Assembly (NCBI GenBank): GCA_965113315.1
Contig: OZ220365.1
Origin: Podarcis vaucheri
Lineage: Eukaryota
Reading direction: 5' to 3' (one strand)
Length of the DNA: 64,000 bases
This document shows, one piece after another, positions 1-64,000 of this stretch. Within the stretch, counting starts at the first letter, position 1; the number at the start of each line of letters is the position of its first letter. The notes beneath the pieces were generated by a model that made no database searches, had not been told where the DNA came from, and saw only the letters and a list, made by a program, of their open reading frames with translations. The position numbers and the translations under genes are program-made.

Positions 1-1255
1 CATTCGAAGAATTCCATTTATAAAAAGAGTGACAAAAAAAGAGAAAGGAAAAAGCAAGTGAGAATGAAAACGTTTGTCTTAGAGGTTTATAATTTAGAGG
101 AGGAGGAGAATTGCTTAGAATTTGCAAGTATTTAAGACTTTAAGGACTAATATGAGCACAGCTTATGTATTAATTCTGAGCAATATGTCCTCAGAATTGT
201 AGGAAGGAACAAATCTCAATATCTGCTAGCCATGCGGAAGCTCCATCCTTCCCAGAGGTTCCTGGTCTGACAATTCAGTCTGGTATTAAATATTTCCAGG
301 TTGACGGCTATCCGTTCCTTTGCTGTATCCCTCAGTTAGGAAAGATGGAGTCTCAGGATTTTGCTGCAGCTGCTTCTCTTAACTAGTTGTGAAAAGGAAT
401 CTCAATTATTGTTCTGGCCCACTATTCTTTCAGTACTATGTGCACTCACAGTATTTATTCATGTTCAGTGGGACTCCTCAGAAGCATAAAAAACCAGGCA
501 ATAGGTTTTCCTTCCCCGGTTCTGAAGGTACCCATCTGCCCACGTTGAGCACAGAATGAAAGAGATTGGCTTTCCTGTACATAGCAGCTGTGACTAATCT
601 CTTCCCAAGCAATTGGGGGGGGGGCAGAGGGCGGAGAGGGAATTCAGGTCAAATCATCCTGTCTTTCACTTCCATCTTATTCATGGGCACCTGCTATCTC
701 GGGGGGGGGGGAATCTATGGACATAGGAAGTCATCTTGCTGATGGTGGTGTAAGAGCCTCTTGTGGCTTATGTCTTTCAAACTTCTTCAACAAGAAAAGG
801 ATAGTTCTTTTGTCACATTCTGGGAGTGGAGTGGTGGAATGGACACAAGATATGATCCTCTGTTTGCAGTACTGGTCACTGGTCAAAGGCTTGAAGATTG
901 ACATCAGCCTAACCTCAAGAAAGTTTTGGAAACCAGAGCCCTTTCTAAGTCCCCAATACGTTTTTCAAAATAAGGTCACATTCCTAAAAACCCTGTTTTA
1001 GGTTGGGGGCATCATTAAAGAGAGATATCCTATTCTATATGCATATAGACTTACGGTTGGGGTTATAGCTGATCCAGAGAATTGTCATCACTCCAGGTTC
1101 TCAGCTTTCCAAAATTACATTGGGGTTTTGCCCTGGTAAATAACTGGTGAGGTCAGGCAATTTTTCTACACTGCTAGTCCAGAATGCTGCCTGAATCAGA
1201 GCACTGCATTGCATCTCTTCTCCCCCTCGGTACACCCCCTGCCTCAGCCAGTGCT

Positions 1256-1509
1256 AGAAGAAGAAGAAGAAGAGTTTGGATTTGATATCCCGCCTTTCAC
1301 TCCCCTTCAGGAGTCTCAAAGCGGCTAACATTCTCCTTTCCCTTCCTCCCCCACAACAAACACTCTGTGAGGTGAGTGGGGCTGAGAGACTTCACAGAAG
1401 TGTGACTGGCCCAAGGTCACCCAGCAGCTGCATGTGGAGGAGCGGAGACACGAACCCGGTTTCCCAGATTACGTGACTACCGCTCTTAACCACTACACCA
1501 CACTGGCTC
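1256..1509 (-). mobile_element. tRNA-derived SINE (Squam3-like) with (CTT)n tail
   Basis: Reverse complement begins GAGCCAGTGTGGTGTAGTGGTTAAGAGC (A box), has a GGTTCG B-box-like motif and ends in (CTT)n; near-identical to 31755..32009 and 55117..55369. Confidence 0.85.
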
Positions 1510-1720
1510 TCTTTTTTTAAAATGGTTCACCAGTGTCATCCAGAGACTTGATCCTATGATCAATGATAGTAGTATTTCGGAGGGGGAGAGTTTAATGCAT
1601 TTTCCTGAGCCTGGGTTCACCTGGGGTTACAACATCTGAGGTTCCTCATCCCAGCTCATGCAGAGACACAAAGTACTCTTGGCCGGTACACCTCAAAGAA
1701 GACTCGGGACTACTCCCTAG

Positions 1721-2084
1721 GTAAAGGTAAAGGGACCCCTGACTGTTAGGTCCAGTCGCGGATGACTCTGGGGTTGCGGTGCTCATCTCGCTTTACTTTG
1801 CAAAGGGAGCCGGCGTTTGTCCGCAGACAGATTCCGGGTCATGTGGCCAGCATGACTAAGCCGCTTCTGGCGAACCAGAGCAGCGCACGGAAACGCCTTT
1901 TACCTTCCCGCCGGAGCGGTACCTATTTATCTACTTGCACTTTGACGTGCTTTCAAACTGCTAGGTTGGCAGGAGCAGGGACCAAGCAATGGGAGGTCAC
2001 CCCGTCGCAGGGATTTGAACCGCCAACCTTCTGATCGGTAAGTCCCAGGCTCTGTGGTTTAACCCACAGCGCCACCCGCATCCC
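1721..2084 (-). mobile_element. Sauria SINE
   Basis: GTAAAGGTAAAGGGACCCC is the reverse of the (ACCTTT)n tail; tRNA-like head at the other end; matches 33941..34283, 49816..50165 and 60826..61084. Confidence 0.9.
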
Positions 2085-2941
2085 ATGCTAGGGCTAGATG
2101 TTTTTAAACTGGCTTTATTACCTTCATTCCACCACTATCTTCGTTTGTAGGACAGTGATTTCTATGGGGCAGGGTGTCTTAGGAGAAAGCATGTTCACTT
2201 TGCTGCCTGAAACAGCTCAGACCATCTTCCATGGTCAGATTAACCCTGTTTTTCCTTCCACGTGCAGTTGTGGAGGATCCAGATATCTTTGCCCAAGGAA
2301 GAGCTTTTGTTTCTGGGGTATTGCATTTCGCTGGCATCCTGACTGCCATATTTTGTCACTGAGAAAATGCAGTCTTTTCCCCAGTATAGCTTACCGAACA
2401 TTCCAATTACAGGCAACTGAAATATACTAGAACGCACGAGAGAATTATGCTGGCACAAATTACAGTGCAATCCACATTTCAGGCATATACTGTGCTCGTC
2501 ACACAGCTGCCCTTGGACGGCAGTCTGAAAGCTTTGACTTACGCAGAGAGCGCAGGAGTACATAATAGTGTTTCAGAGCCTGTGTTGACTTCCCAACATT
2601 GTACAGGATCAGTTCCAAGTTCTGCTTAGAACCTCTGGTGCTCCAGATAGCCTGGGCCGTGCACAACAAAGACACATTTCCTATTCCTTCGCCGCACTGT
2701 GTGGAATCTCTGAGAATGTTTGAACAGTGGTCTCTTAAATTTTCTAGTATTCCTCAAGATGGGGCTGCAAGGACAAGTAATGGAAGTATTATTAGAGGCT
2801 GCTCCTCTCCTGTGAAATTAATTTTCCTTGGAAATCTGCTGAAGTACAAGTTCAGGTGCCTCTTCACTGTTAAAAAGAGATGGTCACATCCCCCACCCTT
2901 AATGAATCTGTCCAGTTCAGAGTTCCTTGGCATTTAGCTGG

Positions 2942-3083
2942 AGTCAAAATAAAAAAAATTCCTTCCAGTAGCACCTTAAAGACCAACTAAGTTAGTTCTT
3001 GGTATGAGCTTTCGTGTGCATGCACACTTCTTCAGATACTATTTTTATTTTGACTATGGCAGACCAACACGGCTACCTATCTG
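2942..3083. mobile_element. Penelope-like element terminal fragment
   Basis: GTAGCACCTTAAAGACCAACTAAG...GCTTTCGTGTGCATGCACACTTCTTCAGATAC motif recalled as typical of squamate Penelope ends; inverted AGTCAAAATAAAAA / TTTTTATTTTGACT arrangement. Confidence 0.6.
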
Positions 3084-3860
3084 TATTTAGCTGGAGGTTA
3101 GAGATGAGGGAGGAGGGCAACTCTACCTTCTCTTGGAGCTACATCCAAGGATGTCCTGCCTGCCTGAACAATGAAAATCTGGTTTCTCTGTTCCCGTTTC
3201 CTGGGTGCCCCCGGAATACAGCCCAAAGGGCCCCAACCCTCTAAAACAGATTTTTGGGGGTCTGCGGAGGGAAGAGAGGAGGGGGAAGACCTGTTGCATG
3301 AGCAGATGCCCACTGGTGCCACTTTGCATCTCACCCATGGTCTAACAAGAAAGGTGGTGTTTCCTTAGGGGCAGCCTTAAAATCACATAATACTCTGCCA
3401 TTATGAAGACTCTAAATTAGTCAAAACCTTAGTCAAGTTAAACACAAGGCTCCTGATGTTGCACCTGTACAAGTCTCCCATGCAAGATGAATCCCATCTG
3501 GGTTCAGGTAAGTGTGGCAAATGTCCCATTTGGTTATGACTCCAATCTTTTTAGTGAGCATCTAGAAGATATTCTGTACAGTTGAAGGGGCATTTATGTT
3601 GTGATATCTTGGAATTACTATAATTTAATAATGCCCAGATATAGAATCTACATAGGGACGGAGTCTGTTGTAACAGCGTTTGTGCTTTATATGCCAGAGG
3701 TTCTCGAACGCAATAAATTAGAAGCCTCTGAATAGAATCATTGTGGGAGAAAATATCGAAAAACAAAAAATAATGTATTAAAGCAATGCTGCTATGTACG
3801 TGGGTCTGCGCTTTCACATATATTACACGCCAAACTAAACCTCTGATCAGTCTTCCATTA

Positions 3861-4102
3861 CAGTGGTAACTCGGGTTACATATGCTTCAGGTTACATACG
3901 CTGCAGGTTACAGACTCTGCTAACCCAGAAATAGTGCTTCAGGTTAAGAACTTTGCTTCAGGATGAGAACAGAAATCGTGCTCTGGCAGCACGGCGACAG
4001 CAGGAGGCCCCATTAGCTAAAGTGGTGCTTCAGGTTAAGAACAGTTTCAGGCTAAGAACGGACCTCCAGAACAAATTAAGTACTTAACCTGAGGTACCAC
4101 TA
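3861..4102. mobile_element. Tc1/mariner (Tigger/pogo-like) MITE
   Basis: TIR CAGTGGTA(A/C)CTCGGGTTA ... TAACCTGAGGTACCACT, TA flanks; same family as 29111..29336 and 32046..32260. Confidence 0.85.
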
Positions 4103-4534
4103 TATTCCCAAAGTGATTTAGTGAATGTATGCCTCATTTATGATGAGCACCCATCTTAAAACATGGATCTTGAGAATTTTAGATCAGTGTCCCCCCCCCA
4201 ATAATTTTTGTCTTGCCTTTGTTTTGCTTGTAGCTGCCGTGCAACATAAAGTGATACATTTAAAAATAAAAAGCTGAGCTAAGGAAAAAAGACCCATCCT
4301 GTAAAATATATGCCACAGCTAGTAGCTATGCTAACCTGCCCAAAGGCATGTCTCAATAGCTAGGTTGGGGTTATATACCAGAAGTTGGGCTTTCCAGAGC
4401 TGAGGTGCAGCGACTGAAGAATCCCTAGTGTCTACAGAATTTCAGGCTTCTGAAACTTGAGTACACTTGTAAGTACATATGGGAGGAGGCATTAATCCTA
4501 TGCAAAAGAACAAGCCGGGGCGATGTTGCATCAC

Positions 4535-5080
4535 ATGGCTTCTACAAAGAGAAGTTTTTCCCCTTATCAACCTTTCAGAATTCTTTTGAGAGTGTCAACA
4601 AGCATATTGATGGTGTGATTCAATAGACAATTGGGCTTTTGACACCCAAGACTCCTGAGCAAACTTCGCCATCACACAGGATATGAATCATGGGGCAGCA
4701 GCTGTAGCTGGTTAAAGAGCAGAAAGCTGCAGGAGTGGACCATTTTCACAATACAGGAGCTGTGTTGGGACTGTTTGCATTAACATTCAGAACTGATCTG
4801 AAGCCCAGGCGGAGTAGCAGAGGTTTTCAGAGGACATCCACTTAGTACAGTGAAGTTAAAAGCATACTATGAAGAGCTCTAGGAAGATCTCTCAAAATGA
4901 ATACCCTCTGCAGCAGAATGGCAAATGGGGCAAAAATGGTATCCAGCTGCTGAGTAAGGTCTCAATGACTGTGACTGTCCAGGAAAGAGATATTGGGTCA
5001 GTTTTTGCATGTCCCCCCTCTTCCCTTCACCCTCAGCATCGCCAGAAATTCAGCTTCAGGGAACAACAGGAAAGGCAGAA
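4535..5080 (+). mobile_element. Old degenerate CR1 LINE RT fragment
   Basis: Patchy similarity to CR1 ORF2 (GAATTCTTTTGAGAGTGTCAACAAGCAT, GAAAATGGCAAATG-like, CAGGAAAGAGAT); no ORF. Confidence 0.4.
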
Positions 5081-5689
5081 TTTGCCTCTTCCATTATCAG
5101 ACACCTCTAGTGTGTCATTCTGCGGGTACAATGGCACCAATTTCAGTCCACTTGCTATGTTCAAAGACTGTATTCTGTATACTGATAAAGCATTCGTTCT
5201 CTGATAATCCTTATGTAGCAGAAATTAGGAAACTCCCAACATTTGCGGAAGTACTTTTAGAGAAACAACCTAAGGAGGAACCCCCAAACAGCAAAATGAG
5301 AACTCTGAATGCTCAGTGGCTGCAGAAAGCAGAGTGTTGTGAGAGGGGGAAAGATGGAAATTTTTCCACCCTGGAAGATGGCGTGGCTGGCTGTAACTCC
5401 TGCACACTGTCATTTCACATTCTGACATTCTGTTGCTAGTCTCTGAATGCCAAGCACCTAAGTCGCTGAATACCAATAATTTGTATTAGAAGGCTTTTGC
5501 CTTCCTTCCTTTCTGCCTCCTGCCTTCCTGAAGGCATTCAGTTAGCCACCGAACCACGCCATTGGTTGTTTCATATATACAGTATAGTAGTTGCATCGTT
5601 GTTCTGCTGACTGGAATGGCTGCTGTTGGAAATGCATTCTGGGAGAAATGGGATGCTGAATCCTGAAAAGACAGAGGTGTTCCAAGTTC

Positions 5690-6760
5690 TTGAGTCTGGG
5701 AGGAGGGGTGAGACTGCTTGTTCTGAACAGGACTGCACCCCCCTAGAAAAAAATCAGGTCTCTGTCCTGAACCCCTGGCCTGTCTAGCGACAAGTCAGTA
5801 TGTCAAGTTCCCAGTCTGGGGTCAATCCACGTTTCCAGAGTCCAAACTGAAGCACTCAAGTTGAGAGCCATCAATGTGGTTAGGTGAGCAGACTTGGCAC
5901 CTCTGCTGATTGCAGCATCTGGGCTTGATGAGGCACAGGACCCTCACCTGTTCCAAACCTGCTGCTGCTGCTGAGGAATCACACACCTCCTCCCGGAGCT
6001 AGCGAGCCCCATCTGGCCAGCTAGGGAGCTGGGCTGTGGGCTGTTGCCTGCCTCAGCCTCATGGAGCACCCTGCCTGCTGCTCCCTAGGCCTCAGAGCCC
6101 GCTGCAATTGTGAAGACAGGGGCCACCCTGGTGATGGGCCCCGCTGCTCTGGTTCCTGTGCACTGACCCTCCTCTTCTTGTCATCCGTCACCCTGTGAGT
6201 ACTTTCAACGCCAATCTTTCTTCCCTAGCCCAAGCTTGCCCCAGTGTGTCCTAGTCCCAGCTACACCCCTCGCAGGGATCCTTTTCTTCCTCCTCCATGT
6301 TGTCCTGCCAGTTCATAGCTTAGGGTTGCTCCTGGATGTAGCACTAACACTGGACGTTCAGGAGTGCCTTCATTTCTAGCTATGGCTCCTCATGGACAGA
6401 GACTATGTGGCCACTGTCCTCCATGTTCAGGAAACTGCCATATTGGACTACTGCAATGCGCTCTACATGGAGACTCCAGTAATCCAGCTGTTCCAAAATG
6501 CAACAGCCAGGTTACTGGCTGGCATTTCATTTAGAGCTCATATAAGCCCTGTTTTAAAAGCACGGGTTGCTGGTTGGTTCCCAGGCCCAGTTCAAGGTGT
6601 TCCTATTGGGGTGGAAAGCCCGAAACAACTTAGTGCCCAAATATTTGAAAAACCACCTCCATCCCTGCCAACCCTCTTGGGTGTTGATATGAGCAAAGAC
6701 GGCCCTTTTGATATTCCACCACCCTCAAGTACAGTGGTCCAGAAAAGATCACAGAGGTGC
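5690..6760 (+). mobile_element. Old L2 LINE ORF2 3' fragment split by an insertion of about 550 bp
   Basis: ORF 6392..6766 has LDYCNALY...LFQNATARLL...HISPVL, the L2/CR1-group post-RT motif; the L2 sequence at about 5730-5762 resumes at about 6317. Confidence 0.7.
5763..6316 (-). mobile_element. Degenerate LTR-like insertion inside L2
   Basis: Starts TGTCCTGAAC and ends near GTTCAT; interrupts L2; composition resembles the reverse of the solo LTR at 23040..23529. Confidence 0.35.
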
Positions 6761-8196
6761 ATCTAGCATGTTCATTGTATAGCTTCCATGTCATGCTGAA
6801 GATGCACCCCCTTTTAGCCTACCCTTTGATAAGTTATGGTATTGTGGGACCCAACTTTTCTGTTTTGGTTAATTTATGCTCTGCTGTTTTTGCTTGAATT
6901 TGTTCTGCTTGGTTTTTTTGTACAAACAGCTGGACTTTCATGTGCTTTTTATTGTATAAAAGTATTGCTGCAGCCCGCCCCTTGCAGTGGGCACTGGAAA
7001 AATCTTACAATTAAAGAAATAAATGAAAGGAGCCAGTCCCAGCCCGAATTGTGGTGTGGGAGGGCTTTTGTGTCTCATCTCTCAGATGCAGTTGGATGGA
7101 ATGCTAAGCAGGGCTACTTAAATGTTGTGGAGAACTTGAATTAGAATATCTTGTCCTATAGAATGCAATGGGCATCCCATATTTCATTGGACTCTCTGGC
7201 CCTTTCTGACAGGAAAGAGTTTGTGTTTGTTTATTTGGCAGCTGAATTGAGTTATAACAGAATCACAAGCCAACTTTTTGAGAAAATGCCCAAGGACATT
7301 TGTGTCACTTGAATCATTAAAATGGGCTTCTTTTGGAGGAAAGGTGGGATATAAACTTAATAAAGCAAATAAGTTCAGACTTCCAAATTTACTTCTATCA
7401 ATATCTCTTTCAAATAGATAGTTCTGATCTATTTGTAAATACAGCAGGAAGCCTCTTTTTTTTTTTAGTGGAAGTTGTCATCTTTGTCTAGGCCGCAAGG
7501 TGGTGCTCACTGTCCACAGACAGAAACAGTAATGTTTGGCACGAATGGAATGCTTCTCAAAAATAGGAATATTCAATATTTGCATGCATTTCCTCACAGT
7601 TACATTTCAGAATGGCAGGCTTCTTTAGGTAAGAGAGAGGATTTGTAAAGCACTTTGGTAAATTCTTAGCAACCCCAAATTGTGATTGGACAGTTCCCTT
7701 AACTTTTTTTTGACGTTCTTGTAATTTGAACTTGACAGTAATACATCTTACAAGACTGGCTTACACTGTGTGAATGTTGCCACATGGAATCATTTTTGTC
7801 AGCTATCCTTAGCTGACACACCTCTGACCATAGACTGTCCTGCTCTGTATTGGCCATCTTTTTGTTCAGTGCTGTATCTGCAAATGTGCTATTTCAGTCC
7901 TGTTTTGCATTAGATTAGGCCCCCAAAGAGAGAACTATTGGCATGCTGATGTTTGTTCCTTAGGAAACTTTTGCCAAACAGTTCAGTTAATCTTTACTGC
8001 GTTTCTTTTTCTACACAGCAGGATGAAATGCAGTATTTTTTACCACTCTTGCAAAAGGCTTTTAAATTACCATACTCTTGGTGAATGGAGTCAGATGTAC
8101 ACTACACACATTGGAATTGTTCCCTAGTGAGTCAACAGGGTATTCTACCTTTTCATCAAGCTGTTTATATAAGCAGAAGTATGATCATATTGAATA

Positions 8197-8439
8197 CAGT
8201 TATACCTCGGGTTGAGTGATTTTGGGTTGTGCACAGCGTCCCGAACCTGGAAGTACTGGAACGGGTTACTTCCTGGTTTCGGCACTTGCGCATGCACAAA
8301 GCGCTAAATCGCTCTTTGTGCATGCGAAGTGCCAAATCACAACCTGTGTGTGCGCAGATGCGGCGCTGCGGGTTGCGGACGCTGCAGGTTGCAAATGTGC
8401 TTCCCGCATGGATCATGTTCGCAACCCGAGCGTCCGCTG
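8197..8439. mobile_element. Tc1/mariner-type MITE (second family)
   Basis: TA-CAGTTATACCTCGGGTTG ... CAACCCGAGCGTCCGCTG-TA imperfect TIRs, internal palindromic TGCGCA repeats. Confidence 0.75.
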
Positions 8440-10703
8440 TATAGTGAAGAGCTTTTCAGAAGCTTGCTCTGGGAGCTGTTCTATATCAGTGACTGAGAGC
8501 AAGCCCCACAGATCAGTTAATCTGGAAAATAAAATATTGAGACTGGCTGTTCCCTCAAATTCACTTCCATCTAAATTGTATTTATGAACCTTGTTAATGA
8601 TAGATTATTCCTGATCCATTCTCACAATCTGATACAGGCTTGAGAGTATGTTGCCATCTTTATAACACTTGTACCTTCTTGTAAAGTGTTGGGTTTGTCA
8701 CACAACAGTGGAATCCGTCTTAACAGCAAAACTAAATTTGATGTAAAATCTGTTGTTTCCGTTGAAATGCTGAGGAATTGTTTGACAGAATCATGCAACT
8801 AACGAAGCCCATAATACAAAAAGGGGTAGATACACAATTTGTGTGACAGTTATTGCAGTTTAAGGCAATTATTTGTCATTTAGGTTTAATTAATTCTCTG
8901 CCGTTCCCTCATTTGTTACATGCAAACACTAAAACTGACTGGTAGGGAGGAGGCAGCTATGGGTTTAGATTCTGTAGTGTCCGCTGATGCCCAAGCGTTA
9001 AAAATTGAAGTTGTAAGTAACTGTGGAAAGTTTTCAGTGTTCTTATTACTTTACTCCTGGGGAGGAGTCAAATACATTAGTGGCATGAATGACACATTGT
9101 TCTGCCTATGCCAAAGAGCCTGAATTTGAATATTAAGATGAAATGCCTTGAAAGAAAGAGGAAGCAGGAGAGTGAGTCATATGGGTTGCTCTTGGGAGCA
9201 GCCAAAATACTCTACAGAATAAAACCCTCTGCAAATTAAATTCCAGTTTGCAGATATGCAACTCTAAACTCCTAGCGATCTGCTGTCGACAGAACTTTGC
9301 CTGTTTGGTGAAAGATAAAATCATATTTATCGTATATTTAAGGCTTGAGGTCCTCATTAATTTGACGGAAATAGTGACGGAACACAGGAGGCAGATAAGA
9401 TGAGCTCTCTTCCCGCTTAGATTGCTCTGATCCCTTTTGAGAAGGCTGGGCCGCTGATTGGTTGGGGCAGTTTCTGTACTAAACTGATCTGAGCTGGCTC
9501 CCCCCCCCCCCCGGTCTCTGTGGATAGATTTGATGTCAAGGGCGAGGAAAGACAGCTGCAGCAGACTGTGCGGCGCCACCCACACACCTGTTCTCTTTGG
9601 TGAAAGTGTTACAGGCCCCAGGTGAGGCTTCTGCATTTCAGTGTAAGAGTCCCCAGAGCACAGAATACCCAGGCTCATGCCCAGGTGCCAAACGGAGGCA
9701 TTCCTCACCAGGACTCTTTCCCCAAAACTTTGTGCGGTCTGCTGCAGATGCTTCTGCTGTGCAGCTTTGCCAAAAGTCAGAAATTAACATAGTGTACTGA
9801 GAACTGGCTGTTGCTGATGGTAGAAACTGACCACATCCCATTAATTTCCAACAGGCAGGTATAGTATAGCTGCTACAAACGAGTATTTCTGCACTAGAAA
9901 GTTGGGGTTGCATGCAGGACAGGAAAAAGGGTGCATAATTTTTTTTGGGGGGGGGAAGCAGGAGAAACCTACACATATTTACGTCGCCTGAATTCCATGT
10001 GAATCACTGTATTGCAACATCCTAACTTTGTGCAGGATTGCAGCCTGCCTTAAGGCAGTACTACAAATACAACTCAATTTCTTTTGCAGGGAGAGGGTGA
10101 TGCTTAGAGCAGCCAAAGTTTAATCAATAACATGAGGGGTGACTTTCATTTCTCAATAGCTTAGTCATATAGGGAAGCTGCTGCAACTGATTAACTAATA
10201 CCCTTTTGCCTTGAAATATTGCATGGATTTAGGTAAAATTTTCAGTTTAGTGCTACAGATCAGCTTCTCCGTTAAAATGTGTTGCAGAAGCTGGGTGGCT
10301 GGGGAAATGTAACAGCTCTATGCTAATCTTAGTTAGGCATAATTATACAAAAGGGCAAGTTTGCTTGGAGTTGAAGTAGTTCCTGCGAGAAGTTAATGGA
10401 AGTCAATCAACCCAGGATGAAGAGCAAACAGACCAGAGGAATTTCTCTGGCTAAACTGAATTTGATTTTGCCAGAGCTTAACATCATTCTCTAGGTAATG
10501 AACAACTTAAGCACTTTCTCCTGCGGCGATTTCATAAGCTGATTATCCGATATCTACTGTACCCCCTTCCCTCTTTTTAAAAGCAACCTAGGAACATACA
10601 TTTATTTCAGGTACTTTTTTATTGTGTAGGTTTTACAAATCCCCCCCCCCAACATCACACCCAGAAAACTGTTGGTCGCTATGAATAAAGCAAGCAAACT
10701 ACT

Positions 10704-11352
10704 GTTCAATAAACACACATTATTTATTTTGATTTTGTATAAAAAGGTTAAGTTTACAACTAAACTTTTATAAAAAGTTTAGCATGATTACGTGCATCAT
10801 TACACTTTTTGCAGAAATGCACATTTCTGCTACTATACAAGAAAACTCTAATTAAAGAGTTCAAAGTTTCATTCCCATATTTATATATAAATATATACAT
10901 AGCATTCAGTCCTACGTTTGTGTCAAAAGAGGATAATTTTTGACAAAGACTTCACGGAAAAACTGAACACTAAATCCTTCTAGTACTCACGCTCCACCTT
11001 TGGAGGAAAAAAGGCAAAGTCTGCATTTAAAACGGACAATTCCTTATGAGTTTTTGTTTCGTTTTTTACATTTCATTTTGCTCCCCGTTGTGGGGATATT
11101 ATATAAATGAAGCCTTCCAACTAGAGAAAGGGCATTTTTTAAAGTCTCTTCATAAATAATTAAGATTAGTCCATGTTGTAGAAGAGGGGAGATGGGTGTC
11201 CACAATTTTGCTTAAAATGTCCATTTAACTGGATATGAAGTCTCCCCCTCCAGATACAGCTGAAAATCCGATTCAGCAGCTCGCCCCCCCAAAAAAGGAA
11301 AAAAAGAGGCTGTCTTCTTGTGCAAAAAAAAAAAAAAAAAGCCAGCAAACAC
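10704..11352 (-). other. ID2: ID2 exon 3 (3' UTR, non-coding)
   Basis: Polypyrimidine acceptor CTCTTCAATCTTTTGCAG|GTGTTT; AU-rich sequence ending at AATAAA. Confidence 0.8.
10723..10728 (-). terminator. ID2: ID2 polyadenylation signal AATAAA
   Basis: Minus strand reads CTTTTTATACAAAATCAAAATAAATAATGTGTGTTTATTGAAC at the end of the AU-rich UTR; cleavage inferred at about 10704. Confidence 0.75.
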
Positions 11353-11979
11353 CTGCAAAAGATTGAAGAGAGGCATATTTAGAAGAATGCTAACAGGGCA
11401 GAGATCCGGACAGACTGGCGCCAGAGAGGAAGCCACAGTTTGAACATTTAACCAAACACTCAAAGATTGGGCAAACCCTGGCGTCCAGATGCAGCATGCG
11501 CACACAAACACACAGTCTGATACAGACACCACATATGAAATTAAAAAAATGTCTGGGGTTTGAGTATGAGGAGACTCCTGGTAACACCCTCCCCTCTGCC
11601 CCCAAATTCTCTATATAATAACTATTTGAATCTCTATTTGCGGTGACAAGAGACTTCTCTGAGCAATTATCCTTTGATTACAAGTTCTTTAACAAGGAAC
11701 GATTCTGTATCTCCATGTTAAGTTTCACTCCCCCATTTGCTTAAGCTTTCTGGAGGTTGTCCCTGAATTTACAGCATCCACGTTTTGGGTACAGAATATG
11801 CAGAAGCCAACATGCATTTTATGACTTAAAACTGCCACTTCATAGGATCCTCGGTTCTGTGTAATTTTAAGACAGTTCCAAGGGCAATTCTGAACACCCC
11901 CCTCCCACATTTCTGATGGGCAACACTGTTAAATCATACTTAAAAAACAGAAAGAAACCTGAACAACTTACCAATTCCT

Positions 11980-12036
11980 TTAGCCACAAAGTGCTTTGCT
12001 GTCGTTTGACATTAACTCTGAGGGGAATTCAGCTGC
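11980..12036 (-). CDS. ID2: ID2 coding exon 2 (AAEFPSELMSNDSKALCG*)
   Basis: Phase-0 acceptor; translation matches the ID2 C-terminus; TAA at 11982..11980, donor 8 nt later. Confidence 0.95.
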   Translation of the reverse strand, partial: AAEFPSELMSNDSKALCG

Positions 12037-13246
12037 CTGCAACGGGGGAGGGAAGGGGGAAGGCAGTGTGGTGTTAAGATGCTTAGCAGTTCAAGAAAGC
12101 ATGTGAAGCACGCTCCAGATTACAAAAGGCACTAAACGTGACGGGCAAGGATTCCGATTTGACCACAATGGGGGACATTAGAATGGAGAAGGAACCCCAA
12201 CTCATTATGCATTCCCTTTGAATCCAACCACTTTTTTTTTTTTTAAATAGAGATCTAAAACCTCGCAGGTTCAGAACAATGTCGCTTTCTCAAATCCTAT
12301 TAAAGATGTGATACACGAAATCGCCGGGGAGGAAGAAGTAAGCCAAGGACGGGGGGCGCTTACCTGCAGCGGCGCAGCGTCGGCTCTACTCTGGGGCAAA
12401 CTTTGTGGTGACTACTGCCCTCCGTGGTGGTGTTTTTGCAATTAAAGGGCCCCTGCCTCAAATCAAGCATCTTGGGGACTGGGATTTGCTAAGGGAGCTG
12501 GGAATTGCAGTTCAGTGGCGGGTCAGGGGGAGAGGGTCCCTTCCGCGTCTGGGTGCCGCGCGGGCCCCTTTGCGCCAAGACGCGCGTCGCGGCGCAGCCT
12601 TCCCGGTCTCCCTCCCCGGCCCGGCTAGCCCCGACGCAGCTTCTTTCTGGCGCGAGGAGGGGGCTTCTTTCTGGCGCGGGGAGGGGGTGCCTCTGGGGCC
12701 AGTGCGTCGCCGGCCTCCGGCGCGGGTGGGCGGGCCTCGTCGGGGCGGGTGGGCGGTCTTGGCGCGCAGGCACTAGAGCGCAGGTGGCTCCGGCTGGGCG
12801 CTTCCTTCGCCGCCGGTGGCGCCGCGTTTGGCGGGCTGCGCGCGTCCAGACAGCGACCCGAGCCTGGGCTGCGTGGCGCTTGGTGCCGGAGCCTCCGCCC
12901 GCAGCGCCCCGTCGGGAGACCCGGCCGGAAGGAGCCTCGAGCCGGCTGTCCGACGCGGCTGAAGCAGCCAGGGCGGCATGGCAGGCGGCGGCTCCTCGGC
13001 GACTCCACGCGGCCAGCCCAGCGCGCTGGCCGAGCCCCGCAGGCGAACGCTGCCCGTCGGTGAGGAGGGGTTGCCTGGCCTGATGCGCGGGGACCGCGGC
13101 GAGCGCTGAGAGCCGCTGCCAGCTCGTCGGGGCTCTGCTACAGCCTGCGCCCGAGACTCCAGAGGCAGCGAGCGCGCCCCCCCCCCAGAAGTTGCGCCTG
13201 GTGTGGCCGGCCTCCCCTGCACCCCCCATGCTACGCCACTGCTTAC

Positions 13247-13594
13247 CTGTAATGACAGGATGCTGATGTCTGTGTTTAAGGTGGTCAGCGGGGTCCTGGA
13301 GGAAGAGTTTTGTCCCGGTCTCTGGTGATGGAGGCTGACGATGCTGGGGTGCGTGTCCAGAGCGATCTGCAGGTCTAGAATATAGTCGATAACGTGCTGC
13401 AGGATTTCCATCTTGCTGACTTTCTTGTTCTGCGGGATGCTGGGCACCAGCTCTTTGAGCTTGGAGTAGCAGTCGTTCATGTTGTACAGCAAACTCATCG
13501 GGTCGTCCACCGGGGTTTTGCTCCGGGATATCCCCAAGCTGTGCTCCGAGAGGCTGTTTTTCTGCACGGACCGCACCGGACTGAACGCTTTCAT
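13247..13594 (-). CDS. ID2: ID2 coding exon 1 (116 aa): HLH inhibitor of DNA binding 2
   Basis: [76 protein letters not shown]...[17 protein letters not shown]: HLH without basic region, CDK site SPVR, D-box [11 protein letters not shown]; Kozak ACCAACATG. Confidence 0.98.
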
Positions 13595-13756
13595 GTTGGT
13601 GGAAAGAAGAGAGCAAGAGAGCCGGCTTTGCCTTTTTGGAGACGAAACGCAAAAAACGCACGCGCCGCAGGGAGGAAATGGCTCTCGCGTCTCTTCTCTC
13701 CGTGCTGCCGCCTCCTCCTCCTCCTCCTGCTCTTTGCAGCTGCCCGATCTGCGCTC

Positions 13757-13845
13757 AGAATGAAGCCGAAGGCACCTCGTTCCTGCTTTTATACCGCACG
13801 TCCAGCAGCTGACAAATCCAGGCTGGCCGCGCTGCGATTGGGCAC
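13757..13845 (-). promoter_or_regulatory. ID2: ID2 core promoter: CCAAT (13841..13837), TATAAAA (13793..13787), Inr TTCATTCT (TSS about 13761)
   Basis: TATA-to-Inr spacing about 32 nt; adjacent CAGCTG and CACGTC E-box-like motifs; GGCGCC at 13884..13889. Confidence 0.8.
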
Positions 13846-16800
13846 CCTGGACACGTCCGTCAGGCGCGCAGGCACTTCTCACTGGCGCCCAGGCAGCTGA
13901 AGAGAAGGCTCGGGCCTTCCGCGTTCGCAGCCAATCCTGGCAGAGCGGGGTGGGCCCCCCCCCAGCACAGCTGTGGGTAGTAAATACTGCACAGGCAAGA
14001 GCCGAGCCTGGAGTCAAACCGAGAGCATTCCGAGGGAGAGGAAGGCGCGGAAAGGGCTGCTCTTTGCAGCTTGGTTCCCAAGAGGCAGGCCTGAGAAAAG
14101 AACGCAAGAAGAGCCCCGCAGGATCCGGCCAACGAGATTCCATCCTGCTCTCACAGTGGCTGTGGCTACCTCACTCTTCCTGCGTGTCAACTGGACATAG
14201 GATGCATCATATACAGTTGTCACCATGAGTGTAACAAGTTAGTTTTCTTCCATGGACGGGCCACAGAGTTAGTATTATTATATATATTTTTAAAGAACCG
14301 GCAAGAGTGGTTTTTAGATGCATTGCCTACCAAAAAGGGAACATACAAGTTCTTTTTATAAGCAAACCAAACAGCAGTGATAGTAACTTCCAGCCTTCTC
14401 TGGCAGTCTGTTTCAAGCCTGATTGGCCCAAGACTTGCAATCACAGATTACTTATTTTGAAGCAGTTCCCTTGAGATATGTGTGTGTGTGTGATCTCACT
14501 CACGGTCAGATACTGTAATTATTTGGCTAAAACAACTGAATAGTTTATTTGTGGCTATTTTAGTGAAAAGACATCATTAGATGCTGGAAGCTGAGGCACC
14601 GCGGGGGGGGGGTTTAACTGTAACCCAGTCAAGCACATCTGTCAAACATTCGAGGCTTAAATGGAACTGTTCCCTCTCTGCCAGCGGTGCAGAAATCCAG
14701 AAGTTTTCGAGGTGATGGAGTTGCTTAGTTTCGCAAGTACGCTAGCTAAGCGACGCTATAAATTTCAGAGCGTTAGGCTAACGTGCATATGTAGTACCCA
14801 TAGACATATATTGTTCATGTAAGACTCCTGCTTGTGCCCCTTTAATGTATATATGGCATTTAAATAGATATAAATGAATCATAGGACAAATATGAATGCC
14901 TTACTTTATTTGGATGTGTGAAGCTTTTCTTGAAGATAACTATGGCGGAAGCCTGCTCAAAACAAATCACTACACCATACAGATCATTATGACATGGCGG
15001 ATTGTCACTGAAAATAAATATACCTCCAGTAAACATTAGATTCAGGGGTGAATGGGTGGTTTTGAGGTTATTTGCAATATCTATGCTGCCTATAATGCAA
15101 TGTGTGTGTGTGTATACACATACACAACTATATATGCTGTACTTTGAAATTAGCTTTGAGGGAGATTACTTGCGCAGGTAAGATCAGACATTGGCACCTC
15201 TGCCTTTTGACCTCTCTGGGCTACTGGAAGGTCTTCAGGTTTTGCTATCCCTCATGTTCCTTCTCCCACTTTTTTGCCTTTCGATCCAGCTCATAATTTG
15301 TGAGCAACTCTCTCCCATAATGAGTACAGGTGGTGCTCCTCCCCTATATATCTTTTTTGTTGTTGTTAAAAAAAAGATGTGGATTGTTAACATCCCAATG
15401 ACATTTCCTCATGTGGCGTTGTTGTTTGTAAACGTTCTTTTCCCACCCTGCAAGGGAAATAAAATTGCACTCCACGCAAGTGGCTGTAATCACTGAGTGC
15501 CAGCTTACATGTTCTTGGAAAGGAACATAATAGGTTGAAGGGCAGTAGCTGCTTCCACCAACCAACCAAGATATGACCCTGGACTTGCTCTCGCTCAACC
15601 CTTTCCCCACTTCTTCCTCCTCCCCAAGGTATGTGGCTTCTCTGCCACAAGACTACACTTACATTCCTAATCAGGGTACCTGGGTACAGAGCATGGGCGT
15701 GGCCAGGGGGACAGGCTTTTTGTTGGGGGGGGCAGAATTGAGTTATCTGCAACACAATTGGCCAATGATGAAGTATTTTTATTTATTTACTTGATTTAGG
15801 GGGGCACCTGCTCCCCATCTACGCCCATAATGCCGAGTTATAGCACAGGTTCGGTGTTTAGCATCCCCAGCCAAGGCTGAAAAACCTTGGAGGATGGCTG
15901 CCAGTAGACAATGCAGGACAAGGTGGACTAAGGAACTGACCTGGTAGTGTTTCCTGTGTACTTCGCCACTCATTTAATTGAAGCTTTACTATGCCTTATG
16001 CTAAAGAAAAGATTAATTGACCCTGTAATGCTATGCAGATAATATGGAAGTTCTACCGAAGAGTTCTCAGTAAGAAGCACAGGGCTGCACTTTAAAACTG
16101 CAATCCAGCTGTTAGGCTACTTAAATCCAGTGGAAGGCCATGATCCATGCAGCATGACCCCTAAGTATGCTTACTCAGAAGTAAATGAGCTCAGTGAGAG
16201 TTGCTACTTAACAAGAGTGCTTTTGAGACTTCAGCCTTAAGCAACATGCAAGATCACAGCCGTATCTTTTAGCAACAAAATAATGTTCATGACAGTTTTA
16301 TTTCTTAAATACGTATGATGGCTAGTAAAAAAACCCACATGATTTTGCCCCCAATGACTTAACCCCCACAATATTTCCTTATGATTAGCTGATTTCTTAG
16401 CCTATGTTTGAGGTCTTCTGAGATACATTTCTCTGGCTATGTCAGACTTCATCACTTCATGTTTTTATTTCAGACGAGACTGTATGCAAATTGAACAGAC
16501 ATTTATCACGGGTTTGTTACTGTATGCTCAGGGAAAAAAATAATAACCAAGAACATTCATAGGTAGGGAAAGATAAAAAAGATAAAAAAAGAAAGATAAA
16601 AAAACAGGTAGGCTGGCAGGATATACTGCAGTCACTTTGAAATACAGAGGAAAGCATCTTAAACAGAAGGCCAAAACCGTTGTTAAAGCCATACTAATTT
16701 GGCACATGACATTTATGATGCTTAAATCTCTTCCACTGATGCTTAAATCTCTTCCACTGAAATCAGTGCTAGAGAAGAACTTAATTGTGGATGGACACCC

Positions 16801-18047
16801 TTTGATAAAAATTACTTTAGTATACATTTACCACTTCCACTACCAAATGTACAGAATTACTATTGTATTAACCTTTGTAAGCAATTCATTGCTATAAATA
16901 CTTTTGAAGTGTTGCTGTGCTTGAGGCGAACCACGGGCTATGTTATCTTCTCAAGCATTTTCTTTTCCGTTGGAAGCCACTTTAATATCCAATTGTATTT
17001 TATTGAGAAACTGTGCACTAGTGTTCTCCAGAAACTAAGCTGTCACGTGCATGCTTATTCAGAAGTCGTGGTGTATTCAGAGGGGTTTATTTTCATTGCA
17101 ACCTAAATCTAAACTAGATTGTACAGCTCTGCAAGCCTATTTGCATTCCAGCGCTCCGGTTCAATGCTCGATTGTTTCTACCTCATCAAGCTAGGTTGGG
17201 TACAATCCTAGCCATAGGTCTGCTGGGATGAGTTAAGATGCAGCGGATATTTGGCTCAGCATACTAAATCCCAGCTCAGCTGGGCTATGCTGGCAGCAAG
17301 TCCCCAACCCCAACTCAGTTGGAGATATGCCAGCCTCAAGTCAACTGAGCTGAGACCAGTGAAACTTCTGCTGGAGTAAGCTCTGAAAAATGGCCGTTCC
17401 AGGAGAGTGGAATCGTGCCGGATTTTTTTAAGCTGTATCCTAACTCTGTTCAGCTTGGTCATGTGGCGTGGCAACCTGCCAGAATTTAGGAGCCTGGCAA
17501 AAAGTGTGGTGGAAGTCAAACTCTGTTAAAGGCTTGTTTTTCTCTGCCAGGTTTAGGCCAACGCAAATGGCAATAGCCCTGATTTGGATCAGATCCGGTG
17601 GTTTGCACTAGCTTAACTTTTAAGCCAGAGTTATTCGTGCTGGCTTCCCATACTCAGGAGACTGCTTCCTTATTTGCAAAATAAGGCACAAGAGATGGGA
17701 AAAGGCCCCCAAATCCTTGTGTGGTGTCCTGAAGACTAAAATCAGTGCATTCCGAGAACGTCCTCTTTAGGGCTCTGAAACGTATTGGAAGCTGGAATAA
17801 GAAGTCCTTTCTAATAATGGCTTCGGAGTTAAATTGGTTGGGAATTCATACAGTTTGTTTAGGGCCTGATGTAAAAGCCGCCCATCCAAGTGGCAGAGCC
17901 CGGTAACACTTCCCCTCTCGGCTCTCCTGTCGCAGGAAAGAGAACAGTCCGCTTGAGGAAAAAGTGTTTGAGCCACCTTTGAGGGCGAGGACGAGGCATG
18001 GGAGCCGTCTCTGTATGCAATGGGTGCCCATCTTCCTCTTGAGGAGA

Positions 18048-18252
18048 GTGAGCCCATGACTCTTAACCTCAGGGTCTCGGGTTCACGCAGGCAAAGAGAT
18101 CCCAGCCTAGTAGGGGGTTGGTGCATAGCTGTCAACTTTTCCCTTTTCTTGCGAGGAATCCTATTCGGAATAAGGGAATTTCCCTTTGAAAAAAGGGAAA
18201 CGTTGACAGCTATGGGTTGGTATAGATGACTCTTGGGGTCCCTTCCAACTCA
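18048..18252 (+). mobile_element. Degenerate tRNA-Lys/CR1-tail SINE interrupted by a hAT MITE
   Basis: CATGACTCTTAACCTCAGGGTCTCGGGTTC (tRNA-Lys CTT-like), then GGGGGTTGG..TAGATGACTCTTGGGGTCCCTTCCAACTC (CR1 tail). Confidence 0.6.
18124..18214. mobile_element. hAT MITE of about 90 bp (TIR CATAGCTGTCAAC)
   Basis: 13-bp perfect TIR; 8-bp TSD GGTTGGTG/GGTTGGTA; copies at 30558 and 61567. Confidence 0.9.
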
Positions 18253-18399
18253 AATACCCGCCTCTGGTTCCTTTTACAGGGGCCGGCGGAGGTACACAAT
18301 TGGAGGGGGGGTGAGAAAAAAGAGAGGCTGTTTCTCCTGTTTCTTGCAAGGGGGGAGAGGGCTAAGTGTGCAAAGAATCTCGGTTAGGAGCTCCTGCGC

Positions 18400-19125
18400 C
18401 TCAAAAAAGGGGTGGCGGGGGAAAGCCCCTCAGCCCGGCCTCTCTCTTCACGACCCACTTCCTTTCACCCCCCCCCGATAAGTGAGCAATAAAAAGGACG
18501 CCCCGCCCCCTCCCTCCCTCCGAATCCATGCCTCCTGCACCTGGGCTGGCACGGGCAGCAAGCGGCGGCTGCAGAGGGGGCTTCCCCTAGCGCCGCCGTG
18601 CGCGCCCCAGCCGAGCGCCTCCTTCCTCCTCCTGCTCCCTTCCCGCTCCTCCGGGCAGGCCTCCCACCGCCTGCCTTCCCTCCCTCCCTCCTTCCTTCCC
18701 ACCCAGAGGCCGGGCCCGACTCGGCGGCGCCAGCCCCGTGACGTCGCTCCCCCGCTGCCTGCCCTCCCTCCCGGTCCAGGCCGGCGGCGCCTCTCAGGCG
18801 GCTGCCATGGAGACCGGGGCTCGGCCCGGGGCTGGGGGAGGCTGCAAAAGGCGGGGCCCGGCCCGGCCCAGGCTTTGGCAGCCGCGGCGCGCTTTTTTCT
18901 CACCCGCACCTGCAGTGCAGCTCGCGCTCTCCTTCCCACCCCCCCACCCCGCCTTCTCTTGCTTGTTCTTTGCAACGGTGTGTTGGTGCGCGCGCGCGGA
19001 AGGAGCGAAGCGGGCCCGGGAGGCTTTCCTTCTGCGGACGCAGCGCGCAGAGAGAGAGAGACACCGCTCGCCGCTACTCTGCGCCGCCGCAACACGGTTG
19101 CACCCCTAAACTGCTTCCGTGGCTG
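18400..19125. promoter_or_regulatory. Upstream CpG island, candidate ID2 BMP-responsive enhancer (about 5 kb upstream)
   Basis: GGCGCC at 18726 and 18786 flanking a CRE-like TGACGTCG at 18739, followed by GCCATGG (YY1-like) and AGAC; layout like the ID1/ID2 BMP enhancers. Confidence 0.7.
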
Positions 19126-20330
19126 GGATATTTTCCTAGTCCCGTGATAATTTCTGTCACAGGTTACACAGGCATTTGCGTGTATATATGTGTCCAATAT
19201 AAGGATCATGGAAATTTATTTTTTTCGCGTGTGTGGGGTGGGGAGTTGAATAATGGTGACTTTCGCGGATGTTTGAAAAGTTTCCTGATCCCCAATCCAT
19301 TTTGGGCGCACTCTCCAAAATCCTAAAGACACTCAAAAGAAAGGGAGGGGTATTAAAAGCAGGTCTATGTAACTTAAGGTTACACGGAACAATAGAATTG
19401 TAGAGTCGGAAGGGAGCCTGAGGATCATCTAGCGCAGCCCCCCCTCCACAACGCAGGCGTTATCAGCACCAGGCTGATATAGGTAACCAGCTACCTATAG
19501 ATTTAATTGCAAGGCTGCCACAAGGGGTTCTGCTTTCTTAGGAACATGTTACCTGGATGAATGATTAAGGTTGAAGTCGTTGCTTCGCGGGGTTCACAAA
19601 CCTCTCTCAACACTCTAATGGGGAGTGGCTTTAATGTGGAAACAGCCGAATGACGGGGATGAAGCACTCATTTTTTAAAAAACAAAAGCGGGGTGGGGGG
19701 TTGCAAACTCAAAACCAGTTCTTATAGTGCCGCAACAATGCAATGCAAAGGTGTTGTTATTAGAACCTGCAGGATCCCAGCATTTTCTGGTTCTTGACAG
19801 AATCCCACGTGCTTGTGTTTCGAGTCGCTACACGCGCTTACCTGGAGAAAGGTTTGCTTGCGCATGTATTCATGCCATAGAATTTGCACTGTAAATACAG
19901 TAGATCGAGAATGGCACAGGGCAGTGGTTGGGTGAACCCTGTCCGACTTATAACCAGGGCAGTGGCTTGCAAACTGGGTTTTTTTAATACTGTTGTTTGC
20001 CCATCGCATTGCCCATCTGTTCAAAGAGAGAAGTTTTAGAAAACGGGGGGAGAAGGACAGCTCATGGAGGCGCGCGCACTCTGGCTGGGGAAGGAGAGAG
20101 AGAGAGAGGGGTGCCTGCGAAATATTGCTGCAGAAATCTGTGAAGTGTACTGATCTCGAACAGCATTCCCCCCCCCTTTTTTTTTTCCTTTTTCCTGCTT
20201 CCACAAAGGATTCTGCTGTTACTTTTGTTCCGGTCACAAAACTGGAGCGAGCGAAAGAAATTAACTAGGGAGAGATAAGGTCTGGAAAACAATCTGGAAT
20301 TGCCAGTGTTGGTGGGAGCTCTGCAGGGCT

Positions 20331-20346
20331 GGCGTCAGGAAGTCTG
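20331..20346 (+). promoter_or_regulatory. Smad1/5-Smad4 composite element GGCGTC-N5-GTCTG
   Basis: Exact match to GRCGNC(N5)GTCTG. Confidence 0.65.
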
Positions 20347-20619
20347 CGCCGCCTTCTATTACTGTTGATCCAGCTTTGTGCAGCTGCACTCAGTACAATT
20401 AGCTTGTAGAAACAATCCTGTAGGCAGCCTTTTCCCTTCAAAGCTCTTCTCTGTACTGACCTCTCCTCCCTCCCCCTCCCCGCCCCACTTCCCTCCTTCC
20501 ATTTCCACACACTCACACAAACACACACAAAACACACATACATACGCACCAACCAGCCATCATCATGCTTGAAATCAAGTCACAAGCCGATCACTGTTTG
20601 GGCAACATCATCTGTGGGA

Positions 20620-21530
20620 ATTCATCAAACCCCCCGCGCCCTAGAGATGCAACAAGAGATTGTTTGTCCAGAACTTGCAGCTTAATATTACGATGTAACC
20701 CATACAGAAAAAGAGAAAGGGGAAAGCCGGGCCGGGCTGCGTAACAAGAAACACATTGTGCTCTTTGCTGTTCGCCGCCGCCTCTTGTAACTGGGCGCAG
20801 AGTAGTGGGAAAGGGGCGCAAAGGCACCTTCGAAAACTTCGCCGTCGGAAACAGTTCAGAATTCTCACCATCAACTCAATTGCTTTTATTTTTATTTAAG
20901 GGGTGGTGGTAGAAATAATGCGTCGCTACCAAGTTACATGCACAAGTGGTATCTCCCCCCTCGCCCCGCTTCACTTTGGTGATCTTAGATGTGCAAACTC
21001 GTCCACGCGTGTCTCCCTCGAAGTTTGCTGCTGACTCATTTCCTCTCTTTATATTCCATTTCAATTTTTTATTGCACTGTGCACACCTCCGCCCCCCCGT
21101 CACTTTCCAGCTCCCCTTTTGCCCCTGCACAGCAAAGCCTCTGCTCGAGGTTTCTGGACTCCTCCACGCCGCCTATCCCCGAGGTAACAAGCGCGCCAAC
21201 CGCCCACCCCCACGTCACCCCCCCGCCGGTTTCCCCGCCCTCTGTGTCTCCTCCCTCCGGTTCTGCGGAACACCAGGCGCCGCTGTTGCGAACTCTCCGC
21301 CACACGCCGGTCGCGTGCTGCTCTGCGTAAACTTTGCCGGTGGCTCCAGTTCCGCGACGGGGAGGGGAGGCGGACCAGGCCGCGGCTTCCTCGGCGAGCA
21401 GCAGACGCCTGCGTCGCCCGAGCGGATGCACGGCTGACGGGCAGAGAAGAGCCAGATGTGTGTGCAGGGTGTGTGTGTAAATTTGCAAGAGAAACCCCGG
21501 GTTTCGTATTAAACCGCGGCGCTTTTCGTT
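20620..21530. promoter_or_regulatory. Third CpG-rich island upstream of ID2
   Basis: High CpG density, no recognisable TE or protein. Confidence 0.6.
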
Positions 21531-21835
21531 TCTAAAGGTTTGGCTGCCCTGCAGAAAAAGAAGCAAGGTTCAGATGCAGAATATGTTGATGTTTTGTTAC
21601 TGCTGTTTGCGGTAACTTGAGATCTCCAATGTTTTCCCCCCCTCCCCATTTATCATAGACAATCTTTATTCGAGGCAGAGTGAACCAGTACTTTACCAGA
21701 ACGCTTTAGAAAATGGATACCAAAACGAAAAACCTTCTTATCATAAGGGCCAATGTCCCTTCACCTCCCCCCCAATAAAGCATTTGAGGGGGCCAGCCCC
21801 CCCCAGTTGATGGGCATTGCCATTTAAATGGTACA

Positions 21836-22223
21836 TTTCCGAGCACAGTTCAAAGTGTTGGTGCTGACCTTTAAAGCCCTAAACGGCCTTGGTCCAGTAT
21901 ATCTGAAGGAGCATCTCCACCCCCATCGTTCTGCCCGGACACTGAGGTCCAGCACCGAGGGCCTTCTGGCGCTTCCCTCCCTGCGAGAAGCCAAGTTACA
22001 GGGAACCAGGCAGAGGGCCTTCTCGGTAGTGGCGCCCTCCCTGTGGAACGCCCTCCCACCAGATGTCAAAGAGAACAACAACTACCAGGCTTTTAGAAGA
22101 CATCTGAAGGCAGCCCTGTTTAGGGAAACTTTTAATGTTTGATTTATTACAGTATTTTAATATTTTTTTGGAAGCTGCCCAGAGTGGCTGGGAAAGCCCA
22201 GATGGGCGGGGTATAAATAATAA

Positions 22224-22257
<34 letters not shown>
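21836..22257 (+). mobile_element. L2 LINE 3' end with (ATT)n tail, inserted in an older MITE related to 43245..43420
   Basis: ORF FKVLVLTFKALNGLGPVYL...RAFSVVAPSLWNALP is the L2 ORF2 C-terminus; microsatellite tail. Confidence 0.9.
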
Positions 22258-23039
22258 GTGTGCCACATCTTGTGATGGATTGTGTGAGGGAGGGCTTACC
22301 TGGACTCCCCCCCATATTTTATTCAAGTTGGCACCCTCGCTTCCTGTACTTTTGAAATGCTGTTTCTCATTTCTGTTTGAGTTGGATCCTGGACATAAAT
22401 TACATTTGAAGAGTAAACCCACTGAAATCTATGGGTCCTACATTGGTCATGGCCAGCTTGAGTCCCATTGGTTTCAGTGGGTCTGCTCAAAGTACGATGA
22501 TGTACGGGATCCAACCATATACATATGCTTTGCTTTTCAGCCTGCAGTAGGCTTTGAGATGCATTTGTGTGTGCCAGCCTTTCTCAACCCGGTGTCTTCC
22601 AGATCTTTTCAAACTCCCAACTCCTATCATGCTGTTGTGTGAGGAGGTGGCACGGCATGGTTTCCCCCCCATATTTAATATCAATGGTGGGAGGTAGTCA
22701 TTTAGGCACAAGGTGTCAGTATGATGATGATGCCCACCTCAATTTCTGCACACGTCTGGAAGTGATGTGTGCATGCGGTCATGGGCTGGTTGAAAGGTAT
22801 TAAATGGTGACTGAAGTCTGACAAGCTCTGGGCATTATGGACGTGCTGCTCCCTGGATCAGGAATTGGGCGGTGTACCAGCTCTGGAGGGGGGGGTACTC
22901 CATCTTATGGAGCAAGTGCCTAGTTTTCGGGTGCTCTTAGATTCATCGCTACAGGTCCACATGACCTCAGTGGCTTGGAACAATTGTTGAATTTGGTTGG
23001 TGCAGTGAGTGCAACTGTTCCTGCACACAGATAGCATTG

Positions 23040-23529
23040 TGTCAGGAATCGGGCTGAAGAGGAATGGTGGGACCTTCCAGAGAAGAGGGAAGCGGTATTG
23101 ATTTACAACAGTGGTTTGCAGAAGGGCACGGCTCAGAGGTAGAAGAGGGGCAAAGCTGGGAAATAACAGAGGAAGAGGAGGGGGGAGAAGCTGAGCAGGA
23201 GCAGCTGGCTGCCACGTCACCACTAGAAAGCTTTCCAGACCTCCCTTCTCCCAGAACCTGGCGAGCAGTGAAAGTGGGAGAACAAAGAGCTAACAGGCAA
23301 TTGGCCTTAAGCTGCCCCCATAAGGGGGCGGCGGCACAGGGGATGAATGAGAAGGGAAGAGGGGTGGAGATTACCTGGAGCAACGGCATTACTCCAAGAG
23401 ACAGCATTCCTAAGCCTCTCTCTGTGAATATTGAATAAAAGACTTGGTAAGAGCTTTCTTGTCTACTTAATCCCTGGCAGCCTGCTATGGGGGTGGGGAG
23501 AGGGGGATCGGATTCCCTGAGGCCTGACA
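23040..23529 (+). mobile_element. Solo LTR (490 bp)
   Basis: TGTCAGG...CCTGACA termini, perfect 5-bp TSD CATTG, internal AATAAA at about 23435. Confidence 0.85.
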
Positions 23530-23925
23530 CATTGTGACAGTGATCTATATATTACATTACATTGTTTTTCTAAAGACGATATACACAAAAAGAAAAATGG
23601 ACATTAACAACAAAATCATATGTATACAACACAATGAAATATTGATGATAAAGTAAAAAGTTTTTTTTTAAAAAAAAAACAACAACCAGGAAGTAAATCA
23701 ACTGGGTACAATTATGAAATTATAAAACTATAAAATTATAAATAGGGTATAAAAACACAAATTACAATGAAGAAAATAGGGGGTGGGAAGAAGGGTCTTG
23801 CCTGTTTACAGATGCTGCCAAACTATCATATTTTGAAGGAATTTGCCAGCTGTGTCACTGCAGATGTCATACATTTAATAAATAACTCCCAAAACAGAGA
23901 TGAAATCAGAAGGGTCAGCGTAACC

Positions 23926-24066
23926 CAGGCTTCCTCAAACTCTGCCCTCCAGATGTTTTGGGACTACAATTCCCATCATTCCTGACCACTGGTCCTGTTA
24001 GCTAGGGATGATGGGAGTTGTAGTCTTAAAACATCCGGAGGGCCGAGTTTGCCTATGCCTGACCTG
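23926..24066. mobile_element. hAT (Charlie/Buster-like) MITE
   Basis: CAGG...CCTG ends, internal palindrome GACTACAATTCCCATCA / TGATGGGAGTTGTAGTC, perfect 8-bp TSD GCGTAACC. Confidence 0.9.
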
Positions 24067-24593
24067 GCGTAACCCCTAGCAACACAAAGATTACATGTCA
24101 ATGTCTGTGAAATAGCAGAGAACATAACTTTCTTGAACCAATTATCTAGGTATAACACAAAGCATCTTTCCAGCCCTGAGCGATTACTAAATGAGCAGCT
24201 GCCAGATATACAATTAACTGTTTACATATAAGATCCACATTGCCTTTACCAAAAACAGATAGAACACATTGAGTAGGGCCTAGAATCACATTAAGTGGAC
24301 TGATTTCTGCAATAATTTGTTTCCAAAATGGACTCCACCATGTGTCTCCACAGCCCCACCAGCACCAGGGAGATCCTGATCTTGCAATAAGAACCAAACA
24401 CACTGGCGAAAAAATACCACCAATGGATGACTTTTAAAGAATTCTCCAACATGCTGGCAGAGACCAGTCTAAAAGAGATGATGGACAAGATCTTTGTCTG
24501 TTGAGATGCATCAAATTGTTCCTTAAGATTGACCCACATACCAACCATATGGCAAAAACTGTAATACTGTAGCAATAATATGCAGTTGTGAGG

Positions 24594-24722
24594 ATAGAAT
24601 CTCAGAGTTCTAGAGTCATCAATCTAGTCCAACCCCTTGCAGTGCAGGAATATTTTTGCCTAATGTGGGGCTCAAACCGGTGACCCTGAGATTAAGAGTC
24701 TTGTGCTCTACCAACTGAGGAT
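24594..24722 (-). mobile_element. tRNA-Lys(CTT)-headed, CR1-tailed SINE
   Basis: Reverse complement CTCAGTTGGTAGAGCACAAGACTCTTAATCTCAGGGTCACCGGTTTGAGCCCCACATTAGGC + ATTCCTGCACTGCAAGGGGTTGGACTAGAT. Confidence 0.8.
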
Positions 24723-24829
24723 ACTGAGCTTTTACACACATTACATCGTATTGAGAAAAATCTGCACTGGCTTCCTTTTAGCTACTGACTCAATTCTGAG
24801 GTTTTGCTGCAGGCATTTAAAGCCATAAG

Positions 24830-25014
24830 TTTGATCTTCTTGCAGTCCATGGGACTCTCAAGAGTCTCCTCCAGCACCATAATTCAAAATCATCAATTCT
24901 TCGGCGATCAGCCTTCTTTATTGTCCAGCTCTCATTTCCATACATCACTACTGGGAAAACCATAGCTTTAACTATACAGACCTTTGTTGGCAAGGTGATG
25001 TCTCTGCTTTTTAG
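24830..25014 (-). mobile_element. BovB (RTE) LINE fragment
   Basis: Reverse complement matches the BovB segment at 38570-38680. Confidence 0.85.
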
Positions 25015-25372
25015 GCAGGGGAATAGTCTGTTGGAAAATTGCTTGCAGATACCAGCTCATGGAATTATAGGACAAACTAAATTGAAAATAATACCTCCCG
25101 ATTCTTTCGAAAAGCATCTTTCTGTGCCGTTCACCACAGCCTCGGTGACAGATTTCAAGGGGCAAGGACCCCAGTGAATGAGGATCATAGAATGCCGTTT
25201 CAATTTCGTCGGAGGGTTTTGGGGTGGCGGATGGGAAATTGGATTAGCAAGGAGATCTCAGAAATATGTTCCAGGTGACTGTTTGAGCGGGGAGCCAGCC
25301 TTTCTTTCTTAGCAGCAGGGGTGGGGTTAAGACGGATTTGCATGAAGTGCCCTGCATTATTTATGTCGCTGC

Positions 25373-25410
<38 letters not shown>
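25373..25410. repeat. (CAT)n microsatellite
   Basis: About 12 perfect units. Confidence 0.95.
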
Positions 25411-26212
25411 CAGCTTAAAGTTTTAGGGGAAGTTTGAGATCTCCAGATTATATATATGAGCTAATTCTCAGTAAACTTGGAAGTTTGTTGTACTGGCATT
25501 GCTTGCTCCCCAGTCTGACCCACCAAGTCAGGAATGGAGAGTAACGTAAAACACATGCTTTCTGCGGGGTGACTTAACTGACACTGCTATTACTGGTATT
25601 AAGGGAATCTCCATGGTGCTTATTATCGGTCATTTTCGAATATGTAGCAGGACCCAGCTGTTGCCTGCAGGGTTCCCATATAATTTCAACAATCCTGGCT
25701 CATGGCAACATGCTTGCACAGCTCAGGGGTGCTCTGTGTAGGAAACAATTATTTCCAGGAGGTTTAAAACTCGGGCTTACAAATTCGAAACGATTCCTGT
25801 CTTAGATGTGGAATAACTGGATTATTTGCAGAAATGTAACAATGCAGTAGTCTACTTTTATCGTTTTGTTTTTTTCAGTTGATTCTTCCAGACTAGACTG
25901 ATGGAAAAGTTGAAGTTCATTCAGTATGTAGTAGGCTGGGAATGGCAGAGTTTTTGTTTTTAAAAATGTACAATAGTTGCAAAAGATCAATTAGGCTCCT
26001 TTTATCAGTATCCAATCACCATTTTTTGATAAATGCATAAACATTTACATATATATTCTTGGGGGGGGGGTGTTAAGGAGATTTGAAAGAGCTGCCACTG
26101 CTCCTAGTGACTGGCCTACTTCTCTGGTAAACAAGGTTTTTTCTTCATTATTTGGGGGGGGGGGACTGCAAAACCTTCAGTCTCAGTAACTGGAGGGCAA
26201 GACCTTCAGGGG

Positions 26213-26516
26213 AAGCGCTGAGGGCCTTCTGGTGGTTCCCTCACTGCGAGAAGTCAAGTTACAGGGAACCAGGCAGAAAGGGCCTTCTTGGTAGTGGCGC
26301 CCACCTTGTGGAACGCCCTCCTACCAGATGTCAAAGAGAACAACAACTACCAGACTTTTAGAAGACATCTGAAGGCAGCCCTGTTTAGGGAAGCTTTTAA
26401 TATTTGATGCATTACAGTATTTTAGTAGTTTGTTGGAAGCCACCCAGAGTCACTGGGGAAGCCCAGCCAGATGGGTGGGGTATAAATAATAAATTGTTGT
26501 TGTTGTTGTTGTTGTT
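26213..26516 (+). mobile_element. L2 LINE 3' end with (TTG)n tail
   Basis: Near-identical to 21950..22257. Confidence 0.9.
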
Positions 26517-26908
26517 AACTCCTGTGCACATCTCTTGTGCCATGCTCCTGATGTTCCCTTCCTTAGGTGGCTTGCCAAAGCCCCAGAATCTTTCAGATGA
26601 AGAACAAGACCTTCTTTTTGCGCTTGTGTAACCCAAGAAGAATAAACACCACTGCAAATTAATTTGAGGCCACAGCCTCTCCATCTGGTCGCCGAGAGTT
26701 CCACAGAGCGATACTGAACTGTGGTAGAAAAGGCAGGAATTCCATGGGGAAGTTAGGTCTTAAATCCCCTTGGCAAAAAAGTTTCCCTTCTGAATGTGTG
26801 TCTACCACTGAATGGATATTGCCCAGCTATTAGATTAGGCACGTACAATGAAGCACCTAAAAAAATAAAAATCTTGAGACACTTTATTTCTCTTGAAAGA
26901 GAGAGATA

Positions 26909-27012
26909 ATAGAATCATAGAACTGTTGAGTCGGAAGGGACCCTGAGGATCATCTAGTCCAACCCCCTGCCATGCAGCTGTCCCATAGGGGGATCAAACC
27001 TTCAACCTTGAC
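26909..27012 (-). mobile_element. Partial tRNA-Ile/CR1-tail SINE
   Basis: ATAGAATCATAGAA...CATCTAGTCCAACCCCCTGC followed by the same GCAGCTG linker and T-arm as 28880..29007. Confidence 0.65.
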
Positions 27013-27044
27013 ATGCTATGCTTCAGGAAGCTATGCCTTCCTGG

Positions 27045-27200
27045 GAAGGACTAGCTCAGCAGCAGAGCATCTCCCTTGCTTGGAAAAACCCTATGCTCAA
27101 TCTCCAACATCTCCAGGTCGGGCTGGGATTGAACCATGCCTGAAAATCTGGAGAAGTGCCTCTCTCAGTCAGTGTAGTCAGTACTGAGCTACATGAGCTT
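27045..27200 (+). mobile_element. Old tRNA-derived SINE (related copies at 41225..41375 and 44010..44110)
   Basis: TAGCTCAGCAGCAGAGCATC head; shared CATCTCCAGGT...CTGGAGA...TACTGAGCT body. Confidence 0.6.
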
Positions 27201-28879
27201 CCTTTGCCTTCAAAAAGCCAGGCAATGCAGGTGAGATGCATGGTGGAAGTGGATTCAACCAGCATCAATTTGTAGCAGAGAATCTGAACTCTCTTAACAA
27301 CCAAGGCCGAAACCAAGGGATTATTTATGTTTGCGGTAGATGAAGACACATTGGTCTGTCTTCACGGAGGTGGTGCAGCGAAGTGTGATAAGCAAACAAG
27401 GCCCGAGGCTGTGCGAGGAGAGGGCTAACCTTTTTCTTTGTCTCCGTGCTAATGCATCTTGAGTCTAGAATTAACAGATTAATAAGAATGTTATTCACAC
27501 GGACATGTATAAGCAGCTTGGGAACTCTGTCAGATCCAACTCCTTTCCTGATCCTGGAGACTGTTCCATTTAATAACTCTCAAACATCCTTCCCTGTTAA
27601 GTCGATGTCTAGCATTTTAAAAAGATCTGCATGGGAGGTACTGCAGGGGTCGGCCATCAGGGAGACGAAGAATGCCGAAAGAAAACGGATGGAAAATGTA
27701 CCCTAACTCAAAAAACAATGCAATAAATTAAGCAAAATTGGGGGAGGAGAAGCTTATATATATATATATATATATATTGCCTATGAATACTACCTTGTTT
27801 CCCTTTCTTTCAGCCTCTATTTGGGTTCTTTATGATCAAACCACTATCCCAGCTCTTGCTCTGCAATGTGCTTGGACCAGTTGACTAACGGTTGAGTATG
27901 ACTGATGGCGGCTTTCAACAACAATAGGAGAGTTACTCACCCTAATCCCTGGAAACTTGCAACGCTCTATGAAGAAGCCGCCTTGCTGTTTATCAAAGGA
28001 GCCTGTAAAGTTTGACCCGAGTGTTTTTATATATTGACAAAGGCTACGAAAACTGGTGATAACACGGAAGATCCTGGTTTCTTCTCAAGGATGTGGGCAA
28101 GGACACAGGAACCTCATTCCCTCTTCCCACAGTTAATAGGAAACCAACCACTGGGATGCCACGCTCCTGTTTCAAATCCACACTGTGTTCACCTCTTGTG
28201 ATGTCTGAAGATCTCATACAATGCTATCTGCAACATGTTTCATGGGCAGTTGGCATAATGGAGACTCCTGCTTTCCCTCTCAGGAATCGGGTTATGGTAG
28301 AAATTTTTATCCTGAGGGCCACATTTCTTCCTGATCAGCCTTTCAGGGGCCACTTTGCATTGGTGGGTACAGCTAGAGGTAAAAGTTGGGGCACAGCAAC
28401 AAAGGTCATTTGGTTGGTTCATGTTTAAAATATAGCTGCTGAAAGAGGCTAAACTCCCAGAATATTGTACGGGACTTAAACAAACAGTCTCTGATGCCCT
28501 CAGTTGGCTAATTCACTAATTCCAAATACGGCAGTGGCAATTATTATTTTTTAGCTATGTAAAGGCAGCATTATTAACACCAGAAAGAAAATTCAGCCAA
28601 CACTGTACAATATGATTTTTTTTTAAAGCCCCTTAAGAAACTATGGTTGAGAAGGTTTTTTCTTGCCACACACACCAAGACTGCATGAAAGAATCTCCTG
28701 CTGTAGACCCAATATCTTTACTCACCCTTCATCATGATTTTCTTGGCACCAAAGCCAGGAATGAGTATTCCGAAATTCAATGCTAATGCTGTGCCTATGA
28801 ATTTGAGAGCAAAGAGCAAATGCACTGTTGTATCTGAAATTATGGTGGTGGGGGGAGACTCAGAAATGTGCCTCTCTTG

Positions 28880-29007
28880 GAATCATAGAGTTGGAAGACC
28901 ATCTAGTCCCTGAAGACCATCTAGTCCAGGAATATGCAGCTGCCCCGTACAGGGATCAAACCTGTAACCTTGATGTTGTCAGCACCACACTCCAACTAAC
29001 TTAGCTA
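28880..29007 (-). mobile_element. tRNA-Ile-headed, CR1-tailed SINE
   Basis: Reverse complement TAGCTAAGTTAGTTGGAGTGTGGTGCTGACAACATCAAGGTTACAGGTTTGATCCCTGTACGGGGCAGCTGCATATTCCTG + CR1 tail. Confidence 0.75.
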
Positions 29008-29110
29008 ATGTGTCCCACTGATGCATATCTTAACTATTTGTTTTGTCATAGCCATCCCAACTAAACATAAGTGTTTGAGAAATGAGAGGCAGATTTACCA
29101 GAGCCTGCTA

Positions 29111-29336
29111 CAGTGGTACCTCGGGTTACATACGCTTCAGTTTACAGACTCTAACCCAGAAATAGTACCTTGGGTTAAGAACTTTGCTTCAGGATGAGAA
29201 TAGAAATTGCACGGTGGCGGCGCGGCAGCAGTAGCGGGAAGCCCCATTAGCTAAAGTGGTGCTTCAGGTTAAGAACAGTTTCAGGTTAAGAATGGACCTC
29301 CGGAACGAATTAAGTACTTAACCTGAGGTACCACTG
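29111..29336. mobile_element. Tc1/mariner MITE
   Basis: CAGTGGTACCTC TIR, TA TSD. Confidence 0.9.
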
Positions 29337-30557
29337 TATTCACATTTTTTAAAAAGTGAAACACCCTTTATTGCAGACAACTTTTATGTGGTCCTTACAA
29401 AAATTTACAGAATTGTTTTGAATATTTAACTATGCAGGGTAAATCTATGTACTAGTATGCAACTCTTGTCTCTGATATGTAACCTCTCCCTCTCTCCTCT
29501 CCTCTTTTAATAAGGAAAACAGCTATACAGTATAATTCATTATATTTAAGACAGAGACCAGCTTCAGATGTCACATTAAACCAGAATTTATTTTAAATTA
29601 TAGTGTAATGTGTGAGAGCAGTGTCCTGATTCGCTCCTTCCCTGCTCATGCTTGTGCTACACCAGAAAGTAAGGTGGACGAGGAGGAAAAATAGAGGCTG
29701 GCTTAGCATGGCGCACGACGCAGCATTTGTGATTTGTTTCTTTCAAGCAAACCACAGTTGGGGAAGCCAAGGCTGCTTTAGAGTAAACTGTGGTTTAACG
29801 TGACACGCAGAACATGTCTTCTGTCCCTTGCTGTGCTTTTAAAGCAAAGTTCTTTTGAGTTTTCTATCCGGTTGTGCTTTAAACTTCAAAGAATTTGCAA
29901 GCGCAGGATCACATGGGACTGGCCAGTTCTGTGTGACTCAGCAGTTGTCATCTTAATGTTCAGGCAGTAGAATTACATCACGGGAAGTAAACTTTTCTGA
30001 GTAATCTACTATGCAAGATCCATCTGTCGACCACACCTGTGTGCATGTGTCTTTCCTTTCATGAATGCCAGAGCATTTCCTCCCAACCTCTCACTGACTT
30101 TGTAAAAGCAAAGAAAAAGAAGTTGGGGTGGAGAGAGACATGTCTGTGCTTATTAGCCCTTACTTGTGCAGCAGTAAGCAGTTGTCATAATTTGCAGCTG
30201 CCTGTATGTTACATTTGCATTTTTGCAATTGTTGCATAGTATTTGGGCTCGGTTCAAAAGTGCCGGTGCTCACCTTTTAAAATCCTGAGTGCCTTAAGAC
30301 CCAGGCATCTGCTTGACTCTTGGGAGAGATCTAGCATTGTGGACCACATTCACATGGTTTTGCGCATGTGGCTTTTGCATGTGCCACTACTAATCCAGCG
30401 GGTGATGGATAAGCAGAAATGTGCTTTCACAAGCTAATAATCACAATCTCTTGATCAGGGTCTGCTTGATCTGTAGATGGTGTACTACGAAATCATGCAT
30501 TTCCCTTATCCTTGATCAATCTGAATTCAAACTTTTTTTGCAACTTGATAAAAAGGC

Positions 30558-30647
30558 CATAGCTGTCAACTTTTCCCTTTTCTTTCGAGGAATTCTATTC
30601 GGAATAAGGGAATTTCCCTTAAAAAAAGCGAAACGTTGACAGCTATG
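30558..30647. mobile_element. hAT MITE of about 90 bp
   Basis: TIR CATAGCTGTCAAC, perfect 8-bp TSD AAAAAGGC. Confidence 0.92.
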
Positions 30648-31754
30648 AAAAAGGCACTGGCTCATTAGCTATTAGAAGGTCATTCAAACTATTTGTTCTT
30701 TAAACTATTTGGCAGCCTTATTTTTTTAACCCTCAGCGTGTTCTTTAGCAAAGACAATGTTTATAAGACTCACACCGAATATCTTGGGTTACAGATCAAG
30801 TGCGAGCTTTAAATATGTTTTTGAGTGCAAATGAATAAAAAGGGGATGCAGTACGTATTAGCAAGTGCCCCATATATTGGAATCTGTTGCGTTTTCCCAG
30901 GACCATGTAGGAGTCATGTTAACCAGCGCTTAAAACATGTTGGTGTCATAAAACATATCGCTCACCCAACAGCCAGAACCCAGTTCACAGATGTTGGAAC
31001 GGTTTGAGTCTATTTTGGGGACTGAATAGGGTGAAAAGGCTGGGTTTGTTGAAGAGTAGAATACCTATAGAGGCCTTTTCTGCAAGCAATACCATGACTT
31101 CATTACCATGTCAATTCTGGGAAAGGCCTCTGATTTAACACAGCAGTTGGCTGAATCCATATGGAGCTGATGAACCTCTGAATGAATAGTGAATGGAAAA
31201 ACTGCTGGAATCTGCTTTCAGCTTTTTGTTCCCAGGATGACCAATGTAAAAGAGCTAAGGCCTATACAGCACAGATGGTATAAAGGAGTAAGAATCCTGC
31301 ACGTTTTAAATTTGGTCTTTTATCCTGCATTGTTCGGGCGTCTGTAACTGAAGTATAAATACCAAGATTCCCATGTCTCTCTGCCCCCGCCCCCCACACC
31401 AAAAAATAATAATTCTGGGTTGGTGCAGGCTACCATTCATGCCCAACATTTTGTAAAATCTGCATACGTATTGTAGCAAGTTACCATTTGGTAATTGGTC
31501 ATCTGGGCTGATTGTCTGCTTGACTATTATTATGAATGAAAGCCAACTTGTGGGAAAAGAGGGGTTCAGAGCCAGACCTTCCAAGTGTCCCTATTTTCCA
31601 GGGACAGTCCTAGATTTTCAGACGGTGTCCTGGTTTCTGATTTGATCCCAGAATGTCCCACTTTCCTCAGGACATCCCTGTTTTCATTGGAGAAACGGTA
31701 GAGGGTATGGTAGGACATCCATATTTTCATCAGAGAAATGTTGGATGGTATGGC

Positions 31755-32009
31755 GAGCCAGTGTAGTGTAGTGGTTAAGAGCGGTGGACTCGTAATCTGG
31801 TGAACTGGGTTCGCTTCCCCACTCCTCCACATGCAGCTGCTGGGTGACCTTGGGCCAGTCACACTTCTCTGAAGTCTCTCAGCCCCACTCACCTCACAGA
31901 GTGTTTGTTGTGGGAGAGGAAGGGAAAAGAGAATGTTAGCTGCTTTGAGACTCCTTCGGGTAGTGATAAAGCAGGATATCAAATCCAAACTCCTCCTCCT
32001 CTTCTTCTT
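31755..32009 (+). mobile_element. tRNA-derived SINE (Squam3-like)
   Basis: GAGCCAGTGTAGTGTAGTGGTTAAGAGC head, (CCT/CTT)n tail. Confidence 0.88.
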
Positions 32010-32045
32010 ATACAACCCCACAAGCCAAGGAGATAAGTAACTATA

Positions 32046-32260
32046 CAGTGGTACCTCGGGTTACATACGCTTCAGCTTACAGACTCCGCTAACCCAGAAA
32101 TAGTACCTTGGGTTAAGAACTTTGCTTCAGGATGAGAACAGAAATCGTGCGGCGGCAGTGGGAGGCCCCATTAGCTAAAGTGGTGCTTCAGGTTAAGAAC
32201 AGTTTCAGGTTAAGAACGGACCTCCGGAACGAATTAAGTACTTAACCTGAGGTACCACTG
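32046..32260. mobile_element. Tc1/mariner MITE
   Basis: CAGTGGTACCTC TIR; same family as 29111. Confidence 0.9.
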
Positions 32261-32383
32261 TCTAACATTTAGAAGACATCTGAATGCAGCCCTGTATAGA
32301 GAAGTTTTTTTAATGTTTAATGTTTTATTATGTTTTTATAAGCAATCCAGAGTGATTGGGGCAACCCAGTCAGATGGGCGGGG

Positions 32384-32428
<45 letters not shown>

Positions 32429-33940
32429 TAGATGCCCCTATTTTCATTGGATAAATGTTGAAGGGTATGGAAACCACCACCAGCCTATACACAGCAAAAG
32501 TGGTGGTGGTGTTTTAAAATGCACTTTGACCAACAGCAGACCAAGCAAGAATGGAAATGTGAAGTGTGACAGTAAAAAAGCCGGGGAAGGGAGTTCTGGA
32601 ATTCCTTCCGTTCACACTATTGTGGTGGGAATATGCAGATGTTCCCATTGACACAGCCATGTACGTCCACTAAGGTTACATGCTTTAAGAGTTCGACACA
32701 TTGCTACAAGTGCCAATACAGTAAATCAGAAGGATCTGTGGCATTATCTGGTTTCCTTTTTGGCTTGAGAAGTTAGAACAGATGTCACCAGAGAGGACAA
32801 AATGGATTTTACCCACGGAGAGGAGCTTTATTGCCGCTCTTTAGTAGGAAGTCCCTTGAAATGCTAATGGACACAGTTTGTGTTGCTGGGTTTGCATAGA
32901 GAGGGTGGGAAACGGCTCTGATCCCTAAGAGGCGGAGGTGGGGGGGAGGCAGGGGGAGAGAAGAGAAAACCCTTTTGTTATGAATCAAGGATATCTGCTG
33001 CTTCAACAGCAAAGCACGTTTGGTGGTGCAGAGACAGATCTCTCTCTAGCAATCTCCTGCAAACACACATACACACAAACTGCTGAACATTTTTTGATAA
33101 GATACGACGTACATGTATCATAGCTCTGGTGAATCTGCAAAGATGTTTTACCCCCTTCTTATTGCACAGAGGACACACACAGTGAAACAGCTCGGTGGGT
33201 CCCCCCCCCCCCGTCTCTCCTACTCAATATTCCAATTCTTTGCAGTTTCTTTCAGCAATCTGATAATTCAAGACTGGCTAAGCATCCTTTGCAGGCCAGG
33301 CTGTTCCGTATTTAAAGTCCTGGCAGATTGAGGAGGAGCCTGTTTGATTCCACGAAAAGAACCCACCAGAGACATCGCACTCGCTTAATATCGGTGATGC
33401 TGAGCTCCTGTTCAGCGCCTGTGTGCTCTCAGACATCAAAGCACAATGCTGACTGGCTTGAAAAAACACTCTCTGTTTTCTTACAGACTTCCCAGAGAAC
33501 AAGTTTGGTTCCATTGTTCAGTGTCTGAAATGAAGGACCGTGCATATTATTCCTCAGATTGTACAACAGGTAAATTTCAGTCGAAAATGTTTGCTGTGAC
33601 AGAAATATTTCTAAAGTTACAGGGAAGATACTGGGGAAAGTGAAATTAAGTACAATAAATTTCCCGCAAAAGTATTGTTACATGCCACCCCAATATCGAC
33701 AGCAGTGCAAGATGCCAGGGATACCAGGCACACGTAGCCGGGTTTATGTTTCTTTTTGGAAAGTGAGGCACAGCAGAGACTGATGTCTTAATGACATATG
33801 GTTTATTTACACATATATCATTACTGTGTGCTGATGGGTCATTACCTCCAGGCAACCACCTACAAGGAAATTAATCTGTCTTGATCAGTTCTTAAGCCAT
33901 GTTGATTCCCTAAGATTTAGAAGTGCCTAATGCACAGTTT

Positions 33941-34283
33941 GGGACGCGGGTGGTGCTGTGGGTTAAACCACAGAGCCTAGGACATGCCAGTCAGAAGGTC
34001 GGCAGTTTGAATCCCCGCGATGGGGTGAGCTCCCGTTGCTTGGTCCCTGCTCCTGCCAACCTAGCAGTTCGAAAGCACGTCAGAGTGCAAGTAGATAAAT
34101 AGGTACCGCTCCAGCGGGAAGGTAAACAGCATTTCTATGTGCTGCTCTGGTTCACCAGAAGCGGCTTAGTCATGCTGGCCACATGATCCGGAAGCTGTAC
34201 GCCGGCTCCCTCGGCCAATAAAGTGAGATGAGCGCTGCAAGCCCAGAGTCGGTCACGACTGGTCAGGGGTCCCTTTACCTTTA
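33941..34283 (+). mobile_element. Sauria SINE, full length
   Basis: GGGACGCGGGTGG head, CCCTTTACCTTT tail, TSD TAATGCACAGTTT/TAATACACAGTTT. Confidence 0.92.
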
Positions 34284-37166
34284 ATACACAGTTTGGTAAG
34301 TTAGCTTTTCACACGTGCTAATTCTGGAGGGTTAAAAAGGCTTAACACACAGCCCAAATACACACAGGTCTAGGTATAATCTCACACAGGAGACTAGCCT
34401 CTCCCAATTAGCTTTTGAAACCCAAGTCTTAATTGAATTCTAGCACCTATTGGTCCTAGGGATTTAGGAGAAGTCTAGCATCCACAAACACATCACAGTA
34501 TTTTAAAGGTGCACATGCTAAGCCTTCTTTAAGCACTGACTGTAGGCACACTGAACACACCTGAAGGAGCAGGATTGTGGCAGCAACCCTTGTTCTTGAC
34601 CCCATGTCCACTTGGCTGTTGGAACTGACCCTCCACAAACATACTGACTTTATGCACATGGCCACTGTCTGCCTTGAACCTATCCAAAAGCCATTGCCAT
34701 CCCTAGGATTGCTAGTAGAACAAGAAACTACCTGTGGCTATAATGCTGGATTTCATTTTATTTTTTACCTTCATGAAGTTCAGTAAATGATGGGCTGATA
34801 TTGCAGCACCCATCCAAATAGTTTCTGGGACAAATTGCCTATTCTGTTGTTTGGGGTTCTGCTTTCACAGTGCCTAGATTTGCAGGCCATTCTCTCCAAC
34901 ACCAGTGTCACACACAATAACTTCCAGCCATCTCAAGAGGGTCCCAGGGGATCCTCAGGCACTATGCTGATGTAGAAAATCCCATGGAACAATCTCAAGG
35001 TTCATGCCTGCCCAAGTCTCCACCACTGTACCACCACTGGTCATTGATCAGTGATAGCAGCTAATAACTTCATGGGCTCTCGTCCTCAGCAAGCATGCTG
35101 AGGGCTTAGCAAGAGCTCAGCGCTATAACATTTGTTATCTAAGAATGCGAAATGTGCCCACAGCATGACCTTCATGAAAAGTATTTCCATTGTATCCTTC
35201 TCCTTCACGCAGTTGCACCAAGTCACAGCAGTTTGCTAGACTAGTCTAGTAAATTTCAGAATGGAGGGAAGCCAGAGAATGAGGAAAACATTAATGCAGA
35301 GGCTAGATACTTTTTCCTTTCCTTTGATGGGGTCCCTACTTCAGGTTATCTGTTTAAATGGCAACACCGCTCTGCAAGATTGTCACCATTTCTAATTAAA
35401 ATCAAAAAGGTTTCATTTCAGCTTTTGTTAAAGCTCCATTTGTCTTTCGAGTTGAATTTCTTCTATAAACATCTATTCGGTGATTGTGAGCTGATCCTAT
35501 TATGCTTCGTACTGCTGCTTTTTGGTGGGTGTATATTTGTGTGTATGTATGTATGTACACATATATGTGTGTGTGTGTATTTGGATCAACACAGCTGCCT
35601 CATCTTTTGGACTCTCTTTGGGAACGTGGCTATGGGGGCGTCACAATGAGCTTCTGCACTTCAGAACTTACCGCTCCATCACTGTATTTAAAACCCCAGT
35701 TCAAGAAGCTTGATAGCACATGTGGTTACATTTTCTAAGAAGATGGTGCGGAGGTGTTTCAACAGAAGAGAGAGAGAATGGCTCCTTGCACATTCTTTAT
35801 TAGGAAGTGGTAAGTATATTTGTCTCAGTGCAAACCAATACCTATTTCTGGAAACATTGGTTTAATACTTTTTCCTCTAGCAGAGAGGATGTTTCATTCT
35901 ATAGACAGTTCTCAGACGCACTGACACTGTTTTCTTAAAAAGTCAGAAAGTTGAGTGTGTGTGTCCCTGCCTAGGAAGAACTTTTGTCCCATCTCTGGAG
36001 ACAGAAACGAGCAAACAACAAGACTTTTAACTTTGCGACCCAGCGAAAAATCAATTTGGGGCACATTTCCCCCAGAAGGTGCACCCTACGGCTCATCAGA
36101 TATGGCGCAGTAGGGCCTCTGAGAACTTTGAGAGACTTTTGCCAATGCCCATTTAAACAACGGATTCCTTTCTAACATTTCTGAAGGGGTCCATGCACCA
36201 AATTTACAAATGCTAGGGTGTCCAGAGAAAGGTGGTTTGTGGTGGTCTTACAGCTATAGGACACGTTTGTTAACTACTCCAACCAAACCTTTGTGACAGG
36301 TCAAAGCATGCATTTAAAAATGATGTTGCCAACTTTTTTATTATTATTTACTTACTCTGCTCCTGCGCCTTCATAAACTACCAGATCGCATAGAAACAAA
36401 ACAAGCCCCTTTAACTCCTTCTGCAGCTTCTTAACAAATAGTTGTTTAATTCATTTGGTCAATGTGAAATCCATTAACAGTTGAGTTAACACCCCTTCCC
36501 AAACTCTGAGGTTTTCAGGGTCTCTGTTGAAGGGTCCCACCCCACCCCCAGCTCAGCTGCCCAACACTTGAAGCTGTACATTCAGTATAGTGGGCCCAAG
36601 CCTGTGGAACTCCCACCCACCTGAGATTAGACAGGCACCCTCCTTGCTGAACCTCTGGTGCATGACAAAGACTTTATTTCGACAGGCATGTTAAGGTAGT
36701 TCAGTTTTGTTGGCATGATGAATTTTAATTGTTCATATTCTCTGTATTAAACATTTATAAAAAGCTTTTTTGGGTGGGAGAAAGGAGTCCTTTAAATTGG
36801 ACTGAAGAGGACACACACGAGAAGGGGACAGTCAGAGAGAGAAGGGGGGTCCTGGCATGAAAGGCAGGATAGAAAGGGTCTCACAGCAAGAAGATGTAGG
36901 GTCCCAGGTGGGAGATGGGAGGGTCTACCTCTCTGCGTGTGGTTAAATGATAGGATATATATGATAAAAACATGATAACGGGCCTTTCAGTTTTTTCTCT
37001 TTCTCTCTCTCTCTCTTTCTCCTCTTACTTTTTCTATTCTTGTTCTGTAGACTAGTCCAATTCTTACTGTAATTTATGTCAAAAATTCTCAATCAACATT
37101 TTTTTAATAAAAAACGATTTTAGATACACCGCTTAGAAATTCTGAATATTAAGGTTTATACAAATA

Positions 37167-37387
37167 CAGTGTGGTACCTCGGTTTTCGAATGCAACCCGT
37201 TCTGGAAGACCGTTTGAGTTCTGAAACGTTCAAAAACCGAAAACTCAATATGGAAGCCTCAGTATGGAAAACTCAATGCAGAAGCCGCATGGCATGTTCG
37301 ACTTCCGAGGCGTGTTCGAAAACCAAAGCATTTACTTCCGGGTTTACGGTGTTCGAAAACCGAAATGTTCGTCAACGGATACCACTG
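37167..37387. mobile_element. Tc1/mariner MITE (third family)
   Basis: TA-CAGT(GT)GGTACCTC ... GATACCACTG-TA; internal TTCGAAAACC repeats. Confidence 0.75.
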
Positions 37388-38230
37388 TATCTGAAGTAAC
37401 AAATCTGAGGCCCTGCTTCAGTTGACCATTCATGGTTTCCTCAGAGAGTTGTCTTTTAAAGTATGGCTTTGTTTGTATTATCAAGGCAAAGTCTGGGTGA
37501 ATAACTTTGAATTTGTTTTAAAATTATTTCCCCCGCAGACTTTAAAACTTGTATTGTTCTCTTCCACTTCTCCCCCCACCCTTCAAACTTCTGCTGTTAG
37601 GTAGCACCCTATAAAAGTTGCTGAAACTCCAACACCTAAAATGGCCTCATAAACCCTGCGGACATTGAGCTCCTAGAGAACAGATTGGATGGGTAAAAAT
37701 TAGTGTGTGTGTTCTCGCAGAACCTGAGAAAATAGCACCTTCACTTAGTTAAAAAAAATCTGTTTGTGCCACTCTAATAATCACTTCATAACTGGTGGGA
37801 TAGCAGAACATATGTCTCTGGAGTGGCAGAACAGAGAATGCTCCTGTACCTCTGTTCCCTGAGAGAGGGAGAAATACCTTTTGCAGCGTTTCTCTTGCAA
37901 ATTCTGTGCCAAAGGGCTCCTCTTCAGAAACTTCAACTGAAATGTAAATTGCTCATGAAAACTAAATGAAATGTTTGTTGTCGTTTTTAAGGGTGAGATG
38001 ACGTGTATATTGAAATGCTATTTGACATATGTCCCAACCGTCCTTATTTACCAAGAGCAGTCATTATCCCTGGTGCGTTCCACCGCTAAAATGCTGGTGA
38101 GGTATCTTGGGGGGGGGGGTTTCATTTTGCTTTTTTGGAGAGCTACTGAGATTTCTTCCTTTAATGTTGTAAGCAAGCATGCATATGTGCCAGAGATCAT
38201 CAGGTTTTCAGTTATGTCTCCTGAGTCTCA

Positions 38231-39085
38231 CATACCCTCTAACATTTCTCCGATGGAAATAAGGACACCCTATTCAATGATTATTATTGCTATTATTGTT
38301 ATTACAACTACTACTGTTACTATTATTATAATTTTTATAACCCACCCATCTGACTGGGTTGCCCCTGCCACTCTGGGCTGCTTCCAACATATATTAAACT
38401 TAATAAAACATTAAACATTAAAAAAAAACTTCCCTATACAGGCCTGCCTTCACTTGCCTTTTAAAGGTTGTAAAGTTACTTATCTCCTTGATTTGGGGTG
38501 TGTGTGTCACACAACACAATGCCCTCCAACATTTCTCTGATGAAAATAGGGACTTCCTAAGGACTTCCCTGTAGTGATGTATGGAAGTGAGAGCTGGACC
38601 ATAAAGAAGGCTGATCGCCAAAGAATTTATGCTTTTGAATTATGGTGCTGGAGGAGACTCATGGACTGCAAGAAGATCAAACCTATCCATTCTTAAGGAA
38701 ATCAGCCCTGAATGCTCACTGGAAGGACAGATCCTGAAGCTGAGGCTCCAATACTTTGGCCACCTTATGAGAAGAGAAGACTTCCTGGAAAAGACCCTGA
38801 TGTTGGGAAAGATGGAGGGCACAAGGAGAAGGGGATGACAGAGGACGAGATGGTTTGATAGTGTCTTCGAAGCTACCAGCATGAGTCTGACCAAATTGCG
38901 GGAGGCAGTGGAAGACAGGAGTGCCTGGCGTGCTCTAGTCCATGGGGTCACGAAGAGTCGGACACAACTAAACGACTAAACAACAACAGAGGAAAAGCAG
39001 GACATTATGGGATGAAATCAGAAACTGGGACAGCTTCTGTAACTCTGAGACTGTCACTGGCAAATAGGGACACTTAGAAGGTCTG
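38231..39085 (-). mobile_element. Composite TIR element carrying an L2 tail (copy 2), interrupted by BovB
   Basis: Colinear with copy 1 at 31573..32469. Confidence 0.7.
38566..38988 (+). mobile_element. BovB (RTE) LINE 3' end
   Basis: YGSESWTIKKADR.., LKEISPECSLEGQILKLRLQYFGHLMRR..LEKTLMLGK; tail GACTAAACAACAACA. Confidence 0.95.
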
Positions 39086-40905
39086 GTCTTGACAGCTCAT
39101 AGAACAATATATCTGAGAAGATGGAATGACTGTTAACTCATGCACTGGGCTGAAGCCGCTGTCTCGGACTTTTTCCAGCATTGACAGTTGTATGTGTACG
39201 TGGAGAAGGAGGGGTAATTCTTATAATTTTCAGAGGCAGATTACTTTTTTAAAAAAGTAATGACTGGCATCTTGAGGATGGCGGCATCATTTAGATGGTG
39301 CAAAAAACTGAAGTCCATGAGAGACACCAATTAATTCCACAATCATCCTCTTATGTGGAAGGGCCCTAACATGGCGACTTTCCTGGAAATGAGCAAAGGC
39401 TACTCGTAATAGAAAGACTGGCATTCTTGGGTGACACCAGACAAGGGCTCGGCTGAGATTTTTCAAAAGCCATATAAATGGGAACTCTTCGAATGGTTCA
39501 AGGATTGTTTTGAAGTTGCTAGTAAATGCAGAGCTGAGCTGGAATGCAAGGACTGTCTGCAAGGCCATGGTGGGTAGCTTTTGCGGCGACAGCAAAAGTA
39601 TCTTGCTTGTTTACTATTACAAAATTGCCTTGGTAAAAATGTTTAAAAGAACATTCCCATTCGCCTTTTGGGCTCTGCACTGAAATAGTACATATGAAGG
39701 AGCTGAGAATAATTTAGAGCAGGGCGTAGCTGAGGAGAGGAAAGCTGTTCCAAGTAGAAACCGAGGGTGATTCAATGGCTTGTAAACAACCATAAAAACG
39801 TATGTGGACTGGCCTTGGGTGCCGCACTGCAGGAGGAACTGAAAACAGTTGATGTGGGTTGAAGGCAGGGCAATAATATACACCCACCCACATGTCACAC
39901 TCAAGAGTACACCCATTAAAACTGATGAACCGAAGGCTCTCGATATTTAAAAACTTGTAAGATCTTGGGTTAAAGTCCAAAGGCGTTGTTGCAGGCTAAT
40001 AAACAGATTGCAAACTAAACAGTAAGTGTTTAGGATTGCAGCCTTCAGACGACGTGACTTCCCATGTGAATATCTTTTACCCTGAAACCTACGTGCTCTT
40101 CCTTATATCATCAGACCAAAGGTCAATGCTTTCCAGCTCATGAGGCAGGTTTGTTTTAAGGTAGACAGTTTCTACGACTTTGTAGCAGAACACAAGGCAG
40201 TATACTGAGGCTCACCGCGTGAAGTCGCCTTTTGATTTCCTAATCCCAGTGGATTAAGCATCCGTTTACAGCTGGGGGGACAAGCAAGGGCTACTCAACA
40301 GTGAGATCAAGGAAAAGTTGAAGCCCAGCCTTCAATGCAGGATTTATTTTCTCTTGCCCCTCTCTTATTGCACAAGCAGTTTGCCCCTCACCTGCCCCTA
40401 GACTTTCAGAAACCAACAGAAATCAGGAACAGGCAGGCAGGGAAATAACGGAGAAGGAACGAAAGAAAAAGACAGGAATGTTGGGAAGATGAGTGAAAAT
40501 CAGAGGGAACAAGGCGGGAGGGAACGAAATGCGTTGGAAAAAATGTGGGGGACAGCCCCCGCACACTATCATTTAGGGATGAGGTTGTCTCTCTTCCTTA
40601 ACCTATAGTTGCTCTGCGTGATGCCCTAGACTTCTCGTGGAGGAAGGGCAGGGTATATATATCAAATAAATAAGAATAATAGTAGTTGTTGCCTGTAATA
40701 AGCAATTCATGTATCATTCACAACACGTCAGGAATAAGGCCCAGGGCACAAAATAATATCAATACATCTAGCTAGCCTTCCCTTTGTGCCTCTCTGAGGC
40801 TGGATCAGCCTACAACATTTTGTAAGTTAATTTAATGTTTCAGTGTGATGCGGCTAGAATTGTGCACTTTAAAGTCCCACTAATAAAAAAAGGAAGAGCT
40901 AAACA

Positions 40906-41198
40906 AGCCTGGATAGCTCAGCTGGTTAGAACATGGTGCTGATAACGCCACGGTTGCAGGTTCGGTCCCTGTAAGGGACGGCTGCATATTCCTGCATTGT
41001 GGGGTCTAGAATAGATCAGGCATCCCCAACCTTGGGCCCTCCAGATGTTTTGGACTACAATTCCCATCATCCCTGACTACTGGTCCTGTTAGCTAGGGAT
41101 CATGGGAGTTGTAGGCCAAAACATCTGGAGGGCTGTCAATTGGGGATGCCTGGTCTAGATGGCATGGTCCCTTCCAACTCTACAATTCTATGTTCTAT
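40906..41198 (+). mobile_element. tRNA-Ile-headed, CR1-tailed SINE interrupted by a hAT MITE
   Basis: GATAGCTCAGCTGGTTAGAACATGGTGCTGATAACGCCACGGTTGCAGGTTCGGTCCCTGTAAGGG closely follows tRNA-Ile; then ATTCCTGCATTG...CCCTTCCAACTCTACAATTCTATGTTCTA. Confidence 0.85.
41017..41152. mobile_element. hAT MITE (same family as 23926 and 63094)
   Basis: TIR CAGGCATCCCCAA / TTGGGGATGCCTG; imperfect TSD GAATAGAT/GTCTAGAT. Confidence 0.88.
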
Positions 41199-41896
41199 AT
41201 GCTTGAATCTCTCCCATCGAAAGGGTCAGAGGTAGGACATAAGTCCCAGGTCCATTCCTTGGAATCTCCAGGTAAAGCTGGGGAATACCTTGGAGAGCTG
41301 CTGCCAGCCTGTGTTGGTACTACTGAGCTGGGCCAATGGACTAACTCAGCACAAGGCAGTGCCTTCTGATCCTTTCCAATGGGCCTCATGTACCATGCTG
41401 CTAACTCAAGCTGTATTGTGCCCCGTGTTATTAATTTAGGCTTCTGTGTATTTTCTCAAAATGTCACTTGCTTTTATGGTTGTTCACCTAATTGACGTTA
41501 ATGCAAATAATGTGTAGGGACTTCTGTAAAATGTCTCCCAAGTAGCTGCAAAGAGAATAGCTCCACATATGGCTATGATTATATGAGTATTTAAATGTTT
41601 ATGCTGGTGGCTTGTAGATGTCAAATGAAATCATTATGCATAAGGTATTTTTAAAAGTTGATTTTTTTAAAAAAAGTATCATTTTCTGTTATAAAGTAAT
41701 GTGTAGGACTTCATATCTGGCCCCTTAAGACTATATTGGGAGGTCGGTGTGGGGAGGTGGGTAAATGCACTAATTTTCCTTTATCTACAATTTTAAATCT
41801 TTCATTTTCATATTCATTTATATGAAACCAGGTCCCTATTTTTCATGCTTTAGTCACTGGTGTTGCTGTTGTGACACTGGTGTCAAGGTTGCAGTA

Positions 41897-41899
<3 letters not shown>

Positions 41900-41952
<53 letters not shown>
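41900..41952. repeat. (AAT)n microsatellite
   Basis: About 17 perfect units. Confidence 0.95.
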
Positions 41953-41953
<1 letters not shown>

Positions 41954-42215
41954 TTATTTGTACCCTACACATTTGTTTGGTATGATTATGAAAGCTCAAA
42001 TGAACTGTTGGAACTTTCTCATTTGCAGGTTTAGGAACTGTGAGCACTGTCTAGGGTGTATCAGTTCAGAATTTTAAAAGTATATACCTTTTTAAAGGTT
42101 GGCATGCCTTTGACCCCCAACTTCAGGGTCCAGAGAAAGTGAGATGGAAAGGCTAAGGTAATGCATGGGTACTTGTAGGTCAAACTTTCTTCTATCATCC
42201 CTGATTGGTCATTCT

Positions 42216-42354
42216 TAGGGCTCCCATACGTCTGGAATGTCCCAGACACCCACCCCAGACAGCTGGGATTTGCCCCCCATAAACAGCGTCTGGGCAGAAA
42301 AAGTTCAACAACTCTTGTGCCCAGATTTTCACTTTTTGAAATATGGTAACCCAA
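42216..42354. mobile_element. hAT MITE with TAGGG ends
   Basis: Perfect 8-bp TSD GTCATTCT; related to 59988..60176. Confidence 0.8.
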
Positions 42355-45300
42355 GTCATTCTGGCTTGTGTGGATGGCCTCGAACAACTTTTGTGGGTGC
42401 CAGGTTGTAGAAGACTGTTGAAGAATGTGTTTACTGCTTATGTGGCATGGAAGTTAAGTGGGTATCGAGACTGCTGATGCTACCTGGCAGTTTTGCGCAA
42501 CTGCCTGGGCTCTGTCGCCCTGGTAGGGTCGACCGGCAATAGGTTCTCTAGGGCTCCTGCATTGGGTGGTTTCAAGCCATCATTTAAAATTTCCCACAAT
42601 GCCCTGGAATGTTCATCATAGCATCGCCCCAGGGGATTGTGGGAAATTTACAATGGTAGGTTAGCCCAGGCCAGTTGCTAAGCCTGAAGTTTACCCAGGA
42701 AGCACTGACATGGGAGAGGGATAGGGAGGGCTAAGGGCCCCACATATCTAGAGCCCACCCATGTGGGTGCCCTAACTCTTCCCTTAAATGGAACGCCTGG
42801 GCGGGAAATCTGCTAGAATCAGAGCACTTTTAGGAAATTACCTTACTGGTTACATGCCATTGTCTTCTCCATTTTCAGATAAAATCCTTACCAAATCTGG
42901 CACAGTCTGAGCCTTTGCGAAACTTTCATGTTCCTTCAGATTATGTTGATAAAAGCTTGAGTGAAGAATACAGAAAGCAAAGCAAGGCATCTTAAGTCCT
43001 TGGAACAAATCTGTCCCAAATATTTGCTTTTCACAATTGTCCCCTTCAGAGATTTAAAAGGTCAGTGGGGGGAAATTACTCAGAGACAAAGGTGATTGTG
43101 TGTCGACCTGTAGGATGGAGACCTGGCTTATTCCACACCTCTTTCTGTTTCACACTTCCTCCTGACCTTGTGAAACTCACTGCAGATCAGTTTGCACATT
43201 CTGAAAAAGCACATTGAATACCCTCCACTCATAGTAGACAACTCCTAGGGGCTGGGGGGTCATTGCCCTCCCCCCAATAAAATATTTAAGGGGACTGCTC
43301 CCCCCAAAATTTGATGGGCATTGGCATTCAAGTGGTGTGCATGTGATAGATTATGCGGCGCTGGGCTCACCTGGTTTACCTGCCCCCCCCCCAATATTTT
43401 ATTCAAGTTAGCACCCCTGTCCCCACTGCAGTCTCTTAAGAATGCAGATGGGAGACTGAGTAGTCCCCCATTTTTATCCCCCCCAAATATATTCCGGCCC
43501 CCCACATGGTCTGAGGGACGGTGGACCGGCCCATAGCTGAGAAAGGTTGCTGACCCCTGAGCTGGACTCTGCTAGCCTGTTTTGGTAGTGGCATCTTCAG
43601 TTTGCCACATTCATTCCACTGAAGCAAAAAACTTTGAAAATACTAGCAATCAGGCTCTCTGCACATCACAATACTGTGTGCATGGAATGTGTGTGGCATT
43701 GGGGTTATGCATGCTCTCCCTGCCTCTCAGATCAGTGCATTTTGATGAATTAAGAGTGCAATCCTATAGTTGTCTACTAGAAGCAATCCCCATTGAGCTT
43801 AATGAAATTTACTCTGCACCTTAAGGCTGCCAAGCAGAGAAAGTACATGTGTAGGCTGTGTGACTGGGGTCCCCGATTTAGGCTGCAGTCAGACCACCTT
43901 CAGCTGAACATGGGGAGGCTGCAGCCACTTAGAGGTTTATTCACAGCATATTAGCAGCATATTAGTTTTGTTAAATAAAACAAATAACAAGGCTGGAATA
44001 CTAAGTGAGGCTGTTGGTCCATCTATCTCCATATTGTCTATATATACAGACTGGCTACAGCTCTCCGGGATTTCAGATAGGGGGTCTCATTCAGTCCAGA
44101 TAGGGTCTCACCTGACCCACAGACATGTGATCTTTCTGTAGGGTTGGAAGCAGAGACTATGGATGTTGTTCTGCCCCATCCTTCCCACATAAATTGGAAA
44201 AAAGAGAGAGCCTCCGATGCATAAATGGAAGTGTGTGGCAACAGTGACATGGAAAGTCAGAATTCATTGTTTCATTTGTTCACTGAAATCATTGTTAAAT
44301 ACATTAAAATAACTAATCTTTGTTGTTCTTTTTTCTTTTCAAGAAACCCCATGACTTTGCTTTGAGGTAGAGCGAAATCAAATTGCTTGTTGGAAAATAT
44401 GAAAGTGTCAAAGGAGCATGGCCAATTGATGCTGATGTGAAGCAAGCTTGTCTTTTTTCTTCAGTTGCCTTTTCTTCTTCTGATATTTTGTTTAATGTTC
44501 TCTGTCAGCATCTTTCGGAGAGAGATGGATCAAATTGGCGGAGATTGTTTATCTGCAGAGGGCTAGCATAGGGTACCTCCATATATCCACAGATGGTCCA
44601 AGACATTGTGGTGCTTGAGGAGGAAAACCAAGATGGCACCCCAGTAAGAGAATAAAAAATATATCTTTTACTTGGGATGGTTTTAGGCTATTCTTGCTTG
44701 TTCCTTAGCTATTGCTGTTTTGTTTCTTCTTTTAAGGTAAATCTTTCTTATCCTAAAATCTAATTCACGTTGTTCATCTCCACACAAAAGAGACTAGAGA
44801 TCAACAACTTCTCCATAGGCCTCATGCTAAATTCACTCCCCCCCCTTACACACACACACGTAAATGAGGTGATAGAGCCCTGATACATTGAACAGCCTAT
44901 TTTGTTATTGCTCGTTCGATCCCTATCCTGCCTTTTAATTCAGAAGGACCCCCAAATCCTACAGGAAATGAAATACAATCATACTGAGGCAGCTTCTATG
45001 CCCCACAACATCTGTCATCGCTCATAGAATTCCCTCACAGCAAATCCAGTTCTTAGTAGGCCATTTGACTGTTCCCATTACATTCTGCCCCGACTTGCAG
45101 CCCTGCTGGCAATTTGGTGTTTGGTTGTGTGGCTTTATGCTCTCTCTTGAGTGGGGTGTCATAAGTAAGGTTTGTTGTGCACCTTTGTTCCCCAACACTG
45201 AGCATCACTGAGGTTTCCCTATCCCTGGTGTAGACCATGCCTCAGAAGATTGAAACCAAAGGTGTTTTTCAGAGCAAAGCTGCCAGTGATAAGTTGCCAG

Positions 45301-46294
45301 AGGGCAGAAACAGCAGCTGTGGCAAAGCCCCACAAATATTTTCTGAGGCGCCGGCTGCAGGACAACCTGGAGGGGGGAAATAGCGATCGCTCTATGAGAG
45401 ACTTCATCTTGCATCAGTTGCTGCCACATAAGTTATTCTGAGCTCGTTGTCCCACTTCCCTCTTCCCATATGCCATCCTTCGAATGTGAAGATGAGTAGG
45501 CTTTCAAAGTGGGAGGCATCACAATGGAAGGAAAATTGTGTAAGAGAAGTTCATGATCCAGGATGGCAGGGACCCTTCAGTCTCTGAGCAGCTGTAGCTG
45601 TTACACCCTGTTATGAAGTCTTTACATTTGTGTGTGGCGTTTTCACATTGCCGCCTTCTTGTTATTGTTTTCTCCTGCTTCCTCTTGGTAATAGGACTGA
45701 AAAATCTTAACTTGTTTGTCTACAGAAGAGGCACATGCTTTTGGCTGAAGCGGGTGGGCACATTCCCTTCTGTGGAATGACAAAACAGGGAGAATTTTAC
45801 AGCGAGAAGTGCATTATTTCGGCCTTGTGCATGACTGGGCAGTGTGGTTCCATCTTGTGGGAAATAGGGTGAGCGGGAGGCTTGTGACATTGTGACGCTG
45901 TGGTCTCTGTAGTTATCTCTCAGATTAATAACAGTCCTTGAATGGCGGCATAGTCACTTGTTGTTTCCCCCACATTTTAATTTTGTCCTTCCCCCTCATT
46001 TTTTTTTTAAAGAAAAGGACATTCTCCAACAGTGGCATTGTTAGCCTTGAAAGAGGGAAACAGTCTTCATTGTTCAGCCATTCTCAAAGGGAATGTCCAG
46101 CCATTCTCAAAGGGAACTAGGGATGAAGAAAGACAGTCCCCTTCAACAATTATCACCACAGCAGGTTTTTCACTTCTTTTGAGAACCCAGCTTTCCCGCT
46201 TCTCTCATACCCTTGTGTACTTGAAAGCTGAAGACCGCAATCTTACTGTTCTGCCCACGTGTCTGGTGACCTGTCCATTTGAAATCTTGTAAAG

Positions 46295-46822
46295 AGTCTT
46301 GGTCAGACCACACCTGGAGAATTGTGTCCAGTTCTGGGTGCCACAATTTAAGAAGGATGTCGACAAGCTAGAATATGCACAGAGGAGGGTGATCAGGATG
46401 ATGAGGGGTCTGGAAAACAAGCCTTATGAGGAACAGTTGAAAGAGTTGGGTATGTTTAGCCTGGATAAGAAGAGACTGAGAGGAGATACGATACCCATTT
46501 TCAAATATCTAAAGGGCTGTCAAATGAAAGGTGGAGCAAGATTGTTTTCTCCTGCTCTGGAGGATGGGACCCGAACCAATGGATTCAAGTTACAAGAAAG
46601 GAGATTTTGACTAAACATGAGGAAGAACTTTCTGACAGTGAGTCTGTTCAACAGTGGAAGAGACTCCCGTGAGAGGTGGCGGGACTCTCCTTCTTTGGAG
46701 GCTTTCAAGCAGAGGTTGAGTGGCTGTCTGTCATGTATGATCTAGCTGAGATTCCTGCATTGAAGGGGGTTGGGCTAGATGTCCCTTAGTGGGTTCCTTC
46801 CAACTGTACAATTCTACAATTC
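46295..46822 (+). mobile_element. CR1 LINE 3' end
   Basis: ORF LVRPHLENCVQFWVPQFKKDVDKLE...LGMFSL.K.RLRGD; tail ATTCTACAATTC. Confidence 0.95.
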
Positions 46823-47659
46823 CTAGGCCAACCCCCTAGCCCAGAACACAAGAATATATGTGCACAGAAACTGCCTCATTAACTCCAGTAGAGGGGGCAG
46901 CTCAATATTGTATGCAAATTTACCTGTGTGTAGAACACCTTTTTCTATTTAAATAAACAGGGCAATGACTGTGGGGAGTGTAAACTCTATGCCCAGTTTT
47001 GAATTCCCACACTGAACTGAAGGATTGAACTCTTAGACTATTGAGTTGCTACTCTTCCCCCATCTCCCCAAAGCTATGAATATTTTTTTGCATTTCCCGC
47101 AACACCAATATTAAAGGTTTGCAATTCATGTGGATGAAAGCCTTCGTCTGTCAGTGGAAGTTTGTCCATCTCTGGGGTAAAATACAGGGAATTTAGGAAG
47201 AGAGGAATGTAATTTATTACCAATGTTTGGAAACCAGCCAAGATACTGAGATTAAAACCACTCATCATACAAAGGGTGCCTTGGGATTTTTAAATGACCG
47301 CAAATGATCAGCTCATCAACTTTTTAGCCTAAAATCCTCCACTGTGAATATGCACTTTCTAATAATAATTAGACTGATATTCAGGTAATCATGGCAATGC
47401 CCTCTTTAATTAGATAAGGCCCTCATTCAGATTTCCCACTGAGGTGTTTCATATATTGTTCACCTGTTGCCTTTGTCTGTGGGTCTCTTATTGATGTTGT
47501 CTGAGTTTACATCAGGATAAACAGGCAGGCCAAGCCTACAGTTCCTCTGTGTCAGCTGCTGTTAGGCTGGTCTCAAACTAGCATAGCATAGTCATGATCT
47601 TCGGTACTTCCCGCAGCAAAGAAAAAAGCACAGGAACAGTTATGGGAACAAGTGACAAG

Positions 47660-47952
47660 ATAGCTGAAGGAGTATCTCCATCCCCATTGTCCAGCCGGGA
47701 CACTGAGATCCAACACCGAGGGCCTTCTGGTGGTTCCCTCATGGTGAGAAGTGAAGTTACAGGGAACCAGGCCTTCTCAGTAGTGGCACCCACCCTGGTA
47801 TCAGATGTCAAAGAGAGAATACAACCTTTAGAAGACATCTGAAGGCAGCCTTGTATTGGGAAGCTTTTTAACGTGTAATGTTTTATAATGTTTTTATATA
47901 TGTTGGAAGCTGCAAAGAGTGGCTAGGGTAACAACAACAACAACAACAACAA
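47660..47952 (+). mobile_element. L2 LINE 3' end, degenerate, (AAC)n tail
   Basis: Similar to 21900..22257. Confidence 0.8.
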
Positions 47953-47984
47953 TGTGCTAACTCCTCCTTCTACACTTAGGCAGG

Positions 47985-48400
47985 AATAACCAGATGCACA
48001 AATGTAGGGTGGGAGACACCTGGCTTGACAGCAGTGCATGTGAAGATGTTCTAGGGGGGGTTTAGTAGACCACTGAGATAGCCATCTTCAGGTATCTAAA
48101 GGATACCACATGATAGTTTGTTTTCTGCTACTCCAGAGGGTAGGGCCCTGAGCCAATGGATTCACATTACAAGAAAGGAGATCCTGACTAAATGTTAGGA
48201 AGAACTTTCTGATGGTGAGAGCTGTTCAATAGTGGAATGGACCACCTTGAAAGGTGGTGGACTCTCCGTCCCTGGAGGTTTTTAAATAGAGGTCGGATAG
48301 CCATCTGCCAGGGATTCTTCAGCTGTGATTCCTGTGTTCAGGGGGTTGGGCTAGATGACCCCTGGGGGGGTCAACTTCCAACCCTACAGTCCTACGATTC
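47985..48400 (+). mobile_element. CR1 LINE 3' fragment
   Basis: Similar to 46480..46822. Confidence 0.85.
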
Positions 48401-49815
48401 CGTGGTTTCACACTAACAATGCCCCTCCCATTAGCCATGTGTAGAAAGCACCAATCCATATGTGGTGATCACGACAATGAAACGTGGCCTTGTAATGAGC
48501 CAGAGCTTTTGTTTATTTTGTGTAGTGCTGTCATTCAGCTATGGCTCTTTCCTATATAATGTCATCCTACATAGTCCCCAACCCGCTCACCCCCCCCCTC
48601 TCTCACACATGTGCATAAGAAATAAGAAGATCTCACTGTTCCTTGCTTATCAGGTGCCTTCCTGGTCCAGGAGATTGCCTGCATTTTAGTAGAATGTGAC
48701 CAGCATTCTTTTTGTTCTCAGTAGAATCTCTGTGCCACGGAACAGCAGCAAAAATCCCGATTCCGCTCTGAAAGAGGGGAGATTTCCAAGTGACCCTATC
48801 TATCCCTTTCCAGCAATCATACAGAACAGAGAGAACAGTTGTATTGCTAGTCAACTTAACTGGGGGCGAATGTGTCCTAGAATTACAATACCTGAAAGCA
48901 GGATTTGCCTCTCTCTCTGAGTTTCTTCATACGCACACACAAAAGCTAGCGAATAATCCCCACCCCCACCCTATTCTAGAATGGGAGAATCTCCCTGCTT
49001 TTATTTTTAAAAGCATAAAATTGTTAGCAGGCCCATGAAAAGGGAGAGAGGGAGGGGGGGGGAGAATATTACGGTCCCTTGTTTGTCGGTTAACCTTCAC
49101 TGCAGAATTGATCTATGGGAATTTCTCACAGTGTAACATACTGTATCCAATTCCATAAACCTATTAGTGCCACCTGGGTTTGCATATCTGCAGTGCTGTC
49201 CAAGTGAAGACAGATTAGCTCTGTCACATGTTATGCCAGAGGGACAGCCTCACGAGGAGCCTGCCCTCGGGGAGGGGGGCGGGAAGAGAGACTCAGACCT
49301 TTAATGAGAATGCAGTGCTTTATAATAGCATTTGGTGGCCTAGAGATTTTCTGCCAAGTCGTTTTGAATTAAACTGGAATTCAGGAGTCAGCCTGTATGA
49401 TATTTTTTTCCTGTGTGTGTGGATGCTCTGTATACTGCTAATGTTAAATTCAACTCTCACGCTGAGGTCGACGAAATGCAACAGACTGTTCCCATTATAT
49501 CCTTCCTCTTTCTTTAAATTATAAAAGTTATTAATTTAGAAAAATCAGCAGAAGATAAAAACTCCCAATATGATGCTAGTTTGATATTTTTTTAAATGTA
49601 GACTATATTATAGAGGCTAAGCTGGTATATTATTTCCACAGTAAACCAACTTTCTTCAACTTGGTGTCTTCCAGATGTTTCAGACTTCAGTGCCCATCAG
49701 TCAATGGACAAGGATGATGGGAGTTGTAGCCCAAAATCTCTGGAGGACATCAAACTGATGCACCAATGAAAGATGGTGATTAAATATTATAGGGCAAGCA
49801 GGGAGAGGAATAAAA

Positions 49816-50165
49816 GTAAAGGTACCCCTGCCCGTACGGGCCAGTCTTGACAGACTCTAGGGTTGTGCGCTCATCTCACTCTATAGGCCGGGAGCCAGCG
49901 CTGTCCGCAGACACTTCTGGGTCATGTGGCCAGTGTGACGAAGCTACTCTGGTGAGCCAGAGTCGCACACAGAAACGCCGTTTTAACGCTAGTAATCGGT
50001 CCCTATTTATCTACTTGCACCTGGGGGTGCTTTTGAACTGCTAGGTTGGCAGGCGCTGGGACCGAACTACGGGAGTGCACCCCGCTGCGGGGATTCGAAC
50101 CGCCGACCATGCGTTCGGCAAGTCCTAGGCGCTGAGGTTTTACCCACAGCGCCACCCGCGTCCCT
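49816..50165 (-). mobile_element. Sauria SINE (distinct subfamily)
   Basis: GTAAAGGTACCCC tail; 13-bp TSD AGGGAGAGGAATA. Confidence 0.9.
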
Positions 50166-50659
50166 TAGGGAGAGGAATAGGCGGCCCTATATTATAGGTA
50201 CAATTTGTATTAAGGATTGCTCCTTTTTACAATGCCTTAAACTCGGAATAATGCAGAATTTCATCCAGGGTTGCAGTTCTGAAATTGCTATGATAGTGAA
50301 CATTGTACCAAAGATATACTATACCATTGTGAAGCTAACTTTTTTTTAAAAAAAGCCTTGCTGAGATTCACTCCCCATAAATGTGCATAGAATTGCAGCT
50401 CAGACCCCACCCCTTGAAGCTTTCATAAAATCAGCATGATGGCTTCAGGTGGGTTGTTCATGATATACAACTGGCACAAATTCCCTGACAGGTGTTGGCA
50501 ACTTTTCTGATAGTGCTCTTGTGCCTTTAACAGGTATGATATAGCTTGAAATTCACCAGGCAGGTGCAGCTTGGGAAACAGCTGAAGATTCACCTCTTTA
50601 TTCCTAGTTTTTGACACTTAAGATCTATATTTTTAAGGCCCTCCCATTTTTAAGTCGTT

Positions 50660-51045
50660 AGAAACAAGAGATTCTGCAGATGCTCTATGAATGTCCCGGA
50701 CACTGTAGAGCATATTCTCTTTCATTGCCCATTGTACAGTACGCTCCGTCAACGCGTGCTGTCCCCTCTTTTGGGTGGTCTGGAACCCCAGCAAGGTGAA
50801 TGTGCGGGATTCTGCCTATCCGACGTTGACCAAAGGGTAACGGCGGGGGTAGCCGAGTTTTTGGCTGCAGTCCTCCAAGGAGCAGGTTAACAAGGAAAAC
50901 CACTGATTTTATATGTATATATATATATATGATTGTAGCCAACTGCTGCCTTTTTATATATATTTCAAGGCTTTTACATGTTATTTTCCTTCTTACGGTT
51001 TTTATTTGCATAATGCCTAATAAAGGTTTGATTTCAGATTTCAGT
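50660..51045 (+). mobile_element. 5'-truncated non-LTR retrotransposon with C-terminal CCHC knuckle (clade uncertain)
   Basis: Frame reads RFCRCSMNVPDTVEHILFHCPLY; AATAAA then (GATTTCA)2 tail; perfect 14-bp TSD ATTTTTAAGTCGTT. Confidence 0.85.
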
Positions 51046-51798
51046 ATTTTTAAGTCGTTTTAAGCTTTTTTTAATATTGTGTATTATTGTGTTTTAATAT
51101 TGATTTTGTATTTTAATTGTTGCAACCTGGCCTGGGACCTTAGGTGAAGAGCAGGTAATAAATTGTAGTAGGAGGAGTAATCCTCATGCCTCACTTTCTG
51201 CTTTTCATGCAGCTTTTAAGGACAGAAGGGTCCTGCCAAGACCAAGGAATGGGACAACCCTGCTGCTAGAATCCACCCAACCAAAGGTATTCATACGTTC
51301 ATCTACTATATATTGTGGAAAGCTGCCTGTTTGCTATGCATTTGTGCACCTCTGAAGATATTTTGACCAAATTTTCTGCGAGGGTTACTGTGAGCAGGGT
51401 TTTTCCTCTCTGTTCGGGTACAACTGGACACCATTTTGATTCAAGATGGCTTACCAAGAATATATTATAGAGAATTTATTATGCGGGGGGAAATGTATGG
51501 AAAGGAACATAGAATTCAATGTTCCTGCCTCCCTCTCACCCTTTTCCTTTCCAGGTGCTGCCGATGTACAGTTGCCCTGTGCCAAAGAAATTGGATGGTC
51601 ACTCTGCAAGTGTAAACACAGGCTTAAAGACATGCTTTGGCTTTTATATTTATTTCCCCACTTCCTTATGAAAAAGGCATTCTCAGTCCCAGTTTCTCAT
51701 GGCCCTGCAGAACCTTAAGAAGAGATAAGGCCATCCACCCAACCCAGATTGTTGAGGGGCCTTAAAAGAAATATTCATGGTTCCATTAGTTTCCTTGG

Positions 51799-52045
51799 TG
51801 TTATGTACTGAAGTTCTCACCCTGGGCCAGCAGGGGGATACTGTAGATAGTTATGCAAATGAAGGATCGAAAGTGACGTTCAGTGATTGGATAGTTTTAG
51901 AAAGTTGCTACAGTAACGTTGTAGTGGAGCTCTATATAAGCAGGCTGACTGAGCCCTTCAGTTCAGTTCTGCTCTGGCCTCCGAATAAATAAGAGCTGTT
52001 TGAAGAATCGCTGTGTCGTCTGATATGTTCACCCACAACTTAACA
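51799..52045 (+). mobile_element. Solo LTR (247 bp) with intact-looking promoter motifs
   Basis: TGTTA...TAACA termini, TSD CTTGG/CTTGT, TATATAA at 51933, AATAAA at 51984. Confidence 0.8.
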
Positions 52046-52913
52046 CTTGTATTCTGTGAAACATGTGTCAGGAAGCAGAGCCAGCCCTACCATTAGGAAG
52101 AGTGAGGTACGTAACTGTCTCAGGCAGCATACGTTGGAGAGCAGAAAATGGAACCAAGGCACTAGGAGAACATAGCTGTCTTCCTTAGGTAGTCTGTGGA
52201 GCTCAGGTGTGGCAGAGAAAGCTTCCTGTTGCCTGTGTTGGAGTAATATCAAATAGCCAGTCTGGTTGGCTACCCTGAGTGGAATGGGGAGCACCATCTT
52301 GTCCTCCCCACCCCACCCCCTGCAGCAAAAAGTCCTATCTGATCAGGAAGAGCCTGTGAATGGAGAATAACGTGTGTGGTCAGAGTTTAACACTCATGCC
52401 TGCATGCATGAAATTGGTACTATGCGAAAACAGTTGCAGGACTGGGACTGGGACTATATGGTAACTTGAAGATATGCCAGTTAGTGTATAGCCTATATCT
52501 TCGCTTTTGTTTTGTTATTGCACAGTTTTGCCTAAAAACCTCCCACAACAGCACAGATGGGGTGCACATGGAAGACCCATTCACAAAACATTAGGATCAT
52601 TCACAGGTGGGGAAACTGGATTCTACTTTATGTTAGCTTTGGAAATCTAAATTTGCTTGTAGATGTTGAGATGAGAAAAGCATGTGGCAAAGTGCACTTA
52701 AAAACCCCAAAAAAACTATTTACAGTCTTCAGCAGGAGATAATAAGATCACCCAGATAACCTGATGTCTTTTATTATGGAGTTAGGGGGACCATAGCTAC
52801 ATGCCTGTATGGTTCAGCTTGGTAGTCCATTGGGATTTTTTTATTTTTAAAAAAGAGAGACATTGGACAACTGAATTAAACTCATATTTCACCCATGATT
52901 TGATTCAAAGCCA

Positions 52914-53098
52914 GGGCTTATCCACACTTTCTAGGTGCAGGTCTGTGCTTCAAAGCGCTGTGTCTGAGTGCCCTGGCACTTTCCCCCAAAAACCCTGCTC
53001 TTTACTGCTGAAAACAATTCCACAGAGAATCCTGATTGCTGTTTGCACTGATTCAGCAGACACTGCCTAGAAAGCAAAAGTTAAGTGTGGATGAGCCC
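52914..53098. mobile_element. PIF/Harbinger-like MITE
   Basis: TIR GGGCTTATCCACACTT / AAGTGTGGATGAGCCC, 3-bp TSD CCA. Confidence 0.7.
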
Positions 53099-54649
53099 CC
53101 AGTCTCAGTTTCCCATTTGTAAACTGGGAATGATGCACCCTGATCAAAGTAGGAATCTAAAAAAAAAGCAGGAGTCAAATGGCATAGGAGGACCACACCT
53201 TTTCTGTTGCCTCTGTGTGTGACTGCAGTGACCTTACAACTAATTCTGGAAAAAGAACTGAGTCTGAAACTTGTGTCAGAAACATTCTGGGGGTGGTGGT
53301 GGTGGTTGTGGTTGGACTCCCCTCCCCTCTCACTTCTCTATTTGTCTTCCTTGTTGGTCTATGTGGGGAGATGACATTAAAGTTTCTGAGGGAGGCGGCC
53401 AGTCGCATTACAGCAGCGGCAGGGAACCTGTGGGGAATCTGGATGTGGCTGGACTACAACTCCCATCATCCCTGACTATTGGCCATGCTGGCTGGAGCTT
53501 ATGGGGGGGGGCGGGTTTGGAGTCAACAGCACCCAGAGGGCCACATGTTCACTGTCCAGTTTCACATGCTCGCGCCCCACCCCATGGCAACTCTCCACTG
53601 CAATTCTCCGCCGCACTGGCGGAAGTGAAGAGCTCCACTTCCCACCATATCAGTTATGAAGGCTTAAAACTGAGGACTGGACCATAACAAGTTAAATTTG
53701 CTAACATTCTTTCTTTGGGGTATTTTCCTCCCCTTGTACAATTATTTCCTCCCACGTAACAACTGAGCTAAAAACATATAAAGGCAAGCTTCATTACTTA
53801 GACAACACCATATGCCAAGACAACTGGACAGAGCCCGATAACGTTTGTTGTGCTGAATATGTTTTAAAGTTTTGTGTTAAGGTATAAATCTTTTAAAACT
53901 TTATTTATTTCTGACTGGGTTTTTTCCCCCTTTTTTAAAGAAAAACTTCCCCTTGTTTGATTTAATGCATTTCTCTGTCTTTTTTTCTAATAGTATAACC
54001 AATCAATATTAATATGGCACAACCAATTAATGATAATACAGATTGTTCTATGTCATTTAGCAGCATATGAGGCTTTTGCTTGACTTTAGTTTTACTTTTT
54101 AAAAGCAGAAAAACACATGTAGCGCCCCCCCTGACAAATGAAATAATTAAGAATTAGTTGTTAGAAAGGGGGGCGCTTTGAGATTAGGCACTCTTTTGGC
54201 TCGCGTTTGCATTGTAGTTCATCAACTGCAGCAAGTAATCTGTTATCATGGCGTTCTCTTCTAAGCCCTATTATCTGGCCCGCAGATTCCTACACATGAC
54301 TAGTCCTCGGCAGCGAACAAAAATGGCATCTAAATCCTGAATGTCACTCTTAAGCACTTGGCAGCAGAAGGGCTCATCTGAGGAAGATTAAGTTAATAGA
54401 AGCGTTTGGGTAACATCTGCATGCCTCCATCCTAGCAAGGCAAACTCGCACTGCAGTGACACGTGATCAGGGATTTCTTCGATTATCACTTAAGTACCTG
54501 ACTGGGTTTTGGTGCATAGATACATGTGCATATGCACACATGCCCTTTCTACATGCATGTAGAAAGTTGCAAGTTATGTGATGTAATCTCTGTGTTGGAG
54601 CATTTGTTTGTCTGTAATATACACATTTGAAACTGCATCATGTTAACAA

Positions 54650-54863
54650 ATCATAGAATCATAGAGCTGGAAGAGACCACAAGGGCCATCGAGTCCAACC
54701 CCCTGCCAAGCAGGAAACACCATCAGAGCACTCCTGACATATGGCTGTCAAGCCTCTGCTTAAAGACCTCCAAAGAAGGAGACTCCACCACACTCCTTGG
54801 CAGCAAAATCCACTGTCAAACAGCTCTTACTGTCAGGAAGTTCTTCCTAATGTTTAGGTGGAA
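54650..54863 (-). mobile_element. CR1 LINE 3' end (second family)
   Basis: ATCATAGAATCATAGA is the reverse of the (ATTCTATG)n tail; AGGAAGTTCTTCCTAATGTTTAG. Confidence 0.85.
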
Positions 54864-55116
54864 TAAATGTTGGGTTCCTCCCCCTCTCTCTGCCTCAACT
54901 CTGGCACAGAACCATTTCCTTTGTTACCTTAATGGTCCATACTTAGAGGGTCATTACCACACCAGGAAGCTGGGCTTCCTATTCTAGGAATGAAATCTAT
55001 GCTGTATCAAGGAATTAGAAGGGGGCTCAGGTATACAGCCTACACCGCCCCCGCCCCCAGTTCATAACAATATGTAGGATTGTGCTGTAAATCCTATTGA
55101 AACCGGTGGTATTGAA

Positions 55117-55369
55117 AGAAGAAGAAGAAGAGGAGTTTGGATTTGATATCCCGCTTTATCATTACCCGAAGGAGTCTCAAAGCGGCTAACAATCTCCTTT
55201 CCCTTCCTCCCCCACAACAAACACTCTGTGAGGTGAGTGGGGCTGAGAGACTTCAGAGAAGTGTGACTAGCCCAAGGTCACCCAGCAGCTGCATGTGGAG
55301 GAGCGGGGAATCGAACCTGGTTCCCCAGATTACGAGTGTACCGCTCTTAACCACTACACCACACTGGCT
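55117..55369 (-). mobile_element. tRNA-derived SINE (Squam3-like)
   Basis: Near-identical to 1256..1509. Confidence 0.88.
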
Positions 55370-56112
55370 CTCAAGATCTCAACTCACTCAAGTGCCAATG
55401 CTTTTTAGTAAGATCTAGCCATCACAAACCTTCAGTTAGGATCGGGCTGCTTGTGCAAACTATTAAATACTGAAATATGGTCCCGGCAGATGGTCTATAT
55501 TGATGTGACACAGAGAGTGCATAATAAGTATCTGATTAGCTAATAAAAAGTAAAATAAAAGGGGAAAGTAATTTTAACTTCATACAAACTTGCTATCTTT
55601 TTCATGGGAGAACTATCTCTGGGGATCTCATATACCTAATTGTAATGAAAAAATAAGTGCCATTATGGCCCCAGATCAGTGCATGAGCTTTTCACCTCAG
55701 TTGACTTGGACCCCCAAATATGGTTCTTGTTGAGCACCTAGGAAAAGTTCTCTTTCATCTTTATAAATGCCTCTTATAATGGCTGTCTCAACCCCTAAGG
55801 GACAAACTTTAGTGTGTGTGAACAGGTAGAGGGAAAGCATCAACACAGCAGAGGCAAGTTTGTCACATGGTCTGGCGGAGGTTGTCGCAAATGGGGTGCA
55901 TCCACTGGATCAGTCAGTGGAAGACTCCCTTTAATGCAGAGCTGGGGAACCTGTGGCCTTTCAGAGTTGGCTGAATTATGACTCTTCTTGTTCCTGTCCA
56001 GGGAGCGTCAGCTGGGTGAGCTGATGAGACTTGGAGGCTAACACCACCTGGATAGATAGCCGCAGAGGCTTCCCAAAATTCAAAAACATTAATGTTTTGA
56101 ATTCCCCATTGA

Positions 56113-56113
<1 letters not shown>

Positions 56114-56154
<41 letters not shown>

Positions 56155-56620
56155 TTGTATGCCACCCATCTGACTGGGTTGCCTCGGCCACTCTGGGCGG
56201 CTCCCAACATAGTTTGATAAAACATCAAATATTAAAAACTTTACTAAACAGGGCTGCCTTCAGATGTCTTCTAAAAGTCAAACAGTTGTTTATTTCCTTG
56301 CCATCTGATGGGAGGGTGTTCCACTGGGCAGGTGCGACTACTGAGAAGGCCGCCAGCCTGGTTCCCTGTAACCTCACCTCTCGCAGTGAGGCAACCAACA
56401 GAAGGCCCTCAGTGTCTGGACTGAATGATGGGGATGGAGACACACCCTTCAGGTATACAGGGCCAAAGCCGTTTAGGGCTTCAAAGATCAGCACCAACAC
56501 TTTGAATTGTGCTCGGAAACATACTGGGAACCAATGTAGAACCAATGTTCTATGGTCCCAGCGGCTGTTCCCAGTCACCAGTCTAGCATCCGCATTCTGG
56601 ATTAATTATAGTTTCCAAAC
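56114..56620 (-). mobile_element. L2 LINE 3' end
   Basis: Minus-strand ORF LHWFPVCFRAQFKVLVL...AFSVVAPAQWNTLP; microsatellite tail. Confidence 0.9.
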
Positions 56621-57684
56621 CGGCATCAAGATCTCTTTGGGCTTTCTGAGCAGCATTTCCCCAATTTAAAAGATGGCCAAACACCTGGAATCCTCCCAAA
56701 GAGCTTACTACATCCTTTGTTCTGTACGTCAGAGATGACGTACCATTTGCTTCTCCCTGGCAATATTTTTATGATGCACTGGATGGAACAGGCACAATAG
56801 TTTGCATGCCTGCAACCATTTACCACACCCACAGAAAATAGGCAAAATTAAGTTTGCCAAAACCAGGGCAACCCAAAAAACCTGAAATTCTCCATGGATG
56901 TCAATTCCACTTTTGAAATCCTGGTAAGGTCCGGACGTATGGGAGCCCTAGCAAAATGCTGAAATATTGTTCCCTCTCAGATTTGGTTGTTTGATTCTGT
57001 TTCCATGAGAAAGATCCCCTTCTGCTGTCAGGCTGCTGCTGTTGCACCTTGAATCATCCATTCTAACTTTTAAAAGATTGTTGAGTCTTTAAGGAAGCCA
57101 TAAGCATTTCTGATGTTTTATTAATCCCAGTCTGCTTTGATTACCGTGCCTCAACTGACTCCAGCACTCCTGGGTAGTGATGGCAGAGGCGGTGGCAATC
57201 AGGCTAATATTGATTTACCTACATACAGCATGTAGTAGATCAGTGGTATCAAGTGTGATTCTGTTTTAGCAGTGGCTTTGCAACACAAATCTAAGCTGAC
57301 AGTTTTATAAGACCCTCTCCGGCTCAATTTTGAAGGAAATAGGTTACAGCTTGTGTTGTAGTCATTTTGTTTTAACACCGGCACTTGGCAATTCAAAAGT
57401 GTTTTTGAAGACCAAAACAGTTCCCAAGGTTTCATCTTTTGACTATACAGCAGATATTCATTATTTATATATTTATAACTGTATAAAACAAAGGGTGCAG
57501 AGATATCCAAGAAGCCACATATGCTTTTACAGTATGCTCATTCTTGGAGGACATCCGTGGCTTATATGGCCCTCCTTTGGGTGCTAATCCAAACACGGGG
57601 CAGGGAAGTTTGTTTCCTACTTTTAAACCTATTTGCTTATATATGAAAGAATCTGCTTAAGCCATCAAATCCCTTGCTCACAGG

Positions 57685-57839
57685 CAGTGGTGTAGCGTGG
57701 GGGGTGCAGGGGGGGCCGGTCGCACCGGTCGCAACATCTGGGGGGGTGCTCGCTCGCATTCGAGTGCTAAAATCCACGGGTTAGGGGGCGCAAATTACTT
57801 GCCTTGCCCCGGGTGCTGACAACCCACGCTATGCCACTG
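57685..57839. mobile_element. hAT MITE (CAGTGG ends)
   Basis: 17-bp imperfect TIR CAGTGGTGTAGCGTGGG / CCCACGCTATGCCACTG; perfect 8-bp TSD CTCACAGG. Confidence 0.9.
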
Positions 57840-59987
57840 CTCACAGGATATCTGCAAAGAATACTTGAATGGAGGTGATGCCTGTCCTCAGACATCACCC
57901 AATGTCTAAAAAGTTTGGCTCCTTTCCCAGATGCTTGAAAGAACAGATTGATTAAAGATCTGGGCACTTTTGGCTCTCCCCCCCCCCCAATTCCTGGATT
58001 TGTATGATTGCAATGAAGTTTGGTGTGCCATGTTTTAGAAAATGACTTTCTGGCCTTTGGAGATACATAACTTAGCAATACCTGGCACAGCTCTCTTCCC
58101 TAAAACCATAGTTCTGAGAAACCCTTTTCTCTGTACCCTTAGGCATTGAGTTGACCCCTTGGGAACAAGTGGGAGGACAAGATGGGCCTTTGGCCTTCTC
58201 CAGAAGAGCTCTTCTTACCTCATTACATTATTTTCTTTTTGACCCCTCTCCAGCAGAACACAACATATATGCAAGGCTGAGGGAAGAGAGTCTGTCACCC
58301 ACAGAGGCATGGACATATTGTTATGAGGTTGGGATGGGAGGTACAGGAGAAGAGATTGAGAGTCTCTGGTCAACATGTTTCGAAAAGCTTTTGTGTCCCG
58401 TCCCCCCAGCATACTGGAACAGTGAGTAAAATACTATAGGCTAGACTCAACATTTGATCTTTGTTGAAAGTTTTGCATGGCTTGATATCAAATCATATTT
58501 TCCATACAATTTGCAAAGATTTTTGCTGGGAGAGGGGGGAAAAATGTGGTGTGAATTAATGGCCTTTGTTTTCCGGCTTCAAGAAGGCAAAACACAGCTG
58601 GAATTGTTTCTTTTGAATGTTCTTTCTCCTCGGGACTCATTTAACGGGTTTAATTATAAAGCAACAATTGACAAAAGACATCAAATACAATAGTCCCCAA
58701 CATTCTCTCTGTATAGCCTAGTGGTCCTGGGTGGATTTTTTTAAACATTAGGAGGTTCAGGGCGGCACTTGCAAGGTATATTTGCGAGTATTGGAGATGC
58801 ACTGGTATCTTTGATTGAGTAGTCATGATGGAAAGGGTTCTGTGTCGCTTTTAGTGGGAGAAATGGATCATTCTGCCAGTTTGGGTTTCTTTCTGTTTCT
58901 CATGTTTCCAGTCTTAAACTCAGTTCTCCGCATTTCTGAACCAGTTTGCTTTTATTTAAAAGAAAAGAAAAGGCCACATACAAATTTGTCAGCATTTAGT
59001 GGAATCCGATGAACTCATTTTGTGTGTCATTTTGTCCAACAGCCACATTTTTTTTTGCAAACAATACTGTCTCGTGTCATGCATTTTTGTATGTTAGTTT
59101 CACCGATGCACACATTTTTATGCACCCTTTCCTCTAATATACACATTTTGCATGCATTATTTGGTTGGAAAACTGCACCACAGAATTCAGAGAAGTGTGA
59201 ATTTCAAAGGGTAGCTGCACTTCAGTTTGCATATTGTTTCAGGAAGTGTTAATTAGAGTTTCATATTCACATGTCAGCTGAAACAAATTTCTCCCCTATC
59301 TTTGTGTGTGTGTGTGTGTGTATTTGTGCTTGTGGAAAAGCAAGGGGTGCTAGCTTCTTAAAACATCACTTTTGAAAACTAAACTAATTCGTTTATTAAA
59401 ATATTTTAAACCACCCTTCATCAGTCAGATATGGAAGGCAGTGTATGAAAGAAAAGACCCAACAAACGGTCTTGAAACCATAATATATAAACATAAAATG
59501 CAAGCAAAACAATGTGGGGGTTTTTTTGCTTAAAAAAGGCAATAAAAACGTAAACAACTGAAATACCTAGAAAAAACAGAAACACTTTAACTTTGCACTT
59601 GAATAGCAAACAGAATCGGCACTCATTTTGTTTCTACAGTTTCCAGGCCTCTCTGTTTAGCCCTCATAACACTACAGGCCTCACTAGTCCTTGCTTTGCA
59701 GCTCATGTGCTTTTGCCTGGCTGGAATGTGTTCTTGAACTCTGTTGATGCTTCTTGTTCATATGGATGGAGGATAGTCAAAGGTAAACGCTTGCTCCTCC
59801 CACTTTTGTTGCTCCTCCCATGTTTGCCTCTGGCCCCACCCACCACTCCCAGGTCATCCTTGGAAAGTTGCCAAGAATGGAAAGTGGTCCTTAGTCTGAA
59901 AGAAGTCTGCAAATGTATCCCCCCCTCATCCCTGGCATGGCAGGGGTCTGTGCACATGCCTCCCAAATTTCCTGCTCCATGCTATAG

Positions 59988-60176
59988 TAGGGCTGCCATA
60001 CATCTGGGATTTGTCCACTGAAAACAGCGTCCAGGTGTATAGCAGTCTATATTGGAAGTGTTGACTTTTTGGCGAATTTCCCCCCAAAAAGCTCAACAAC
60101 ATTGGCCCAAACAAAACAAAAGAAGTTAAACAACTTTTGTGTCCAGATTTTCACTTCCTGAAATATAGCACCCCTA
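59988..60176. mobile_element. hAT MITE with TAGGG ends
   Basis: Perfect 8-bp TSD TGCTATAG. Confidence 0.85.
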
Positions 60177-60317
60177 TGCTATAGCCCTAATCCAAACCAT
60201 CCCCAAACTGCTGTTAACCATGGATGGGAAACATGCAGCCATGACTGGTGCTTGTATGTTTTCATCTCCATGGTAATAGACCTTGGGGATGGGATTTGGA
60301 CCTGTCTTCTACCAGTC

Positions 60318-60545
60318 AGATAGTTGTTTATTTCCTTGACATCTTATGGGAGGGCATTCCACAGGAAGGGCCCCACTGCCAAGAAGGCCCTCTGCCTGGT
60401 TCCCTGTAACCGCACCTCTCGCAATGAGGGAACCACCAAAAGGCCCTTGGAGCTGGACCTTAGTGTCTTGGTTGGATGATGGGGGTGGAGATGCTCCTTC
60501 AGATATACAGAGCTGAAGCCTTTTAGGGCTTCCTTCAGGTATTTG
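60318..60545 (-). mobile_element. L2 LINE fragment
   Basis: Minus-strand ORF YLKEHLHPH...RAFLAVGPFLWNALP. Confidence 0.85.
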
Positions 60546-60825
60546 GGTCCGAAGTCTTTTAGGACTCCCCTTCTCCTTGGGCCATGTCCCTGATTTAAAC
60601 TGGTGGACCCACAGCTTCTTTCAGAAGATGGAAAGTATGTTGGGAGATCCAGTTGCATTTCTCCCCCAGAACATCCCTAGACCATGAGATTCCCAATTCA
60701 AGTCCTGGAGAGCCATATGTATATAAATCAAATATTATTTGTAATAAGAGTTGACCCTACAGCTTTAATTTTCTGGAAGCCAGTCTCTGAGCCGCCTCAA
60801 GCAAGATTTATTTTTGTACATAAAA

Positions 60826-61084
60826 AGGTAAAGGTAAAGGACCCCTTACAGTTAAGTCCAGTTGTGGACGACTCTGGGGTTGCGGCGCTCATCTCGCTTT
60901 ACAGGCCGAGGGAGCCAGCATTCGCAGACAGTTTTTCTGGGTCATGTGGCCAGCATGACTAAGCTGCACAACGGAATACCGAAACCAGAGCAGTGCATGG
61001 AAATGCTGTTTACCTTCCTGCCAGAGCAGTACCTATTTATCGACTTGCACTTTTTTTTGCGGTGGGCATGCTTTCGAACTGCTA
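60826..61084 (-). mobile_element. Sauria SINE, 5'-truncated
   Basis: AAGGTAAAGGTAAAGGACCCC tail; body matches 1721..1965. Confidence 0.85.
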
Positions 61085-61566
61085 CATAGGATGTAGCACA
61101 TAGTAGTACGTAGGATGTACATAGTACATAGGATGTGCATATGATACCTGATGACAAAATATGAGTTGAGCCGCAGATGTGTACACATGTGTGCATTTTC
61201 TCACCCGCCCTTAGCCCTTTAAGAATGTGTACAGATAGGGGGCCTAATCCTTCCTTGATTGCTGCCTGTGTGTAGTAAGAAATAAGACAGTTGGCATTCA
61301 ATTCCCACATGTGCAATGCAGATGTCATACATGACATGTGTATTCTCCACTCCGGTATCATATCTTAGTACAGAAAATTTAAATGAAGGGGCTTTCAGAA
61401 TGGGGTAGGCTGTGGGTTTCGTGTCCACATCTCTGAATAATTCCCTTACACTATTCCATGACCTCAATGTGTTCTTCTACTACTGTACATCTTGTTTGGA
61501 ACTGCTAATATGGTCAACGAACCATTAAGACAAGCTCTGTAAACTTCCTGTAGACAAACCAAAGAG

Positions 61567-61656
61567 CATAGCTGTCAACGTTTCCCTTTGTTTAAGGGAA
61601 ATTCCCTTATTCCGAATAGGATTCCTTGCAAGAAAAGGGAAAAGTTGACAGCTATG
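61567..61656. mobile_element. hAT MITE of about 90 bp (opposite orientation)
   Basis: TIR CATAGCTGTCAAC; TSD CCAAAGAG/CCAAGGAG. Confidence 0.9.
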
Positions 61657-61930
61657 CCAAGGAGCGACATAACCAAAGAGCAAGAGTACCTACTTTCTTC
61701 TTGTGGTTGTCGATGCTGAGTGAATAAAGGGGGAAAAAAGAGCAAACAGTAACAAAGGACATGAAAAGAGAAACTAGGACTCAGAACAGAGATATACGCT
61801 ACAAAACCCAAGTTCGCTGAAGCTTCAGTGCTTTCGAAAACAACCTCATAATCAGCATGCCACAGCATTCTGCCAGGTTAAATGTGAGATGATAGTGATT
61901 TTTATAGTGAGGGTAAACACACACCCAAAT

Positions 61931-62084
61931 GATCTGTGGTGCAAGGGGTCATTGTGCCTGGCTTTTCACCAGAAGGTGGGTGGTTTGAGCCCCCCCCCCC
62001 GGGATGGCTGTGGTCAGGATTCCTGCATTGCAGGGGGTTGGACTAGATGACCCTTGGGATCCCCTCCAACTCTACGATTCTGCG
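61931..62084 (+). mobile_element. tRNA-Asn-like-headed, CR1-tailed SINE
   Basis: TCTGTGGTGCAAGGGGTCATTGTGCCTGGCTTTTCACCAGAAGGTGGGTGGTTTGAGCCC aligns with tRNA-Asn as recalled; followed by ATTCCTGCATTGCAGGGGGTTGGACTAGATGACCC...CCAACTCTACGATTCT. Confidence 0.7.
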
Positions 62085-63093
62085 AGGCATTTTAATGAGA
62101 TGAATGGGCCTTAGGAAATGGGGAAGGAAGGAGCAGGGAAGAGGGTGGGTGGAGGGACAGAATGACGACAGCGGAATGTTGATATTCTTGCAAATGGTGG
62201 AAGGAGAGCAAAGTGACGTCTGAAATTGTGAAGTGGTGTTTTGAGTTTTGAAGTACAGTCAGCTCTCTTCCTTGTCCATGAAGAAGAAAACAAAGATCAT
62301 CGTGGGTGGGTAGGACAGATGTCCATGTGAATAAGACAGATACTTTCTAAAGATGAGGCAGCTTCTAAATACCAAGTTGTTTTCTACACAATTTCAAGCC
62401 CACTTGAATGCTCTGAAGTTCACTTCTGAGTAAAAATCCTCCGTGTCACTCAGAGATAGGACGGCTCATGAATCATAGTTCAGCTCCACAATCAGGTACG
62501 ATTTGTCACCAGTTCGGAACCCTGCAGGTTATGAAATGTTCCATTTTAGACATTGTCCTATGAACCTTCCAGATTTTATTGCTCTACACTAGATCCTGGG
62601 GCTGAGCATAAATTGCCAAGTCTGAAAGGCAGCCTTGCCATCTATTTTCTCACCAGTATCCTTGATCAACAACTAGCTTTTTCAAGGTCATTTAAAGTTC
62701 AGGGCAAAGCCATGTGGTCTGCATGGCTGCCAAAGCCAATATCCTCTTGCTGAGTTCAGTATGATGGTGGTTTCACACTGATGTGCTATATACTGCACCT
62801 GGCTCTCAGTGGCAAGGAGGCAGTCTGTGGGTACAAGCACCATGTGAGGAACTGGTGCGTTGCAGAACCCTGCATATTATTGGAGTCAGCTGCCTGAATT
62901 TCCCTCTTATCAGGAGAATTTTCCAGTCCGGGGAAGAAGAAAAGTGCTGGATAACAGGAACCCCAAATACTCAAAAACCAGGAGGTCTGTAAGCCATTAA
63001 CTCCAAATGTTAAAAGAATTAACCAATCAGAAAAAAGTAAAAAAGTTAACCAATCAGATATGACTGTGTGACCAGATGAGTTAAGTCCTAGCA

Positions 63094-63229
63094 CAGGCTT
63101 CCTCAGCCTCGGCCCTCCAGATGTTTTGAGACTACAATTCCCATCATCCCTGACCACTGGTCCCGATAGCTAGGGATCATGGGAGTTGTAGGCCAAAAAC
63201 ATCTGGCAGGCCGAGGTTGAGTAAGCCTG
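63094..63229. mobile_element. hAT MITE (same family as 23926)
   Basis: CAGGCTT...AAGCCTG TIR; perfect TSD TCCTAGCA. Confidence 0.9.
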
Positions 63230-63491
63230 TCCTAGCACTACTTCAAATGATGGCCTCATGGTTTTTGGTACTTTGAAATCAATTGATAATTTTACTGATT
63301 GAAAACATTTTTATAGCACTCTTCATTAAAAAATTCCAGGGAAGTTTGCAACTCAGAAATGCCAATGCATTAAAACAGCCCATTAAAATCCAAAATGTGG
63401 GCCAGTGACTCCCGCAATCAACCCTTTGACGGGCCGTGCAAACGCCACTGCATGAAGATGCCACCCCCCTTCTCAAAGATAGACTATAGAA

Positions 63492-63741
63492 CAGGGGTCA
63501 GCAACCTTTTTCAGCCGTGGGCCGGTCCACCGTCCCTCAGACCATGTTGTGGGCCGGACTATATTTTTTTGGGGAAAATTAATGAATTCCTATGCCCCAC
63601 ATATAACCCAGAGATGCATTTTAAACAAAAGGACACATTCTACTCATGTAAAAACACGCTGATTCCCGGACCGTTTGTGGGCCGGATTGAGAAGGTGATT
63701 GGGCCACATCCGGCCCCCGGACCTTAGGTTGCCTACCCCTG
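63492..63741. mobile_element. hAT (Charlie-like) MITE, 250 bp
   Basis: CAGGGGT...ACCCCTG TIR; TSD CTATAGAA/CTGTAGAA; partial copy at about 43470..43559. Confidence 0.88.
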
Positions 63742-64000
63742 CTGTAGAATACTGACCAAGGCCTAAAACCGCCAAAGTTGTGACGATTTGCTACAGGGAA
63801 GGCAAAACCTGCCAATGCAGGGAAATTCCTTCTCGGTTCTGGAACACAGCAACCATCTTACGACCATAGCAGCGCCCGCTGACCTGGAAGCAAGAGGTTC
63901 ATCTGCAAAAGAAGACCGTGTTATATTTTAGGGAGGGTCGGGAGGGTGAACCTGGAAAGAAAAAATATGAGCACCAGCCCTATTTCCTGCCCTCGCACAC

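What the first reader, a model, noticed from the sequence alone, without database searches (positions are those of the whole stretch)
18048..62084. Modular SINEs: three different tRNA heads (Lys, Ile, Asn) fused to the same CR1 3' tail, with CR1 in the window
Seen: a tail of about 65-70 nt (ATTCCTGCATTGCAGGGGGTTGGACTAGATGACCC..CCCTTCCAACTCTAC.ATTCT) matches the end of the CR1 copies at 46751..46822 and about 48328..48400. It is joined by a short linker to a tRNA-Lys(CTT)-like head (24594..24722 minus, 18048..18252), a tRNA-Ile-like head (40906..41198, 28880..29007, 26909..27012, traces at about 19391..19495) and a tRNA-Asn-like head (61931..62084). Where intact, the junction falls at the same ATTCCTG point. 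Established: tRNA-CR1 chimeric SINEs occur in turtles and passerine birds and use the CR1 enzymes. Inference: repeated de novo SINE birth or head swapping by template switching at a fixed CR1 position. I cannot tell whether these lizard families are already catalogued.
Basis: partly seen in the sequence, partly recalled or inferred. Interest (0 to 1): 0.7.

Follow-up and report, generated by a model that had tools for sequence, protein, structure and literature searches.

The report
Four lizard SINEs share CR1 tail
This lizard genome holds four families of short jumping elements, three headed by different tRNAs and one by a piece of 5S rRNA, all ending in the same 65-base tail of the CR1 retrotransposon cut right after its stop codon, likely from several separate capture events, which would make it a rare replicated example of how such elements are born.

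Summary
The window's Lys, Ile and Asn elements belong to dispersed multi-copy SINE families: exact junction 25-mers occur 814, 544 and 67 times genome-wide, control 0. Each head matches a different tRNA gene of this genome. A fourth family, absent from the window, carries the 5S rRNA internal promoter on the same tail (up to 109 hits).

The tail is the CR1 3'UTR. It starts 5 nt after the ORF2 stop codon, just before two predicted hairpins and the ATTCTATG repeat. A T5 run 45 nt upstream would stop Pol III. Heads lack CCA, and two linkers resemble tRNA-gene trailers.

The families are 8-11% diverged, like the old CR1-A subfamily. The young CR1-B has a changed tail and no SINE partner in my samples.

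No tail change is shared between SINE families, so separate captures fit better than head swapping. RNA template switching versus DNA insertion at a tRNA gene is undecided.

The kind is known (turtle, passerine, tuatara). Six literature searches showed no squamate example, but Dfam, Repbase and SINEBase could not be checked.

The parts
18046..18252 (+). Lys-headed SINE copy, degenerate and 5'-eroded, split by a MITE
   Evidence: (Lys head profile hit from 18050)
18124..18214 (.). 91-bp MITE with 13-bp terminal inverted repeats and a near-perfect 8-bp flanking duplication (hAT-type, label recalled), inserted in the SINE tail
   Evidence: seen in sequence
19392..19498 (-). Ile-headed SINE remnant with an internal deletion across the junction
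24594..24722 (-). Lys-headed SINE copy; tail starts at 24651; deletion in the second hairpin
   Evidence: 103/121 to consensus
26909..27025 (-). Ile-headed SINE copy, 5'-truncated, 10 nt deleted at the junction
28880..29008 (-). Ile-headed SINE copy; head passes Rfam tRNA cut-off (31.9 bits); 15-nt deletion in the tail
40907..41198 (+). Full-length Ile-headed SINE copy; tail starts at 40988; split by a MITE
41017..41152 (.). Palindromic MITE inserted after the TAGAT motif of the tail
   Evidence: hairpin scored as mir-5408 below cut-off
46300..46822 (+). 5'-truncated CR1-A copy; ORF2 stop TAG at 46743-46745; tail from 46751
48010..48400 (+). 5'-truncated CR1-A copy of the GCTGTG variant; tail from 48328
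54649..54826 (-). 3' end of a young CR1-B copy with a changed tail (5' limit not mapped)
61931..62084 (+). Near full-length Asn-headed SINE copy; tail starts at 62019
   Evidence: 128/145; same insertion seen in contigs of other runs

Best explanation
These are four old SINE families of 143-158 nt, each a Pol III-type head (tRNA-Lys, tRNA-Ile, tRNA-Asn, or the 5S rRNA internal control region) joined to the 3'UTR of one CR1 lineage, and they likely arose by several separate captures and were likely copied by CR1 reverse transcriptase. Shown: the anatomy, the copy families, and that the tail begins 5 nt after the ORF2 stop codon. Inferred: a CR1 cDNA that stopped just past the recognition hairpins was joined to an unprocessed tRNA 3' end or to the trailer of a tRNA gene, using the short ATT match to the start of the Pol III terminator. 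Only joins in a narrow window survive, because they must keep the hairpins and microsatellite and must not reach the T5 run 45 nt upstream, which would end Pol III transcription. The SINEs likely died with CR1-A; today's CR1-B has a changed tail.
For: Families: junction counts 814/544/67/109, controls 0. In 80 random 10-kb stretches, 11 of 11 Lys heads and 6 of 7 Ile heads carry the tail. Parent: an intact 1001-aa endonuclease + RT ORF ends at a CR1-B tail; its stop lies 5 nt before the tail in 18 of 18 CR1-B ORFs of 25 aa or more, and in the CR1-A consensus. Hairpins plus octamer are predicted in all tails, the CR1 signature in PMC4316615 and PMC5729268. T5 at -49 in the CR1-A consensus, T4 or longer in 38 of 56 copies; no T4 in any SINE consensus. 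No CCA after base 73 in any head. The Lys linker is 4 nt then ATT; 2 of 3 sampled Lys-CTT genes have a 4-nt trailer then ATTTTT. One Ile gene's end matches the CR1 junction over 11 nt, best of 57 tRNA genes, next 7. The 5S join lies inside 5S at about nt 97 and keeps GTTGAG of one CR1-A variant. Lys (T39, 37 of 56) and Ile (T33, 27 of 38) have private tail changes, none shared. Divergence 7.7-10.9% against 12.0% for CR1-A and 1.1% for CR1-B. 1 of 227 SINE tails matched a CR1-B motif.
Against: The tails are so alike that no shared change does not exclude head swapping. Ile and Asn share GGGAC-R-GCTG at the head end, and Ile and Lys share GGATAGCTCAG at the start, which could be recombination between SINEs. 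The trailer matches are post hoc, come from one tRNA cluster, and ATT is only 3 nt. The Asn linker (12 nt) matches neither of 2 sampled Asn trailers. The allowed window is about 44 nt wide, yet all joins fall in its last 10 nt, so the terminator alone does not explain them. The excess of CR1 5' ends there is modest: 21 against about 10 expected, p 0.002-0.03. No master locus was found. Transcription and mobilisation were not tested. Target-site duplications were inconclusive.
Confidence: 0.62

Rival explanations
1. One SINE was born once from CR1-A, and the other families arose by head swapping, as proposed for TguSINE1 and PittSINE. The shared breakpoint is then simply inherited.
For: All joins lie within about 10 nt. 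Ile and Asn share GGGAC-R-GCTG; Ile and Lys share a derived A at head position 7. Ages overlap. Precedent in PMC5729268.
Against: In birds four diagnostic tail bases unite the SINEs; here none is shared. The bases just upstream of ATTCC differ by family and match different CR1-A variants (GTTGAG for 5S, AG for Lys). A few Ile copies keep the tRNA-Ile end GGGCCA, and an Ile gene trailer explains the GCTG linker without Asn. The Lys T39 is shared with CR1-B (19 of 19), not with other SINEs.
Confidence: 0.25
2. A mixed history: two or three captures (Lys, 5S, and one for Ile plus Asn), with one head swap between Ile and Asn.
For: The Ile and Asn linkers both begin GCTG after GGGAC-R and differ there only by CpG-type changes.
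Against: GCTG is also in CR1-A itself and in an Ile gene trailer, so it need not be inherited. Linker lengths differ (7 and 12 nt).
Confidence: 0.1
3. These are not self-propagating families but many separate tRNA-CR1 chimeric retrocopies, or chance adjacency of tRNA pseudogenes and CR1 stubs.
For: Short CR1 stubs that begin near this point are common (21 of 94).
Against: Each family has one fixed linker and fixed private changes against its tRNA gene. Among the first 100 of 2221 B-box + tail matches I classified by eye 56 Lys, 40 Ile, 4 Asn and no other tRNA. Independent chimeras would vary in isotype and join.
Confidence: 0.02

Closest known systems
TguSINE1 and PittSINE of passerine birds (PMC5729268; parts 1 and 2 of 4 read)
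   Same: tRNA head joined directly to a CR1 3' end with hairpin and ATTCTRTG octamer, no body; two heads on one tail; tRNA-Ile head in TguSINE1.
   Different: Two families and about 2000-2500 copies per genome there; four families and tens of thousands of copies here. Bird SINEs share four diagnostic tail bases; these share none. No Lys, Asn or 5S head there.
Tortoise Pol III/SINE (tRNA-Lys head, PsCR1 tail; table passage in PMC3747384)
   Same: tRNA-Lys head with CR1 tail in a reptile.
   Different: Listed for cryptodire turtles. Lepidosaurs keep only CR1 group C (PMC4316615, passage), and the lizard tail is near-identical to its own CR1-A, so a separate origin is inferred. Sequences were not compared.
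tuaCR1-SINE1a/b of tuatara (PMC7116210 and bioRxiv 867069; passages)
   Same: CR1-mobilised tRNA-like SINE in a lepidosaur, over 10,000 elements.
   Different: Described as recently active. Head identity and sequence lie in supplements I could not see, so homology is untested.
Squamate SINEs Sauria/Squam1, Squam2, Squam3, Anolis SINE2, SINE2-1_Acar
   Same: tRNA-derived SINEs of lizards.
   Different: Partners are Bov-B (Sauria), L2 (Squam3), Anolis LINE 2 and Vingi-2. They are 190-350 nt with a body. Squam2 is recalled as tRNA-Ala-derived; its sequence was not seen.
5S-headed SINE3 / AmnSINE1 (table passage in PMC3747384)
   Same: 5S rRNA-derived promoter on a CR1-type tail.
   Different: Listed as DeuSINEs with a zebrafish CR1-4 tail. 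The lizard family is 158 nt, has only 5S nt 49-97 behind a 38-nt leader of unknown origin, no room for a central domain, and the lizard's own CR1 3'UTR.

Membership tests
SINE (general) | Head derived from a Pol III RNA with internal promoter | tested here: met
   Heads match this genome's tRNA genes 67/73, 63/74, 59/74; the fourth matches 5S nt 49-97 at 40/49, score 62 against at most 29 in 2000 shuffles.
SINE (general) | Short, non-coding, many dispersed copies | tested here: met
   143-158 nt. Lys about 22,000 (95% 11,000-40,000) and Ile about 14,000 (5,700-29,000) from 800 kb; Asn and 5S 0 in 800 kb, under 7,400 each, but at least 67 and about 100 exact junctions.
SINE (general) | Target-site duplications | tested here: inconclusive
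   22 of 47 near-complete copies share a word of 5 nt or more across flanks, shuffled mean 12.6 and maximum 24; for 6 nt or more 5 against 3.5.
SINE (general) | Transcribed by Pol III | not testable with these tools
   No T4 run in any consensus is compatible with it; no start-site data.
CR1-mobilised SINE (TguSINE1 type) | 3' end derived from a CR1 LINE with hairpin and ATTCTRTG octamer | tested here: met
   Tail equals the CR1-A consensus at 64-65 of 66 positions and folds alike; a related element has an endonuclease + RT ORF. The CR1 label rests on the octamer and hairpin (PMC4316615, PMC5729268), not on an RT tree.
CR1-mobilised SINE (TguSINE1 type) | Activity overlaps that of the partner CR1 | tested here: met
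   SINEs 7.7-10.9% and CR1-A 12.0% from consensus; CR1-B 1.1%. Rough: samples of about 30, and CR1-A pools subfamilies.
Head-swapped SINE pair (TguSINE1/PittSINE model) | Derived tail bases shared by the SINEs and absent from CR1 | tested here: not met
   None shared among 56 Lys, 38 Ile, 58 Asn and 51 5S tails.
Squam3 | CORE fragment, L2-derived 3' end, (TAAA)n or (CTT)n tail, 218-239 nt | tested here: not met
   Here CR1 tail, ATTCTATG repeats, no body, 143-158 nt.
Sauria/Squam1 | Bov-B-derived 3' end with ACCTTT repeats | tested here: not met
   Tail repeat is ATTCTATG.
Squam2, ACASINE2, tuaCR1-SINE1, Cry/tortoise SINE | Sequence identity to the published consensus | not testable with these tools
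   Consensus sequences not available: supplements absent or without hits; no Repbase, Dfam or SINEBase access.

The most novel reading that the evidence does not exclude
Four undescribed SINE families were born independently in one lizard lineage from one CR1 lineage, all joined at the ORF2 stop/3'UTR boundary. For the tRNA heads the join used the trailer and first bases of the Pol III terminator as microhomology. This would give a general rule for where and how SINEs are born. The fourth family would be a minimal 5S-promoter plus amniote CR1 SINE of a design not seen in the papers searched.
Probability: 0.3. Interest if true: 0.62.

Novelty: new member of a known kind. Interest (0 to 1): 0.42.

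Why it matters
De novo SINE birth is rarely caught because most SINEs have one ancient origin and an opaque body. Here four body-less families in one genome keep heads close to living tRNA and 5S genes and a tail equal to the parent's 3'UTR. The two textbook routes (template switch, or insertion into a Pol III gene; PMC5381603 passage) can therefore be tested against each other with outgroup genomes. The families also delimit the minimal CR1 recognition element, offer tens of thousands of old presence/absence markers for lizards, and probably inflate CR1 counts and tRNA predictions in lizard annotations (7 of the 30 best tRNA-family loci were Lys SINE heads).

Tried and rejected
ARAGORN finds no tRNA in the window; Rfam scores only two Ile heads.

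Master locus: an Asn junction inside the tRNA cluster region (L386) is a 5'-truncated copy with no tRNA gene in 7 kb.

A fifth tRNA head: none in the first 100 of 2221 B-box + tail matches, and none obvious among the unclassified tails printed.

Origin of the 38-nt leader of the 5S family: no convincing match in 800 kb. One leader-only copy lies near an Ile gene in L310.

Six weak Asn-head hits in the random sample belong to another SINE (recalled as Sauria-like) and were not counted.

Rows dropped: L356, L365 and L375 from the 5S set (CR1 or stub), and one Asn copy too short to align. output was cut, so Ile L293-305 and Asn L326-338 were seen only through later scripts.

The planned enlargement of the random sample was not obtained. 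732 kb of flanks gave Lys 9, Ile 2, Asn 0, 5S 0, so Ile may be nearer 9,000 than 14,000.

Expression: no RNA holder listed; not pursued.

Literature: searches (six aimed at squamates or CR1-SINEs, one at TguSINE1) listed no squamate CR1-tailed SINE.

Earlier scan notes: only shark Zenon notes, not relevant.
Full report
Observation. All listed elements are in the window. A profile built from 30 genome-wide tail hits finds 11 tails in 64 kb and 58 in 80 stretches of 10 kb taken at round coordinates on 12 contigs. Three Ile copies are on the minus strand, two copies are split by MITEs, and a third CR1 end lies at 54649-54716 (-). The genome is 1.61 Gb. I call it a lizard, probably lacertid, by inference from its size and recalled repeat types.

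Families. Exact 25-nt junction motifs occur 814 times for Lys, 544 for Ile and 67 for Asn, with 0 for reversed controls; the CR1 junction motif occurs 2595 times. The window's Asn copy finds 40 scored relatives at 82-86%, and the 30 fetched (the window copy among them) have one fixed linker. In the random 800 kb, 11 of 11 Lys heads and 6 of 7 Ile heads carry the tail; Asn 0. That gives about 22,000 Lys and 14,000 Ile copies with wide intervals. Flank counts (Lys 9, Ile 2 in 732 kb) suggest fewer Ile. Scaling junction counts by about 26 gives roughly 1,800 Asn copies (arithmetic). A generic B-box + tail pattern has 2221 matches; the first 100, classified by eye, are 56 Lys, 40 Ile, 4 Asn and none other.

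Heads. Real genes came from a tRNA cluster and the 5S array. Consensus heads match Lys-CTT 67/73, Ile-AAT 63/74 and Asn-GTT 59/74, and the wrong isotypes 43-52. The Ile head reads GAT at the anticodon.

A fourth family. Two of the first 30 tail loci had an unknown head. Searching with it gave 40 scored hits at 88% or more, and the 30 fetched had the tail start. Its junction motif, with two degenerate letters, has 109 hits, of which 27 of 30 fetched are this family. The head is a 38-nt leader of unknown origin plus 5S nt 49-97 (40/49, score 62, best of 2000 shuffles 29), which by established knowledge is the internal control region. It is not in the window.

Tail. Upstream of the tail in LINE copies lies an ORF; one young copy has 1001 open codons with endonuclease and RT domains. 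The ORF2 stop lies 5 nt before the tail in the main CR1-A consensus and in 18 of 18 CR1-B ORFs, and overlaps the first tail base in a minor variant (6 copies). The SINE tail is therefore the CR1 3'UTR with almost no coding sequence. It is predicted to fold into a 5-bp hairpin and a longer stem-loop, followed by ATTCTATG repeats. Papers describe this hairpin and octamer as the CR1 recognition and priming signals (PMC4316615 passages; PMC5729268).

Why one breakpoint. The 3' limit is the need for the hairpins (inferred). The 5' limit is a T5 run at -49 in CR1-A (T4 or longer in 38 of 56 copies), which would end Pol III transcripts (established terminator rule, inferred effect). That leaves about 44 nt, but all joins are in the last 10. 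CR1 5' ends are somewhat enriched there: 21 of 94 tails start within 12 nt, 0.011-0.030 per nt against 0.002-0.008 further up. With the 38 SINE copies added to the risk set this is 21 against about 10 expected, p 0.002, or 0.03 without four doubtful rows. In contigs of related runs, loose ends pile up at the same base.

How the join was made. No head has CCA, so the donor was a precursor or the gene. Variants with GGGTG show that the Lys master ended at G73, then 4 nt, then ATT; 2 of 3 sampled Lys-CTT genes have a 4-nt trailer then ATTTTT. One Ile gene end matches the CR1 junction over 11 nt, best of 57 genes, next 7; the Ile linker differs from it by a CpG change and one base. These matches are post hoc. 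The Asn linker has no match in 2 genes. The 5S join is inside 5S and keeps 6 nt of a CR1-A variant. Template switching onto a precursor and insertion of a CR1 stub at a gene's terminator give the same product. The second would also supply upstream signals and a terminator. No source locus was found.

One birth or several. In passerines four derived tail bases unite the two SINEs. Here Lys has T39 (37 of 56; also 19 of 19 CR1-B and 3 of 64 CR1-A), Ile has T33 (27 of 38) and A38 (28 of 38), and Asn and 5S equal CR1-A. Nothing is shared between SINEs, so separate captures are the simpler reading. Against it, Ile shares its first bases with Lys and its last head bases and GCTG with Asn, and a 66-nt tail has little power.

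Age. Non-CpG divergence outside the selected motif is 9.2% (Lys, 30), 7.7% (Ile, 30), 10.9% (Asn, 29), 10.4% (5S, 27), 12.0% (CR1-A, 61) and 1.1% (CR1-B, 21). At the 0.0013 per site per Myr used in PMC13295347 (passage) that is very roughly 60-85 Myr. The window's Asn insertion is present with its flank in contigs from three coded organisms, one possibly the source (5' flank and head in two, tail end and 3' flank in the third). CR1-B differs at several tail positions but keeps the first stem; 1 of 227 SINE tails (not de-duplicated) matched a B motif, and only partly. Target-site duplications were inconclusive.

Known systems. The design is known from turtles, passerines and tuatara. Named squamate SINEs have Bov-B, L2 or Vingi partners. 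Searches listed no squamate CR1-tailed SINE. Repeat databases and the tuatara, SINEBase and Squam2 supplements could not be seen and may hold these families.

What I saw of each paper. PMC5729268: parts 1-2 of 4. PMC7983390: part 1 of 4 and passages. PMC10702118, PMC3531059, PMC7116210, bioRxiv 867069, PMC4316615, PMC3747384, PMC9498476, PMC13295347, PMC11303007, PMC5381603: passages. Supplements of PMC7116210 and PMC10702118: term search, no hits. Recalled, from no call: Squam2 as tRNA-Ala-derived, the hAT and Sauria labels.

Verdict. Real and larger than reported; new members of a known kind, with the 5S-headed family and the stop-codon boundary as the additions. Interest 0.42.

Noticed in passing
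L201-L230, L356-L385 (e.g. G000:C17:40246050): Fourth SINE family, 158 nt: 38-nt leader of unknown origin, 5S rRNA nt 49-97, and the same CR1 3'UTR; not in the window.
   Followed up: yes
window 41017-41152; L056, L068, L256, L276, L346: MITEs beginning with CA insert right after the TAGAT of the tail in 6 distinct copies among 271 scanned; the tail may be a target hot spot for hAT-type elements.
   Followed up: partly
L054:3990-6995 (-); window 54649-54826 (-): Young CR1-B family, 98-99% identical copies, one with an open 1001-codon ORF2; changed 3'UTR and no SINE partner seen.
   Followed up: partly
window 23952-24035, 41043-41126, 63120-63203: Palindromic MITE copies score 49-56 bits to Rfam mir-5408 (cut-off 90), hinting that this microRNA family is MITE-derived.
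   Followed up: no
L084-L087, L090-L093, L095, L096: An abundant tRNA-Ala-like headed SINE with a different body (probably Squam2, recalled) makes up 10 of the 30 best tRNA-family loci, beside 7 Lys SINE heads.
   Followed up: no
L310:4625-4662: The leader of the 5S family alone, without 5S part or tail, about 120 nt downstream of a tRNA-Ile gene in the tRNA cluster.
   Followed up: partly
Asn family linker: The linker ends in GCAGG, giving GCAGG-ATT-CCTGC-ATT-GCAGG, so the first hairpin is predicted to have an alternative pairing.
   Followed up: no
Ile family 5' end: Its first 7 nt match tRNA-Lys(TTT) better than tRNA-Ile, and its anticodon reads GAT; possible second chimerism.
   Followed up: partly
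window about 3470-3529 (-): Weak 5S-like match (15.7 bits) without the tail.
   Followed up: no
G000:C34:11.10-11.65 Mb; G000:C19:7.94-7.97 Mb: Dense tRNA gene cluster (57 calls in 200 kb sampled, including 37.78-37.81 Mb) and a 5S array with a unit of about 570 bp.
   Followed up: partly
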